A stretch of 64,000 nt of DNA. It comes from Eledone cirrhosa. Lineage: Eukaryota. Positions 1 through 64,000 of the stretch are shown piece by piece. Each line of letters opens with the position of its first letter. The first letter of the stretch is position 1. The notes beneath the pieces are model-generated. The model was not told the DNA's origin, searched no databases, and saw only the letters and a program-made list of their open reading frames with translations. The stretch lies in assembly GCA_964016885.1 (NCBI GenBank), contig CAXHJY010001240.1, positions 1-64,000 on the forward strand. Reading direction: 5' to 3'. A program made the translations under genes and the position numbers.

Positions 1-340
1 GAGTAAATCAGTTAAATTATAGCGAGGGGGAAAGAGAGAGAGAGAGAGACGACGCTCAACTTTATAATATTTGGGAGTGAAGAGCGACAGAGAGAGTAAA
101 GCAGTTAAATTATAGAGAGAGGGAAGAGCGACGGAGAGACGACTCTCAACTTTATAATATTTGAGAGTGAAGAGCCTCAGAGAGAGTAAAGCAGTTAAAT
201 TATAGAGAGGGGGGAATGATCTATTATAGAGAGAGGGAAGAGCGACGGAGAGAGTAAAGCTAACAAACTATAGAGAGGTGTGTAGGATAGATACATACAT
301 ACATAATACACACGACACTCAGCTTTATAATATTACTAGA
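1..340. repeat. Imperfect ~100-bp tandem repeat with (GA)n tracts, possibly part of a Helitron-like element cut off by the window edge
   Basis: GAGAGTAAAGCAGTTAAATTATAGAGAG and CTCAACTTTATAATATTT blocks recur 2-3 times. The minus strand at 340 reads TCTAGTAATATTATAAAG, which resembles a Helitron 5' end but lacks the expected flanking A. Confidence 0.45.
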
Positions 341-376
341 CTACTCGTGACCCGTTGGGTCACGAGTAGTCTAGTA
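334..376. repeat. Perfect 20-bp-stem hairpin with CTAG near both ends
   Basis: TACTAGACTACTCGTGACCC-GTT-GGGTCACGAGTAGTCTAGTA read directly. Confidence 0.9.
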
Positions 377-838
377 CAGGTAATCAAAGTGTGTATACAT
401 TTTTCCGGGACGCCATATATATATATATATATACCGGTGTCCCTAAAAATGTATACACCATTCTAATATATATATTGCCTGTACAGGTAATCAAAGTGTG
501 TATACATTTTTCGGGGACACCATATATATATATATATACCGGGGTCCCTAAAAATGTATACACCATTCTAATATATATATTGCCTGTACAGGTAATCAAA
601 GTGTGTATACATTTTTCGGGGACACCATATATATATATACCAGGGTCCCTAAAAATGTATACACCATTCAAATATATATATTGCCTGTACAGGTAATCAA
701 AGTGTGTATACATTTTTCGGGGACACTATATATATATATAATAATACCGGGGTCCCTAAAAATGTATACACCATCGTAACAAATAATGCATGTATAGGCA
801 ATCAAAGTGGGTATACATTTTTTGGGGGACAACCTGTA
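375..838. mobile_element. Tandem array (~4.5 units, ~105 bp) of a small Tc1/mariner-type MITE separated by (TA)n
   Basis: Each unit has inverted termini TACCGGGGTCCCTAAAAATGTATAC ... GTATACATTTTTCGGGGACACC flanked by TA. A related single copy lies at about 4676-4750. Confidence 0.65.
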
Positions 839-1169
839 TATACACAAATATGAACATATATATATAGAGAAAGTGTGTGCAAGCAAGCAATCAAGATCAG
901 AGTTTTAGTAGTATATAGATAGATAGATATATATATATATATGCACTTTGGTTTGTAGGATTTTTTTTATTTTTTTTGTCTTATTTGTGTAATTTGCCGA
1001 AGGCTCAACTCGTCCTGTGTATACCTGTTTTGTTGTGTCCCAATGTGCACTAGAATGAATAGTATCAACTTTGATGCACTGAAACTATAGTGATTTCCAG
1101 AGATTGACTAAGAAGAAGGGACTGTCTTTTGTTTTTTTCCATTGTCTTTGACCCGTGTCTCCCCAACCC

Positions 1170-1226
<57 letters not shown>

Positions 1227-1364
1227 GTACCTGCACTGTCAGTATATTTAATGTACTTAATTATTAGATTAAATATTAAACAAACTGCAAAATTAAATAT
1301 GTTAGTGCAAATCCATATCATTTGCATGTCAAAAATAAATTTTTTCTTTTTCATAAATTTGTAG

Positions 1365-1395
1365 CAAAATCTGCCTGAGGGCTATGTTTCAGCTG
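1365..1395 (+). CDS. Candidate 31-nt micro-exon (QNLPEGYVSA) of the bMERB-domain gene
   Basis: Polypyrimidine tract then TGTAG acceptor and CTG|GTACAT donor. Its phase-1 end is compatible with the exon at 8638. No strong homology support. Confidence 0.2.
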
Positions 1396-2469
1396 GTACA
1401 TATGATCTGATGGGTTTACGTATTATTTCCCAAGACATTAATATTAACATTAGTTGCCTGTTAGATTCGCCTAAACCTATTAGATATATTACTATTGGAT
1501 GTAACATCTACAAACATCATATTATTGTTGTTATTGTAACATGTATTAATTTTACTATAGTCTTTTAAAAAATATTATTTCTAACAGCTCTATTCCAAAA
1601 TCTTTTATGGTATAGAGAGCATACTCCATCTGCATCATTCTTTAGTAGGTTTTTGAACTGTTTCTTGGCTCCCTTACAAACCTCAATTGTATCTTTTTGA
1701 GTGTAGCTGGGTAGTTGCATGTGGAAGATAAAACTTAGAGATGTAGTACTGCTGCTCAGAAGGTTGACACAGTTGTAATACATTTACATCTAGTACTCAT
1801 ATGAGATCAACCATTTTGAGGTTTATCTTGTCAGTCTGCAACATAGCTGAATCTTTTCTGATCAAATGTTGGTTAGCTATGATTTTCATGTAGTCTGAGT
1901 GGTATATGCATGATGGGGTGTACCTTTGACGATTAGGATCGCTGTTGATTACTTATTGTCTAATACAGTTAACTTTCCATTGGGGTGTCATTAACCAGGA
2001 TTTTAATACATCCCTAGATTGTGCAGCACAACAATTGTACTTGCTAAGTCTTGCACAATAAACATGAGTATTCTTCATCCTTCTGATCCTCATTGTATGA
2101 AATATTTTTTATGGTGAGCTTTAGGATGTCATCAACATAGCAGTAGCACAGTAGCTAATGAAGATGTTGGAAATATCTGCAACAACTCCAATAACACCTT
2201 TTTTTTCACTTGCGTAAATCTGTTAATGAATTTGAAAATGTGGTTTAAGGCTGGCACCATTTTCCTGCATAGTCACTTTATTACCTATTGAGACCAATGA
2301 AATTTACAAATACCTTAAGACTCAGTAAGATGCAAGTAAAAGTCTATATGAAATTCTAGAACTAGGGAAAATGCTTGAGTCATTAGAAGTCTATAAGTAA
2401 CATTAACTTTATGTTCTTAGTTAGTCATCAAATTGATTGACAAGATCCAAGATCTCATTCACTTACTGA

Positions 2470-2860
2470 GTGGGGTGGAACTCGTCAAATCAGACTAAGG
2501 AAACAATGTTTCCATTGGTCTTCCCATTGCTGATACAATCTACTGATTGCAACTCCTGGCAGAAAGAGCAACATGAAATAAAGTGTCTTGCTCAAGGACA
2601 TAACACATCACCTGTTCTAGGAATCAAACTCGTAACTTCACAATTGCGAATCCAATTCTCTAACCACTAAGGCATGCACCTTCTCAGTTGTTAATCATGG
2701 GTCAATACACTAATTATGGAGGCACGTGGCCTAGTGGTAAATGTGTTGAACTGATGATCATAATGTTAAAGGTTTGATTCCTGGACTGGATACTGTGCTG
2801 TGGTCTTGAGCAAAACACTTCACGTTGCTCCAGTATACTCAGCTAAAAATGAGTACCTAC
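2470..2860. mobile_element. Two divergently oriented tRNA-derived CORE-type SINE copies (about 2470-2680 minus, 2718-2860 plus)
   Basis: tRNA-like head GGCACGTGGCCTAGTGG...GGTTTGATTCC followed by GTCTTGAGCAAAACACTT. The same family occurs at about 58982-59100. Confidence 0.65.
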
Positions 2861-4149
2861 TCTAGCTGGGAGTAAAGTGTTTATATCTATTTAAAAACAT
2901 TCCATTGTAATTTTATGTAAGAATGTTAAGTTATATACTAAACACCTGCTTAATGAAGAGAAAGTTAGTTATATTATTAAATCTGTCCAATTTCTTGATC
3001 ATCTTCAAAGTGATTTGGAAATTATAGGCAGTGTGTTTCATTAGAAATATGATAATAAAAGAGTTAATGCTGTGTTTTATATAGAATCCATTTACATTGT
3101 GTAGACAAAGCTCAGTAAATGTTTCCAAATGCTTAGTGTAGCAAGATATTCAAACATGTTTTAATATGGAGTTGAGAATTGACCCAAAGGAATATGAATT
3201 TACTATAATTGAATTGCAGATGAAACATTTGTTTGAAATTATATACCTGATGTACTCATCTCTCTTGTTCTTGTCATTGCTAGTGTGTGTGTGTCTGTGT
3301 GATTGTGTGCGTGCATGTCTGCGCATGCATACTGCAGATATTGCAGTAAATCCTTTGCACATTTGGTCTCCCCTGAGAACTGCAGCCTTGTAAAAATCCC
3401 CTCACCACCCATGCTTTTCCTGCTGATGTTGATCTACAGAAGTTCAAGATGAACACCAATGGCTTTATTTCACCACTCTCCCAGAATTTACAAAGATCAC
3501 GGATGCTTCCCTGCCACTTAACTAATTTATAAAAAAAAACAAAAAAACTGAACCAATGAGCAAAAGTTTACATGGCTGTTTTACCTGCTAGAAATAGCTA
3601 CCAAATTCACTGAAATCACATCCACCCCCCATTTTAGAAAATAACTTGATGAATTGTGCGGTTTTGGATTCCTTGCTCATAGAAAAAAAGACAGGGTTGT
3701 CACAACTGGAATGCTTTTGATCAGAGCTGATCTCAAACTAAACAACATCTATATCCTCAGATGTACATTTTACTTGCACTTATCTATCTGTCCACACAGA
3801 TAGCTACCTAAAAATGTGCAAATAATATATATATATCTTGTTATAAAACGTCAAAAGTACTGAATTAGCTGTGGGTTGAATTGATTGTATGAGCATGTGG
3901 AGAGCAGGATTACAAATTAAATGTCTCATGTTATGATAAAGGGAATTATTTCTGGTTAAACTGGTTCTTTTATTGATGACAAGTGACCAGTTTTGCACCC
4001 AGTACACTCACTAAGGGGATTGGTTAATGAGTGAAGATAATGTAAGGTTGAGGAACTCTTTAGTCTTGTCAAGGACATAATGAAATGGGGAATTTATCTG
4101 GTGAAGGGTAGGATGTAGAGGCATGGGTAATGGGTGGGGTGTTAGGACA

Positions 4150-4380
4150 TGGGAGATGTCTGGAAGGGGGAAGGGAATGTATGGGAAAGTGGTGCATACT
4201 AGATGTATGCTTCAACCCGTGCACATGGGAAGGCAGGACTTCTGCATAATGCCAGAGATCTTGATCTTGTGTGATCGTCCTTGAGAGGTGCAATTGTGCA
4301 AGGTCAGCTATTATCACCTCATCCCAAATCTTCCTTGGTCTTCCTACTCCATAGCTTCCATCAACTTTGAGCACCCTGCA
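4150..4380 (-). mobile_element. RTE-clade LINE 3' fragment
   Basis: Translation LKVDGSYGVGRPRKIWDEVIIADL matches the copy at 39850-40270. Confidence 0.75.
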
Positions 4381-4504
4381 TAATGTTAGCAGTGTGAATT
4401 CAAAGCAATATGTGGTTTGGAGGGAACAAAATTAAGTTTGATCCATTGGATGTACAACAAAGAAAACATGGATGATATTGGGCCTCTTACACCATATTTA
4501 TAAG

Positions 4505-4629
4505 TATATGGTGGTTAGATTCTCAAAAGTGGCTACCTCTGATTGTAAAACGTTGATTATTCATTTGTGATATTCTAGCCATGTTATATATATATAGGTA
4601 GCCACTTTTGAGAATCTAACCACCATATA
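4505..4629. repeat. 34-bp inverted repeat associated with (TA)n
   Basis: TATATGGTGGTTAGATTCTCAAAAGTGGCTACCT (4505-4538) has its reverse complement at 4596-4629. Confidence 0.9.
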
Positions 4630-4899
4630 TATACATATATTTATATATATACATGTATATACAAATGCAGGGTGGCAGGGTGTCCCCAAAAATGTATATA
4701 CTTCAGCATTCTAATAAAAGTGTGCATACATTTTTGAGAACACTCTGTATATATATATATTATTGTTCTTTCTTCACTGCTTCTGATTTGATTTTTTGTT
4801 GTTGTTGAAGAGCTGTACTATATACACTCCCATATTTTCTATTTAACTATATGTGTCTGAAGCATCGGATTGTTTATGTCTTGTTGAGGTTAGTGAAGG

Positions 4900-5200
4900 A
4901 AAGGATGCTGCATTCTGTGACACCTCTAGTGGCAACCTTGTGCGTTTGACTACCAGCCCAAGCTCTGCTGCCTGCCAGGCCGAAAAGGGTAAACTGTCCA
5001 AGTATCAGCCACTCTCTGATAGGTTTGTGGTAGAACCTGTAGCAGTGGAGACATCCGGTGTTCTTGGCCCCCAGACCACATCCTTACTCACTGCTATCGG
5101 AGCGGTGTTGGCTGCCTGCAGGTGCGAGCCCCGTGAGGTAGAGTGGCTGTTCCAGCATGTCTCACCGTCCTCTGGGGCAATGTATTTTCCATTCTGTCAG
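4900..5200 (+). mobile_element. 3' fragment (restriction-like endonuclease region) of a CRE-type non-LTR retrotransposon
   Basis: AEKGKLSKYQPLSDRFVVEPVAVETSGVLGPQ...EPREVEWLFQ fits the RLE C-terminal pattern (K..KY, P.AVET.G.LG) and is homologous to 43869-44546. Confidence 0.75.
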
Positions 5201-5770
5201 CCAGAACCCAGAGGCATACACAAAATAAATAGAAAGAAAGAAACAATATAATTTAGATAACAGTATAGACATAAGAGATTAAAAGCAAATATTTATTAGC
5301 TGTGGTGATTTTCATAGCTGAGGATTAACATTATGGTGTAAGGTCAAATATAAAGTTCAACATCACTAATTAATGTTAAGTTCAAACACTAATTATACAT
5401 GGGTTGTGGATGGAATGTTTACACATATGCTTCATAAAACTATTGTTGTATTGCGGGGATATGGAATGGTTGTGTTAAGTATAGGGGTTTTTAAGTATAG
5501 TGTGTTAAGCATTAGTGGTTTTTTAGGTTAGGTGGGTTATGAGTATGGTTATGTTAGAAAGAGGGTTTGGTGGAACAGTGTGTCAATGTTATTTAATTAT
5601 TTTTTTATATGAATGATTAATTCTAGTTCCTTGGTAACTGCAAATTTTATGGTTCTTTTCTCTTTTTTTTCTTAATCAATAATTGTCATCATTATCATCA
5701 TCACTACCACCATTATAATCATCATCATCATCATCATCACTAGCATCATTACCATCATCACTACCACCAC

Positions 5771-5812
<42 letters not shown>

Positions 5813-7509
5813 TTTATGCCCGTGGTCACAATCTAAGACAAGATGAATTGCAGTACCATGTGTTGCTGATATGTATTTGTATAAATAAGTGTTTCAAATA
5901 TAGGCATAAGGCAGGTCAACAATTTCAGTGGAGAGGGAAATTGATTAAATCAGCCCCAGTACATTACTGGTGCTTTATTTTATTGATCCTAGAAGGATGA
6001 AAGGCAAAGTTGACAGGATTGAACTCGGTATCTAAAGCGTCAGAAAAATATTGCTACGCATTTGTGTGTATCTATGTATGGGTGTCTGTGCGCACGACTG
6101 AATTTAAACTTATTTATAGCATGGAGTACTTTTCACTTATTTGTTATCACTAGCACACATGCACATAATTATGCATATATAATTTGTATGTATATATGTG
6201 TGTACACACACACACACACTCATCATCATCACCATTTAACGTACATTTTTCCACGCTGGCATAGTTAAGACTTTAATATAAGCAATAGTGGAAAAGGAGT
6301 GTACTTAAAATATGCTATGGAGTTTATTTGTTCCCTTTCTGGAACAAAAGCTCAGTAAACCACTTAAATGTGAGAACTGAATGAAGCCTATCCTCCAGCA
6401 AGTGAATATATTTGGTATGAATTTGACATTGCTGGTGGCCAAGCTAGCTCATCTTTCAACTTTGAAGTGTTTTTATTTCTGTTCATATTTTCACTGCAAC
6501 AGTGATATCATCATCATCATCATCATCATCAACATCATCATCATCACTATCAGCAATAGTAGCACCATCATCACCACTACTACATTCTAGATCTTCTCAG
6601 TCTTACCTTGTGAATGAAGTGGATGGTAATAAATAGTGGACTAACGAAATATTCAATTTGAGCATAGTTATGTTTTCAATATAATAATAATGAAAATTAT
6701 TGTGTACAGTGCTCAGGTGCACTACAACTCATCAAAGGTGCATGTATAGTACATAGAATAAAGTACAAATGTCAGGAAAGTGAACAGTGTGTGAGTCATG
6801 ATATACACAGATACATACATGCGTATAAAGCAAAGATTTTACAGAGTCATGGGATCGAATTTAAAATACCTCGGCATTTGTTCAAGTTCACTACGCTCTG
6901 AATTTAAATCCCACCAAGGTCAACTTTATCTTTCATCTTTTCAAAGTCGATAGATATAGAGTCAGTGTAGTATTAGGGTTGATTCTTTCTCCTTCTTTGA
7001 AAGAAATTGGCTGTATTCTGCCTGGAGAAGGATGGGCTCCACCAGGTGTAAAATGCCCAAGACACCATGCATCAGGACATCTCCCTTACGATTCCATCAG
7101 ATGTTAAGGCTGCTTTACCTTACCTATATTTTCAATATAGCATTTTTAGAAGAAAATATGTTCCACATATGTAGAAATATCTCAACACACATACCATCAC
7201 CACCATTATTTTCGTATGCCCACTTTCTATGCTGGCTTGAGTTGAATAGGTCATCATGATCTGAATAAGTTCTTATTCAGTGTTACTGCCCTCCTAGATG
7301 TGTTAGAGACCATATCTCACTTGCACATTCCACTTTTGACATGGTTCCTACGACTAGACACATTTTCCAACGTAAACTACTTTATAAAGTAACGTACCTG
7401 GTGCATTTAACTGTGGCACCAGCACTGGAGAGGTTGTCATTGGTAGGATTAAAGCATCCTCGCAATGCTACACCAGTCTTTGCAAGCAGAGAAAAGACAT
7501 AATATGATG

Positions 7510-7825
7510 ATCATCATCATCATTGTTTAACGTCCACTTTCCACGCTAGCATGAGTTAGACGGGTTGTCCTATTTGAGACAAGTTAAGTCAGTTGACCGT
7601 GTCTTGTTCATATAGAATTGTTTCTGGCTAGATTTCTACAGCTGGATTCCCTTCCTAACGCCAACCATATTTACAGTATGTGCTGGGTGCTTTCTGCTGT
7701 GACACCTACACGACCGCCTTACAGTGTGGGCGGGGTGCTTTCTGTCATGGTACCGACGCAACTACCTTACAGTGTGGGCTGGATGCTTTTTGCCATGACA
7801 CCTACACGACCACCTTACAGTGTAT
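7510..7825 (-). mobile_element. Non-autonomous element with an RTE-like tail (CATGGAAA..GGACGTTAAAC(GAT)n) and internal ~44-bp tandem units
   Basis: Related copies at about 10261-10570, 11725-11915, 19800-20192, 26000-26250, 32430-32720, 40380-40677, 42270-42520 and 48860-49100. The tail follows RTE coding remnants at 19500-20190 and 40270-40677. Confidence 0.7.
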
Positions 7826-8637
7826 ATGTATATCTATGTATATACTTTGGAAATTGTTGTGCATATGCAACTCTTACCATTTGTTTGCAAGTTTGCATTA
7901 GGAGGTGATAATGTTCATCTAATGAAAGAATGAACATTTTAACTGTTTTGATAGGTGGTGTAGCACTATCAATTCCAAACCAATGCTTTTTTTAGAATCT
8001 GTTGATGTCACTGTCTTCTAGATGCCGTTTGTGTCTGGATATGTCTATTGTAATGCAATGTTTTTGTGTTGGAAAATATTGAAAATGTAATCAAATGTTG
8101 ACACTGAATATTCTAAACATTAATTGTTTTCTTTCATCTATAAATGACAATTGTAATTCAGCATATGAAAAATTGAAATGAAAGTGTTAAATTATATCCA
8201 AACTATAAATAGTAATTATTATGTATATCAAATTATTTTCTTACACAACCTCTATTACTAAATTCAGACATGTTTTTAATATCAAATATTTAGCACAGTT
8301 GGACACTGCTCTTATTTCCTATTTTTTTAATGTAATATTGTATTTGTATGAACATGTTTTTATGCTTTCATATAATAATGTAATCATGTGTAATTACTGT
8401 ATTACTATATTTACAACCCTTTTTTTTATATGTCTACCATATATTATTATCGCTATTCTTAAATCTTTTGTTACTGCAACTTTTGCTATTGTGTATTTTT
8501 CATATATTGTTGTAAAAATGCAGTGACAATAAATTGGATATATGCATTCAAAATATATTTTATATATAAAAAATGTTTTTATTAGGATTGATGTAATTTG
8601 CTAAAACTCTATCAAATCATTGCAATATCTCTTCCAG

Positions 8638-8737
8638 AAATAGATGAAGATGAATGTGATAAAGGAATGGCTGAATGGTTTCACATTATCAATGAAAAAA
8701 ATGAACTTGTCAGGAAAGAAAATTATCTAATTTATCA
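8638..8737 (+). CDS. bMERB (DUF3585) domain protein, MICAL-like/EHBP1 family, internal exon
   Basis: TTCCAG acceptor, CA|GTAAGT donor. Translation IDEDECDKGMAEWFHIINEKNELVRKENYLIY fits the bMERB motif WF.L..EK..LVR.E..LIY. Confidence 0.9.
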
Positions 8738-9059
8738 GTAAGTATCAGTATTCATATCGTGTTTATATATCTGTTATTCCATCTATTACTTATATAAATC
8801 AAATAGCTATTATATCTATATAGCACCCAGTCCACTCTATAAGGCAGTAGGGCTGATACCACAACAAAAGCACTCAGTCCATTCTGTAAAGTGATTTGCA
8901 TTATGAGCAAGGCATGGTCACCTGATTAGTCTAGTCTCAAAACCTGACAACTCATCTAGCCCATGAAAGCATGGAAAATAGATGTTAAATAGTGATGATG
9001 ATGCTGATGGTTTATATATATATATATGTAGAATAATTAAATTCAGACTAGCCTTGGGC

Positions 9060-10260
9060 AATACCTCAGCCACTATACTATCTGTGTACACCCCACAAAT
9101 AGGACTTGCCAAAAAAAAAAAGACCATTTTTATGAGGCCCTCCTACAGGCTGCCTCAATGACAGATGACAGCAATCTTATGATTGCAGCTGGTGACTTCA
9201 ATGGATATATTGGGAAACATCATGATGGATTCCCTGGCATACATGGAGGTTACAAGTATGGCACAAGTAACGAGGAGGGGACTAGGCTTCTGGAGTTCTG
9301 TGATGCTCTTGACTTAATGATCTGTAACACAAACTTCAAGAAACCAGCCAACTACTTGATTACCTACCAATCAGGGGAGCATAGACTTCATCCTCACCAG
9401 GACATGATACAGACAAATGATTGTAAACACTAAGACCTTCCTTGGGGAGGAATGTACCTTTCAACATAGATTAGTTGTCAGTGACTTTAGAGTAAGGGTT
9501 AGGTAGATCAAGAGATGAAAGCCTGTCTGGAGAAGGAAGACACGGAAGCTAAGAACATCCTTAGTAGGTAACAAATTTAAAGAAATCCTTCTTGATGCCT
9601 ATGACAGTAAGAAAGAGGAGATAGGGACATATAACGTAGAGAAAAATTGGAAATTTCTAAGGGACAACCCACTATGGCTGGAACAAGGTCCCACTAAGAC
9701 GGCATGTGACATGGTGGTAGAATGACAGGGTAGAAAGAGCCATTAAAACAAAATAACAAACCTGGAGAAAGGGAGGAGACAGAAAGGAGGCCAGGTGCCA
9801 AGTATATCTAGTGAAGGGAGAGGCAGAAAAGAAGTTTGCACATGTTCTGCGTGCCATGAAGATAAGAGGTATGAAATGTTCAGTATCATGAGACAGTATA
9901 CTAAAGAAAGTCGTGATGTAGTTAGAGAAAACCCTAACCCAAAATGATAATGGAAAACTTTCTCTGTCTGTCTGACACTGACAAGAAGGAGGCTTAGAAG
10001 ACATACTATGAGAGGCTGCTGAATAAATGAGACAGTGAGGGCCTACTCCATGCAGACCCTACTGAGAGACCAGATATGAAAGTTGACAATAGTATGATAG
10101 ATAAAGCAATTAAGGATATGAAGGTAGGGCAGGCAGCTTGACCATCTGGTATAGTCACCGAAATGCTAAAAGCATCTTGCATGGTAGGATATCAGCTAGT
10201 CAGATGCATATTTAACTAAGTAGTTCAGGATGGTGTCATACTCAATGACTGGCACAACAG
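9060..10260 (+). mobile_element. Degraded RTE LINE (APE endonuclease to start of RT)
   Basis: AGDFNGYIG...HGGYKYGTSNEEGTRLLEFCDALDLMICNTNFKK...ITYQSG, with stops and frameshifts downstream. Confidence 0.85.
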
Positions 10261-11437
10261 TCATCATCGTTTAATGTCCATTTTTCCATGCTAGCATGGG
10301 TTAGACAAGTTGTCCCATTGTGAGACAAGCCAGGTCAGATGACCACATCTTGCTCATACAAAACTGATTTGGGCTTGGTTTCTATAGCTGGATGCCCTTC
10401 CTAATGCCAACCACATTTACAGTGTGTACTGGGTGCTTTTTGTTATGACACCTACATGACCAATTTACAGTGTGGACTGGACACTTTTTACATTCTTTTT
10501 ATACTGGCATGGGTTGGATGGGACATTCTGAGGCAGTGCTTTACAGTTGGATGCCCTTCCTGATACTAATCCTTTTCTGCTCAACCCACTACTCATTACA
10601 TTTAACATTCCCACTTACCATCATACTTCTCTATTGCTATCCATCACTTACTCTCTCTCCTATCTTGACATTCCTATTGCTATCCCATCATATTTTTCAT
10701 GCTGTTTTCTACTCAACCTCCTACACATTTCCAACAACTAGTGCATATCTATCACTGCCCCCATCCTAACATTTTCCTTCTTTCACATTCATCATACTTT
10801 CTCCTCTTTCAATTCTAGGCCATTGCTCTCCTTCTAATCACATTTTTGGTTACATTTACTTTGAAAAAACTGACAAGTAAATATAGTAGAGAAGATTCTT
10901 CAGCTTTGCAGTGGATAAGGCAACCTCTCTAGTGATGATGTCATGTTAAAATGTCTCCACTACATTCTGTAAAGTAGTTGGCAATCAAGTGGAGACAACA
11001 TAGAATAGAGAGAACTTTTCAGTTTTGTTGAGGACTTAACCGTTAGCACTCTAGAATTTTTATGCATTGCTTCCTTTAACACTGTATTAAGGCGAGATTA
11101 CTCTATTGGTGACATAATGCGCCTGTAGTGTCCAGAAGATTAATAACCTCGCTAATACTGATGTCATGATAAAATGTAGCCAATACACTCTGTAAAGGGG
11201 AAGCACATCCAGCTGTGAAGACCATGCCAAAACATGAGTAACTCTGAGTAAGAACTTGCCCAACCCAATCCTGCATGGAAAGCAGACATAAAATAATGAT
11301 GATGATCACACTCACGCACACTCATTCCACTAGCATGAATATTAACTTCATGTTTGATATTACCTGGCAAATCCTTATGCCCCAGTCCAATGATGTGAAA
11401 TTTATTCTGTCATGTATTTTGTTTTTCATACTTGTAG

Positions 11438-11508
11438 TTTACAAGAACAAGATCTTCTAAAAAAGCAGTCTTGTATTGATGAAGAACTCCAAGTCATTCT
11501 AACTTCAC
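11438..11508 (+). CDS. bMERB-domain protein exon (LQEQDLLKKQSCIDEELQVILTS)
   Basis: TTGTAG acceptor, C|GTAAGT donor. Phases 2 and 1 match the neighbouring exons. Confidence 0.85.
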
Positions 11509-14169
11509 GTAAGTTCTCTATTTTATTTGAAAATTAATTAATACTTAACTGAATCCAAGCTGTAGTTTCACAACAATATTGACCAAGCCAGAGTTGACTG
11601 CTCTCATGTGTGGTTAGTGTAATTGTATTGTAATCATTGGTAGCACATTATTTTCCTGTTCATTTGCTTGTTTAACTATCTCATAAATTTTCTTAGCATT
11701 ATTGTTTGAGCTAGTCTTTTATATTATCATCATCATCATCATCATCGTTTAACGTCCATGTTCCACACTTGCATGGGTTTGGACGGGAGTTTTCCCACTT
11801 GAGGCAAGAGTGGTTGTCTTGCTCGCATAGGACTGTCTGGCCAACCACATTTACAGTGTGGGGCTGGGAGGTTTTTACCGTGTTGCCTACACGGCCACAT
11901 TACAGCGTGGACTGTGTGTTTTATATATATATATCAATTATCTCACTCTTTTGAAACTATCATTTCTCTTTCAACACCATACACAGTGATCTTACTAGTC
12001 AGCAAAGGTTTGAATGAGCCAACAAGAGGGCTTCTAGACTGCTGTTTGACCTGCAAGAACTCTATTAAATCACACCCTACTGTCTTAAGAAAAGAACACA
12101 TTGAATAATGTAGTCTTTGAGAAAAGAAGGAACTGATCTGGGCATAAACAACATTACATGAAAAGACTATGAGCACTGTTTTTTAAATAAAGTTATTATT
12201 TAGATAGTACTTCAGTAAAAAATTTGGTTAAATTGCTTAATTAATAGCAATTAGTGAAATTGCAATGGCAGATGATCGTTAACATTTTGAGATTTCAGGA
12301 TATTGATTTTCTGTGAATTGTTGTGAATTTGAAATCTTGTTTGAATTCTAAAGCAGGTAAAATTCTAGTCTTTATTCCTTTTTACATTCATTTCTTCCAG
12401 TGAAATTTTCAGGCCCTTACATTCCCCTCTATAATCAATTAATCTGATATACTTTATCATAAAGTGATCTTTTCAGTGGCTCAAAAGAATTTTCATTTTT
12501 TGAATTGTTTCTTTTAATTGAAAGCATTTTATTGCTAATGATCATCAAGCTGATTCGATCTCACACGACATATTTCAAAATCTGGAAGCTTGCTTCAACC
12601 CTTTAGCTATATATAATATTGTATTTTCATGGTAAAGGCTTTATCTCACATAATATTGAATCTATGAGATATTGATATTAATTATGTTGAGAACAATACC
12701 TTAACATCAGTATGAGGGGCCAGTTACAACCAGATATGGCCAGTTTAAATGCTAGAGGGTTAAGTTGTTCAGTTTATATACTCAGGAATTTCAGATTGAT
12801 AGCAGGTTTTTTGGTAGATTTTGTCATGAATGTAAAAAAATCTAGGAAAACTATCATTCTGCAAAATTTAACTTCACTTGCCGTGAAGGTCTTATAAAAC
12901 TGAAACATGTCTCGAGTTGTCTCCCCTACTAGCCGAACTGATTAAAAATATATTAATCTTTGCATTAATGTTATCTTCTCCCTCTATTAGTATTTCTAAT
13001 GAGATTTTTAGTGCATTATATCAAATATGTTCACTCCTATTTAACTTTTGAATGTCATGGGAATGGTGTCACTGAATAATCAATATGTAATTTGTTGTTT
13101 GTATATATATATTCTAACATATACTTATGATTGTCAGATACATTGGATAAAATGCCATTGTCGTATTTGTTCTGTCTCTTTACATTCTGCATTCAAATCC
13201 CACCAAGGTCAACTTTGCCTTTCATCCTTCTCAGTCAATAATATAAAGTACCAGTCAAGTACTAGGGGTTATTTAATCGACCTTTCCTCTCCTTTCAAAT
13301 TGTTGGCCTTGTGCCTAAAGTAGAATTCATTATTACAAAATAAATAAATTAAATGTAATCCTACCATTTTTTTTAAAGATGGCTGCAATGAAGCAACTAG
13401 GTGTGAAATAAATTTTCCTCTCACGAACTGTAGTAGATGGGCCAATCAAATTTATTATTGTAGAAAGAAGGGCTCCCATCATGCAACTTCTGACAAAGAG
13501 CTGTCCACCAGTAAAGATACTACAAACATTTGAATTAACAAAACCTATTTTTAGATATTTTCTGCTAAATCATTACTGAATGTCAAGAGTTAAGGCCCTT
13601 ATCTTTGTGTCTTTTTTTTCTGTAATGTCATTTGTCATTGCTTTATGAAAGCTAATCATCACTACACCATTTTTCTAGTTTGAAGTCTTTTTGTTTGGTT
13701 TTCTCAGCCATAACTACTGTATGTATTTATAATTCATCTCCAAGGATTACATTGTTTACTTGTCCATCTATTTCTACACCTATACCATTGTTAACCCAAT
13801 GATATAAGTCCAGACAGTGATTCTTAGTACCATTATTATTAAAACTGTATTTACTGCTTGCTTTACTTCCAGTTTCCCACCACATAGACATGATATAAAA
13901 TCCCCTGACTTGCCTTCCTTACAACAATGTACACACAATTGTAAATTTCTCTAGTTATTCCAATTCAACAAAGTGACTAGCCCTGACATTATAACTCCTT
14001 ATTACATTCAAATAGTTTGCTTCAGTGGCAGCTGCTTATCTTCTCCAAATGATTCAGTCTCTCATTCTTTATGGGAATATACTTTTATTGAGATATAGTT
14101 TTCATTTGAATTTCTTTACAATCATTAGAACTGGTAATGTTAGTTGTATTATAAACATTAACTTTTCTC

Positions 14170-14369
14170 TTAACCCTTTAGAATTTACATTATTCTATAT
14201 ATACTACTATATTTTCCCGGTAAAGGCTTTACATAATATCTCACCTATGAGATCTTGATATTATTTATTTTGAGAACAATACCTTAACATCAGAATGAGC
14301 AGCCAGTTTGTACAGAAAGATGTGAGGGAATTCTGGCCGGATATGGCTGGTTTAAATGGTAAAGGGTTA
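14170..14369. mobile_element. piggyBac-type MITE
   Basis: TTAACCCTTTAG...TAAAGGGTTA ends. The same family occurs at about 12596-12763, 21080-21305, 27829-28051, 28694-28922, 34481-34698 and 50444-50672. Confidence 0.7.
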
Positions 14370-14675
14370 TGTAACAGAATTTACTATTTTTCCTTGTTAT
14401 TTAATACCCAAATTTGACTATTAAATCTGTCTTGTATGGTCAGTGAACAGAAATGTTTCTGGTAGGCTTCTCTGCCTTGCATACCCACTTGATTATTTTT
14501 CTATACAGTGTATTTAAGTAGAAATATTTCCCCAAAAAAACAATACAAAAAAAAAACCCTCCTCCAAAACATTGCATGTATTTATTAAAGCTAGTTCCTC
14601 AAAGTTAGTCTACTTACTAAATAAATACATAATCATTGTAATGATTGCTTTTCTTTTTATATTCATCACTTTCAG

Positions 14676-14790
14676 CTGGCAAGCGAACCAAAAAAATAAA
14701 AAAGCGTGAAAAAGAATTGATTAAAAATAAGATTGAGGTTGTCAACCTGCGCAATAATATTGTGGAAGTAATTGAGGAAAACAGACTTAG
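14676..14790 (+). CDS. bMERB-domain protein exon (GKRTKKIKKREKELIKNKIEVVNLRNNIVEVIEENRL)
   Basis: TTTCAG acceptor, AG|GTAAAA donor. Fits the bMERB third helix (RE..L....V..RN.IV..EE.RL). Confidence 0.9.
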
Positions 14791-15305
14791 GTAAAATAGA
14801 ATTTTGTTCTTTTCAAATACTCAATTCTCTATCTTTAACCATTTCATTATCACATTTCTAATAATCACATTTGAATAATTTTGAAAATAATAAAGAATTT
14901 GGAAGGATTTAGTAATATAATTAACTTCCTCGTTATTAAGCTGGTGTTTGAAACATAACTTAAAAGTTCTTATGTAAAATTATTACAAAAGGTGTTTAAA
15001 TAAATATAAACAATTAAAAATTTTAAAACAGTTTTGTATCACACAAACAGGTAGTTTCAGGCAGTTTGATTGAATAAATGTTAATAAAATTTAGTAACAC
15101 AGCAGGAAGTATATGTAGTTCTGTTAATATTAAAATCCAAATTGTGATTCATTTGGTTGTTAGATTTTCATGCTTTTTACTGAAATTATAACCACCAAAC
15201 TATATTAGAAAAATACTAAATGTATTTTTGTATAGAATTCATATTAGTTGAATATTTATGTGGATTATTTGTTTGAATAATTGATTTATTAATTTTGATT
15301 AAAAT

Positions 15306-15514
15306 AATGATTTCTACTATAGGCACAAGGCCAGTAATTTGGGAGAGTGGGGAAAGTCGATTAAATCGACCCCAGTACATTACTGGTGCTTTATTTTATC
15401 GATGAAAGGCAAAGTTAACCTTGGCGGGATTTGAACTCAGAGCGTAAAGGGCCATAACTCTATGCTACAAAGCATGGTGTCTGACGCTCTACCATTACTG
15501 CCAATCCACCGCCC
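15306..15514 (-). mobile_element. tRNA-derived SINE with a Meta/MESC-like core (GCCTTTCATC...GTCGATAAAATAAAG)
   Basis: Head AGGGCGGTGGATTGGCAG, B-box GAGTTCAAATCC, tail GTAGAAA..ATTATT. Further copies at about 5890-6060, 27243-27416, 33775-33932, 37395-37583, 37749-37936, 49786-50160 (two), 51527-51955 (two) and 62447-63073 (three). Confidence 0.85.
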
Positions 15515-16334
15515 TAATTTTGATTAAAATAGTAAAAAGTATAAGAATACTTATTTTAGAATCATAGAGTTCAAGATTTGTTAAGAAGCCAAAATGATTG
15601 AACCTTAGTGTGTATTAACAAATAACCCATTACTTACTGTATATAACTACCATAAGTAGATTAGAGATTTATGTGTTTGTGTAACTGCCTTTAAGGCACA
15701 AATAACTTGGAATTCACATGCTTCATAAAAATCCATTGATATTAAAATTTTAATGTAATAAATTTTATTTCATCCAAAAGAATTTTTTGATTAGTACATA
15801 TTAAATTTATTTTGTGGCAACGTTAGAAGATTATTTTTTTAAATTTAGCTGTAATGCAAAAGGAAACACTTAAAAAGAAACGAAAAAAAAAAGCTGTTAG
15901 ATAACTGCATTTTATTAATAGGCTATCTCCAGCAGGATATTAACTTATAAAATCTTATGTAAAATGATTAATATTTAATTTTTATTCTGCTAAAGTAGTA
16001 ATCAACTATATCTCAGCATAACTTACGGGTTTTAAAATGTGATCACTTGCTTAATTCTTCAATTGTGGGTAATATACGTGCTTAATTTTTAACATCCAAC
16101 AATCCTTTAAGAGAAAATATCTAAAAACATGTTAGGTTTGTTAACTGAAATATATATATATTGCCTATACTAATGGAAAAATCATTGTGAAAATTTGCAA
16201 TTTTTAATATGATACAATCAGTGCTGTTTTATACATTTTCAAAAATGTCTTGCTGATGTAGTTTCATGTGGTACAAGATGTTAAGAATTAAGGATAAAAT
16301 GTTGTTGATTAGAAGGCAATGAGATGATGAAGTT

Positions 16335-17114
16335 TAATCTAAATATCAGTTGCATCCAAAAAAACTGCGGCCATCATCTTCCCTCAGATGAAATGATGTT
16401 GGCCTTCTTTGGAGCAGGTGAGAAGAGTGTTTCCACTGCATAGATTGTCTCTTTGTCTCTGGCTCAAAGTGATGAACCCAACACTCATCCTGGATTAGGA
16501 AACCAGCTGGATCTGCCTCAAACAATGTCAAATTTTCCTGTGATATGATCAGCCTGGTGCTCTTTTGATCAGGTGTCAGAAGACATGGCACCCACTGAGC
16601 GTTGCCATGCCAAATTCATTGTGCATAATATTCTCAACTCTCTCACATGATATGCTAATAGCATTGGCTATTTGATTTATAGTCAATCGCCTGTCATTCA
16701 TCACCATGTGGTGAATACAATCAATGTTTTCCTCGGTGGTGAAAGTTGCAGAACTTTGAGTCATCTTCAAGACTCCCTTCTCCTGCTAAATTTAGCTGCC
16801 CAATTTTGCACTATTTATAAAGCTGAAGTGTCATCCCCTAATGTAGCAACCATGTCAGCATGAATGTCTTAGGGGGACTAAACCTTTTTCCTGCAGCTAC
16901 TTGATAACATTATGATGTCAAATTTTGTCCATTTTCAAGAGAAGTTGCTACTAGTTACTTTTGAAGTCATCTTTAGACAATCAGATGTCAGTTTACCTGG
17001 AAAGAAACAATGCAGTTATTAATAAGAAGAGTTGAAATTAATGCATGCAAGATTTCACAGCTCTAGCGTCACTCCTTCTTTGTCAACCTATGAACTTTTT
17101 AGTCCACCGTCGTA
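16335..17114 (-). mobile_element. Degraded mariner (Mos1/Hsmar-like) transposon, with a second fragment at about 17290-17450
   Basis: DRRLTINQIANAISISCERVENIMHNE and DECWVHHFEPETKRQSMQWKH. TIR-like TACGACGGTGGACTAAAAAGTTC on the minus strand at about 17114. Confidence 0.85.
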
Positions 17115-18014
17115 GTGTCACTAGGGAAGGTATATGACTTTGCTTTCTACAAATTAGCTGACTGACAGAAAAATTGCAATAATATTTCACCTTTAGGTGT
17201 TTATTATTATTCAGAAGGGCAGTGACATGGCAGCTTAGGCATACTGGGGGATAATATATACCTTGCAGTACTTAGTTGTCTCTTTGTGCACTGTCAGAAG
17301 ACATGACACCCATTGAGCAGAAACCGTCATCATGCCAAGTTCATTGTGCATGTAATTCTCAACTCTCCCACGGGATATGCTAATAGCATTGGTTATTTGA
17401 TTTATAGACAATCGCCTGTCATTCATCAACATATCATGAATATGATCAAGTTAACTTTACTTTTCATCCTTCCAATGTTGATAAATTAAAGTACCATTCA
17501 AGTACTGAAGTTGATTTAATCAACTGTCCCTCCCTCCCCTGTGAAATTTGTGTCCTCGCATCTTTGTTAGAAATCGTTATTAAGCCTTTGATTATCCTAT
17601 TTATATTGTATGGCATAGCCTATCATTTTGAAAATAATCTAGAATTTGGAAGGATTTAGTTATGCAGCTAACTTTGTCAGTATTTTGCTAGTGTGTAGAG
17701 CATAACTTAAGGACAGATCTTACCCAGAATTATGATGGAACATTTTTAGATAAATATAAACATGTTAAAATGAAGTTTTGTAACATGGACCCAAGGATTG
17801 TCTCAGGAGGTTTGGTATCAAAAGGTTAAGCAGAGTATCCAGTTGTAAAAGCACTTTCTCTAACATTGTCAAGTTTTACAAAACCTCATGGAAAAAGGAG
17901 CATAGCAAAAAAATTTTAAAAAGAAGTGATTTTAATTTAAAATAAGTAAAAAATTGTAAACCTGCACAGATATGTCTACTTTTTCTTTCTAAACGGTTCT
18001 TGTTTGTTTCTTAG

Positions 18015-18061
18015 GTATCAAGAAGAAGATCAACATATTTATGATATGCTTTCTAAAAAAG
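18015..18061 (+). CDS. bMERB-domain protein exon (RYQEEDQHIYDMLSKK)
   Basis: TCTTAG acceptor, G|GTAAAA donor. Completes the RLR..EED motif at the end of bMERB. Confidence 0.88.
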
Positions 18062-18269
18062 GTAAAACACTTTTTTTTTTTGCTTTTTCCTTAGTAATAA
18101 TCTATATTATAATGATAGTATAGTATTGTTTTGTCAGTCTGTCATACAAACTGAAGAAAGTTGTTCTACAATTTTTATTTAGAACTAATGAAGTGCAATT
18201 AAAGACAAAAGTGTGTGTGAGTGTGCATTTCCTATTGAAAAAGATATAGATTGGCATGTATATATATAT

Positions 18270-19520
18270 ATTCACCCACAGAATGGTGTCATACCCAATG
18301 ACAGGCATAGCAGCATTGTCAACTGCTATACCAGGAGTTGCACAAGGGCAAAGGCTATGCACTAGACAGAGGAAACTATAGAAGCAACAAGTTGATGGAC
18401 CAGGTCAACTTAATTAACCTAGATGAGATACAGATCGGATCTGTGCTAGGTAAAAGTACCCTTCCTTGTGAGGCAACTGCAGAAGTACCTAGCTAAAAGT
18501 AAACCCTTCTGCTTAGCATTTGACAAAGTTCCTCATTTCATAATCTAGTGGGCTCTTAGGAAACAAGAAGTAGCTTGTGAGGACAGTACAAGCCATGTAC
18601 AGAGGAGCAGTCAGCAATGATTATAGTAAGGAATTTAGAGTACAAGTAGGGGTCCGTCAGGGCTCTGTTTTAGCCCTCTCATCTATGGTAGAATTAAAAG
18701 ACATTCCAGACCTGGAAGCAAAAGATCTTAAAGTCAATTTGGCAAAGACTAAAGTCGTCTTAAGAAAAAAGGAAAACAGGGCCCTAATCCCTTCAGAGAA
18801 ATGGCTTTGCTCAGTGTGGGTAGAAATTCCATCCTATGTCCCAACTGCAAACCATGGGTACACAAGAGATGTAGTGGGATCTCAGGCAGGCTAACAAAGA
18901 ACATGTTTTATACGTGGTCCATAAGCATCAGAACTCACAGGAAACAAGCTCTATTAAATTCTTAGTGGACGGCATAGAAGTAGTTGATAGCTTCTGTTAC
19001 CTGGGTGACCAAATTAGTAGTGGAGGTGGATGTTCTAAAAGTACAGTAGTCAGAGTGAGAATGGGATGGAAAAAATACAGGTAGCTACTAACACTGCTTG
19101 CTACAAAAGGGTTTTCCTTCAAAATGAAATTGTTTAATGCTTGTGTGTGAACAGCAATGCTGCATGAGACCTAGGCACTGTGCGCAGAGGACCTACGAAG
19201 ATTGGAAAGAGATGAAGCTTACATGCTGTCATGCATGTGTAATAGTAGTGTGTATGAACAGCAAAGAGTCAATGAACTGAAAGAGAAAGTATAAGAAGGG
19301 TCTGATGCAGTGTGCAAGAGAGGAGATTGCGTTTGTATGGGCTTGTGATGCATATGGAGATGACACCTGTGTAAAAAGGTGCAGGGCACTCAAAGTTGAT
19401 AGAAAGTATGGAAGGGGAAGACTTAGGAAAGCTTGGGATGAAATGATAAAAGCTGACCTTGCACATTTTAACCTCTCAAAGCAGATGACACAGGATTGAG
19501 ATCTCTGGTGTTATGTTGTA
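18270..19520 (+). mobile_element. Degraded RTE LINE (RT to 3' end)
   Basis: VQAMY...FRVQVGVRQGSVL, LKVNLAKTKV, GRGRLRKAWDEMIKADL. An antisense fragment of the same family lies at about 20440-21050. Confidence 0.8.
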
Positions 19521-20189
19521 CTGCAGAAGACCTGCCTAGTTCTGTGCACAGGATGAAACACATGCTCCAATCTTCTGTCTACTCTCCCCATTCACTCATC
19601 CCAATCTTAATACCTTTCCAACCAGCTAAATATCCCACTGACCTTGTCCATGTCTTACTTCCACATTCCCCCCCAACACTGATACACCTCTTCTATAATC
19701 CACACATACAAATTAGGAAAGCTGGACACACTCTTCATTTGCTCCCCCACAATCCTGCTGCCACAACAATAAAAGCACCCAATTCACCCTGAAAGGTAGT
19801 TATACTGCTGACACAAGAGGCTCTCAGTTCACTCTGTATAGTGGTTGTGTTGGTGACATGAGAAAAAAGCACCCAGTCTATCCTGTATGGTGGTGTGTTG
19901 GTGACACAAGAAAAACAAAGCACCCAGTCCACCCTGTAGGGTGGTAATGCTGGTGACATGGCAAAAAGTGCCCAGTCCACTCTGTAAGGTGGTCATGCTG
20001 GTGACACAATGAAAAAGCATCCAGTCCACACTGTAGCATAGTTGGCATTAGGAAGAGCATCTAGTCAGACAAACCAAGCTAAAATAAAAATCTGCATGAG
20101 CAAGATGAGGTCACCTATCCTGATTTGTTTATTAATGTGACAATCCGTCTAACTCATGCAAGTATGGAAAAATAGATGTTAAACTGATG

Positions 20190-20234
<45 letters not shown>

Positions 20235-21398
20235 CTGTATTCCAATTGTATAAAAGTTGTATATGTCTGCTGGTGTTAGAAAAAAATAATACATGTTATA
20301 AAACAGTTAGTTGAAAAAGATACTGATAAATATATCCTATTTAAAAGCTATACATACAAACAGACAGATGTATGTATGTATGTTGTTCAACATCATTATT
20401 ATCATCATCCTTTTACATTTGTTGTTCCATGCTTGCATGGGTTGGATATGTCTTTTTCAGCACCTCTCTCCATTCGTCATGTTCCTTCGTCATCTTTGTG
20501 AATTGAGATCAGCTCTCACCACCTCCACCCAGGTATTCCTTGGTTTTTCCTGACATCTTCACCCAGCAATTATTATCCATTATCATCATATGTCCATACC
20601 AGCACACTATTATCTGGTTCCTCTTATACCCAGTTTCACTCTCAGTTCATCCATTCTTTGTTATTCACGCACGCCAGCGAAGTATGCTTGCTTCATTTCT
20701 CTCCAACCTTTGCATAATCCTCTATGTTCACTACCCATGTCTCACTACCACGCAGCATCGCACTTTGCACACAGGTAGCACACAGCTGACCTTTTGTTCG
20801 TAGGGAGAAACCATTTGTTGTCATCAGAGATGGTAGCTCCCTAAACTTCTTCCCTGCTATCCTTATTCAAGCGACTAAGCTCTTGGAGCACTCTTCTCCA
20901 CTGCTAATTAGATCACCTAGATAACAGAAGCTATCAATCACATCTTTAGATGCTTCCTGGGATTGGAAAATGTTTATATCACTGGCAGTCTAACTATCAA
21001 TTGTCCCTGAATATCTACTACATATAAAATTTTCCGTCCCTGTTGTTTTTCAATAATATCACAGGATAAAAATTTTGTATTTAAACCGGCTGTATCCGGC
21101 CAGAATTCTCTCCCCTCTTTCTATTCAAACCGACTGTAACTGGCCGCTCATACCAACGCTAAGGTATTGTTCTCAAAATAAATAAAATCAAAATGTTATA
21201 GATTTGATATTATGTGAGGTAAAACATTTTACTGCGAAAATATAACAGTTTCTACTGCGAAAATACAACAGTATATACAAAGTAATGCAAATGCTAAAGG
21301 TTTAATCTTTAAGAAACAGATAGAAGAGGAAGAAGTGGGCTTGTTTTTGTTTTGTTTTTTATCATTGCATGTGTGTAACTGAGAGTTTCAGAGTGTGC

Positions 21399-21448
<50 letters not shown>

Positions 21449-22063
21449 TGTGTGTAGACACACATAATACAAGGTTGATAATAGTTACAGGACATAAAAA
21501 ATAGAACTCACAAAGATAACTTTCTTAACCCTTTCAATACCATATTTCTTATGAAAGACACTATGATTTTCAAATAATTTTGAAAATTATTGAGAATTTG
21601 AAGGGATTTAGTAAATATAAATAACTTTCATTGGTATTCAAAACAGACCTTAACAAAGGTTCTTACATAAAATTATGATGGAAGGGTTTTCAATAAATAT
21701 AAACACTTTAAAACAAACAGTTTTATATCATATGAGCTGAAGCAGTTTGAAATCAAACAGATTAAAGCTTGGTGATGGAACCTAATATTATTTATCACAT
21801 CTGTAAAAGAACAGATTATGTACTAGTGTAGAATCATATTTATATTCACATGTGTTTTTGTGTATGTGTAAATATTACTATATTACTAGAACAGCAATTG
21901 TATTGGTTGCTTGTTATGCAATTAATTTTTGTTTATCCGTTTTCCTGATAGATAACAAGTTCCATTCCTACTTCCAATATAGTTGAAGGATTTAGTTAGT
22001 GGGTTTACCACCTTAACATGTATAAAACTGAATATATATATTTCTTTTTTCTTTTGATTTCAG

Positions 22064-22083
22064 GTCTGGTAGATGTTGATTGA
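22064..22083 (+). CDS. Probable terminal coding exon of the bMERB gene (GLVDVD-stop)
   Basis: Strong polypyrimidine tract with TTTCAG acceptor, phase 1 matching the previous exon, TGA at 22081-22083, followed by AT-rich UTR-like sequence. Confidence 0.65.
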
Positions 22084-25000
22084 GTACATTTTTGTAGTGT
22101 GTAGCACAGCACACCTTCTTAACATGTTTATCTGACTCACCAGCTTGCCATATGCATAATGTTATGCACATTATTTCTTAAGCACATTCCCATCTTTTGC
22201 ACTATTTACAAATATCATTTTTTTTTTTAGTGTCACAAGGAAGAAATTTTTTTTTTAATTTTGGAAAATTATTCATTTGTCTTGCCAGAAAGTGAAAAGA
22301 TTAAAATATTACAAAAATACAATTAATTTTTTATATGTCTAATGGCAGGTAATGTCAGTTTGAATTAAAATGTTGATATATTTTTAATACTGTTTTATCA
22401 ACATATACATTTTGTATGAGTGAATGTAATGCATTTATTTATAAATTTTTAAATTTTGAGTGACAGAAAATTTTATTAGAATAATTTGATATAATTTAGA
22501 AACCTGCAAGTGCCACCTTTTTATAAAAATTAAACATTATATCTTACTTAAGAGATCATGATTTATTTTTATATTGCTTATCTAAATTATAAATGCTGGT
22601 TGAAGTTGTCTGATTTCTGTAATCTAAATTATATAATATTGCTTTGTGTATGTTACTTCAGATTTGAGTCTGTATCTGTTACCTAAACACAAATATCAGT
22701 ACTTGCCATGAATTAAAATTATTTTGTATTGATTTGTTTTTATAATTGCTCGTGAATTTTGGAAGCATCTTTTTAATCCATTTTGGATAACATATTACTG
22801 GTGCTTTTCTTCTTCTCATTAAGCCAGAAGAGGATTTATGCTCAACACTGCAAGCTAAAGAAATAATTGTTGATATATGCTGTTTTTAGGATAGTTAAAA
22901 TGTCGGACAAAATACCTTCCAGTATTTGGTTATAGGCCTTTACATTCTGAATTCAAATCCCACCAAGGTCAACTTTGCTCTTCATCCTTACTGGGTTGAT
23001 AGAGTAAAGTACCAGTCAAGTATTGGGTCGATATAATCGACTTTCCTGTTCCCTCATCCCTCAAATTGCTGACCTTGTGCCTTAATTAGAAACCATTAAT
23101 TATTTTAACATTTTTAAGGTTCAATCAGGAGGAATGGGCAGTGCAGTGCACGTGAGATTCATTCATTTTGTGTTCAAGCTGTAAAGCAACATCTGCCAGA
23201 AAAATGTGGACAGGAAGGGAATCTCAGAAAGTTGACATTCTGATATAGAAGGATTGGGCATTGTAGATAGTGTGGTACACTGGATGATTAATGTGTGTGT
23301 GTGGGGTGTGTAATTTATTGGTGAGTTTAGTCTTTGCCAATCATTCAGATGGCTTTCTTTTGGATGCAGCATTGTCCCAGATTTGGAAGCAATATTCCAT
23401 TGTTGGTTTTATATGAATTCTGTAAAGAGTTAATTGTTGTTCAGACCTGAAGTATTTCTTGATCTTGAACAAAGAACATTTGTGTTTTGGATGTAGTTTT
23501 TGCTATGTTGTGAATGTGAGACAGCCAACTATCTACAACAGTGAACTGTGCTTTTCCAAGCTAGTGGTTTTGCCTGTGATAGATTAAGAACTGTTGTGAT
23601 TTCAGTCAGTAGGCCTGCACCCTAACAATTTAATCAGCCAAAACACCAAATGAAAAATACTGCCTATTTATAATTTTCAAATAATTTTGATAACCAAGAA
23701 TTTTGGAGTGTTTAATAATATAAACTTTCTCTTTGTTAAGCTGCTGTTTGTTGAATAAGTTAACTAAAGTTCCTACATAGAATTATGATGGCAGATTCAT
23801 TTTGAAATATATAGTTTAGTGGTTTTAGATGGTTTGATATTAAAAGAGCTATCTCTTCATCTCACAGCACATAAACATATACCTCTTCTGTTTGTGTGTA
23901 TCAATAATTAGATGGGCACAAAATTTGGGACTTGAATCCAGCCCATCTTAAACATGTTTTTAATTAAATGTAACAAGATTGTACTCATGTCCAGGATTCT
24001 ATTTATATGTTGTTGTTTTTTCCATAGTGAATACTGCTTTAGTAAGTTGTCTTTATTCTGCTTGCTCTAACCAACAATTTAGTACTTTATGTTACAATCA
24101 GCTTTGCCAAAAGTCTAAAGTAATTACGTTTGTATTTTTCTATTCAATTTTTCTAATTCAAACTTTCACTGATGAACTTTGAGAAACATCTAAACATTCA
24201 TCCTCATTCAATTTTATATCACACTGGTAAATTAGACATTCAACATTACCTTCAAGTAATTTGAATACATCGGTTGTTTATATAATCACAAATACATATT
24301 TTTGTGAGACTCCATAAATTATTAGAATAAACATAATTATGTATGAAAATTTAAATTAATATTTTTTTTTTGCTTATGATTTTTCGTTTTTTTTCTTCCG
24401 TTTTTGATTTTGATTATCCATGTGTAGGCATGAGTCGAAATTTTTAATTGGTATGATTTTTCATGTCAGCATTTTGTAATATTTTTCAGTTCTTTTCTCA
24501 TATTAAATTGAAATGGTAAAAAGGACAGGATAAAATTTTAATTATTGCCTTCAGTCCAGTTATTGGTGCTAAATTCTATAATACATTTTTTGTTAACTAT
24601 CATAAAAAGGAAGTTGTACCTCCTTCAACTTTTTATATGAATCTTTAAAAATATATATTATAGTAAAAATAAAATTTTCAAATATTTATATTTATTCTCT
24701 TTGTTCTTTTTTAGCCTTAACCTTTAGCATGCTGAATTTGTTATGAATTGCTTCCCTTGACACTGCATTATGTATTAAGGGGAGATTACTCTATTGGCAA
24801 CATAAGGTGCCTAGAGCGTGCTGAAGGTTAATCAACCATACTGTCATTGTCATTTCAAACACATTGATTTTCTTTTTTTCAGAACATTTTCTGAGGTTTG
24901 ATGTTTTTAGGACTTACAGCAGCAATATTTATTTAAAAGTTAGGCATATCTCATACAATTAATTAAATATCTATTTTTGTGAATCAGTTATTTTTATTTA

Positions 25001-26222
25001 TTTCTGTAAGTAAAATGAAGAAAGTATTTTCAGTTTTATATGATGTAAAATTTAAATGTAGAAAAGAGTTCTTTACATCTTCAAATTCATGTTTCTGGAT
25101 TTATTCTTCATAAAAAATAAATAGTAAAGAAGCAATGGATAAGGTTTGGACATGGCAAGCTGCAGTGAAGACAACCCATCTAGGAGTGTGGTAACTCTGA
25201 GTAAAAAAACTGAAACAAGCTAAAGGATATTCTTTAGTCTTGTTGTAGACAACCTCTCTAGAGCTGGCCTCATGATAAAATATAACCAGCCTATATGGTA
25301 AAGTGGTTGGGGACAGGAAGTGTTAACTGAGTGTATTTTATCTTGTCACCAACACTAAAAAGGTTACCTTGCTGCTTGCACGCTAGAGACTGAATGAATA
25401 TGTGTGTGATGGGGTAAACAGGGATACGATGGTAAGGGAAGGTGTGATAGAGGAGAGAGTGATACCTAGATGGTGGTTGTTGGTAGGAGGTTAAATAGAT
25501 AAGATAATGTGGAACATGAATAGATAGCAATGAGAACAAGTGATAGATAACAGAGATGGGTGGTAGGGAGAGCAGTAAATGTCAACCAAAGACACAGGCG
25601 AAGAGAATGATGGTTAGTGCTAGATAGTAATAGAGACTTTATAAGGTCCAAGCTCTGCCTAGTGGTCAGTCAAGCACTGAATCCATCTAGTCAGTCACTG
25701 ATTAGAACACATTCAATGATATATTATTACACTGGACAATCAGCATAGCAATGTGATGATGAAATCTGTTACGTAACCATATGGTTTCAGGTTTGATCAC
25801 ACTGCATGTTACCTTTGTTAAGTATCTTTTACTGTTGCTTTAGATTGACCAATACCTTTTAGTGAAATTCACTAGACAGAAACTGAGCATTGTGTGTGTG
25901 TAAAGATCTGCCTTCCTGTGAGCATAGGCTGAAGCATACATCTAGTATGCACAACCTTCACCCCCCACCCACACTTCCATACACCACCCCCATCAAAGTC
26001 CCCAACCTGCACTGTAAAGTGGTCGTGATGGCAACACAACAAAAAGCGCCCAGCCCATACGGTCATGTGGTTATGCAGGTGTCATGACAAGAAGCACCCA
26101 GTACACACTGTAAATGTGCCATAGAAACCAAGCCAAAATCAGTTCTGTATGAGCAAGACATGGTCATCTGACCTGGCTTATCTCAGAACGGGACAACTCA
26201 TCTAACCCATGCTGGCATGGAA

Positions 26223-26288
26223 AAATGTATGTTAAACAGTGATGATGATTATATATATATAATCATCATCACTGTTTAACATACATTT
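26223..26288. repeat. Perfect 66-bp palindrome centred on (TA)n
   Basis: AAATGTATGTTAAACAGTGATGATGATTATATA|TATATAATCATCATCACTGTTTAACATACATTT. It mirrors the 3' tail of the preceding element. Confidence 0.9.
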
Positions 26289-28399
26289 ACCCAAACCCAT
26301 GCTAGCGTGGAAGATGGACGTTAAACGCTGATGATGATGTATATATGTGTGTGTGTGTATATATAAATATATATGTGTGTGTGTGCATACATATATATAT
26401 TTATGCCATGCTGCAAAGACTGAGACACTTGTCCGCTGAAGGAAGCCTGTGCACTTGGTCTAGCTTGGGATCCAGCCAGATCAATTGGAGATGATTGCTT
26501 CTGACAGGCCCTGCTGGAAGGTATGTTTGAGGATCTGCCCCCACAACTATCCCAGGAATACGGGGGAGAAGAATGATAATATATATATATATATTATGTG
26601 TGTATGTATTAAGTTGTATCCCCTGACATAAAAAAAACAACTTATCCATTTGACAAATATATATCCCCGTCCAAACCCGTGCAAGCGTGGAAGATGGACG
26701 TTAAACGATGATGATATATATGTACCTGGTGAAAATAAATACTGGTGTCAATACCACCTAAAACCTTTCATGATGGTATGCCAACATAATCAGAGTCCAA
26801 TGACTAAAACCCTTGAAATATTAAAAAATTAAAATCGATATAAGATACTCAGACTGCTACATTAATACCTACAAAAGCAATCACTGCATAAAAGAGGCAA
26901 TTGGATAAGTTTATATGTTGTGGGGATACAAGAATCTTGGTGTATCAATCTAAGTTCCTCAACAGTAAAAGAAAAAGGGGGAAAATGTTACTCTTTACAA
27001 TGAAGGTCTTAGCATGATACATTAGCTATTTTTCATGTCTTCACAGCACCACAGTCCACTCTGTAAAGTGGTGTCATGAAAAACACACGAAGCCCACCCT
27101 GTAAAGTGGTTGGTGTTATGAAATGCATCCAGCAGTTGAAATCATGCCAAATATGGAACAGAATGAGCAAGATTTGTTGCTTCAACTGCTCTGGTTTCAG
27201 ACCATGACAACCTGTTCAACCCAGCATGGAAAGAGGTTCTAAAATAATTGTTTCTACTTTTGGCACAAGGCCAGCAATTACCCAGTACATTACTGGTACT
27301 TTATTTTATCGACCCCGTAAGGATGAAAGGCAAAGTTAACCTCGACGGGATTTGAACTCAGACCATAAAGGGCCGTAACTCTTTGCTGCAAAGCATGGCG
27401 TCAGACCCTCTACCGAATGATGATGATGATTCAAACTTTATTCAATAATTTTTGTCTATGAAGACCACCACCAGTTTCCTAAAATCTGTTTTTTTTCCTC
27501 ATTTACTGCATAATTTGGCGCAGTTTCATCATAGGTCTAAATAATTATTGCATAGCATACCTATAATCCTATTTATGCTAAGGTAGCTCAAATTACTTGT
27601 TTTGAAAAGAACACATTGTAAATCTTAAATAACCAACAAACATAAATTTCAAAATTGCTATTATTTCATTTTGATTAGGAAAAGCAGAAAACATACAACA
27701 ATTCCATTATATATAATAAATATATATTGTGAGAAATACCTGGCAATTTCTGAATGTAATTCTGACTTAACAAAACAATAAAATCCAAACCGTATTTGGA
27801 TTTTCCAGTATCCATAACTTTATATGGCTTTAACATTTACATTGCTCTCTATATATACTATTGTATTTTCATGGTAAACACTTTATTTCACATAATTATA
27901 TCACATAATATCGAATCTATGAGATTTTGATATTATTTATTTTGAGAACACTACCTTAACTTAAGTATAAGCAGCCGGTTATGGCTGTTTTGAACAGAAA
28001 GCGGTGGGAGGATTCTGGCTGGATATGGCCGGTTAAATGCTAAAGGGTTAAACAATATAAAAATTAAATGTAAATTTGGTAAAAATCTTTACATTGTGTT
28101 TGAATAGCTTATGTTAGGAAGGAAAAGTATTTTAGGACAAGTTTTACATTATGTAATCAATGACGATTGAAAAACTATCAAATATAGTATAAATTAAGTA
28201 TTGAAATATACTTCTATCAATTATTTGAATATTTATGGCCCTATGAAACAGAGCTACCAATTATAAATTAAAATCTTCCAACATAATTTTATATAGAAAC
28301 ATGTTTGGCTACAAATACCATCTTAATAATAAAGTAAATTTAACCCTCACCAAGCAGGCTTGGTGGGGTTTCTGGTTTAGTCGCCAACAACCCGACCAT

Positions 28400-28680
28400 G
28401 TGACAGGTTTTACTGGACTACATGTTGCCAGTAGCAATCAAGAGCAACCTTAAACTGTATGGTCATATCAAAAGATCAACGCGTGGAGGTAGTAAGTTAT
28501 GCCTAGAAGGAAAGTTGGCTGGTAAGAGAAGCAGAGGTCGGCAGCCAAAACGATGGCTTGATAATGTAAACTTATGGACTGGACTTGATCTTTGCTCTTT
28601 AAACTCTGCTGTCGGTGATCGAACTTTGCAGAGAAAAATATCTCATGTTGAAGCACAGTCTGCAACTGGCGGAGTTAGCA
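28400..28680 (+). mobile_element. RTE/BovB-like LINE 3' fragment
   Basis: LKLYGHIKR...KLCLEGKLAGKRSRGRQPKRWLDNV. Confidence 0.75.
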
Positions 28681-29621
28681 TCTAGAGAGAACTTTAACCC
28701 TTTAGCATTTACATTACTCTATATATACTGTTGTATTTTCACGGTAAAGATTTTACCTCACATAATTATTTCACATAATATCGAATCTATGAGATTTTGA
28801 TATTATTTATTTTAAGAACAATACCTTAATGTCAGTATGAGTGGCCAGTTACAGCTGGTTTGAACAGAAAGAGGTAAGAGAATTCTGGCCAGATATGGCT
28901 GGTTCAAATGCTAAAGGGTTAATAAATCCTTCTAAATTCTTCATTAATCAATTCAAATACAGTTTATTTTGTTAAAAATGTTAATGAAAGGGTTAAAGGA
29001 GCCAGCATATGAAACATCTATAGAAGATCTAGTATGAAAGAATGGTGATCTGAGATATGATCTCAGATCAACTTTAATTATTTCTTTTAAAAAGCTGTCA
29101 CAGTAGATATTGTACACAACCAGAATATGGAGAAGGCTGTTGTATTATGAATTAATCCAACCCATGCCAGCATGGGGGACATGCATAAAATATAATGACA
29201 ATGTTGATGGTTTTGATGTTGGTGATAGTGATGGGGGATAATACTGATGATCAAAATCGAGAAATTAATTTAATCTTCAGCACACTCTAGGCACCTTATG
29301 TTGACAATAGAGTAATCTCCTCTTAATACATAATGCAGTGTTAAGGGAAGCAATTCATTAAAAAATTCAGTGTGCTTAAGGTTAAATTGCCTGACAACAT
29401 GAGACAATAATAATTTAAAGAAATAAACTTTGACAACCAAAAATTTAAATGTATTCATTAATATTTCAAAACTGAAATACATATATAATAAACGTCAGCA
29501 ATTTTTCAACTATACATTCATCTCAACACCCAAGTGTTAGTAAAAAGTATATAACAATTTACTTATAAATGATATATTATTTGTACAAAATCAAATGCAT
29601 ACCTATATATATACATACACA

Positions 29622-29665
<44 letters not shown>

Positions 29666-29934
29666 ATTAAAATAATTTATGCTTCTCATATAATTTACAC
29701 ACATCTTTTCAGAAGCTATGACTTATATAGATAAAATAAACAATTCCTCATATTAAAAATTAGAATGGTAAATTTATACCATCAAATGGTTGAATTATCA
29801 ACCTTAGAAATGTTTACATCTTTGAGAATAGACATTATTCCATTGGTGATTTATACAATCAATTATTTAACTCAGAGTTTTGTTGTTTAAAATTCATTTT
29901 GATGGTGATATTATTGTCATTATTAATGATAATA

Positions 29935-30096
<162 letters not shown>

Positions 30097-32087
30097 TTAT
30101 TTAATCCTGATATATCCTGGCACAATTTTTATGCAAATATTTAAAATGTTTATATAAGTTTAGCTTAATCAAGGGTGATATGCACTCCGTTGTTAGGAGG
30201 AGCCATAGAATTGCTAAAAGTGATACAATAATAAGGCAATATGACTATTTGTTGCCATTTGTTGATAAGTGAATGTTTGTCAATCAGCCAGAAGACTTTG
30301 GTGTGAATGAATACGTTGCCTACAGAAAGTAGTTGTGCGAATGGCTATTATGAAATAAATGATGGCATCATTTGTAGAGGAGTGGACTTGTTTGAAATAA
30401 CAGTAAGAAGGTTTTTAATGTAAAGAATGGAAGATATTAAACTATAATTGAATGCTCTATTGACACAAGTTGCAATGGAGTGGTTTGATAAGAAATTTCT
30501 GATCAATTTGATGAGATATGGTAGCACTCCATAATTAGACAAATATACTTGGTGGGCCTCATTACAGTTATAGCTATAAAGAGCAACAATGTTAAGATAT
30601 TCAGAATACGAAGAAATGAATAACAAAGATTTAATTTTTAAATACAACCACAATGTTTTTGACTCCAGTGTATTATTGGAACATGTTTTATTGACTCCAG
30701 GAAAGTCAATTTCAGCGGAGTGTGAATTCATAAAAACAACAGTAATAATAAAAATTACTTTGATAAATTAGGTGGTGAATTGGCAGAATCATTAGGGCAT
30801 CAGATTAAAAGGCCTCCTTATTTGCTCTGGCTCATTGCACTATGAATTCAGATCCCATCGAGATCAACTTTGCTTGTCGTCCTTTTGAGTATCAGTCCAG
30901 TACTGAGGTTGATCATTTCCCACTCTCTTTCTCTCTCTGTGCCTTTCTCTAGAAGAAATTGACTGTTTTTCAACCTGGGCTCCACCAAGTTTTAAATGCC
31001 CAAGGCACACTGTGTATAACGGACAGTGCCTCTATGACTCCATCAGGAGTTAAGATTCCACCTTCACCTTATTCTTTTGACATCAGACCATATTATCTAG
31101 GATTCTTTGGTTACACTACTATTACTGTAATTACAAATTTCTCAAGTATTTCCATTTAAAGCTATAGATCAAAGAAATAACAGCTTATTGATCTATAAGG
31201 TAAGGGATATTCAATTCCTTATCCTAACAATTTTAACAGGAAATAAACACAACTTCCATTTTGATTGTTCAGAATTATAAAGAGGTAAAACTAACTATTC
31301 CTTTGCAGATTGTGAAGATTTATCAGACCTGATTTCTGTTATGCTAAGTATATGAAAGAAAATTTCACCCATCATCACCAGCATAACTACCACCATCATC
31401 ACACCCCTACTACCACCACACCACCACAACTACCACCACACCACCACTACTACACCACCACTACTACCACCACTACTACCACCACTACCATTAACACCAC
31501 CACACCACTATCACAACGTCCACCAAAAATACATTCGAGGATTATCCCTAGTAACTTTTTTATGTCAGAGGACTTGAACATAATACTACAAATCCCCAAA
31601 CTGTTGTGTTACTATAACTTTACAACAATGAACTAAAACCACAAGAGCTAGGTGGATTTAAGATGATGGACACAATGAAGTGTTGTAACAAGACATGAAA
31701 CAAATTCTTGACTCAATGTCCAGTACCCTATTAATTTGAATTTGGCTATCTATGTTCTCATTAAGAATAGTATTAATCCTTTTCTTACAAAATGCTTTGT
31801 TTTTTAAGTGTTCACATTTTAAACAAACCTATTTTTTAAATACATCATTTTAGGGAAGTTACATTAAAACAGTATATCAATAGTATTTAAGAAAACCCTT
31901 CCAAATTCTTGATTATTTTCAAAATAGATGAAGTACATTGCTTTAAAAATATGGTATTCCAGAAAACCCTTCCAAATTCTTGATTATTTAAAAAATAAAT
32001 GAAGCACAATATATATATATAACCAAAGCAAGTTTGTTTATGAAACAGCGAGCGAAGTTTGAAATAAAATAGAAATGTCTATAATTA

Positions 32088-32336
<249 letters not shown>

Positions 32337-34044
32337 TTAATACAGAATATATCCAAAGAAGAAAAAATATATACAAAGTGACAAAAAATTACCCTTGTTA
32401 TTGAGAGCTAGTTTTACTATTATCTTGACTGTTTAATGTTTATTTTCCATCCTTGCATGAGTTAGACGGGTTGTTTCATGCTGAAGCCAGACTGGTCACA
32501 CGACCACTTGGTTTGGTTTCTATGACTGGATGCTTTTCTATTTTACAGCATGTACTAGGAGCCTAGTTTCTACAGTTGGAGGCGCTTCTTAACACCAATC
32601 CCTTTACAGTGTGCACCAGAAGCATTTTATTGTGAATCTGGCACTACCGCCATACAAGATAGACTGGCTGCTTTTCGACGTGGCACCAGTACTACCACCT
32701 TACAGGGTAGATTAGGTGTGTTAGTTTGTTAAACTAATTTTGTAACATTCAAAGAAACAACTAAATTTGATGTTTGTAACAGTAGAAGATCATATAAAGA
32801 CAAAATTGTTTAAATTATATATCTTTTATCATCCCTACACAGCTGGTGAATTGACAGAGTTATTAGAATGTAGGACAAAATGTCTTGTGATGTTTGCTTT
32901 GGCTCCCTACTCTCTAAATTCAAATCCTGTTGAGATCAACTTTACCTTTCATCCTTTTGGATAAGATAAAATATCAGTCCAGTGGTGGAATTGTTAAAAT
33001 AGCAGACAAGATATCTTGTGGTATTTGTTTAGGTTCTTTGCATTCTGAGTTCAAATCTCACTAAAATCTACTTGTATGATAGACTTAATTATTCACCCAG
33101 TTTAACATTAGCACCTGGCCCTTCAGTTTCTTTAACTGAGTACACTCTGTGGCAAGCATTCAAACCAGGTCTCCAATTTGAGGATGCCTTCCTCCCTCCC
33201 ACTATCCCAGAAGCCATAAAAAGGGTCATAGACTCTACTCTTCTCTCTTTGACTAAACAGTAGAAAAAAATTCTTAAATAAAAGAAGATTATTCATACCA
33301 CAAAACAGGGATAATTGATGTTAAATCATATATGATGATTAGAATATTCATACGTGAAATTCTATGTATTAAATTAATGGATTAAATTTAATCAATTATT
33401 GATCTCAATACTATGGGTGTGTGGTTCGAATGCCTCAGGAAAGAATTGCTGGACAGATTTTACAGGCAAAACCGACAGGAGACTCAGGGGTAACCCTGAG
33501 CAAGATGGTTGGATAACATCCATGAGCTTGGCTGGTCACACTTAGGGATCCAGCCAAATCAGTTGGAGATGGTTGCTTCTGACGGGACTGGCTGGAAGGA
33601 GTGTTTGAGGACTCTGCGCCCAGGACCCTCTCAGGAATAAGTGGGCGAAAAAGAAGAGAAGATTAAATTTAATACTTAGCAGATATTACAATTTTATTTT
33701 GAGTATAGGCAACCTTTTTCTAGTTGCAAGACTTATGAAATATTGCTCCTCATAAATCAGGTTGTATCACAAAAATAATTGTTACTATTATAGGCACAGG
33801 CCAGCTATTTTGGGGGAGGGGAAAGTCAATTAAATCGACCCCAGTGCATTACTGGTGCTTTATTTTATCGACCCCGTAAGGATGAAAGGCAAAGCTAACC
33901 TCGGTGGGATTTTAACTCAGAACGTAAAGGGCTAAAAATGATTTAAACAACATCATATGTAGTGCAGAGTATACTTTATATTACACAGCTGATAGCTTCA
34001 TGAATCATCTAGCTTCACCAAATCTTGATAGGGAGAAGAAGAGA

Positions 34045-34105
<61 letters not shown>

Positions 34106-34167
34106 TCCAGTACATGATATATACAAATACGAATAAATAAAAGTATGTAAAATGAGTCAATATTTAC

Positions 34168-34350
34168 CTGAGGGCAGTCTTTGATATAATGTCCTTTTCT
34201 AAAACATAAATGACAAAGATAGTGACTTGGAGGACGTTTGGTTGTTTGTCTGTCAGCTATGCTCAATTCACTGAACTGCTTTCTTAATTCATGAACATTT
34301 TCAAATGATGTTGAAGTTATTGGTGTAAGAGAATTAGTTTGAAATGATGC
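34168..34350 (-). CDS. ZCCHC24: ZCCHC24 exon (CCHC knuckle)
   Basis: ASFQ...QFSELSIADRQTTKRPPSHYLCHLCFRKGHYIKDCPQ; 183 nt, phase 0/0, CAG|GTAAAT donor. Confidence 0.95.
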
Positions 34351-34854
34351 CTGATGAAATAAAAATAAAGAGTTAGCAGAAACTTAAATATTAAGATAAA
34401 CAGAAAAACAAAACTCTTTTCTGTTATAAATAAACATTAGATTTTGTGATATTTCATTATAATTAGTGTTGGTGCCACATTAACACTTTAGCATTTATAT
34501 TACTCTATATATACTATTGTATTTTTGTAGTAAAGGCTTCATCTTACATAAGTATTTCACATAATATTGAATCTATGAGATTTTGGTGTTATTTATTTTG
34601 AGAACAATACCTTAACATCAGTATAAGCGACCAGTTACAGCTGGTTTGAACAGAGAGAATTTGGCCGGATACAGCCGGTTTAAATGGTAAACTGTTAAAA
34701 TTCATCCAGTACATCATTGAACTGACAACATAAGGTTGAAAGGACACAAGAACCTCTCTAGTGCTGGTATCACAATGCACCCTGTACTCTTTATAGAGTG
34801 GTTGGTGGGAAAACGGACACCAAGCCATTGAATTTATGCCAAAAATAGAATGTA

Positions 34855-35004
34855 CTAGCAGAATGGCCCGGCGTTGCTCGGGATTTGCTCTAGGGTTCTT
34901 ATATATTTGGTATATTTTTATCCTTATCGAGCCTCGTGAAATAAATACGTTTGTTTATATTTTGTTATTGTGTATGCAAAAATATCTGTACACGAATATA
35001 TAAT

Positions 35005-35035
<31 letters not shown>

Positions 35036-35449
35036 GAAAATAACAGATTAAAGTTTAAGCAAAGAATCGCTGCTTTCACCCTTAACAGGATCTTCTGAAA
35101 CTAAAAAAATCGATCTGCGAACGCAGAAGTAAATATTTCGAAAAACGTTACACACTATATATATATATATACATACACACACACATATAGCATCATAATG
35201 TCGTAATGCAGACAGCCAGACATACAGACAGTTGCTGGCCTTGTGCCTAAAGTAGAAACCATTATAAGGGCGCAACGTTATATCTATGTATCTATCTAAA
35301 AAGAAAGACTAAGAATTATAGAGAGAGATTGCTAAACGCCTAATGCGGTCCCTAAGTATTACATGTGTAAAGTGTGAAAACAATCGGTTGGGTGGTTCTC
35401 GAGTTTTAGGGAGTCAGACAGACAGACATCTCTGTTTTAGATATATAGA
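34855..35449 (-). mobile_element. Non-autonomous Helitron
   Basis: 5' A|TCTATATATCTAAAAC, 3' hairpin CCCGAGCAACGCCGGG then CTAG|T, inserted at an AT site. Internal sequence is shared with 61127-62048. Confidence 0.85.
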
Positions 35450-36419
35450 TGAATAAAATGTGGTTTTTCAACCAGTCTGGGAGGGCAGTTACTCCAAATA
35501 GGAACTGATTTGGGTCATGACAACCTGTCCAACCTCTCCAACAGCTATTCTCAGCATCCCTACATCACTCCCACTACACACATCTCCATGCCCACCCCAG
35601 CACCCCCCACATACTCACTCCTAGCTGCTGTCTCTGTAAAAGTCTCTAGACTCCCTCACTATCATACTCTGGAAGCCATTCTCCTCACTCTTATGTACTC
35701 CACCCATGCCTCCTCCACTAGCACTCCCTAGCAGCTATCCCCACCATCACTACATGCCTCAACCTGTATTCATGATAGCCTCTCTAGTGTTGGTGACCTA
35801 CACACCCAGTACACACAATAAAGTGGTTGGTGATAGGAAGGACATCCAACCATAGAAAGCTTGCCAAACAAGGGTTGTGGGGACTGTTCAGTCATGTCAA
35901 GGACATGACAGCCTCCCTAGTGTTGATGATCTACATGATAAATGCATCCAGTACACTCTGTAAACTGGTTGGTGATAGGAAGGGTATCCAACCACAGAAA
36001 GCTTGCCAAACAAGGGATTGAGAGGACTCTTCAATTTTATCAGACATGATATCCCCTACTATGCACTCAGAACATGAGACTGTACGTAAGCTAGATGTAG
36101 ACCCCTGGGCTGGCTTGGAGATCTGTAGCCTTACTTCAGTACTCACTTGGTCTATGTAGACCCGTCTAACACTTGTTAGCAGGAACAGTGGACGTTAAAA
36201 CAACGATGATGATGATAATGATGATGATGATGCTTCATTTCTAAGATAGTAACTTAACATATGGTTCTTGTATAAAATTATGCTAGAATATTTTAATTTA
36301 CATAAGAACCTTTTAAAATATATAGTTCTGTTTCATAGAAGTAAAGCTAGTTTTGTGCAGGTTATTATCAAGAGTTAAATTTATGCTTATGATGTCTAAT
36401 ATCATTTTTCTTATTCTGT

Positions 36420-36715
36420 TTTTTGCCCACTTATTCCTGAGAGGGTCGTGTGGGGGCAGAGTCCTCAAACACTCCTCCAACGAGTCCTGTTAGAAGCAAC
36501 CATCTCCAACTGATCTGGCTAGATCCCCAAGCGTAACCAGCCAAGCTCATGGATGTTATCCAACCATCTTGCTCAGGATCTACTCCTGGGTCTCTTGTCG
36601 GTTGGGTTTGTCCATAAAATCTGTCCAGCAATTCTTTCCTGAGACATTCCAATCACATGCCCATAGTATCAGAGCTGTGATCTCTCAATTTGGAGAAGTA
36701 GCGACTCTACCTTTG
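36420..36715 (-). mobile_element. RTE (Rex3/Expander-like) 3' fragment
   Basis: Homologous to 63200-63500. Other copies at about 33410-33650 (+) and 26410-26570 (+). Confidence 0.75.
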
Positions 36716-36753
36716 AATCCTAATTTATCTAAATAAAATATCTCTGATCATAC

Positions 36754-36822
36754 CTTTTTAGAGTAGACCGGTATCCCATGTTGTGTTCCTTTCTCAGGAG
36801 TTTTCAATTGTTGGAAATGACT
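36754..36822 (-). CDS. ZCCHC24: ZCCHC24 upstream 69-nt exon (SHFQQLKTPEKGTQHGIPVYSKK)
   Basis: TTTTTTTTCTCTAG acceptor, AAG|GTATGA donor, open, phase 0/0. Resembles the vertebrate segment SFFQLQ...SVYKGAS that precedes the knuckle exon. Confidence 0.8.
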
Positions 36823-37133
36823 CTAGAGAAAAAAAATATTTTTGTATAACTGCATGTTCTATTTTAATTTTTATAATTTTTATAATTTTTATAATTTTTC
36901 AAAACTGAAAATCACATCCACACAGTCACATGCACACACATGTACATATAAAATGTTCTGCACCACACTAGATTGATATGTGAAGACCAGTTGAATATGT
37001 ACCTTATTTTCTTATTTTAAAAAAGGAGTTGGCATAAGGAAGAAGGCATCAAAACATAGAGTATTGAAATCAAACCCATACCAACTGTGATGAATGCTTG
37101 CAAAAATGATGAAGATGATTATATATGTATATA

Positions 37134-37251
<118 letters not shown>

Positions 37252-37367
37252 TATAAATGAAAAGTATAGAAATTATTGTAGCAAGAAGCCAACAGTATTC
37301 CATAATATATAAGTGACTATAGATATATATATATATAAATTTTTTGCTCTACATGGCTGAATACAAT

Positions 37368-37965
37368 AAATGTAATCTGAGTTTTTCGAATATTAATAAT
37401 TGTTTCTACTTTTTGGCACAAGGCCAGCAATTACCCAGTGTATTACTGGTACTTTATTTTATCAACCCCGTAAGGATGAAAGGCAAAGTTAACCTCGGCG
37501 GGATTTGAACTCAGAATGGAAAGGGCCGCAACTCTGCGTCAAAGCATGGCGTCCGACCCTCTACCGATACGGCCAACCCACCGTTCGAATATTAATAATA
37601 ATATTCGATTCGTTTGCAATTATACAAACAAGCCTCATTTTTAAAGCCATGTTAATAGAATGAGCCCCCCATTCTTGCTCTTGTGTTGGCATGGCTTTAA
37701 AAATGAGGCTTGTTTGCATAATTACAAACGAATTGAATATTATTATTACGGTGGATTGGCAGTATCGGTAGAGGGTCGGACGCCATGCTTTCCAGCATAG
37801 TTACGTCCCTTTACGATCTGAGTTCAAATCCCGCCGAGGTTGATTTTGCCTTTCATCCTTACGGGGGTCGATAAAATAAAGTACCAGTAATGCACTGGGT
37901 AATTGCTGGCCTTGTGCCTAAAGTAGAAACAATTATTAATATTCGAAAAACTCAGATTGCATTTA
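37368..37965. repeat. Fold-back (long inverted repeat) element with a SINE inserted in each arm
   Basis: Outer arms AAATGTAATCTGAGTTTTTCGAATATTAATAAT and its reverse complement. Inner arms at about 37600-37655 and 37685-37745. Confidence 0.8.
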
Positions 37966-38026
37966 TATATATATATATATATATAGTTTTGCGAGGTTTT
38001 TTATATGAAATCGTGTGTCGAAACAG

Positions 38027-39487
38027 ATATTGTTATATTTGGGGAGGGTCATATTTGCGTAATATTGCCAGAATTAATAACAGAACACACTCACTGTTTG
38101 GTTGGTTTTCGCTTCTCGCTGTCTTTTATATATATATATCTGCGATCTAACTTACTCGGTCCTCAATGTTGCCATTGACTGACCGGCGGTCAAAAATAAT
38201 ACAGATACAATATAGACACAAACACATATATATAGTTTACATAATTTACATAAATCTTTCGTTGCACATCTGCAACATCGTCAGTGGTGTTATATTCATT
38301 GTTCCTCCTGTTGTGTTGTATGTCTACGCCATTTTTTTTTGTTCAGTCTGTCTATATATTTATTTATTTATTTGCTTGTTTGTTTATCTTATTTTATTTT
38401 GTCTTCTTTGCGCATGCGTTTGCGTGTGTGTATAGTGTTATGTGTGATGTGTGACTAGTGTGTATAGTGTTGTGTCTGCTGGGTGACTAGTGTGTGTTTA
38501 TGTGCTTGTGTATGTATTTATTTATCTTATTTTATTTAATTTTATTTACTTATTTATACTTCTCTTAGGTCAGTGTTGTTTGTTTGGGTGTTGTTGTTGT
38601 TCCACTCATTCTTTCTGTTTAGCTTTGGTCTTCTAATTTCTATTTCACTGGCCTCTCTGATTTGCCTATCTGCTGGGTCATTCCTATGTTTAGATATTAT
38701 TCTAATTTCTATGTTGTCTATGTTACCGTCATGTTGTTGTCTAGCGTGTTCGTATAGTACATGTTCGTATAGAACATGCTAGACAACAACATGACGGTAA
38801 CATCGACAACATAGAAATTAGAATAATATCTAAACATAGGAATGACCCAGCAGATAGGCAAATCAGAGAGGCCAGTGAAATAGAAATTAGAAGACCAAAG
38901 CTAAACAGAAAGAATGAGTGGAACAACAACAACACCCAAAGAAACAACACTGACCTAAGAGAAGTATAAATAAGTAAATAAAATTAAATAAAATAAGATA
39001 AATAAATACATACACAAGCACATAAACACACACTAGTCACCCAGCAGACACAACACTATCCACACTAGTCACACATCACACATAACACTATACACACACG
39101 CAAACGCATGCGCAAAGAAGACAAAATAAAATAAGATAAACAAACAAGCAAATAAATAAATAAATATATAGACAGACTGAACAAAAAAAATGGCGTAGAC
39201 ATACAACACAACAGGAGGAACAATGAATATAACACCACTGACGATGTTGCAGATGTGCAACGAAAGATTTATGTAAATTATGTAAACTATATATATGTGT
39301 TTGTGTCTATATTGTATCTGTATTATTTTTGACCGCCGGTCAGTCAATGGCAACATTGAGGACCGAGTAAGTTAGATCGCAGATATATATATATAAAAGA
39401 CAGCGAGAAGCGAAAACCAACCAAACAGTGAGTGTGTTCTGTTATTAATTCTGGCAATATTACGCAAATATGACCCTCCCCAAATAT

Positions 39488-39495
<8 letters not shown>
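38027..39495. mobile_element. Near-perfect ~725-bp-arm palindrome made of two 3' ends of a Penelope-like element
   Basis: Arms 38027-38751 and 38772-39495 with a 20-bp spacer. The right arm (+) translates EHARQQHDGNIDNIEIRIISKHRNDPADRQIREASEIEIRRPKLNRKNEW, resembling the C-terminal half of a PLE GIY-YIG domain. It ends in (TA)n. Confidence 0.8.
39238..39265 (+). ncRNA. Hammerhead-like core (incomplete), mirrored at 38257-38284 on minus
   Basis: CTGACGA-T-GTTGCA-GATG-TGCAAC-GAAA. Stem II is good, but I could not assign a convincing stem I or stem III. Confidence 0.45.
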
Positions 39496-39549
<54 letters not shown>

Positions 39550-39770
39550 TCCTCCTCATCATCATCATTGTTTAACGTCCCTTTTCCACGCTAGATGGGT
39601 TAGATGGGTTAGATGGGTTGTCCCATTAGAGGCAAGTTGGGTCAGGTGACCGTATCTTGCTCATATAGAACTGTTTCTAGCTATGGCTGGATGCCCTTTC
39701 TAATATATATATATATATATATTTATATATGATGATGATGATTATATATATGTATATACATATATATAGG

Positions 39771-39849
<79 letters not shown>

Positions 39850-39851
<2 letters not shown>

Positions 39852-40270
39852 TGCCTGCATACGAACAGCAATGTTGCATGGCAGTGAGACCTGGGCATTG
39901 TGTGCAGAGGATATACGCAGACTAGAGAGGAACGAAGCTTGCATGCTCCGCTGGATGTGTAACAGTAATATACGTGAACGGCAAAGCATAAACGAACTAA
40001 GGAAAAAATTAGAAATAAGAGGGATCAGATGTTGTTTACTCGAGAGAAGGCTACGTTGGTATGGACACGTGATGCGCATGAAAGTCGATAGCTGTATAAC
40101 AAAGTGCAAGGCAATAAAGATAGACGGTAGCCACGGAATAGGCAGACCTAGAAAAACCTGGGACGAGCTGATAAACTCCGACCTCACACACTTACACCTC
40201 TCCAAGACAATGTCACTGGACCGAGACCTTTGGCGGTACTCAGTAACAGAGAAGACCCGCCTTACCTAAA
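39850..40270 (+). mobile_element. RTE LINE 3' coding end, relatively intact
   Basis: MLHGSETWAL...RRLERNEACMLRWMC...RRLRWYGHVMRM...GRPRKTWDE. Confidence 0.9.
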
Positions 40271-40711
40271 TACATAGTAAAACCTACTACAGCCAGTAGG
40301 CATCTCTAACAAAATACCCCCTCCCCCCCCCCCCGTCCCACCACCCCCACCCCATCCACACCACCCCGTTCTATGTAAAGTTATGTTGGTGCCACACCAT
40401 CCAGGCCGAAACAAATGAGATCGTGTAGGTCTCACAACAAAAAAACACACAGTCCACGCTGTAATGTGGCCGTGTAGGCAACACGGTAAAAACATCCCAG
40501 ACCCACACTGTAAATGTGGTTGGTGTTAGGAAGGGCATCCAACTGTAGAAAACCTGCCAGACAGTCCTATGCGAGCAAGACAATCACTCTTGCCTCAAGT
40601 GGGACTACCCCCGTCCAAACCCATGCAAGCGTGGAACACGGACGTTAAACGTTGATGATGATGATGATGATGATGATATAGAAGTGGTTACACAACAGTT
40701 AGTTCACCATA

Positions 40712-40751
40712 CCAAGAACAATTGTTTCACCTTCGCGGATCTTCAGCTCGG
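40712..40751 (-). ncRNA. Minimal type I hammerhead ribozyme, inverted copy
   Basis: Minus strand CCGAG-CTGAAGA-TCCGCGAAGGT-GAAA-CAATTG-TT-CTTGG. The first pair of stem II is mismatched. Confidence 0.65.
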
Positions 40752-41389
40752 GATGTGTATGGTTATAGGAACTGGAAGGGCAACCGTACGAACACGCAGA
40801 AACTCAATCACTTCACACAGGCAATACTAGACTGCGTGCGGGAGGTGTACATTATTCTATGTACTATACATGCACCTTTGATGAGTTGTAGTGCACCTGA
40901 GCACTGTACACAATAATTTCATTATTATTTTTTTTTTTTATAACTGCGAAAGTCCGGAAAGTTTTTAGGTTGAAAATAAAATTTAAAAAAATTTAAAATA
41001 AAATTACAAAGAATCAGTCCGGGATTTCCCCTTGCGTATGGCCATACGCAAGGGGAAATCCGACGTGTGGCTTATGTATCGACGAACGAATAACTATCCT
41101 AAAGAGATTACGCAATAGTGATTGCCTAAACACGAGAAGTGAATTTTTCACACGTTGTCCACACGTCACCAAACATCTATTGCATAACTACAAGGCTCCG
41201 GACTGATTCTTTGTAATTTTATTTTTTATTTTTTTAAATTTTATTTTCAACCTAAAACTTTCCGGACTTTCGCAGTTATTTCCCTTACACCTCCCGCACG
41301 CAGTCTAGTATTGCCTGTGTGAAGTGACCGAGTTTCTGCGCATGCGCGTTCGTACGGTTGTCCTTCCTGTTCCTATAACCATACACATC

Positions 41390-41429
41390 CCGAGCTGAAG
41401 AGCCACGAAGGTGAAACAATTGTTCTCGG
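41390..41429 (+). ncRNA. Minimal type I hammerhead ribozyme (Penelope-associated type)
   Basis: CCGAG-CTGAAGA-GCC(ACGAA)GGT-GAAA-CAATTG-TT-CTCGG: stem I CCGAG/CTCGG, intact core boxes, palindromic stem III ACAATTGT, GUU cleavage triplet. Confidence 0.8.
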
Positions 41430-41523
41430 TATGATGAACTAACTGTTGTGTAACCACTTCTATCTAACTCGTCCCTTGGACTGAGTGCTCTACCACTACG
41501 GATATTACCTCCCAGTGTTCCAC

Positions 41524-41579
<56 letters not shown>

Positions 41580-41584
<5 letters not shown>

Positions 41585-41695
41585 AACGAGTAGGACCCCG
41601 ACGGCTGAGCTCAAGCCGTTTCGACGGCTAATTTAGTCCAGAATTAGCCGTCGAAACGGCTTGAGCTCAGCCGTCGGGGTCCTACTCGTTCCTAT
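41580..41695. repeat. Perfect 54-bp-arm palindrome built from the 3' half of a hammerhead
   Basis: Arms 41580-41633 and 41642-41695, loop TAGTCCAG. Each strand reads hairpin-GAAA-CGGCT(TGAGCTC)AGCCG-TC-GGGGTCC, with no CTGANGA box. Confidence 0.85.
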
Positions 41696-41771
41696 TACCC
41701 ACTCTACTACCCTAAGTATTGAGTACTTTGGTGCGTTATGGTCCATCTGGTTCCTTACCACATTTCCTTCG

Positions 41772-41866
<95 letters not shown>

Positions 41867-42533
41867 ATCATCGCCATTTTTATCACTGCTGGTATGGGTT
41901 TGAATGCAATCTTCCTGATTGCATGTTATGTTTGTCATGTTCCCCAATATTTTTCTCCTGTTTGTTTGTGTGTTGTCCCATTTTCTACTTGTTTCATTAC
42001 ATCTGATTAATCTCATAATCCAATGAAAAGCATTAAGCTTTCAATTCTCGAACTTTTAGTTTACTATTTCTCTCTCCTCTCATCAACATCATTGTCAATT
42101 AACATGTTTTCTCTGCTAACAAGGGTTTGCTTGGTTGTCACAGACCAAGTCCATATTTAATCTGAGCTACTAATCTTGCAAATAGGTTGGAGGCTCACTT
42201 CTGACTTTTTGTGTAGCAGGTTTTATAAGGCTTGTTGCCCTTCCTATCTATCATCAACATATCATCAACATCATCATTTCTTGCCAGGCTTCCATGCTGG
42301 CATGAGCTGGGCAGGATGGAGAATCTTGTCTTGCTTGTAGGTTCCATTTTTGCCATGGTTTCTATGGCTAGATACTCTTCCTAACACCAACCACTTGACA
42401 GAGTGTACTAGGTACTTTTATTGTGATGCCAGTATTACCATTTACAGAGTGATCTGGGGGCATTTTATTTTTGCACCAGCGTTACCACTTTATAAAGTGG
42501 ACTGGGTGCACTTTACCATGGCACATTTAAGAG

Positions 42534-43005
42534 CTAATAATTTTAAAAAATTAAAATTAAATAATTTTCTTAATTTTTTGCCCCCCACGATCATCTCAAG
42601 GAGGAAGAAGAGGAGGAGGGGGAGAAGGAGGAGGAGGAGAAGAATAAGAAGAAGAAGAAAAAGAAAAAGAAGAAGAAGAAGAAGAAGAAGAAGAAGAAGA
42701 AGAAGAAGAAGAAGAAGAACTAATAATTAAAAAAAATTAAAATTAAATAATTTTCTTAATTTTTTGCCCCCCACGATCATCTCAAGGAGGAAGAAGAGGA
42801 GGGGGGGGGAGAAGGAGGAGGAGGAGAAGAATAAGAAGAAGAAGAAAAAGAAAAAGAAGAAGAAGAAGAAGAAGAAGAAGAAGAAGAAGAAGAAGAAGAA
42901 GAAGAACTAATAATTAAAAAAAATTAAAATTAAATAATTTTCTTAATTTTTTGCCCCCCACGATTCTCTCAAGGAGGAGGAGGAGGAGGAGGAGAAGAAG
43001 AAGAA
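42534..43005. repeat. Tandem duplication, ~186-bp unit x2.5, containing (AGG)n/(AGA)n
   Basis: CTAATAATT..AAAAAATTAAAATTAAATAATTTTCTTAATTTTT.GCCCCCCACGAT starts at 42534, 42720 and 42907. Confidence 0.9.
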
Positions 43006-43868
43006 TATTGATATCACACATTGGTAATAATCTAGCATGAATTCCTGTCTAGATCAGTGGTTCTCAACTGGAGACCATATTTGGGGCTCCACACTCTAGA
43101 TGAAAACAAAAAAAAGTGTTACAAGAAAGTATAGAGCAGTGTTCTTAAACACAAGGACTTAAAAGGGACAAAAATGAGATGGGGGAGGGGCGTTGTTTCC
43201 ATCAGTTATAATGCTGATTGGCAGCTATTTATTGTTTTCATCAAAATAAATACACATATGATACTAAGTGGGATATGTGAATTAGTACAAAATGCAAGGA
43301 GACAGATTTTCGAATTTTCTTTAAAAGCCCATATATACATATATACATCTATATACATACATGGTGACAAATTATCAAGTTTTAGGGCGCGCCGGTATTG
43401 GGGCTGCGCCTCACAGACGAGACCGCAAAACCATTCCACCAGACAATGACCAGCAACACCCGCTGGCACAGCCCTTCATAAAAGGGCTGCTGACGTTCCG
43501 ATCTTGCAGAGGAATTTAGCAGTAAGGCGACCGGTGCGAAGAATTGTTTAGTATTTATTCTTCATACATTATCTAGCGATGCGGTTGGACAAGCACGCAC
43601 ACACACACGCACACACACACACACGCACGCAAGCACACACACACGCAAGCACACACACACGCGAACATATATTTATGTGTGAGTGTGGATGGAGTATTAA
43701 AGCAGATTTTGCGAAGTCAGTGTGTTTTTAGTTGTTTCTCCTCCTCTCTCTTTCATGTGTTTCTTGTATATAATATCAATTTTATATTTCATATGGTTTA
43801 TACAAATATTGAACATATATAAGAAAATAAAAACAGTTCTTACTACACAAAGTAGTTACATTGAATAT

Positions 43869-46800
43869 TCAAGTGTCTTTTGTGGTTATGCAAACGGAAA
43901 AGGAAGGGAAAGGCAAGGACTCTCGTGTTGCAGAAGAATGGGGAGGGTGGTGGGCTCTGGGCCTAGGGCACGGTGGTATTGGGGCTGCACCCCATGGACA
44001 AGACCTCAAAAGAATTTCCCATGGACAATGGCCAACGACACCAGCTGCAACAGTCACCCTACTTCGCGGGGCTCCTTCCTCAGATGGGTCGATCTTGTGG
44101 AGGAGCTCGGCAGTACAGGGTCCAAGTATGCCTGGGGTATCAACGGTGACCAGTGCGAAGAGGAAGCAGCTGGACAATCCCCAGTATTTGTTTATCTTTC
44201 TTTCCTTTGCATTGCGGGCCACAGTACTGGGGATTGTGCCTGAAGCGACTAAGTTGGGGGCGGAGAACGTGTCACAATACGTGGTGTCCCAGATGAGGGA
44301 TCTATCTCCTTTGGTAATTCCATTGGGGCACTTGCCATCTCCACAGTCAAGGCCTGCTGGCTTCAATTGTGATGGGAAGTCAGCTGCATCCAGACTCCTT
44401 TTCAATATGTTGTTGAGAGCGGCATGTCGGGGTAACTGGCCTGTGCTCTGGCAGCAAGAGAGTGAGTGTAGGCCGAACTTGTCAACGACCACCCTGCAAC
44501 GGCATTTATGTGGCTCACACACGCAGAGGCCAAGGTGTTGGACCACTCTGATGTGAGTGCACTCATCACCAAGAAGGGTACCGGTTGATGAAGAGGGCAG
44601 CGAATTGAGCCACGCACCACTGATTGGCTGTGAAGCGGAGCGGAGTCAAACGAGGCAGTGTTGGTTCAAGCGAGACTAGATCTGCCTGAAAGAAGACCTG
44701 CATATGATGACACCCTAGTTACGTTGGACATTTGTATAAAGAGGGAGAGAGGCCTTCGCCTGTCCAGTTGACCAGAACCTGTTCGAGCTCTGGGGCCATG
44801 GTAATTTTGGCCATCTTGCTGAGAACCTCGCTGATGAGGGTGCGACTGGAGGAGATTGGGGAAGGGTAGACCGGTAGAGCCAGATCCAAAGCTGATCGGA
44901 GGCCGGGGCCACCGAACCCCGCTGGGAACTTCACTTGTTGCCAGGTGCCGCTGTCAAAACTGACATTGCAGATGAATTCTGCACAGCGTCAGATGGTGGC
45001 GTCGAGTTCACCGGGAAGATCTGCGTGGGAATGACAAGGTGCACAGAAGGTGATAGCGTGAATAGAAATTTGGGGAGGGCGAAGCAGTTCCCCAAGAGGA
45101 ATCGCCCCGGGTGAGTGCAAATGAGATGCAACCTCTCTGCCATTCGGGACAAATTTGCATGCTTGGTCTCCAGGCATTCTCTGATGGCTTTTGAGAGGAT
45201 TGGAGAGCCGAGAATGCCTGCAGTGTCTTTGGGTGTTAGCCAAGCCCCAGACGGGACGGGATGGATGCTGAGTATGGCGTTATCGAATTCGGCCTCTCCG
45301 TAGCTAACGTTTCTCACTTCAGACTTAGATGAGCTGATCTCAGGTCTGAGGAGCTTTAGAGCTGGGATGATTTGCTGAAGGTCCTCAACTACTGTCTCAG
45401 CCAAGCCACCCAGGGTCGCGTCGTCCAGGTACCAAACGTTAAGGGGCAACCGAACTGAGCAGGCAACGTCGCCGACTGCCAATGCAAAGAGGAGCGGGCC
45501 GAGTATGTCTCCTTGCTGGACACCCGTGGCGGTAGTAATCCTATTGTCAGCGGCCTTGAGTGAACTGGGTCTTCCGTACGAGAGGTGAACGAGAGGGTAA
45601 ATGGAAGGGGCTCGTCTGAGACACGCCTCTAAGACGAGATCCCGCCTAACGCTGCTGAGGGCTTTTGTCATGTCCAGCTTCACAAGGAGGTGGGGTGACT
45701 TTCAAGCTATCTTGGCTGCAAGTCGTCGGAAGATGTTGCCCACCGCGATGGGGCAAGCGTCTCCATCATTCTTCCTCAGGGTGGTTAGACAGGCTGAAAA
45801 GAAAATATCGCGGGCATGGCTGGGCAAGTTGGCGCGGGGGAGACAGTTGGTGAGGGCTGTTAGCAACTGGAGCAATCGGGAACCTTCTTCTACAGCGTGA
45901 GACGAGATGATGTTTCTGTGGTGACCGGGACGCAAGTCGTCCACTCCGTCACTGCTGCTACCTTGGAAAGATCTAAGGGCAGCTACTACGTCCTCACTAG
46001 ACGCAGCAGGAAAAAGATTGCTGACCGAAGCTGGAATGTCCCTGGCGTCAGCTGGGGGGTCCGGATGTTTATGGCGAAGTGCTGATAAGACATAAGAGGC
46101 CAGCACACTTACCGCCGTCGAAACGTCGCCCTCAATTAGTTTGAGGTTGACTCGGTCCCGGAAACGTTTTATGCTGTCGGAAGTGGATTGCGGGCGTTGT
46201 GTTGGCTCTGGTGGGCAGCACGAGAGGGCCGAGAGACTCACAGATGAAGGATCGCAGAATGAGATGATATTGCTCTTGAGCCTCGAAGTCAGGATTCCTT
46301 ACCAACGCGATCCCGAGTACGAGGGTCGAAAAACTGAATAATCTGGTCCGATTTTGCGGGTCGCCCGAGTCAAGTGCTCGGTCGATTGAAGTCGTTAGCG
46401 CTTCGGCCACGGGAGTGCGAGCAGCTCTGGGGATCCTGGTGATGACTCTCTGTGACTGCCTGAGGTGGGAGATCACCACCAGAGCCTCATCCAAGTCCGG
46501 CAGGTTCGGGTCCCCGATGTGCCGGGCGTCCGTGACTACCTGTGGTGTCGAGACGGATAGGCATGACGGGTAGTGCCCCCGATACAAGGATTCCGAGAGG
46601 TGAAAGAAGCTGCTACAGTTAGAACAGTTCCTTCCTTTCTTGTGCCTGTTGCGCATGGTGCACAAGTGGCACTGATCGACCTCTCGTGGGGTGGAAGGTT
46701 GAGGAGAGGCGGGCATTTAATTGAGGAGTGTTGGAAATAGAGGCGGAACATTGAAAATGGCGAGAGTGTGGGTTGGTAGGAGTGAAGGAGAAGTAGAAGG

Positions 46801-46899
46801 GGGTGATGTGGGGTGAATGGGATGATTGGTGTGTGGAGGGATAGAGGGGAGAAGAATGGATGGAATGTGTGTAGATAAGGCATGCTCATTTGGTAGCAA
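43869..46899 (-). mobile_element. Degraded near-full-length CRE-type (RLE) non-LTR retrotransposon
   Basis: N-terminal Cys/His finger (CHLC...CSNC..FFHL); RT motifs PIAVGNIFRRL, GVQQGDILGPLLFAL and WYLDD; zinc knuckle C.C...D..GLH...C plus RHAALN; RLE-like IWDTTYCDT...KERKINKY. The reading frame is broken by several frameshifts. Confidence 0.88.
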
Positions 46900-47679
46900 A
46901 GTGAGAGTAAAAAACGTTACAATCCCCTATCTAGAAAACGTTTAAGACATTTGTATCACTCTGAAGTGAATGTTTCTTTAACTTCTCAACAACGATACTT
47001 CCAGTTTTGAAATAACATTAGTTTATTTACTTCAATATTTTCAAAGTGACAGTAAATTAACGCTACAATCCACTCCCAAAATAACGTTTAAGACATTTGT
47101 ATCACTTTGAAGTAAATGTTTACATGTAAGGCATAACCTATTAAGCCTATTAAGTTGCGTTAACGTGTTTGGATTTGGGAAATCTAACAGATTAGGGGTG
47201 TAATTCGCCTTCTTTAATCATATGTCCGAGGAAATATATTTTACATTGAGAAAACTTACACTTATCTAAATTCAACTTGATTCTAAGTTTGTAGATCACG
47301 TCGGGGTCACCACTTTAGGCGGGGTGGTCAGACATCCCGTCTAATTGGATATGGTATACTGGCACATAGTCAAACAAGGAAGAAGGAACATACCTCAATT
47401 TTATGTTATAGAAACATTTTTTAATAGGAGCAATTACAGAATATATTCAAATACATTAGTGCTCCTAGGTTGGGATATATTTTAGTCGTCATATAAAACC
47501 GCATGGTGTGATATCGTCTTTTGGATCACTGCGTGAGAAAACACGTCTATCGACTCCGTGTTATCATCATCCAAGAGCTATTGTTTCAGCTACTGACGTC
47601 AGAACTAAGGGCAGTTAATCGACTGCCTTCACAGTCGACGCTAGATGGCGTGATCTTCTACAAGTTCTGTCTTGAGTCA

Positions 47680-48270
47680 ACAGACAACGATATCATCGAT
47701 ATAAGCGTAAATACCTTCTAATTTACGTGAAGCAATAACATTATCTATTGTTCGCTGTAATATAGACACCGCGTTTATGCACCCGAACGGTAGACATGGG
47801 AATTCGCAAAGTTTTCCAAATACAGTTAGGGAATAATCAGATGATAGGAGAGATCTAATGGTAGGCGTTTTTCATGTCAATTATCGAGAATACGCGATGC
47901 CTCGCTACATTATGGAGGATGTCTTTGATTGAGCTGTGCAGGTTCGGGTCCCCGATGTGCTGGGCGTACGTGACTACCTGTGGTGTCGTGGTGGGTAGGT
48001 CTTAATGGAGTCCTCGTGTCGTCGATTATTTCTTGACGATGTGGAAATTGGTTTGAAGTTCTCAACGTCCACTCTTGGCATGAGACGCAGTGGTTCCATA
48101 TTAAGTGTTTTAAGACTAAGACAGTACGACATAAGCGGTAAGGTACCGCCAAATTGTAGGAAAACTGGAGCGTAGCGAGAAAGGAGGTCACATCCAAGTA
48201 TTAAAGGTGCAACTAGAGAGCATATAACATAGACTTTAGTATTAGAGTAGGAATTATCGTTAGTTGTCAT
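47680..48270 (-). mobile_element. Gypsy/Ty3 pol remnant (end of protease plus RT)
   Basis: LVAPLILGCDLL...FGG...KPISTSSR, then RVFSIIDMKNAYH*I, GKLCEFPCLPFGCINAVS and AYIDDIVV. Confidence 0.85.
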
Positions 48271-48299
48271 TCCCGCATTAACATGTCATTCCTTTTGTT

Positions 48300-48600
48300 G
48301 ATTTTTTGGTCCTGATCGAAGTTTTACTCATCAGAAAAAAAGCCAATGCATTTCAAGCTTTTGATGTTTCAACTTGCTCAACAAGCACTTTGTGAGAATC
48401 AGACTGTTATCTTTTGTCTTTGTAAACATGAATCGATCCCCTCGCATCACATATGACTTGCAGCGAAGGTCCTCAAGCACAATTTTTCTGATAGTGTGCC
48501 TTGAAACCTTAAGCTCCTTAACAATAGCGCTAATTGGGGTTCTTATCGATATTTTGCTGCACCTTTCGTACAAATTTCGGTGTTCTGGTATAAAAAAAGT
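48300..48600 (-). mobile_element. Tc1/mariner superfamily (maT/DD37D-like) transposase fragment
   Basis: IVKELKVSRHTIRKIVLEDLRCKSYVMR...LLSKLKH...WLFF, followed by a shifted SDE.NFDQDQK. Confidence 0.75.
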
Positions 48601-50689
48601 GTCAAATGCTTGAAGTGGAAGATCTAGGAAAACGGGGGACGAGGTTGTAAAGAATTACATCAATAAACTGAACCTAACAAAGATGATGACACAGGACAGA
48701 GCTGATTGATGATATTCCATAATATAAAAGACATGCCCACCAGTACAAGTAGTGAGACAATAAAAGTAAGCATGGTGAGCGATCGCAGGTTACAATGTTT
48801 GACAATCGAATGGAAACAGTATAGTGTTTAAGGGAATGCTTTAGTCTGGCAGAGCATGTTACGACCTCTTTAGTTCTAGTGACACGATAAATGCACTCAG
48901 TACATCTTGTAAAATGTTCGTGTTGGTGCATTTATATATTATACCTAGTCAACTGTGTAAAGTGGTTATGCACCCAGTAAACACTTTTAAGTGGTTATGT
49001 TAGGAAGGGTATCCAGCCATAAAAATCATGCCCAATATGTCTGGTCTCGGACTGCGACAATCTGTCCAACACATGCCAGTGTGGAAAGTGGACGTAAAAT
49101 GAGGGTGGTTAGATATTTTAAATTTAATACCTGATGGTATAACTTTTCAATTCCAATTTCTTGCGCCAAGCCAACTTAGATATGTAAAATTAGGGGTTTG
49201 TTGTGTATTCTAATTTTTTTTCGTAACAGGGGGCCACCAAAAACCTGAAGTGCTCCGATCACCCCAAGATCTAAATCCGGCCCTGGTGACAACCGAAGCA
49301 AACCATACAATATTACGTTTAAACTAAACACAAAATCGTACAAGCCCTTTAAAAACACTTATACCATCCTGTTATACATCCCTATACAAACGTTATAACT
49401 ATACAGACCTCTGGCGTTCTGGGTCCCCGAACCACCCCTCAATTCGTTGCTATTAGGACGGAGTTGGCCGTCCCTAGGAGTGAGTTGGCATGGATGTTTC
49501 AGCGCGTATCCTTCGCTATCCTCCGAGATAACGTTTTCTCTATTGTGTCCGCTGGGGTTGTGCTCATTGGAGAGACAGAGCAGACGAACAGGAGCTGGGG
49601 TGGAAATCTTCCATTGACTAGTTCGTACTGTTACCGTTGGTCCCTACATCTAAGCAAAATTTGGTTTGTTCTGTCTTTACATATATTCTCTAAAGGCAGA
49701 TATTTGAACTCTGTTTTGTTGTTGTTGTTGTTGTTGTTGTCCCGACAAGACAAACACATTTTCAGAAACGGCTATGAAATTAATAATTATTTCTACTTTT
49801 GGCACAATGCCAGCAATTATCCAGTGTATTACTGGTACTTTATTTTATCGACCCCGTAAGGATGAAAGGCAAAGTTAACCTCGGCGGGATTTGAACTCAG
49901 ACCATAAAGGGCTGTAACTCTTTGCTGCAAAGCATGGCGTCCGACCCTCTACCGATACTGCCAATCCACCGCGAATTAATAATTGTTTCTACTTTTGGCA
50001 CAAGGCCTGCAAATACCCAGTGCATTACTGGTACTTTATTTTATCGACCCCGTAAGGATGAAAGGCAAAGTTAACCTCGGCGGGATTTGAACTCAGACCG
50101 TAAACGGATGTAACTATGCTGGAAAGCATGGCGTCCGACCCTAATAAAGACTTGCCATCCTCCATCATTGGACGAAGGTGGAATTATTACAAATAGAGTG
50201 AATAACAATAACATTGGAGTAAGCAGTAAAATGACAAAACAAACAAACAAACAAAACAACAAAAACATTAATAACACTAGACAACGAAGAAATCTTTACG
50301 CGCTTGCTCGACATGCAAGAGTTAGCAATCAAATCTTCAAATCACACCGTCATTTAAAAAAAATACCTCGTAATCCCACAAGGAACAACAGTTACGACTG
50401 TAAGGCATAGTCGAAGTCTTCTGGATTAGGGGTAACCTGTATTTAACCCTTAAGCATTTAAACCGACCATATCCGACCAGAATCCTCTCACCTCTTTCTG
50501 TTCAAACCGGCTGTAACTGGCTACTCATACTGATGTTAGGTATTGTTCTCAAAATAAATAACCTCAAAATCTCATAGATTCGATATTATGTGAGATAATT
50601 ATGTAAGATAAAGCCTTTACCACAAAAATACAATAGTATATATAGAGAGTAATGTAAATGCTAAAGGGTTAAACAACAATCAATAAAAA

Positions 50690-50970
50690 AGGCAACAACT
50701 TTGTCACTTTGGACACAGCGCCAGGCACTGCTGCTCGTAACGCAGAGGAGTAAAAGATATCCAAATACCAGGACTTAATCGACCGCTTCTTTTTCGTTCC
50801 AATCACCATCGAGACTCCCGGTGTCCTCGGTTTCCGGGCTGACGTTTTCTTCCGTAAAATTGGAAAGAGTTGCATCACACCTGGAGAAGGAGGTGGGGTG
50901 GCTGATGTAGCGGGTGTCACTGGCTGTTCTCCGCGACAATGTTTTCGCCATCTTGTCCGCGGGGTGCAGC
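50690..50970 (+). mobile_element. CRE-type RLE 3' fragment (others at about 49398-49555 + and 43380-43590 -)
   Basis: APGTAARNAEE*KISKYQDLIDRFFFVPITIETPGVLG. Confidence 0.7.
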
Positions 50971-51363
50971 TGGGATATACCACTTACACTGGAGTGCAAT
51001 GTCTGCTCCTTTCCCCTTTTTTCAGCATTTAACATTTTTCCTTCGTGTTTATTATGCGAAATATTTATATATCCACCAATGTAAGTTTTATATGTCTGTT
51101 CGTCATCGTTGGAACACATGGGGAGGGGATAGAAGAAGAAGAAGAAGAAGAAGAAGAAGAAGAAGAAGAAGAAGAAGAAGAAGAAGAAGAAGAAGAAGAA
51201 ACGAACGCGAATTTATACTTCTAAAATGTTCACGGAGGGGCTTTGTGTGCATGTAAGTGTGCGTCAGTGAATATACGTGTGTGTGTGTATTACTGTGATA
51301 TTTCTTTGGCGTTCCACAAGAGTCTAGAATGCATTTAAAATACATTAAGAAATTTATATTTTA

Positions 51364-52432
51364 CTAGCCGAATTACCCGCGCCTTGCTGCGTTTCACACA
51401 TTTTTTTTTTGTAATGATTGATTTTAAATCAGTGATATAATTCATGGAGAAAAACTCTGCATTTCAATATTACTCAATGTAAAATGTAATGCATGAAAAA
51501 TTAGAAAACATTATTTTTTGTAATATAAGGGCGGTGGATTGGCAGTATCTGTAGAGAGTCGGACGCCATGCTTTGCAGCACAGTTACGTCCCTTTACGGA
51601 CTGAGTTCAAATCCCGCCAAGGTTAACTTTGCCTTTCATCCTTACCGGGGCGATAAAATAAAGTACCAGTAATACACTGTGATAATTGCTGGCCTTGTGC
51701 CAAAAGTTGAAACAATTATTTTTTGTAATATATCAAAATTACATTATTAAATCTTATTCTTAGATGGCGTGGATTAGCAGTATCGGTAGAGGGTCGGACG
51801 CCATGCTTTCCAGCATAGTTACGTCCCTTTACGATCTGAGTTCAAATCCCGCCGAGGTTGACTTTGCCTTTCATCCTTACGGGGTCGATAAAATAAAGTA
51901 CTAGTAATGCACTGGGTAATTGCTGGCCTTGTGCCTAAAAGTAGAAACAATTATTAAATCTTATTCTTATTTTGTTTCCTGTAAATAAATTTTTTAAAAA
52001 TATCAATTCAAAACTTTTGTGAATAGGCATCATATCTTATCATTTACCTATGGTTTAAATTTCATATAAATCGAAAGGAAAAAAATTTCAGCGGGGGTTT
52101 GTGTCTCCGGGGAACCCGAATAGGGGGTTTATCCCTCATTAGGGTGTCTTAATATTATTGAAATTTGCTGAAATGTTGTGAATAGGCATCATATCTTATC
52201 ATTTACCTATGGTTTAAATTTCATATAAATCGAAGGGAAAACATTTTCAGCGGGCATTTTGTGCCTCCGGGAACCCTTTGATTAAAATGAAATATACTTA
52301 TCCAAGTACCCTGGGCAATGTAGTTTCAGAATATATATGGTTATGGGGGTCTATCTCCAAAACCATAGGAGTAGTTTGTGAACAAACAAACAAACAAACA
52401 AACAGACAGGAATACAACTTTATATATATAGA
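51364..52432 (-). mobile_element. Non-autonomous Helitron carrying two nested SINEs
   Basis: 5' A|TCTATATATATAAAGTTG, 3' CGCAGCAAGGCGCGGG...CTAG|T. Internal direct duplication at about 52019-52115 and 52180-52275. Confidence 0.8.
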
Positions 52433-53069
52433 TTTTCCAAAGCTAACAGCTGTAACAGTGAGAGAGCAGCATAGGAAAGGTCTATAAATGAGAGGAAAAG
52501 GAGGAGAAGACAAGGAAAAATACTAGACAAACGAAGAAAGGGGAGAAGGGGAGAGGGTGTATCTTAAAATATAAAAGCACAATATTGTTAAAATCAAAGT
52601 ATCAGTTGACGTTTATCCACATTGCATTAGCTTATATATAGTCGGGTTACATCAGTCTTAGAAAGTTAAGCAAAGTTAGGTGATACTAAGTACAATACAC
52701 GCATTTTACCACGAAGAGACACATAGCTATTTGATGTTATCAAAGTGAGGTGATACTAATAAGCACAATAACACACTGAGTTCTAATGATCCTAGCCTTC
52801 CGTCTACAATGATATTTTAAATGACGTAAGCTTCGGCATTGATTTAGATCTTCACGTAACATTCACTAATTTTTCATTTAATCCCCATTTTAGCTTTCAA
52901 AAAGATGTCAAAGAGAAAAATGTTCTTACTGTTCACAAGTTTTTCAGACAATGCCAACAAGGCAAGAAAGGAGGGAGAACCTGGAGAGGAGAGAGCAGAG
53001 GAAATAGAACCAAATAAAAGATCATATTTTAGTGATGATCTTCCAAAAGCTAATTCAAACCAAGAACAG

Positions 53070-56000
53070 TGCAGCAAAGGTACAGGTAGCCAGAACAAGG
53101 GCACTAGAGCCACCTACAGCAAAGGTACAGGTAGTCAGAACAAGGGCACTAGAGCCACCTACAGCAAAGGTACAGGTAGCCAGAACAAGGGCACTAGAGC
53201 CACCTACAGCAAAGGTACAGGTAGCCAGAACAAGGCCACTAGAGCCACCTACAGCAAAGGTACAGGTAGTCAGAACAAGGGCACTAGAGCCACCTACAGC
53301 AAAGGTACAGGTAGTCAGAACAAGGGCACTAGAGCCACCTACAGCAAAGGTACAGGTAGTCAGAACAAGGGCACTAGAGCCACCTACAGCAAAGGTATAG
53401 GTAGTCAGAACAAGGGCACTAGAGCCACCTACAGCAAAGGTACAGGTAGCCAGAACAAGGCCACTAGAGCCACCTACAGCAAAGGTACAGGTAGTCAGAA
53501 CAAGGGCACTAGAGCCACCTACAGCAAAGGTACAGGTAGTCAGAACAAGGGCACTAGAGCCACCTACAGCAAAGGTACAGGTAGCCAGAACAAGGGCACT
53601 AGAGCCACCTACAGCAAAGGTACAGGTAGCCAGAACAAGGGCACTAGAGCCACCTACAGCAAAGGTACAGGTAGCCAGAACAAGGGCACTAGAGCCACCT
53701 ACAGCAAAGGTACAGGTAGCCAGAACAAGGGCACTAGAGCCACCTACAGCAAAGGTACAGGTAGCCAGAACAAGGGCACTAGAGCCACCTACAGCAAAGG
53801 TACAGGTAGCCAGAACAAGGGCACTAGAGCTACCTACAGCAAAGGTACAGGTAGCCAGAACAAGGGCACTAGAGCCACCTACAGCAAAGGTACAGGTAGC
53901 CAGAACAAGGGCACTAGAGCCACCTACAGCAAAGGTACAGGTAGCCAGAACAAGGGCACTAGAGCCACCTACAGCAAAGGTACAGGTAGCCAGAACAAGG
54001 GCACTAGAGCCACCTACAGCAAAGGTACAGGTAGCCAGAACAAGGGCACTAGAGCCACCTACAGCAAAGGTACAGGTAGTCAGAACAAGGGCACTAGAGC
54101 CACCTACAGCAAAGGTACAGGTAGTCAGAACAAGGGCACTAGAGCCACCTACAGCAAAGGTACAGGTAGCCAGAACAAGGGCACTAGAGCCACCTACAGC
54201 AAAGGTACAGGTAGCCAGAACAAGGGCACTAGAGCCACCTACAGCAAAGGTACAGGTAGCCAGAACAAGGGCACTAGAGCCACCTACAGCAAAGGTACAG
54301 GTAGTCAGAACAAGGGCACTAGAGCCACCTACAGCAAAGGTACAGGTAGTCAGAACAAGGGCACTAGAGCCACCTACAGCAAAGGTACAGGTAGCCAGAA
54401 CAAGGGCACTAGAGCCACCTACAGCAAAGGTACAGGTAGCCAGAACAAGGGCACTAGAGCCACCTGCAGCAAAGGTACAGGTAGTCAGAACAAGGGCACT
54501 AGAGCCACCTACAGCAAAGGTACAGGTAGCCAGAACAAGGGCACTAGAGCCACCTACAGCAAAGGTATAGGTAGTCAGAACAAGGGCACTAGAGCCACCT
54601 ACAGCAAAGGTACAGGTAGCCAGAACAAGGGCACTAGAGCCACCTACAGCAAAGGTACAGGTAGTCAGAACAAGGGCACTAGAGCCACCTACAGCAAAGG
54701 TACAGGTAGCCAGAACAAGGGCACTAGAGCCACCTACAGCAAAGGTACAGGTAGTCAGAACAAGGGCACTAGAGCCACCTACAGCAAAGGTACAGGTAGC
54801 CAGAACAAGGGCACTAGAGCCACCTACAGCAAAGGTACAGGTAGTCAGAACAAGGGCACTAGAGCCACCTACAGCAAAGGTACAGGTAGTCAGAACAAGG
54901 GCACTAGAGCCACCTACAGCAAAGGTACAGGTAGCCAGAACAAGGGCACTAGAGCCACCTACAGCAAAGGTACAGGTAGCCAGAACAAGGGCACTAGAGC
55001 CACCTACAGCAAAGGTATAGGTAGTCAGAACAAGGGCACTAGAGCCACCTACAGCAAAGGTACAGGTAGTCAGAACAAGGGCACTAGAGCCACCTACAGC
55101 AAAGGTACAGGTAGTCAGAACAAGGGCACTAGAGCCACCTACAGCAAAGGTACAGGTAGCCAGAACAAGGGCACTAGAGCCACCTACAGCAAAGGTACAG
55201 GTAGCCAGAACAAGGGCACTAGAGCCACCTGCAGCAAAGGTACAGGTAGTCAGAACAAGGGCACTAGAGCCACCTACAGCAAAGGTACAGGTAGCCAGAA
55301 CAAGGGCACTAGAGCCACCTACAGCAAAGGTATAGGTAGTCAGAACAAGGGCACTAGAGCCACCTACAGCAAAGGTACAGGTAGCCAGAACAAGGGCACT
55401 AGAGCCACCTACAGCAAAGGTACAGGTAGTCAGAACAAGGGCACTAGAGCCACCTACAGCAAAGGTACAGGTAGCCAGAACAAGGGCACTAGAGCCACCT
55501 ACAGCAAAGGTACAGGTAGTCAGAACAAGGGCACTAGAGCCACCTACAGCAAAGGTACAGGTAGCCAGAACAAGGGCACTAGAGCCACCTACAGCAAAGG
55601 TACAGGTAGTCAGAACAAGGGCACTAGAGCCACCTACAGCAAAGGTACAGGTAGTCAGAACAAGGGCACTAGAGCCACCTACAGCAAAGGTACAGGTAGC
55701 CAGAACAAGGGCACTAGAGCCACCTACAGCAAAGGTACAGGTAGCCAGAACAAGGGCACTAGAGCCACCTACAGCAAAGGTATAGGTAGTCAGAACAAGG
55801 GCACTAGAGCCACCTACAGCAAAGGTACAGGTAGTCAGAACAAGGGCACTAGAGCCACCTACAGCAAAGGTATAGGTAGTCAGAACAAGGGCACTAGAGC
55901 CACCTGCAGCAAAGGTACAGGTAGCCAGAACAAGGGCACTAGAGCCACCTGCAGCAAAGGTACAGGTAGCCAGAACAAGGGCACTAGAGCCACCTGCAGC

Positions 56001-56678
56001 AAAGGTACAGGTAGCCAGAACAAGGGCACTAGAGCCACCTACAGCAAAGGTACAGGTAGCCAGAACAAGGGCACTAGAGCCACCTGCAGCAAAGGTACAG
56101 GTAGCCAGAACAAGGGCACTAGATCCACCTACAGCAAAGGTACAGGTAGCCAGAACAAGGGCACTAGAGCCACCTACAGCAAAGGTACAGGTAGCCAGAA
56201 CAAGGGCACTAGAGCCACCTACAGCAAAGGTACAGGTAGCCAGAACAAGGGCACTAGAGCCACCTACAGCAAAGGTACAGGTAGTCAGAACAAGGGCACT
56301 AGAGCCACCTACAGCAAAGGTATAGGTAGTCAGAACAAGGGCACTAGAGCCACCTACAGCAAAGGCAAGTACAGGTAGCCAGAACAAGGGCACTAGAGCC
56401 ACCTACAGCAAAGGTACAGGTAGTCAGAACAAGGGCACTAGAGCCACCTACAGCAAAGGTACAGGTAGTCAGAACAAGGGCACTAGAGCCACCTACAGCA
56501 AAGGTATAGGTAGTCAGAACAAGGGCACTAGAGCCACCTACAGCAAAGGTACAGGTAGTCAGAACAAGGGCACTAGAGCCACCTACAGCAAAGGTATAGG
56601 TAGTCAGAACAAGGGCACTAGAGCCACCTACAGCAAAGGCAAGTACAGGTAGCCAGAACAAGGGCACCAATGCCACCT
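53070..56678. repeat. 45-bp minisatellite, about 80 highly homogeneous copies
   Basis: Unit ACAGCAAAGGTACAGGTAGCCAGAACAAGGGCACTAGAGCCACCT with a few recurrent substitutions and two 4-bp insertions (about 56366 and 56640). Confidence 0.98.
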
Positions 56679-57967
56679 GATTATTGAATGCACCATGTCA
56701 CATAGAGGTGTAATGGAAGCTCTTGATAAGACCTTACAGGGCATAAGAGGCAACAATGCATCTATGGGAGGAGTTACATTAGTTTTATCAGGAGACTTCA
56801 GCCAGACATTACCAATCATTCCGAGAGGCACAAGATCTGATGAAATAAAAGCATTCATTAAGTCTTCGTGGTTATGGAATAAAGTACAGAATGTTCACCT
56901 TCAATACTAACATGCAAGCTTTATTACATGGAGACCAATGTGCAGAACACTTTTCAACCCGACTCCTTCAATTAAGAAATGGGACAGTTCCAACTGATGG
57001 GAATGGTTATATCAACTTGGCTCATATTGCTACCATGTTGAATTCGTCAGCTGAATTGAAGAACAGGGTATTTCCAGGCTTAAATAATCATTATAATTGA
57101 CACAAATGGTTGTGTAAAAGGGCAATTTTTGTTAGAAAAAACATGAGACAGTAACAAAGATTAACCATGAGCTAATGAATAAGATTCCAACAGTAATTAA
57201 GGAGTACAAATCAGTTGATTCAGTCCTTGATGAAAATCAAGCTGTCCACTACTCAACAGAGTTCCTTAATTCTCTTAAGCCACCTGCAACTCCTCCACAT
57301 AAACCTTTTCTGAAGGTAGGAGTCCCAATAATGCTTCTAAGAAATTCAGATCCTCCTAAATTATGCAATGGGACAAAGTTGATCGTGAAGACATTATCAC
57401 CTAAAGTGATTGAAGCTACCATCATTACTAGGTGTGTCTCTAGTGAAGATGTTTTCAATACAAGAATTCCAATCAAACCAACAGACATATCATTTGAGTT
57501 CAAACGAACACAATTCCCAGTGTGACTTTGCTTCTCAATGTCTATCAAAAAAGCTGAAGGTCAGACATTGAAATCTATTGGCTTGCACTTAAGTTTTTTT
57601 TTCGTAGTCAACTTGCTTTTCTCGTAGTCAACTTTACGTTGGTTGCTCCAGAGTGGGTAGTTTACAAAACTTATTAACCTATACTCCAAACCAGAAAACA
57701 AAAAATGTTGTTTACCCAGAAGCTCTTACATAATTTCCTTCAACATATGGGACATAATTTATATCCCCTCGTAAAAATAATAAATTTTGTATTTTCATTT
57801 TTTAAATTATTTCTTGTATTATGAATCATAATTGATTTCATCATGTACCTCAATTGAAGAATAAATGTAATTTAGAATAACAAATTTCTATACAACATAT
57901 TTGGCTTTCTTCTTCTAATATATCAGGAACACTTTAATTCCCAGGCAACACCGGGTGCTTCTGCTAG
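56668..57967 (+). mobile_element. Helitron 3' part: frameshifted PIF1-like helicase plus canonical 3' terminus
   Basis: QCHLII-ECTMSH...EALDKTLQ...GGVTLVLSGDFSQTLPII, LKVGVPIMLLRN.DPPKLCNGT, FKRTQFPV, QLYVGCSRV, NVVYPEALT-stop. 3' hairpin CCCAGGCAACACCGGG then CTAG|T at 57964-57968. Confidence 0.93.
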
Positions 57968-59208
57968 TATATAATAATTTCCTGCGATTAATAAATAACT
58001 AAACATCTTTGCCGCATAGCAGCATTGTGGAAATATCCAATGAAAGTCGTATGGTATTACAATATTTTGTGTGGGTGAGTTTGGACTGTGTAGTGGAAAA
58101 TACAGGATTAGTAATATTTTTGGTGCGATTACAGCCAGACATGTCCAAAACTAGCTTCGTCAGTTTACCAAACAGGGCGCACAACAGGGAGAGGGTGTCG
58201 CATCTGCTTAAGAGCACGTATAACAGTTTCCGTTTCTTTACTGTACACTCAGGATATGGCGAGCTTACTGTGTATACAATATTACGTTTACTGGCTTGTT
58301 TAAAACGATAAGGTAGATTTAAACGGATATATCACTGCTTATATCGGACAAATCGAGCAACCATGTCTGACTTATTGACTCGCCTGGCCGTAATATTCAT
58401 TCGGATGACAGAGAAATCAACAACAAATTGCTTACATCTTTAACCTTTTTTTTATAGTAAACTGCCTGAAACCGCCCCTGGCTCTATGATACTAAACTAT
58501 ATATTTCAAAGAGTTTTTATGTTTTTAAAAAAACCTCTCCAATTTCTAGGTTATTTTCAAAATAAAATATGGTAATGGAAGGCTTAACTTATGATATTAA
58601 CAGATACAAGGTATAGTATAGGCTAACAGCATCATGGAATATTCTCGATTCAACATGTGCAACTTACGATTACAACATTTTTACTGTTTGTTTGTTTGGA
58701 ATTTCATAGCATTCCAGTTTTAAGCATAGCTTTTACTAGCTTTAACATGTTTTCTATCTATCTTTTACTAGCTTTAACATGTTTTCTATCTCTCTTCTCT
58801 ACACTGTGTCGAAAAATGCTTTATAAGCATTTTTCAACCGAGTGATGACAAATGCTACATAAGCATTTGTCACTAGTGTAGTAACTGGTCGGAGGTATAT
58901 TTCAACTGTTAATGCCCTTCTATTTTTGGTTTTCCCTACGTCCTTGGTTGTGGGTTTTATCAGCTTACAAACTACAAACGAAGGCGCGTAGCTGAGTGGT
59001 TAGAGAATTGGATTTGCAATCGTGATGTTGTAAGTTCGATTTCCGGACTGGGCAATGCGTTATGTCCTTGAGCAAGACACTTTATTTTACGTTGCTCCTT
59101 CTACCTGGAGTTGCGACCGATAGATAGAATTAGCAATTGAAAAGACCAATGGAAACGATGTTTCCTCGGTCCGATTTGACGAAAGTCGATCGTCTGTCAA
59201 TATATATA

Positions 59209-59325
59209 TAGCCTACATAGAGTACTCCCCTTTCCTACCGAAACACTTACTATATATATATATATATATATAGTAAGTGTTTCGGTAGGAAAGGTAGAGG
59301 AAAGGGGAGTACTCTATGTAGGCTA
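59209..59325. repeat. Palindrome centred on (TA)n that mirrors the tail of the adjacent hammerhead element
   Basis: TAGCCTACATAGAGTACTCCCCTTTCCTACCGAAACACTTAC-(TA)n-reverse complement, with an 11-bp indel between arms. Confidence 0.9.
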
Positions 59326-59365
59326 CAGAGCTATTTAGTTATGTAATAAACAACATAAGACAATT

Positions 59366-59440
59366 ATTCCATTTACCAAAGGTTTCACGAAGACAGACGA
59401 TCTCTACACAGACGTCTGAAATCGCTCATCAGAATGAAAT
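59366..59440 (-). ncRNA. Type I hammerhead ribozyme with extended stem II, inside a 57-bp-arm inverted repeat (59336-59392 and 59453-59509)
   Basis: Minus strand ATTTCATT-CTGATGA-GCGA...TCGT-GAAA-CC(TTT)GG-TA-AATGGAAT: 8-bp stem I with one GU pair, canonical core, GUA triplet. Confidence 0.8.
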
Positions 59441-59503
59441 TTTATTTGAAGACTTCGTGAAACCTTTGGTAAATGGAATAATTGTCTTATGTTGTTTATT
59501 ACA

Positions 59504-59553
<50 letters not shown>

Positions 59554-60223
59554 TGAAGAATAACCTGGTCAACAGTACAAACAAGGAAATTTATTTACAG
59601 TTTAACAATTGTTTCCATGATAGAGTTGTCTAAAAATTGCTAAACACTGAAGATTACCTTTAACGATTTATTGTTATCCTATATATATATATATATGTAA
59701 AAGTTCTATTTAAATTGTTGGGATACAACAAGCAAATATTTTTATAACTGATATAAAGCACTCAACAAATATTTGGAGTAAAAATACGATATTAACAAAT
59801 GGAAACTATATTTATAAAACCATATTTATTTCATTATACATATTTCAAAATATTATCAAAATATTAACAAAATAGATATTCTATTTTGTTGATATTTTGG
59901 ATTAATATTTATGACTCTGGAAAAACAATCTGTTGAGTGCTTCCAATCTATTGTAAAACTCATTCTTTGATTTATTCATTGAACCTTGTTTAACTTTTAA
60001 ATATATATATATATATATATATATATACAAATATATTACACAGAGAGAAGTGTGTTACACAGTGAGATGTGTGTAAAGAATTATTACATGTGAGTTTAAC
60101 CGTTGATTCTGACTTAGTGTTCTTTCTATTTAATTGCCAACCTGTTGAAAAGGTCATAGGAGTGAAGAGTGCTCTATGTAAGTGCCAGAGCTAAATTTAA
60201 TGTATAATAAACAATACAATATA

Positions 60224-60299
60224 ATTACCTCATTACCAGAGGTTTCCCGAATAAGACGAATACGAAAAACGTCCCCATTCGTTCGTCGGATAAGGCAAT
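60224..60299 (-). ncRNA. Degenerate hammerhead related to 59366-59440
   Basis: ATTGCCTTAT-CCGACGA-ACGAAT...ATTCGG-GAAA-CC(TCT)GG-TA-ATGAGGTAAT. The core reads CCGA instead of CTGA; the downstream tail is homologous to 59300-59365. Confidence 0.55.
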
Positions 60300-61126
60300 T
60301 TAAAACATAGTGAAATATTTGAAAAATCTCCTCAAGAAAGGCAAAAGTTTAACGAGCAAAAAAAATATAAATAAAAGTAATGCAAGAGATATATAAAACA
60401 ATAAGGAAATATCGTTAGGCTATGTGTATAAATGTGTGTATATTCACTCACAAATGTACATATGAGTGTATATACAAATGCATGTGTATAGGGGAAAAAT
60501 GTGTGCGTAAGTACATATATGAGGGCAAGCATATCAGTGTATGTGTGACCACAAATACGTATATAATATATGTTGAAAAAGAAATTGTAAGATAATAGAG
60601 TTAACGTACATCCAGATACAGGTATTAAAGAATTAAATATAGACACATACAAGTATGAAAGCACGCGTATAAACACAAACACACGCGCGATCACACACAT
60701 GCGAGTGATATATAGAGGGAAGGGAGTCTAATTACTCATTCAAACGTCAGATAAAATACTCTGGGAGTTTGGTTACATTCCTTTACGTTCCAAGTTCAAA
60801 TGCCGTCCAAGTCTACTTTAGCTTTTATCAAGTACTATGAAAGTATGTAATAGAATATAAAAATCAATATCTATCGCTTTTATGTCGCAATCAGACCTAA
60901 CCCATTTTGATCTTTTACTACATTCTTCCTCCCTCTTTGTGCACTGTCCTTAACTGTCCGTACAGTATGATGTATCGATACATATAAGTTTCTATTATAT
61001 TGTTCATATAGTGCAGAGGTTCTCAAAGTGGGTGCTACCGGGGGGCGTTGAAAAGGTCCAGGGGGGCGCTGGGATCTAAGGGAGTGATGGGGCGTGGTAG
61101 TATATTAAAATATCAAATGATACATA

Positions 61127-61413
61127 TCTATATATATAAAACTGAGGATGTCTGTGTGTGTGAGTTTGAATCCCTAAAACTAGAGAAGCACCCAACCGAC
61201 TGTTTTCAAACTTTACACATGTAATACTTATGTTTCATGGAATGTTCTGAACAAAAAATGTTCAATGCCCTAGGGACCGCATTAGGCGATTTAACGATCT
61301 CTCTCTATAATTCTTAGCCTTTCTCTTTTTAGATAGATACATACATATAACGTCGCGCCCTTATAATATCTGTCTGTATGTCTGGCTGTCTGCATTACCT
61401 CACTTCCCTGGGG

Positions 61414-61448
<35 letters not shown>

Positions 61449-62048
61449 TTTGAATCCCTAAAACTCGAGAAGTACCCAACCGATTCTTTTCAAACTTTAC
61501 ATGTGTATTACTTATGTTTCAGGGAGTGTTATGCACATAAAAAATTCATTTTTTAAAAATCTCCTAGAGCCCACATTAGGTGAAAAACTGCGTTTTTTCA
61601 GGTTTTTAGGGGTTATTTGAGGCATTACGTCAGACCGATTTCCTTGAAATTGTAACTATGTATTAGTCAGTCTCTTCTTCATACCGTGAGCAAAGAAATC
61701 CAACTTTTTTTATGGCCTAGGGCCCGTATTAGGTGAAAAACTTCAATTTTTCAGCTTTTTAGGGCTTTTTGGAGGCGTTACGTCTAGCCGCTTTTCCCGA
61801 AATTTCAAGGCATATTAGGCACATAAAAGAAATTTATTTTCTTGATCCCCTAGGGCCAGCTTTAGGTGAAAACCTGCATTTTTCCTGCTTCATCGAGGAA
61901 AATCTTAAAGATTATCCAGCCATCAGAGTATTCGGTTTATTTTCTTTACATATTGTCCGGGCATGCAGTTTTTCCACGATTAGGTCTGTTGGCGGCCCGC
62001 GTTCCAAAATACCTTATCCCGTGCAATGCCGGTTATATATAAATATAG
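61127..62048 (+). mobile_element. Non-autonomous Helitron with a duplicated 5' segment
   Basis: A|TCTATATATATAAAAC start, 3' hairpin CCCGTGCAATGCCGG with a variant ATAG|T end. The 5' block is repeated at about 61410-61530. Confidence 0.7.
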
Positions 62049-62446
62049 TAAAATAAAAAATATGTAATTTTTATTTATACATAGTATTTGGCAGTATTGG
62101 TAGAGAGTCGGACGCCATGCTTTCCAGCATAGAGTTACGTCCTTTTACGGACTGAGTTCAAATTCCGCCGAGGTTAACTTTGCCTTTCATCCTACAATAA
62201 ACTTTAAAAAAACAACAACAAAAAACAAGAAAATACATGTACTTGCTGACAAAACTATATATATATATATATATATATTGAATATATATGGTGGGAGTAT
62301 CAACATAGGAACAACACAAGATATCCTGATCCGAATTTGTTCCCTGAACTCTTCTTTTAACGAAGGACTTTTATCCCGAAATATTAAAGACCATTAAATA
62401 ACTCGAAGTAACATTCCAACACCTGTTATCATTATTTTTAATATCA

Positions 62447-63073
62447 AAGGGCGGTGGATTGGCAGTATCGGTAGAGGGTCGGACGTTATGCTTTGCAGCA
62501 TAGAGTTACGGCCCTTTATGATCTGAGTTCAAATCCCACCGAGACTAGCTTTGCCTTTCATCCTTACGGGGTCGATAAAATAAAGTACCAGTCACGCACT
62601 GGGGTCGATTTAATCGATTTTCCCCTCCCCCAATGCATTGTGCCTATATAAGAAACCAATATCAAAGGGCGGTGGATTGGCAGTATCGGTAGAGGGTCGG
62701 ACGCCATGCTTTGACACATTGAGTTAAGACCCTTTACGGTCTGAGTTCAAATCCCGTCGAGGTTAACTTTGCCTTTCTTCCTGATGGGGTGTCGATAAAA
62801 TAAAGTACCAGTCACGCACTGGGGTAATTGCTGGCCTTGTGCCAAAAGTAGAAACAATTATTTCTAATACCAGAAACCATTATTTCTAATATGTAATTAT
62901 GGATTGGCAGTATCGGTGGAGGGTCGGACGCCAGCATAGTTACGTCCCTTTACGATCTGAGTTCAAATCCTGCCGAGGTTGACTTTGCCTTTCATCCTTA
63001 CGGGGTCGATAAAATAAAGTACCAGTAATGCACTGGGTAATTGCTGGCCTTGTGCCTAAAGTAGAAACAATTA
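62447..63073 (+). mobile_element. Three head-to-tail young SINE copies
   Basis: Three GGATTGGCAGTATCGGT...GAAAC units with short flanking duplications (AATATCAAAG; ATTTCTAATATGTAAT). Confidence 0.9.
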
Positions 63074-63199
63074 TTTCTAATATGTAATGTCTCATTTGCA
63101 TTACTTTACACAAGCTGGTTCATTCATCGATTAGTGGAAGGAATTAATAATAATAAAAGCTTCGTTAATACACTTGATATCCATCATCATCATCATCAT

Positions 63200-63885
63200 C
63201 TTCTTCTTCCTGTGAGGGTCGTGGGGGCAGAGTCCTCAAACACTCCTTCCAGCAGGTCCTGTCAGAAGATTTGGCTGGATTCCCAAGCGAGACCAGCCAA
63301 GCTCATGGATGTTATCCAACCATCTTGCTCGGAGTCTACCCCTGGGTCTCCTGTCGGTTGGTTTAACCCGTAAAATCTGTCCAGCAATTCTTTCCTGAGA
63401 CATTCTAACAACATGCCCATGGTATCGGAGCTGTAATCTCTCAATTCGGAGAAGTGTCGGCTCTACCTGGAGTGACTCTCTGATCCTCGAGCTACGCACT
63501 CTATCGAGTAACGTTACTCCATAGATCCTTCAGAGGAACCCCATTTTGACACTTGTATTTGTGAAGGTAAGGGTTGGCACGAATACCGAACTGAAGATAG
63601 CTAGTTTGGCTTTTACACCTATCCCGCTTCTGATTCCCGAATGTTGAAGCTGGTGCATTACTGCACCAGCTCCTGCAATTCTTGTACTTAATTCAGCCTC
63701 TTGCCTCCCATCCCTCATGAACACGGTCACAAGATACTTGAACTTCTCTACCTGCTTCAGTAGAACTTCATTCACATGTAGAATGCTCTGCGGAGACTTC
63801 CTTGAGAGGACGAGTGTCTCAGTTTTGGCAGCACTGATTTTCATTCCAGCCATGTAGCACTCGGCATCAAACCTATCAAGTGCGA
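63200..63885 (-). mobile_element. RTE-clade LINE 3' part, Rex3/Expander-like
   Basis: AGMKISAAKTETLVLSRK...LKQVEKFKYL and RSSRIRESLQVEPTLLRIERLQLRYHGHVVRM...PTDRRPRGR..RWLD...WSRLGI, with a (GAA)/(GAT) tail. Confidence 0.88.
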
Positions 63886-64000
63886 AATGTCTTCTACCTT
63901 ATCCAGGGAACCACTTAAGGAAAAAATGTGGTTTTTAGGTTTATGTCTATAGCACTCGTAATAGAGGCACCCGTTTAGCCATTTTGATGTCAAATCGCCT

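Follow-up and report, generated by a model that had tools for sequence, protein, structure and literature searches.

Mirror-image repeats beside TA tracts in Eledone cirrhosa are probably truncated ends of Penelope-like elements

Within 64,000 nucleotides of Eledone cirrhosa DNA, the window analysed here, several mirror-image repeats carrying hammerhead ribozyme sequences lie beside runs of TA, which raises the question of what these repeats are and how they came to be inverted. Judged from sequence, they are likely to be the cut-off ends of Penelope-type elements, a known kind of element. The best explanation, to which we assign a probability of about 0.8, is that they are 5'-truncated 3' ends of several Penelope-like element (PLE) families in (TA)n, with one insertion event for each mirror pair. 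This supports an earlier note on this DNA, which took them for PLE pLTR remnants that a (TA)n-targeting GIY-YIG PLE had mobilised; the element at 39238 itself retains an endonuclease end. What can be seen directly is that endonuclease end, the hammerhead sequences, arms set head to head with a tail on one of them only, contact with TA and, in the elements that we call E2 to E7, a shared stem-loop in the tail. Such elements make up 6 of the 12 distinct local inverted-repeat loci within the window (18 listed rows, grouped by hand). The overall architecture is nothing new in kind and matches the published PLE insertion pattern: inverted truncated copies, tails, hammerheads and a (TA)n bias are already described for PLEs (PMC8557442, PMC3846280, PMC4209133). 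The less familiar detail is the small stem-loop, common to several otherwise unalignable copies and located just past the point at which the short arm stops.

An element that keeps its endonuclease end

The element at 39238 (E1) has as its left target a (TA)11 tract read from the sequence at 37964-37985. Arm comparison and profile search identified its long arm (37986-38760, minus strand) as a 5'-truncated PLE 3' end, made up of the endonuclease end (38760-38554), the UTR, a hammerhead core at 38284 and a 41-nt tail (38026-37986). At the fold-back junction (38761-38771), read directly, 11 nt repeat the final letters of the arm and pair with the beginning of the short arm as a hairpin of 7 bp. 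The tail-less short arm, 724 nt long (38772-39495, plus strand), is 99.4% identical to the long arm, from which it differs by four substitutions and one indel, and runs into (TA)28 at 39492-39547. The earlier description of four short elements with one layout holds for the layout but not for the shortness of E1, a 724-nt fold-back with the end of an endonuclease ORF. A G-to-A variant at 38026 was considered as a boundary and rejected, the substitution being inside the tail.

Alone among the elements, E1 carries the endonuclease end itself, a C-terminal piece of a PLE GIY-YIG endonuclease ORF with its stop codon (38772-38969, plus strand; 198 nt), translated as P0001 from 38775. It is of the C-terminal GIY-YIG type (CCHH), with invariant H, R-Q, E and N columns, and an endonuclease profile matched E1 with an iE of 3e-14. 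A phmmer search of 1.84 billion proteins for P0001 gave 11 at E up to 0.001, the best at 3.5e-9. The alignment of its relatives contains motifs of the GIY-YIG type, whose two halves have cysteines between them, with a CxxC linker upstream; both kinds of motif sit upstream of the truncation point of E1, and the CX2-5CxxC linker likewise lies outside the part that E1 keeps. A Pfam search of P0001 itself did not find GIY-YIG, and the domain was found in 2 of the 11 relatives, under the curated cut-off. P0001 aligns to the C terminus of 23 of 47 longer relatives, most of them with YVDD; weak RVT_1 was found in 5 of 11 scanned relatives, and atlas neighbours carry RVT_1, GIY-YIG and HTH_animal. The relatives are PLE proteins in which the reverse transcriptase precedes the endonuclease, and in E1 the PLE-type reverse transcriptase has been cut off by truncation. 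None of four candidates passed a word-based search of P0001 against longer proteins, and a protein-cluster look-up returned names for none of six proteins. In two metagenome relatives (L009 and L010) a hammerhead core follows the ORF match by about 275 nt, the distance in E1 being 269 nt, and two others (L005 and L012) have an inverted UTR copy bearing a hammerhead. The window contains no full-length copy; the direct terminal repeats of the relatives L001 and L007 may also reflect contig assembly of tandems.

Canonical endonuclease-bearing PLEs of the Neptune/Nematis type have a C-terminal GIY-YIG domain and a CX2-5CxxC linker (Craig et al. 2021, PMC8557442). The present elements resemble them in domain order and cysteine linker (both seen in the relatives), in a hammerhead near the 3' end, and in the inverted 5'-truncated partner, one-sided tail and microsatellite target, whereas their tails of 41-90 nt are unlike the published 30-40 bp (PMC8557442). 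The relatives have the motifs DKS and GG(A/P)IG; neither GGPIG nor GGAIG was found in the supplement text of that paper, and, by eye, their linker spacing looks more like the Nematis rows in its Fig. S2 than like those for Neptune. The killifish Neptune paper contains nothing on targets. Naiad elements, which target TA and are listed for two Octopus species (PMC8557442 File S1), share the (TA)n target, inverted copies and tail, but have an N-terminal endonuclease and no canonical hammerheads. We rejected a Naiad identity for E1-E5 because the endonuclease of E1 ends at a stop codon followed by a 3' UTR, and because E2 and E4 have complete hammerhead folds. A separate PLE-type reverse transcriptase remnant lies at 1431-1913; in the profile search, six frames of the window yielded only this remnant and E1, and no ORF attached to E2-E7.

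Both arms of E1 carry the same allele at 15 of 15 family-variable sites, six of these being minority alleles, which counts for one insertion event. A contig from sequencing run X4 matches E1 up to 38760 and then diverges from the window, and its loose letters beyond that point resemble, by eye, the open frame of homologues. The E1 stretch has matches in sequencing runs with 16 organism labels and in one wastewater run, several at small shares; no RNA data set was listed for the stretch searched, which says nothing either way on expression. Of 24 runs, 4 were examined: X4 gave only 12 contigs and X5 only 4, with low coverage in both, and 1.9 Gb of raw sequence from organism F contained four partial E1 reads that were less than 90% identical. 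Such a spread can be explained by trace DNA from a repeat of very high copy number as well as by horizontal transfer, and therefore we make no claim of such transfer.

Fold-back arms and hammerheads in the other elements

E2 and E3 lie next to each other. The tail-less short arm of E2 (40678-40849, minus strand), with a hammerhead whose helix II is weakened, joins a (GAT)n/AT border, and its long arm (41286-41526, plus strand) has a hammerhead at 41390-41429 and a tail at 41464-41526 that ends at (TA)28 (41527-41582). Both arms begin at the same base and differ by nine substitutions and a 6-nt indel. The centre of E2 (40850-41285) is filled by two other insertions: at 40852-40929 lies a repeat 3' piece (98.7% to 6683-6761), and at 40940-41279 an element of 340 nt whose inverted ends are 82 nt long. 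E3 has a short arm (41580-41632, minus strand) that is joined to (TA)28 and, across 53 nt, matches its long arm at 100% identity; the long arm (41643-41772, plus strand) contains a hammerhead 3' half (GAAAC..GUC, 41653-41675) and a tail (41696-41772), terminating at (TA)28 (41773-41828). The remaining elements are stacked further downstream. The long arm of E4 (59273-59452, minus strand) has a type I hammerhead (59440-59366) and a tail (59331-59273) ending at (TA)11 (59251-59272), and its tail-less short arm (59453-59509, plus strand), with a hammerhead 3' half, runs into (TA)22 (59508-59551). A tail-only copy of the same family, beginning inside the stem-loop, lies between two TA tracts at 59209-59250 (plus strand), and an E4 relative, E5 (60028-60310, minus strand; 75% over 114 nt), has a hammerhead at 60300-60223 with a U4-to-C change. 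E6 (59848-60000, plus strand) consists of a short arm (59848-59878, minus strand) and a long arm (59881-60000) that ends at TA (60001-60027), and E7 (59697-59847, minus strand) is a TA-ended piece whose hammerhead is gone.

The earlier note had reported an inverted partial copy beside most of its elements; we found them for 39238, 41390, 41580 and 59366, found none in the window for 60224 (E5), and found an additional, overlooked pair at 59848-59910 in E6. All five fold-backs (E1, E2, E3, E4 and E6) have an inverted 5'-truncated partner and a tail, 41-90 nt long, on one arm and ending at (TA)n. The tail-less end meets a TA tract directly in three of the five (E1, E3 and E4), and that of E6 joins another element. 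With short-arm ends set by the inverted-repeat boundary, independently of TA, the contact with TA that had been noted exceeds chance within the window (background 0.0083 per end, binomial P 6e-6). In four of five pairs the two arms have their 5' ends 0-10 nt apart, and this near coincidence counts for one insertion event per pair.

A hammerhead scan with shuffled controls was run on the window. The strict type I descriptor matched twice, at 41395 (plus) and 59432 (minus), against 0.025 matches per Markov-shuffled window (200 shuffles). Allowing an extra nucleotide after A9 added 39238 and 38284, with a 6-bp helix II and a helix I of 2 bp at the core, and tolerating a single change in the core together with a single closing mismatch added 60289 (minus), with an 11-bp helix I. 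The core in E1 (39238-39290, plus strand) consists of CUGACGA, an extra U, a G-C-closed 6-bp helix II, GAAA and a 2-bp helix I; E2 has the site GUU and a palindromic helix III, and E4 an 8-bp helix I and the site GUA. The predicted folds are therefore complete type I hammerheads in E2 and E4, a mutated one in E5, a core with 2-bp helix I in E1 and a 3' half only, at 41653, in E3; the earlier note had seen a core or its 3' half in each of its elements. No hammerhead was found at 4505-4629 or 62290-62400. E4 and E5 keep helix I with differing sequences. Rfam returned 97 matches at E up to 5, with the hammerhead family absent; its matches in the window were TA-rich hairpins under gathering scores, including sub-threshold microRNA-family matches. 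Minimal PLE hammerheads (Cervera and de la Pena 2014, PMC4209133) share with E1 the extra nucleotide after A9 and G10.1-C11.1, share with E2 a small palindromic helix III, include a variant with a 2-bp helix I and occur, as here, in opposite-strand pairs 100-700 bp apart; E4 and E5 differ from them in a helix I of 8-11 bp and a long helix II, and E3 in a 5-bp helix III.

Three pieces that had been put forward as tail or half copies fared less well. The small head-to-head inverted pair at 4506-4626, with TA-rich flanks, and the candidate tail at 62288-62400 (minus strand) have no hammerhead, hairpin or significant similarity to the other elements; the TA-flanked piece at 59552-59679 (minus strand) is a candidate through a 12-nt match, at 59615, to the 3' half of the E2 hammerhead.

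A stem-loop common to six tails

The GAGTACT and GAGTGCT strings that the earlier note had seen near element ends are present, except in E1, and form the 3' side of a hairpin. Six tails (E2-E7) have in common a stem-loop RCTC…GAGY followed by RCT. Its upper stem differs in sequence and yet makes four pairs in five of the six: GTCC/GGAC in E2 (41467-41489, plus), TACT/AGTA in E3 (41701-41727, plus), TGTA/TACA in E4 (59308-59331, minus), CAAA/TTTG in E7 (59779-59757) and four pairs in E6 (59914-59941), with 2 bp in E5 (60191-60168). An automatic alignment of the six misplaces the upper stem, so pairings were taken from the descriptor script. Four-pair upper stems occurred in 10 of 173 unrelated matches (53 viral and at least 120 prokaryote, among the matches listed), and none of these viral and prokaryote matches, used as background, had stem-loop and hammerhead together. 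The descriptor, built from E2-E5 and therefore out of sample only in E6 and E7, which are similar to each other (z 4.6), had 6 of 6 matches 35-140 nt before (TA)4, whereas bare GAGYRCT sites were so placed in 1 of 22 cases (Fisher P 2e-5). Without the RCT requirement it again gave six matches, five of them with RCT and nearby TA. In E3 and E6 a fold other than the one proposed has the lowest energy, and the z-scores for folding, at -0.6 to -2.6, are weak. A stem-loop with a paired upper stem was found in none of 22 metagenome loci of the E1 clade, nine of which reach the 3' end.

Its position is regular. In all four fold-backs with a stem-loop, the short arm ends 0-5 nt short of it, and in E2, E4 and E5 predicted cleavage falls 42 nt ahead of it. 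The stem-loop likely marks an internal stop or start of reverse transcription. More tentatively, and with the odds somewhat against it, PLE families may share a structured tail recognition signal (bulged RCTC, a variable 4-bp stem and GAGY, then RCT) that fixes the stop or start of the second strand. We did not find such a tail stem-loop described in the PLE literature that we searched. In the Poseidon element PAc of Anolis (Frangieh et al. 2024, PMC11167929), which shares an AT-rich target and a hammerhead with reduced helices, two reverse-transcription start sites bound the tail and lie in a stem-loop that is AC-rich; that likeness concerns one family, whereas the RCTC/GAGY stem-loop recurs across unalignable families.

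How the mirror image may arise

PLE insertions are known to include an inverted 5'-truncated copy, a 30-40 bp tail and a (TA)n preference, and the origin of the inverted ends and tails has been named as a next task (PMC8557442). We propose that a GIY-YIG enzyme would nick (TA)n; reverse transcription would begin at the tail end and halt early; the new strand would fold back and copy itself; and copying would stop 0-5 nt before the tail stem-loop, whereupon TA microhomology would let that end join the target's other side. As an RNA or cDNA landmark, the stem-loop would set this internal point, and repeated use of one TA tract could build stacks such as 59200-60310. In the accessible text on Adineta vaga Penelope (Arkhipova et al. 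2013, PMC3846280), a head-to-head inverted pLTR, a tail on one copy (31 bp there) and palindromes at the inverted junction are shared features, and self-priming is proposed; target-site duplications are defined there, unlike the (TA)n tracts here, and that text describes no shared tail stem-loop.

The arms could also come from a dimeric PLE enzyme that nicks both strands, each nick priming a separate cDNA from the same RNA (one from the tail end, the other from just before the stem-loop), with both cDNAs truncated and then joined head-to-head. PAc cuts and extends both strands in vitro and starts at the two sites that bound its tail (PMC11167929), which fits two primed strands rather than a fold-back; this scheme would explain the fixed short-arm end directly, and the shared alleles of the E1 arms fit one RNA template. 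We nonetheless hold it doubtful, as separate cDNAs should end at unrelated points, whereas the 5' ends agree to 0-10 nt in four of five pairs, in E1 after more than 720 nt, and the E1 and E3 junctions are hairpins. That E2-E7 are short non-autonomous pLTR-only parasites, borrowing a PLE enzyme through hammerhead and stem-loop, is slightly harder to favour and in our view unlikely: no coding sequence was found beside them, a structured motif is common to unalignable sequences and both E2 arms start at one base, but heavy 5' truncation of autonomous PLEs yields the same picture, most genomic PLE hammerheads are single motifs from truncated copies (PMC4209133), and E3, E4 and E6 break off at differing distances from the stem-loop.

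The long helices I and II of E4 and E5 could fold as monomers, which would suit non-LTR retrozymes, elements that make circular RNAs and whose type I hammerhead likewise sits in non-coding sequence (Cervera and de la Pena 2020, PMC7229834). These are defined by tandem units of 150-450 bp (PMC7229834; bioRxiv 10.64898/2026.07.22.740005), whereas here copies are single or inverted, with tails; because none of these elements is directly repeated in the window, the retrozyme-like reading of the earlier note is unsupported and, with an endonuclease end in E1, very improbable. Scarcely credible is a fold-back artefact of sequencing or assembly: the E1 arms are nearly identical and no contig among those listed spans their junction, but the E1 and E2 arms do differ, the mirror ends with the element while the flanks are not mirrored, the tail is one-sided in every pair and other insertions lie inside the E2 centre.

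For PLE insertion with fold-back copying, the value of the locus is narrow: a structured tail motif at a fixed distance from the short-arm end, and an arm geometry favouring that route. Hairpins flanked by TA in this window that score as sub-threshold microRNA families are likely to be transposon ends, a warning for annotation. If the shared signal is real, it would be a PLE counterpart of the 3' stem-loops read by LINE enzymes, and non-coding hammerhead stubs could ride one enzyme into (TA)n tracts.

A Penelope-like 3′ end and its relatives

We translated positions 38775-38969 of the fold-back element at 39238 (E1), which yielded 64 residues and a stop (P0001). Compared with 1.84 billion representative proteins, P0001 had 11 matches at E values up to 0.001 (best 3.5e-9), and these proteins carried YIGET-type motifs, cysteines between the motif halves and a CxxC linker upstream; Pfam GIY-YIG was found in two of the 11, under its curated cut-off. 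A search with one of these proteins led to 47 longer proteins, most of which contain YVDD, and P0001 aligned to the C terminus of 23 of them. The atlas neighbours of one such longer protein carried RVT_1, GIY-YIG and HTH_animal. On the basis of the C-terminal matches, the YVDD motif and these neighbours, E1 is, judging by sequence, the 3′ end of a Penelope-like element (PLE) in which the reverse transcriptase (RT) precedes the endonuclease. The linker between RT and endonuclease that the relatives carry is described as the Neptune/Nematis feature (PMC8557442), and a placement of E1 in either clade would be tentative. Naiad identity was considered for E1 and rejected; the relatives show the RT-then-endonuclease order. 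The minus strand at 1431-1913, 200 nt upstream of (TA)24, retains a degraded RT/thumb segment from the PLE clade of E1 (profile iE 1e-9), downstream of which neither an endonuclease nor a hammerhead was found.

We compared 37990-38790 with 4 of 24 listed public sequencing runs. In one run (X1), 8173 contigs matched, with a summed depth of 2e5 to 1.6e6 across most unmasked bins and a depth of 4-17 for the contigs listed individually; the E1 family is plainly abundant, although summed depth is not copy number. The E1 tail was covered by run contigs and is therefore element sequence. A contig from a second run (X4) agrees with the window as far as 38760 and then diverges; by eye, its loose letters beyond that point extend the frame much as the homologues do. 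None of the contigs listed spanned the E1 junction, and one X1 contig switches strand elsewhere (38112/38636).

Relatives elsewhere comprised 22 metagenome loci of the E1 clade. In L009 and L010 a hammerhead core lies about 275 nt past the ORF match (269 nt past the stop in E1), and in L005 and L012 the hammerhead-bearing UTR is present as an inverted copy. Because of this spacing and these inverted copies, we infer from sequence that the layout is a trait of the clade. At 921-1060 of L012, moreover, a fold-back is followed by a hammerhead core that looks complete, in an E4-like layout, and a PLE-type RT match lies 1.4 kb further downstream.

Hammerheads and fold-back pairs

Counts refer to the window unless noted otherwise. 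The strict type I hammerhead descriptor matched twice, at 41395(+) and 59432(-), compared with 0.025 matches on average across 200 Markov-shuffled windows. PLE hammerheads typically have an extra nucleotide after A9 (PMC4209133), and a descriptor with this nucleotide found the E1 core, which has a 6-bp helix II, in each of the two arms. The E1 helix I adjoining the core has only 2 bp, and a constrained fold with this helix returned no structure. The predicted hammerhead of the element at 60224 (E5) departs from the core at one position, and its helix I is 11 bp long and differs in sequence from the 8-bp helix I of the element at 59366 (E4), with pairing kept in both; the element at 41580 (E3) has the 3′ half only. 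Hammerhead families were absent from 97 Rfam matches at E values up to 5. By sequence and predicted fold, the hammerheads of E1-E5 are candidates. Upstream of the hammerhead, CGCATGCG occurs in E1 (39105-39112) and in the element at 41390/40712 (E2; 41338-41347), and elsewhere in the window only in the other arm of E1. L009 and L010 have a similar CGCATGC ahead of the core, and CGCATGCG could possibly be a promoter element.

Two further elements within 59697-60000 (E6 and E7) were absent from the list in the earlier note. Five elements (E1, E2, E3, E4 and E6) form head-to-head pairs, and in all five one arm extends 41-90 nt beyond the other on the 3′ side, up to a TA tract. The short-arm end, as set by the inverted-repeat boundary, adjoins a TA tract in three of the five (background 0.0083 per end, P 6e-6). 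Such pairs could arise from two separately truncated strands, and in vitro PLE work found cutting and extension on both strands (PMC11167929). However, the arm 5′ ends are 0-10 nt apart in E1, E2, E3 and E6 (60 nt in E4), and both E1 and E3 have a hairpin at the junction. At all 15 sites that vary in X1, the two arms of E1 agree in allele, and at six of these the window has the minority allele, so both arms come from one template. Because of the near-coincident 5′ ends and the hairpin junctions, the data favour a single strand folding back over two separately truncated strands. Self-priming was proposed previously for rotifer Penelope elements (PMC3846280).

Setting of the elements in the window

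The window has 37% G+C and 51 TA tracts of at least 10 nt, and 6 of its 12 local inverted-repeat loci are PLE-type ends. Its repeats may resemble those of octopus genomes. At 59200-60310, TA tracts alternate with at least six pieces (an E4 tail copy, E4, a piece at 59552, E7, E6 and E5), a stack that looks as though a single microsatellite had been targeted again and again. Immediately left of the E1 TA tract, 37366-37963 holds two inverted copies (86%) of an abundant dispersed repeat. The E2 centre contains a 340-nt element (40940-41279) flanked by T runs, whose inverted ends are 82 nt long (96%) and which includes a perfect hairpin of 40 nt at 41022-41061. A cluster of TA-flanked inverted units of about 105 nt occupies 391-851, with ends that we take to resemble those of Tc1/mariner MITEs. 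Broken non-LTR retrotransposon ORFs lie at 43869-46716(-) and match RVT_1 at 44934-45701 (E 1.3e-6). At 52860-56700 a 45-bp unit is repeated about 80 times with 97-99% identity, and both strands of this array are open for more than 1100 codons. A Pif1 2B domain match at 57136-57525(+) (E 5e-14) is probably a Helitron helicase fragment.

The earlier note had also counted 4505-4629 and 62290-62400 as members of the system, but both lack a hammerhead, the stem-loop described below and any link to the other elements. Its retrozyme-like reading did not hold either: the retrozyme definition requires tandem units (PMC7229834; bioRxiv 10.64898/2026.07.22.740005) and tandem copies were absent for every element in the window, which therefore fall outside it. 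An Octopus vulgaris annotation reports 31 recently active Penelope-like families, with ribozymes and palindromes unmentioned in the available part of that report (PMC13282606).

A common stem-loop in the element tails

The GAGTACT/GAGTGCT motif that the earlier note had picked out near the element ends is present and forms the 3′ side of a hairpin. The stem-loop reads RCTC, upper stem and loop, a 1-2-nt bulge, GAGY and then RCT. A descriptor derived from E2-E5 gave six matches (E2-E7, with E6 and E7 mutually similar), all in the element sense and 35-140 nt before (TA)4, compared with 0.57 matches anywhere in shuffles. A hairpin-only descriptor also gave six matches, five of which are followed by RCT and TA. 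Of the 22 other GAGYRCT sites, one is followed by TA at a distance of 20-150 nt, and this site is a truncated E4 tail copy. The upper stems have five distinct sequences of four pairs each (GTCC/GGAC, TACT/AGTA, TGTA/TACA, TGGA/TCTG and CAAA/TTTG, the last requiring a 2-nt loop), and that of E5 has two pairs; of the 173 matches listed for a comparable letter pattern in viral and prokaryote contigs, all of them unrelated, 10 have four pairs. Folding energies are weak, and the stem-loop is not the lowest-energy fold in E3 and E6. It is absent from E1 and, with a paired upper stem, from the 22 metagenome relatives, nine of which reach the 3′ end. We did not find the motif in searches of the open literature; Repbase, Dfam, subscription papers and figures may contain it.

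Between the short-arm end and the hairpin there are 3 nt in E2, 5 nt in E3, 0 nt in E4 and 3 nt in E6. The predicted cleavage site precedes the stem-loop by 42 nt in E2, E4 and E5, and by about 25 nt in E3. E1-E7 are real elements, and PLE ends within TA tracts explain them well; their architecture is of an already known PLE kind, of which they are new members. The part worth following is the stem-loop common to the tails, together with its fixed spacing from the end of the short arm.

Follow-up and report, generated by a model that had tools for sequence, protein, structure and literature searches.

The palindrome at positions 41580–41695 of the 64,000-nt stretch of Eledone cirrhosa DNA analysed here (the window) is very probably a truncated head-to-head insertion of the type left by Penelope-like retroelements (PLEs), an assignment made by layout, with no PLE coding sequence tied to its family. 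That family is present in very high copy number, and its inversion joints are fitted better by two cDNAs begun at the element's two 3' ends, one of them stalling in helix II of a probable hammerhead, than by self-copying. For the palindrome itself, we see an even chance that it arose as a 5'-truncated head-to-head PLE insertion from two cDNAs that stalled in helix II and were then joined. Taken alone, the palindrome locus adds nothing new, being a known kind of structure. With the two fixed 3' ends and many independent junctions of the family, a simple count in one assembly could separate twin priming from self-priming, and the family could also show whether an RNA helix sets truncation points.

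The two arms of the perfect inverted repeat, 41580–41633 (minus strand) and 41642–41695, are identical at 54/54 bp, which bears out the 54-bp-arm palindrome of an original prediction made from the letters alone. They are separated by an 8-nt spacer, TAGTCCAG (41634–41641). The fold of 41580–41695 has a stability of z = −24.4, with 0 of 200 shuffles equally stable. (TA)n target tracts, read directly from the sequence, border the unit on both sides, at 41527–41582 on the left, where the tract is common to the neighbouring unit, and at 41773–41828 on the right. The right arm extends 78 nt beyond the mirror, an extension that has no counterpart on the left. The spacer (plus strand), which is covered by family contigs and reads, belongs to the direct arm, a 5'-truncated pLTR end with its tail at 41634–41773 (plus strand) seen in X1 contigs and X21 reads. 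The tail, placed on one arm only by sequence and family depth, occupies 41696–41773 (plus strand) between the family's two 3' ends, the first of which is also the outer end of the inverted arm. About 100 X21 reads and three X1 contigs extend from the mirror arm through the spacer, which disfavours an assembly artefact; no single listed piece from X1, X4, X5 or X21 covers the whole locus. The window as a whole looks like animal DNA rich in repeats, among them (TA)n tracts and remains of retroelements, and blastn and nhmmer detected no second copy of the palindrome arm in the rest of the window. Two other classes of element were considered and rejected. A MITE or foldback DNA transposon, in which one terminal inverted repeat would form both ends of a fixed interior, is disfavoured by a right end lying 78 nt past the mirror, by a junction position that differs among copies and by the small number of reads entering the mirror arm. 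Non-LTR retrozymes are described as tandem arrays in which every unit has a full type I hammerhead (10.64898/2026.07.22.740005), whereas the locus is a single inverted unit with an incomplete motif.

The stretch 41604–41776 served as the reference for reads and contigs of four of 23 listed runs (X1, X4, X5 and X21) at 80% likeness, in place of the genome BLAST that the original prediction had asked for; X21 comprises raw RAD reads with the same organism label from another study, and X5 carries another organism label. Between 0.65 and 0.67 of the words of 40680–42300 recur in three runs of a single sample, from which the window may derive. Aligned on this reference were 22024 X1, 547 X4 and 43 X5 contigs and 24684 X21 reads, most of the family reads being 90–99% alike to the palindrome copy. 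The family has two 3' ends, at 41695 and at about 41773, and the palindrome arms end at one of them each. Family depth continues to 41776, yet many copies finish at 41695, and (TA)n follows this position in all four runs (3589 X21 reads and 106 X1, 9 X4 and 3 X5 contigs). In X4, coverage of the tail is ~2.5 times that of the hammerhead half of 41604–41776, and one X4 contig joins a 3' end via TATATAT to a copy starting at 41654.

Insertion units of endonuclease-positive (EN+) PLEs are described as a pLTR with an adjoining inverted, 5'-truncated copy and a tail on one end (PMC8557442; PMC3846280). Here, a head-to-head inverted 5'-truncated copy was found at the palindrome and 14 further inversion joints were found in the family, the family has a one-sided tail with two alternative 3' ends, and the microsatellite or AT-rich target is represented by (TA)n on both sides. 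As far as the units are set out in these sources, the likeness covers head-to-head arms, one-arm extension, microsatellite target, 5' truncation and junction palindrome. The palindrome unit differs from them in its tail of 78 nt (theirs measure 30–40 bp), in its size of <200 bp, in having no linked ORF and in a truncation that falls inside the hammerhead position. There is no ORF inside the unit, and GIY-YIG was absent among the 9 of 30 window ORFs scanned against Pfam.

Each arm carries what is probably the 3' half of a type I hammerhead (41652–41682, plus strand, in the direct arm): C-GAAA (41652–41656), a helix of 6 bp closed by a loop of 7 nt, GTC (ending at 41675) and GGGGTCC, the candidate 3' strand of helix I, with the predicted cut after 41675. 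The GAAA, helix III and NUH cut site of a type I hammerhead are thus present at 41653–41675. The original prediction had read GAAA, stem III, GUC and GGGGTCC on both strands and the CUGANGA half as missing, and both readings agree with what we find, no CTGANGA standing ahead of GAAA at the locus. The scan of the locus detected neither the CUGANGA box nor the 5' strand of helix I in the palindrome copy, and because the CUGANGA half is absent this copy, judged by its sequence, is not a ribozyme and is unable to self-cleave as it stands. Residues are numbered (C11.1, G10.1) as in general usage for hammerheads; of the G10.1–C11.1 pair expected to close helix II, the C at 41652 (C11.1) is present, and the natural 9-bp helix, seen by eye, stops two bases short of it. 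The loop of helix III holds the self-complementary GAGCTC. Helix III itself, at 5–6 bp with a loop of 7–9 nt, exceeds the 0–2 bp expected of metazoan PLE hammerheads, and most metazoan hammerheads have a helix III of 1–2 bp (PMC4209133). The distance from the cut site to the far end is 97–98 nt, against 102 and 101 nt in the two intact hammerheads of the window.

Scanning the window with a loose GAAA-helix-UH pattern returned 33 rows, and the strict form (C-GAAA-C, ≥5 Watson-Crick pairs, GUH) occurs there in these two arms only; the strict 5-bp form was also present in 12/100 approximate block shuffles of the window. Among 20000 dinucleotide shuffles of the 140-nt direct arm, the strict form arose in 0.015%, against 0.9% for the loosest sensible form, at stringency thresholds chosen after the sequence was seen. 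Rfam returned 97 matches in the window at E up to 5, none of them a hammerhead, a result that weighs little because it also missed both intact minimal motifs. Pattern scans of metagenome contigs and viral contigs gave 0 matches; 112 prokaryote matches to a 17-mer were dismissed as chance, the longest alignment being 29 nt. A further copy of the helix III 6-mer, at 41646, permits a competing hairpin. One 6-mer is found three times in alternating sense within 41646–41675 (at 41646, 41656 and 41669), and its middle strand may pair to the left, with a 4-nt loop over GAA, or to the right as helix III; a conformational switch in the family RNA is possible. The same three 6-mers could, alternatively, mimic GAAA and helix III by accident, as two competing hairpins in a PLE end or another small repeat without a ribozyme. 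The absence of CUGANGA from the listed loose ends of other copies (below), the lack of an Rfam hammerhead, the atypically long helix III and the frequency of the half-motif in the window (33 loose rows) and in its shuffles (12/100) would fit such an accident, which we nevertheless regard as very unlikely, given the right orientation and distance from the far end, the rarity in arm shuffles, the self-complementary loop and a natural stem-loop that, by eye, closes just before GAAA.

The natural sequence upstream of this half-motif differs from the form that the original prediction expected of intact copies, CCCC-CTGANGA-GACGGCTAATT. Depth shows no step at 41623 in X21, X4 or X5, and CTGANGA occurs in 0 of the 23 loose ends listed (430 more exist), each of 30 letters. 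X21 first-mate-plus depth is 4121 at 41646–51, 606 at 41628–33, 104.5 at 41622–27 and 97.8 at 41616–21, so that the fall sits at 41628–41646 and the profile is nearly flat across 41623 (104.5 vs 97.8); left of 41628, depth drops by 96% in X4 (911 to 38) and by 100% in X5 (110 to 0). It should be noted that the reference shares family sequence only from 41628, and stops farther upstream are invisible in these depths. Given the lack of a step at 41623 and of CTGANGA in the listed loose ends, the predicted 11-bp ‘stem II’ at the centre is mostly mirror sequence. Nor can the central hairpin alone be called stem II, since it is the inner 11 bp of the palindrome and any palindrome has one.

Some family copies align starting at 41628 or 41631, and the loose ends before these positions come from 30 and 42 X1 contigs, 6 X4 contigs and 1 X5 contig. 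By eye, the X1, X4 and X5 loose ends offer, ~20 nt upstream of 41628, a 9-bp partner for 41642–41650, and also pair imperfectly with 41632–41641 as an inner helix. It therefore seems that a stem-loop of ~55 nt, its apical loop near 41624–41631, naturally occupies the helix II position, and with so long a stem-loop the CUGANGA slot would fall outside the 30 letters given for each loose end. A second subfamily diverges at 41645 (1429 X21 reads, agreement 0.74) and has a shorter hairpin; the slot before 41645 resembles CTGANGA at 4/7 places, which was judged not significant. Two further signals were set aside. The pile-ups of X21 ends at 41630 and 41642 both begin with AATT and are probably restriction cuts, the RAD library having presumably been made with an AATT cutter, and A>T at 41631 does not count as covariation, as mirror-mapped records yield this change automatically.

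In the original prediction, helix II was GACGGCTAATT-loop-AATTAGCCGTC directly after CUGANGA, and the RT copied both of its strands, stalled and snapped back. The geometry of the locus permits this, and the X21 loose-end consensus before 41645 pairs with 41646–41652, with two G-U pairs and a short loop. We consider it highly improbable in view of the missing 41623 step in X21, X4 and X5, the 96% (X4) and 100% (X5) loss of depth left of 41628, an upstream sequence of another kind and a 7-nt slot agreeing with CTGANGA at 4/7 places only. Copies end in the 3' strand or the loop, before any 5' strand is copied, and not after stem II as had been proposed.

Inversion joints were taken from the best 15 of 27, listed by support, with 41709–41743 set aside as an internal deletion. 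Nine of the remaining 14 change strand, and five link the mirror arm to the right arm, becoming inversions once mirrored. In all 14, one arm begins at 41630–41648, 5–23 nt ahead of GAAA. The other arm begins at ten distinct places within 41665–41746, in 13/14 at 41689 or later; 41689 recurs among the joints and borders a common variant that breaks alignments. The 19-nt start zone is common to all ten partner positions. Two random points in the visible stretch would produce so early a start with a probability of 0.30 per joint, and nine independent events at 0.30 would give 2e-5, a rough figure, as the joints were picked by support and some are multi-copy. The multi-copy joints have a depth of 45–363, compared with about 10, and their junctions could therefore be inherited rather than repeated. 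Seven further joints, available from the table only, have an end at 41628–41654 in five cases and elsewhere in two. No letters are shared across the joint in 11 of the 14, and 2–3 are shared in three; letters between the sides are given for only three of the 14, and opposite-strand joints may have some that are unlisted. The shorter side finishes exactly at 41695 in two joints (41635+61 and 41641+55), which fits a cDNA primed at 41695 as that arm, and the evidence for a long arm ending at 41695 comes from these two. In two more the shorter side ends at 41683, which is uninformative, as a common variant breaks the alignment there.

Randomly distributed breakpoints, the outcome that the original prediction had named as adverse to itself, were thus not found among the 14 listed joints. 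Its idea that the ribozyme fold sets the inversion breakpoint holds insofar as the starts cluster at the helix II position, and it is likely that this fold halts copying. Its snap-back self-copying is not supported as a general route, considering that 13/14 listed joints pair the clustered start with an arm at 41689–41746 and 11/14 share no letters.

At the palindrome locus, self-copying has more in its favour. A cDNA from 41773 could have stopped near 41628, folded on a 6–7-bp hairpin around the spacer (41628–41647, plus strand; −2.7 kcal/mol as RNA) and been elongated, either by the RT of the element or through alternative end joining of the host, with the copy then cut or ended at 41695. 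A cDNA that stopped at 41628 is able to form the hairpin at its 3' end, and the arms are identical at 54/54 bp though most family reads are only 90–99% alike to this copy, so that hairpin and identical arms fit self-priming here equally well. About 100 X21 reads enter the mirror arm and 80/122 carry the mirrored letter at 41631, so that another variant may have this 8-nt geometry too. The neighbouring 40-mer (below) looks like a short snap-back, self-priming has been proposed for junction palindromes (PMC3846280), and snap-back synthesis is described in end joining (PMC5728401). Self-copying nonetheless requires a further, separate step that terminates the copy precisely at the other 3' end of the family, and it leaves unexplained both the joints in which the long arm apparently ends at 41695 and the short arm is tail only, and the 11/14 listed joints without shared letters. 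We consider it unlikely, though a serious competitor for this locus.

Under the preferred reading, a cDNA would be started at each of the element's two 3' ends, the primers belonging to opposite target strands, and the natural helix II, a longer stem-loop whose 3' strand and loop would cover 41628–41650, may stop the enzyme. At the palindrome, the cDNA from 41773 would have stopped near 41628–41634 and that from 41695 at 41642, and the two ends would have been joined head to head through about 6 nt of microhomology, for which the 6–7-bp hairpin at 41628–41647 is the probable natural source. In the usual case, the 41695-primed cDNA would stop in helix II and the 41773-primed one in or near the tail, which would explain why the arms barely overlap in most other listed junctions. 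The PLE protein is reported to nick and extend both target strands, with RT starting at two sites that bound the tail (PMC11167929). That both start sites fire on one RNA (twin priming) and that hammerhead helix II ends the internally primed cDNA is offered tentatively, as less likely than not. If this were true, the ribozyme fold would determine where the inversion falls and how large thousands of ribozyme-dead mini-insertions become, the PLE ribozyme would have a structural role, and the family would record the integration mechanism. In L1 twin priming, one primer comes from each target strand, and the 5' segment becomes inverted without overlap; unlike there, the internal priming site of this family is fixed (41695), and the arms may overlap, as they do at the palindrome.

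A descriptor search of the window detected two convincing intact type I hammerheads of other families, at 41395–41424 (plus strand) and 59432–59374 (minus strand), each within a head-to-head unit that pairs a short arm with a long one; the hits at 59859–59813 and 35554–35456 were judged chance. The first lies in the unit 40678–41526, which has a degenerate hammerhead copy in its inverted arm and in which both arms extend past a weak helix II (−1.1 kcal/mol). The second lies in a unit of a third family, 59273–59509 (minus strand), the 57-bp inverted arm of which (59453–59509) begins within a stable helix II (−15.5 kcal/mol), in its 3' strand. The junction at 59453 falls in stem II just as the original prediction had it, 6 nt before GAAA and inside the helix II domain of the hammerhead 59432–59374. 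The long arm retains the whole ribozyme, beginning 20 nt before CTGATGA, and at this junction no hairpin could have acted as primer. The short arm accordingly ends inside the stable helix II of the 59453 unit and continues through the weak one of the 40678 unit, in a comparison of three units in which both short arms measure 54–57 bp, as a length rule would also yield. The clustered starts could on such grounds be unrelated to the fold and reflect amplified truncated sources of the same element, or an internally primed cDNA of ~50–65 nt. Multi-copy joints (depth 45–363), the 54- and 57-bp short arms of two unrelated families and a reference homology that stops at 41628–41645 are all compatible with this; ten distinct partner positions (41665–41746) sharing one 19-nt zone, and arms of about 250–730 bp in the other head-to-head units of the window, make it quite improbable in our judgement.

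The 5' end of the direct arm of the 40678–41526 unit is a perfect 40-nt palindrome (41022–41061), in which the original prediction saw the same TTTC-hairpin-GAAA symmetry. The perfect palindrome is there, but not a hammerhead: the intact one is ~330 nt away, and no helix III follows the GAAA of the 40-mer. About 21% of random window 20-mers hold GAAA or TTTC, so the symmetry carries little weight, and we reject the 40-mer as helix II and regard it as a junction palindrome of the published kind (PMC3846280). An 84-bp insert in the inverted arm of the same unit (40846–40929) is 97.6% identical to 6683–6767. Alignment revealed no clear homology among the tails of the three units, and a shared GAG(T/C)(A/G)CT(C/T) tail motif was dropped on account of its 17 occurrences in the window. 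An extra tail copy of the 59273–59509 unit lies at 59207–59324, tail to tail across (TA)n and with an 11-nt indel, and a diverged relative of its family (~75%) at 60144–60290 (minus strand) has a hammerhead core in decay, with a helix II domain about as long.

Two more head-to-head units lie in (TA)n. The one at 38027–39495 has ~730-bp arms that are 97.5% identical and a ~40-nt extension on the left arm only, a PLE-type layout; the one at 37369–37963 is older (86% identity), with a one-sided extension, a 38-nt spacer and a dispersed-repeat copy within each arm. The descriptor detected no hammerhead in either, indicating that inversion can take place without one.

Inverted truncated copies, tails, microsatellite targets, junction palindromes, self-priming and opposite-strand hammerheads have all been published already. 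For Adineta vaga Penelope, 18–38-bp palindromes at the 5' ends of pLTRs were interpreted as self-priming (PMC3846280), and the 40-mer at 41022–41061 resembles these junction palindromes. The passages on this element do not tie breakpoints to a ribozyme helix (PMC3846280), and most of the family joints listed here differ in having barely overlapping arms. Type I hammerheads in PLE pLTRs are reported as opposite-strand motif pairs 100–700 bp apart (PMC4209133), which the 40678–41526 unit matches. The palindrome shares with them C11.1-GAAA, a self-complementary helix III region and GUH, and differs in the absent 5' half and in a helix III of 5–6 bp rather than 0–2 bp (PMC4209133). Anolis Poseidon shares the two 3' ends bounding a tail, and in vitro both target strands are nicked and extended; the pertinent parts of that work do not derive inverted arms from two starts and report no hammerhead stops (PMC11167929). 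A literature search, with most subscription papers outside its reach, found no link of PLE inversions to twin priming or to a helix II stop, and the formation of inverted structures in PLEs and the role of their hammerhead are stated as open questions in passages of PMC8557442 and PMC11167929.

The window holds several other features. A broken non-LTR retrotransposon at 43869–46916 (minus strand) gives an RVT_1 match (E 1.3e-6) just under the curated cut-off, and a remnant of a Pif1 helicase 2B domain lies at 57136–57525 (E 4.9e-14), which we take to be of the type found in Helitrons. A zinc-knuckle frame at 34015–34383 (minus strand; zf-CCHC_2, E 1.1e-9) is possibly an exon of a host gene. 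At 53027–56400, a tandem array of a 45-bp unit with ~98% identity maintains open frames of >1100 codons on both strands, and small inverted-repeat units with (TA)n between them form a tandem run with a period of ~105 bp at 391–771.
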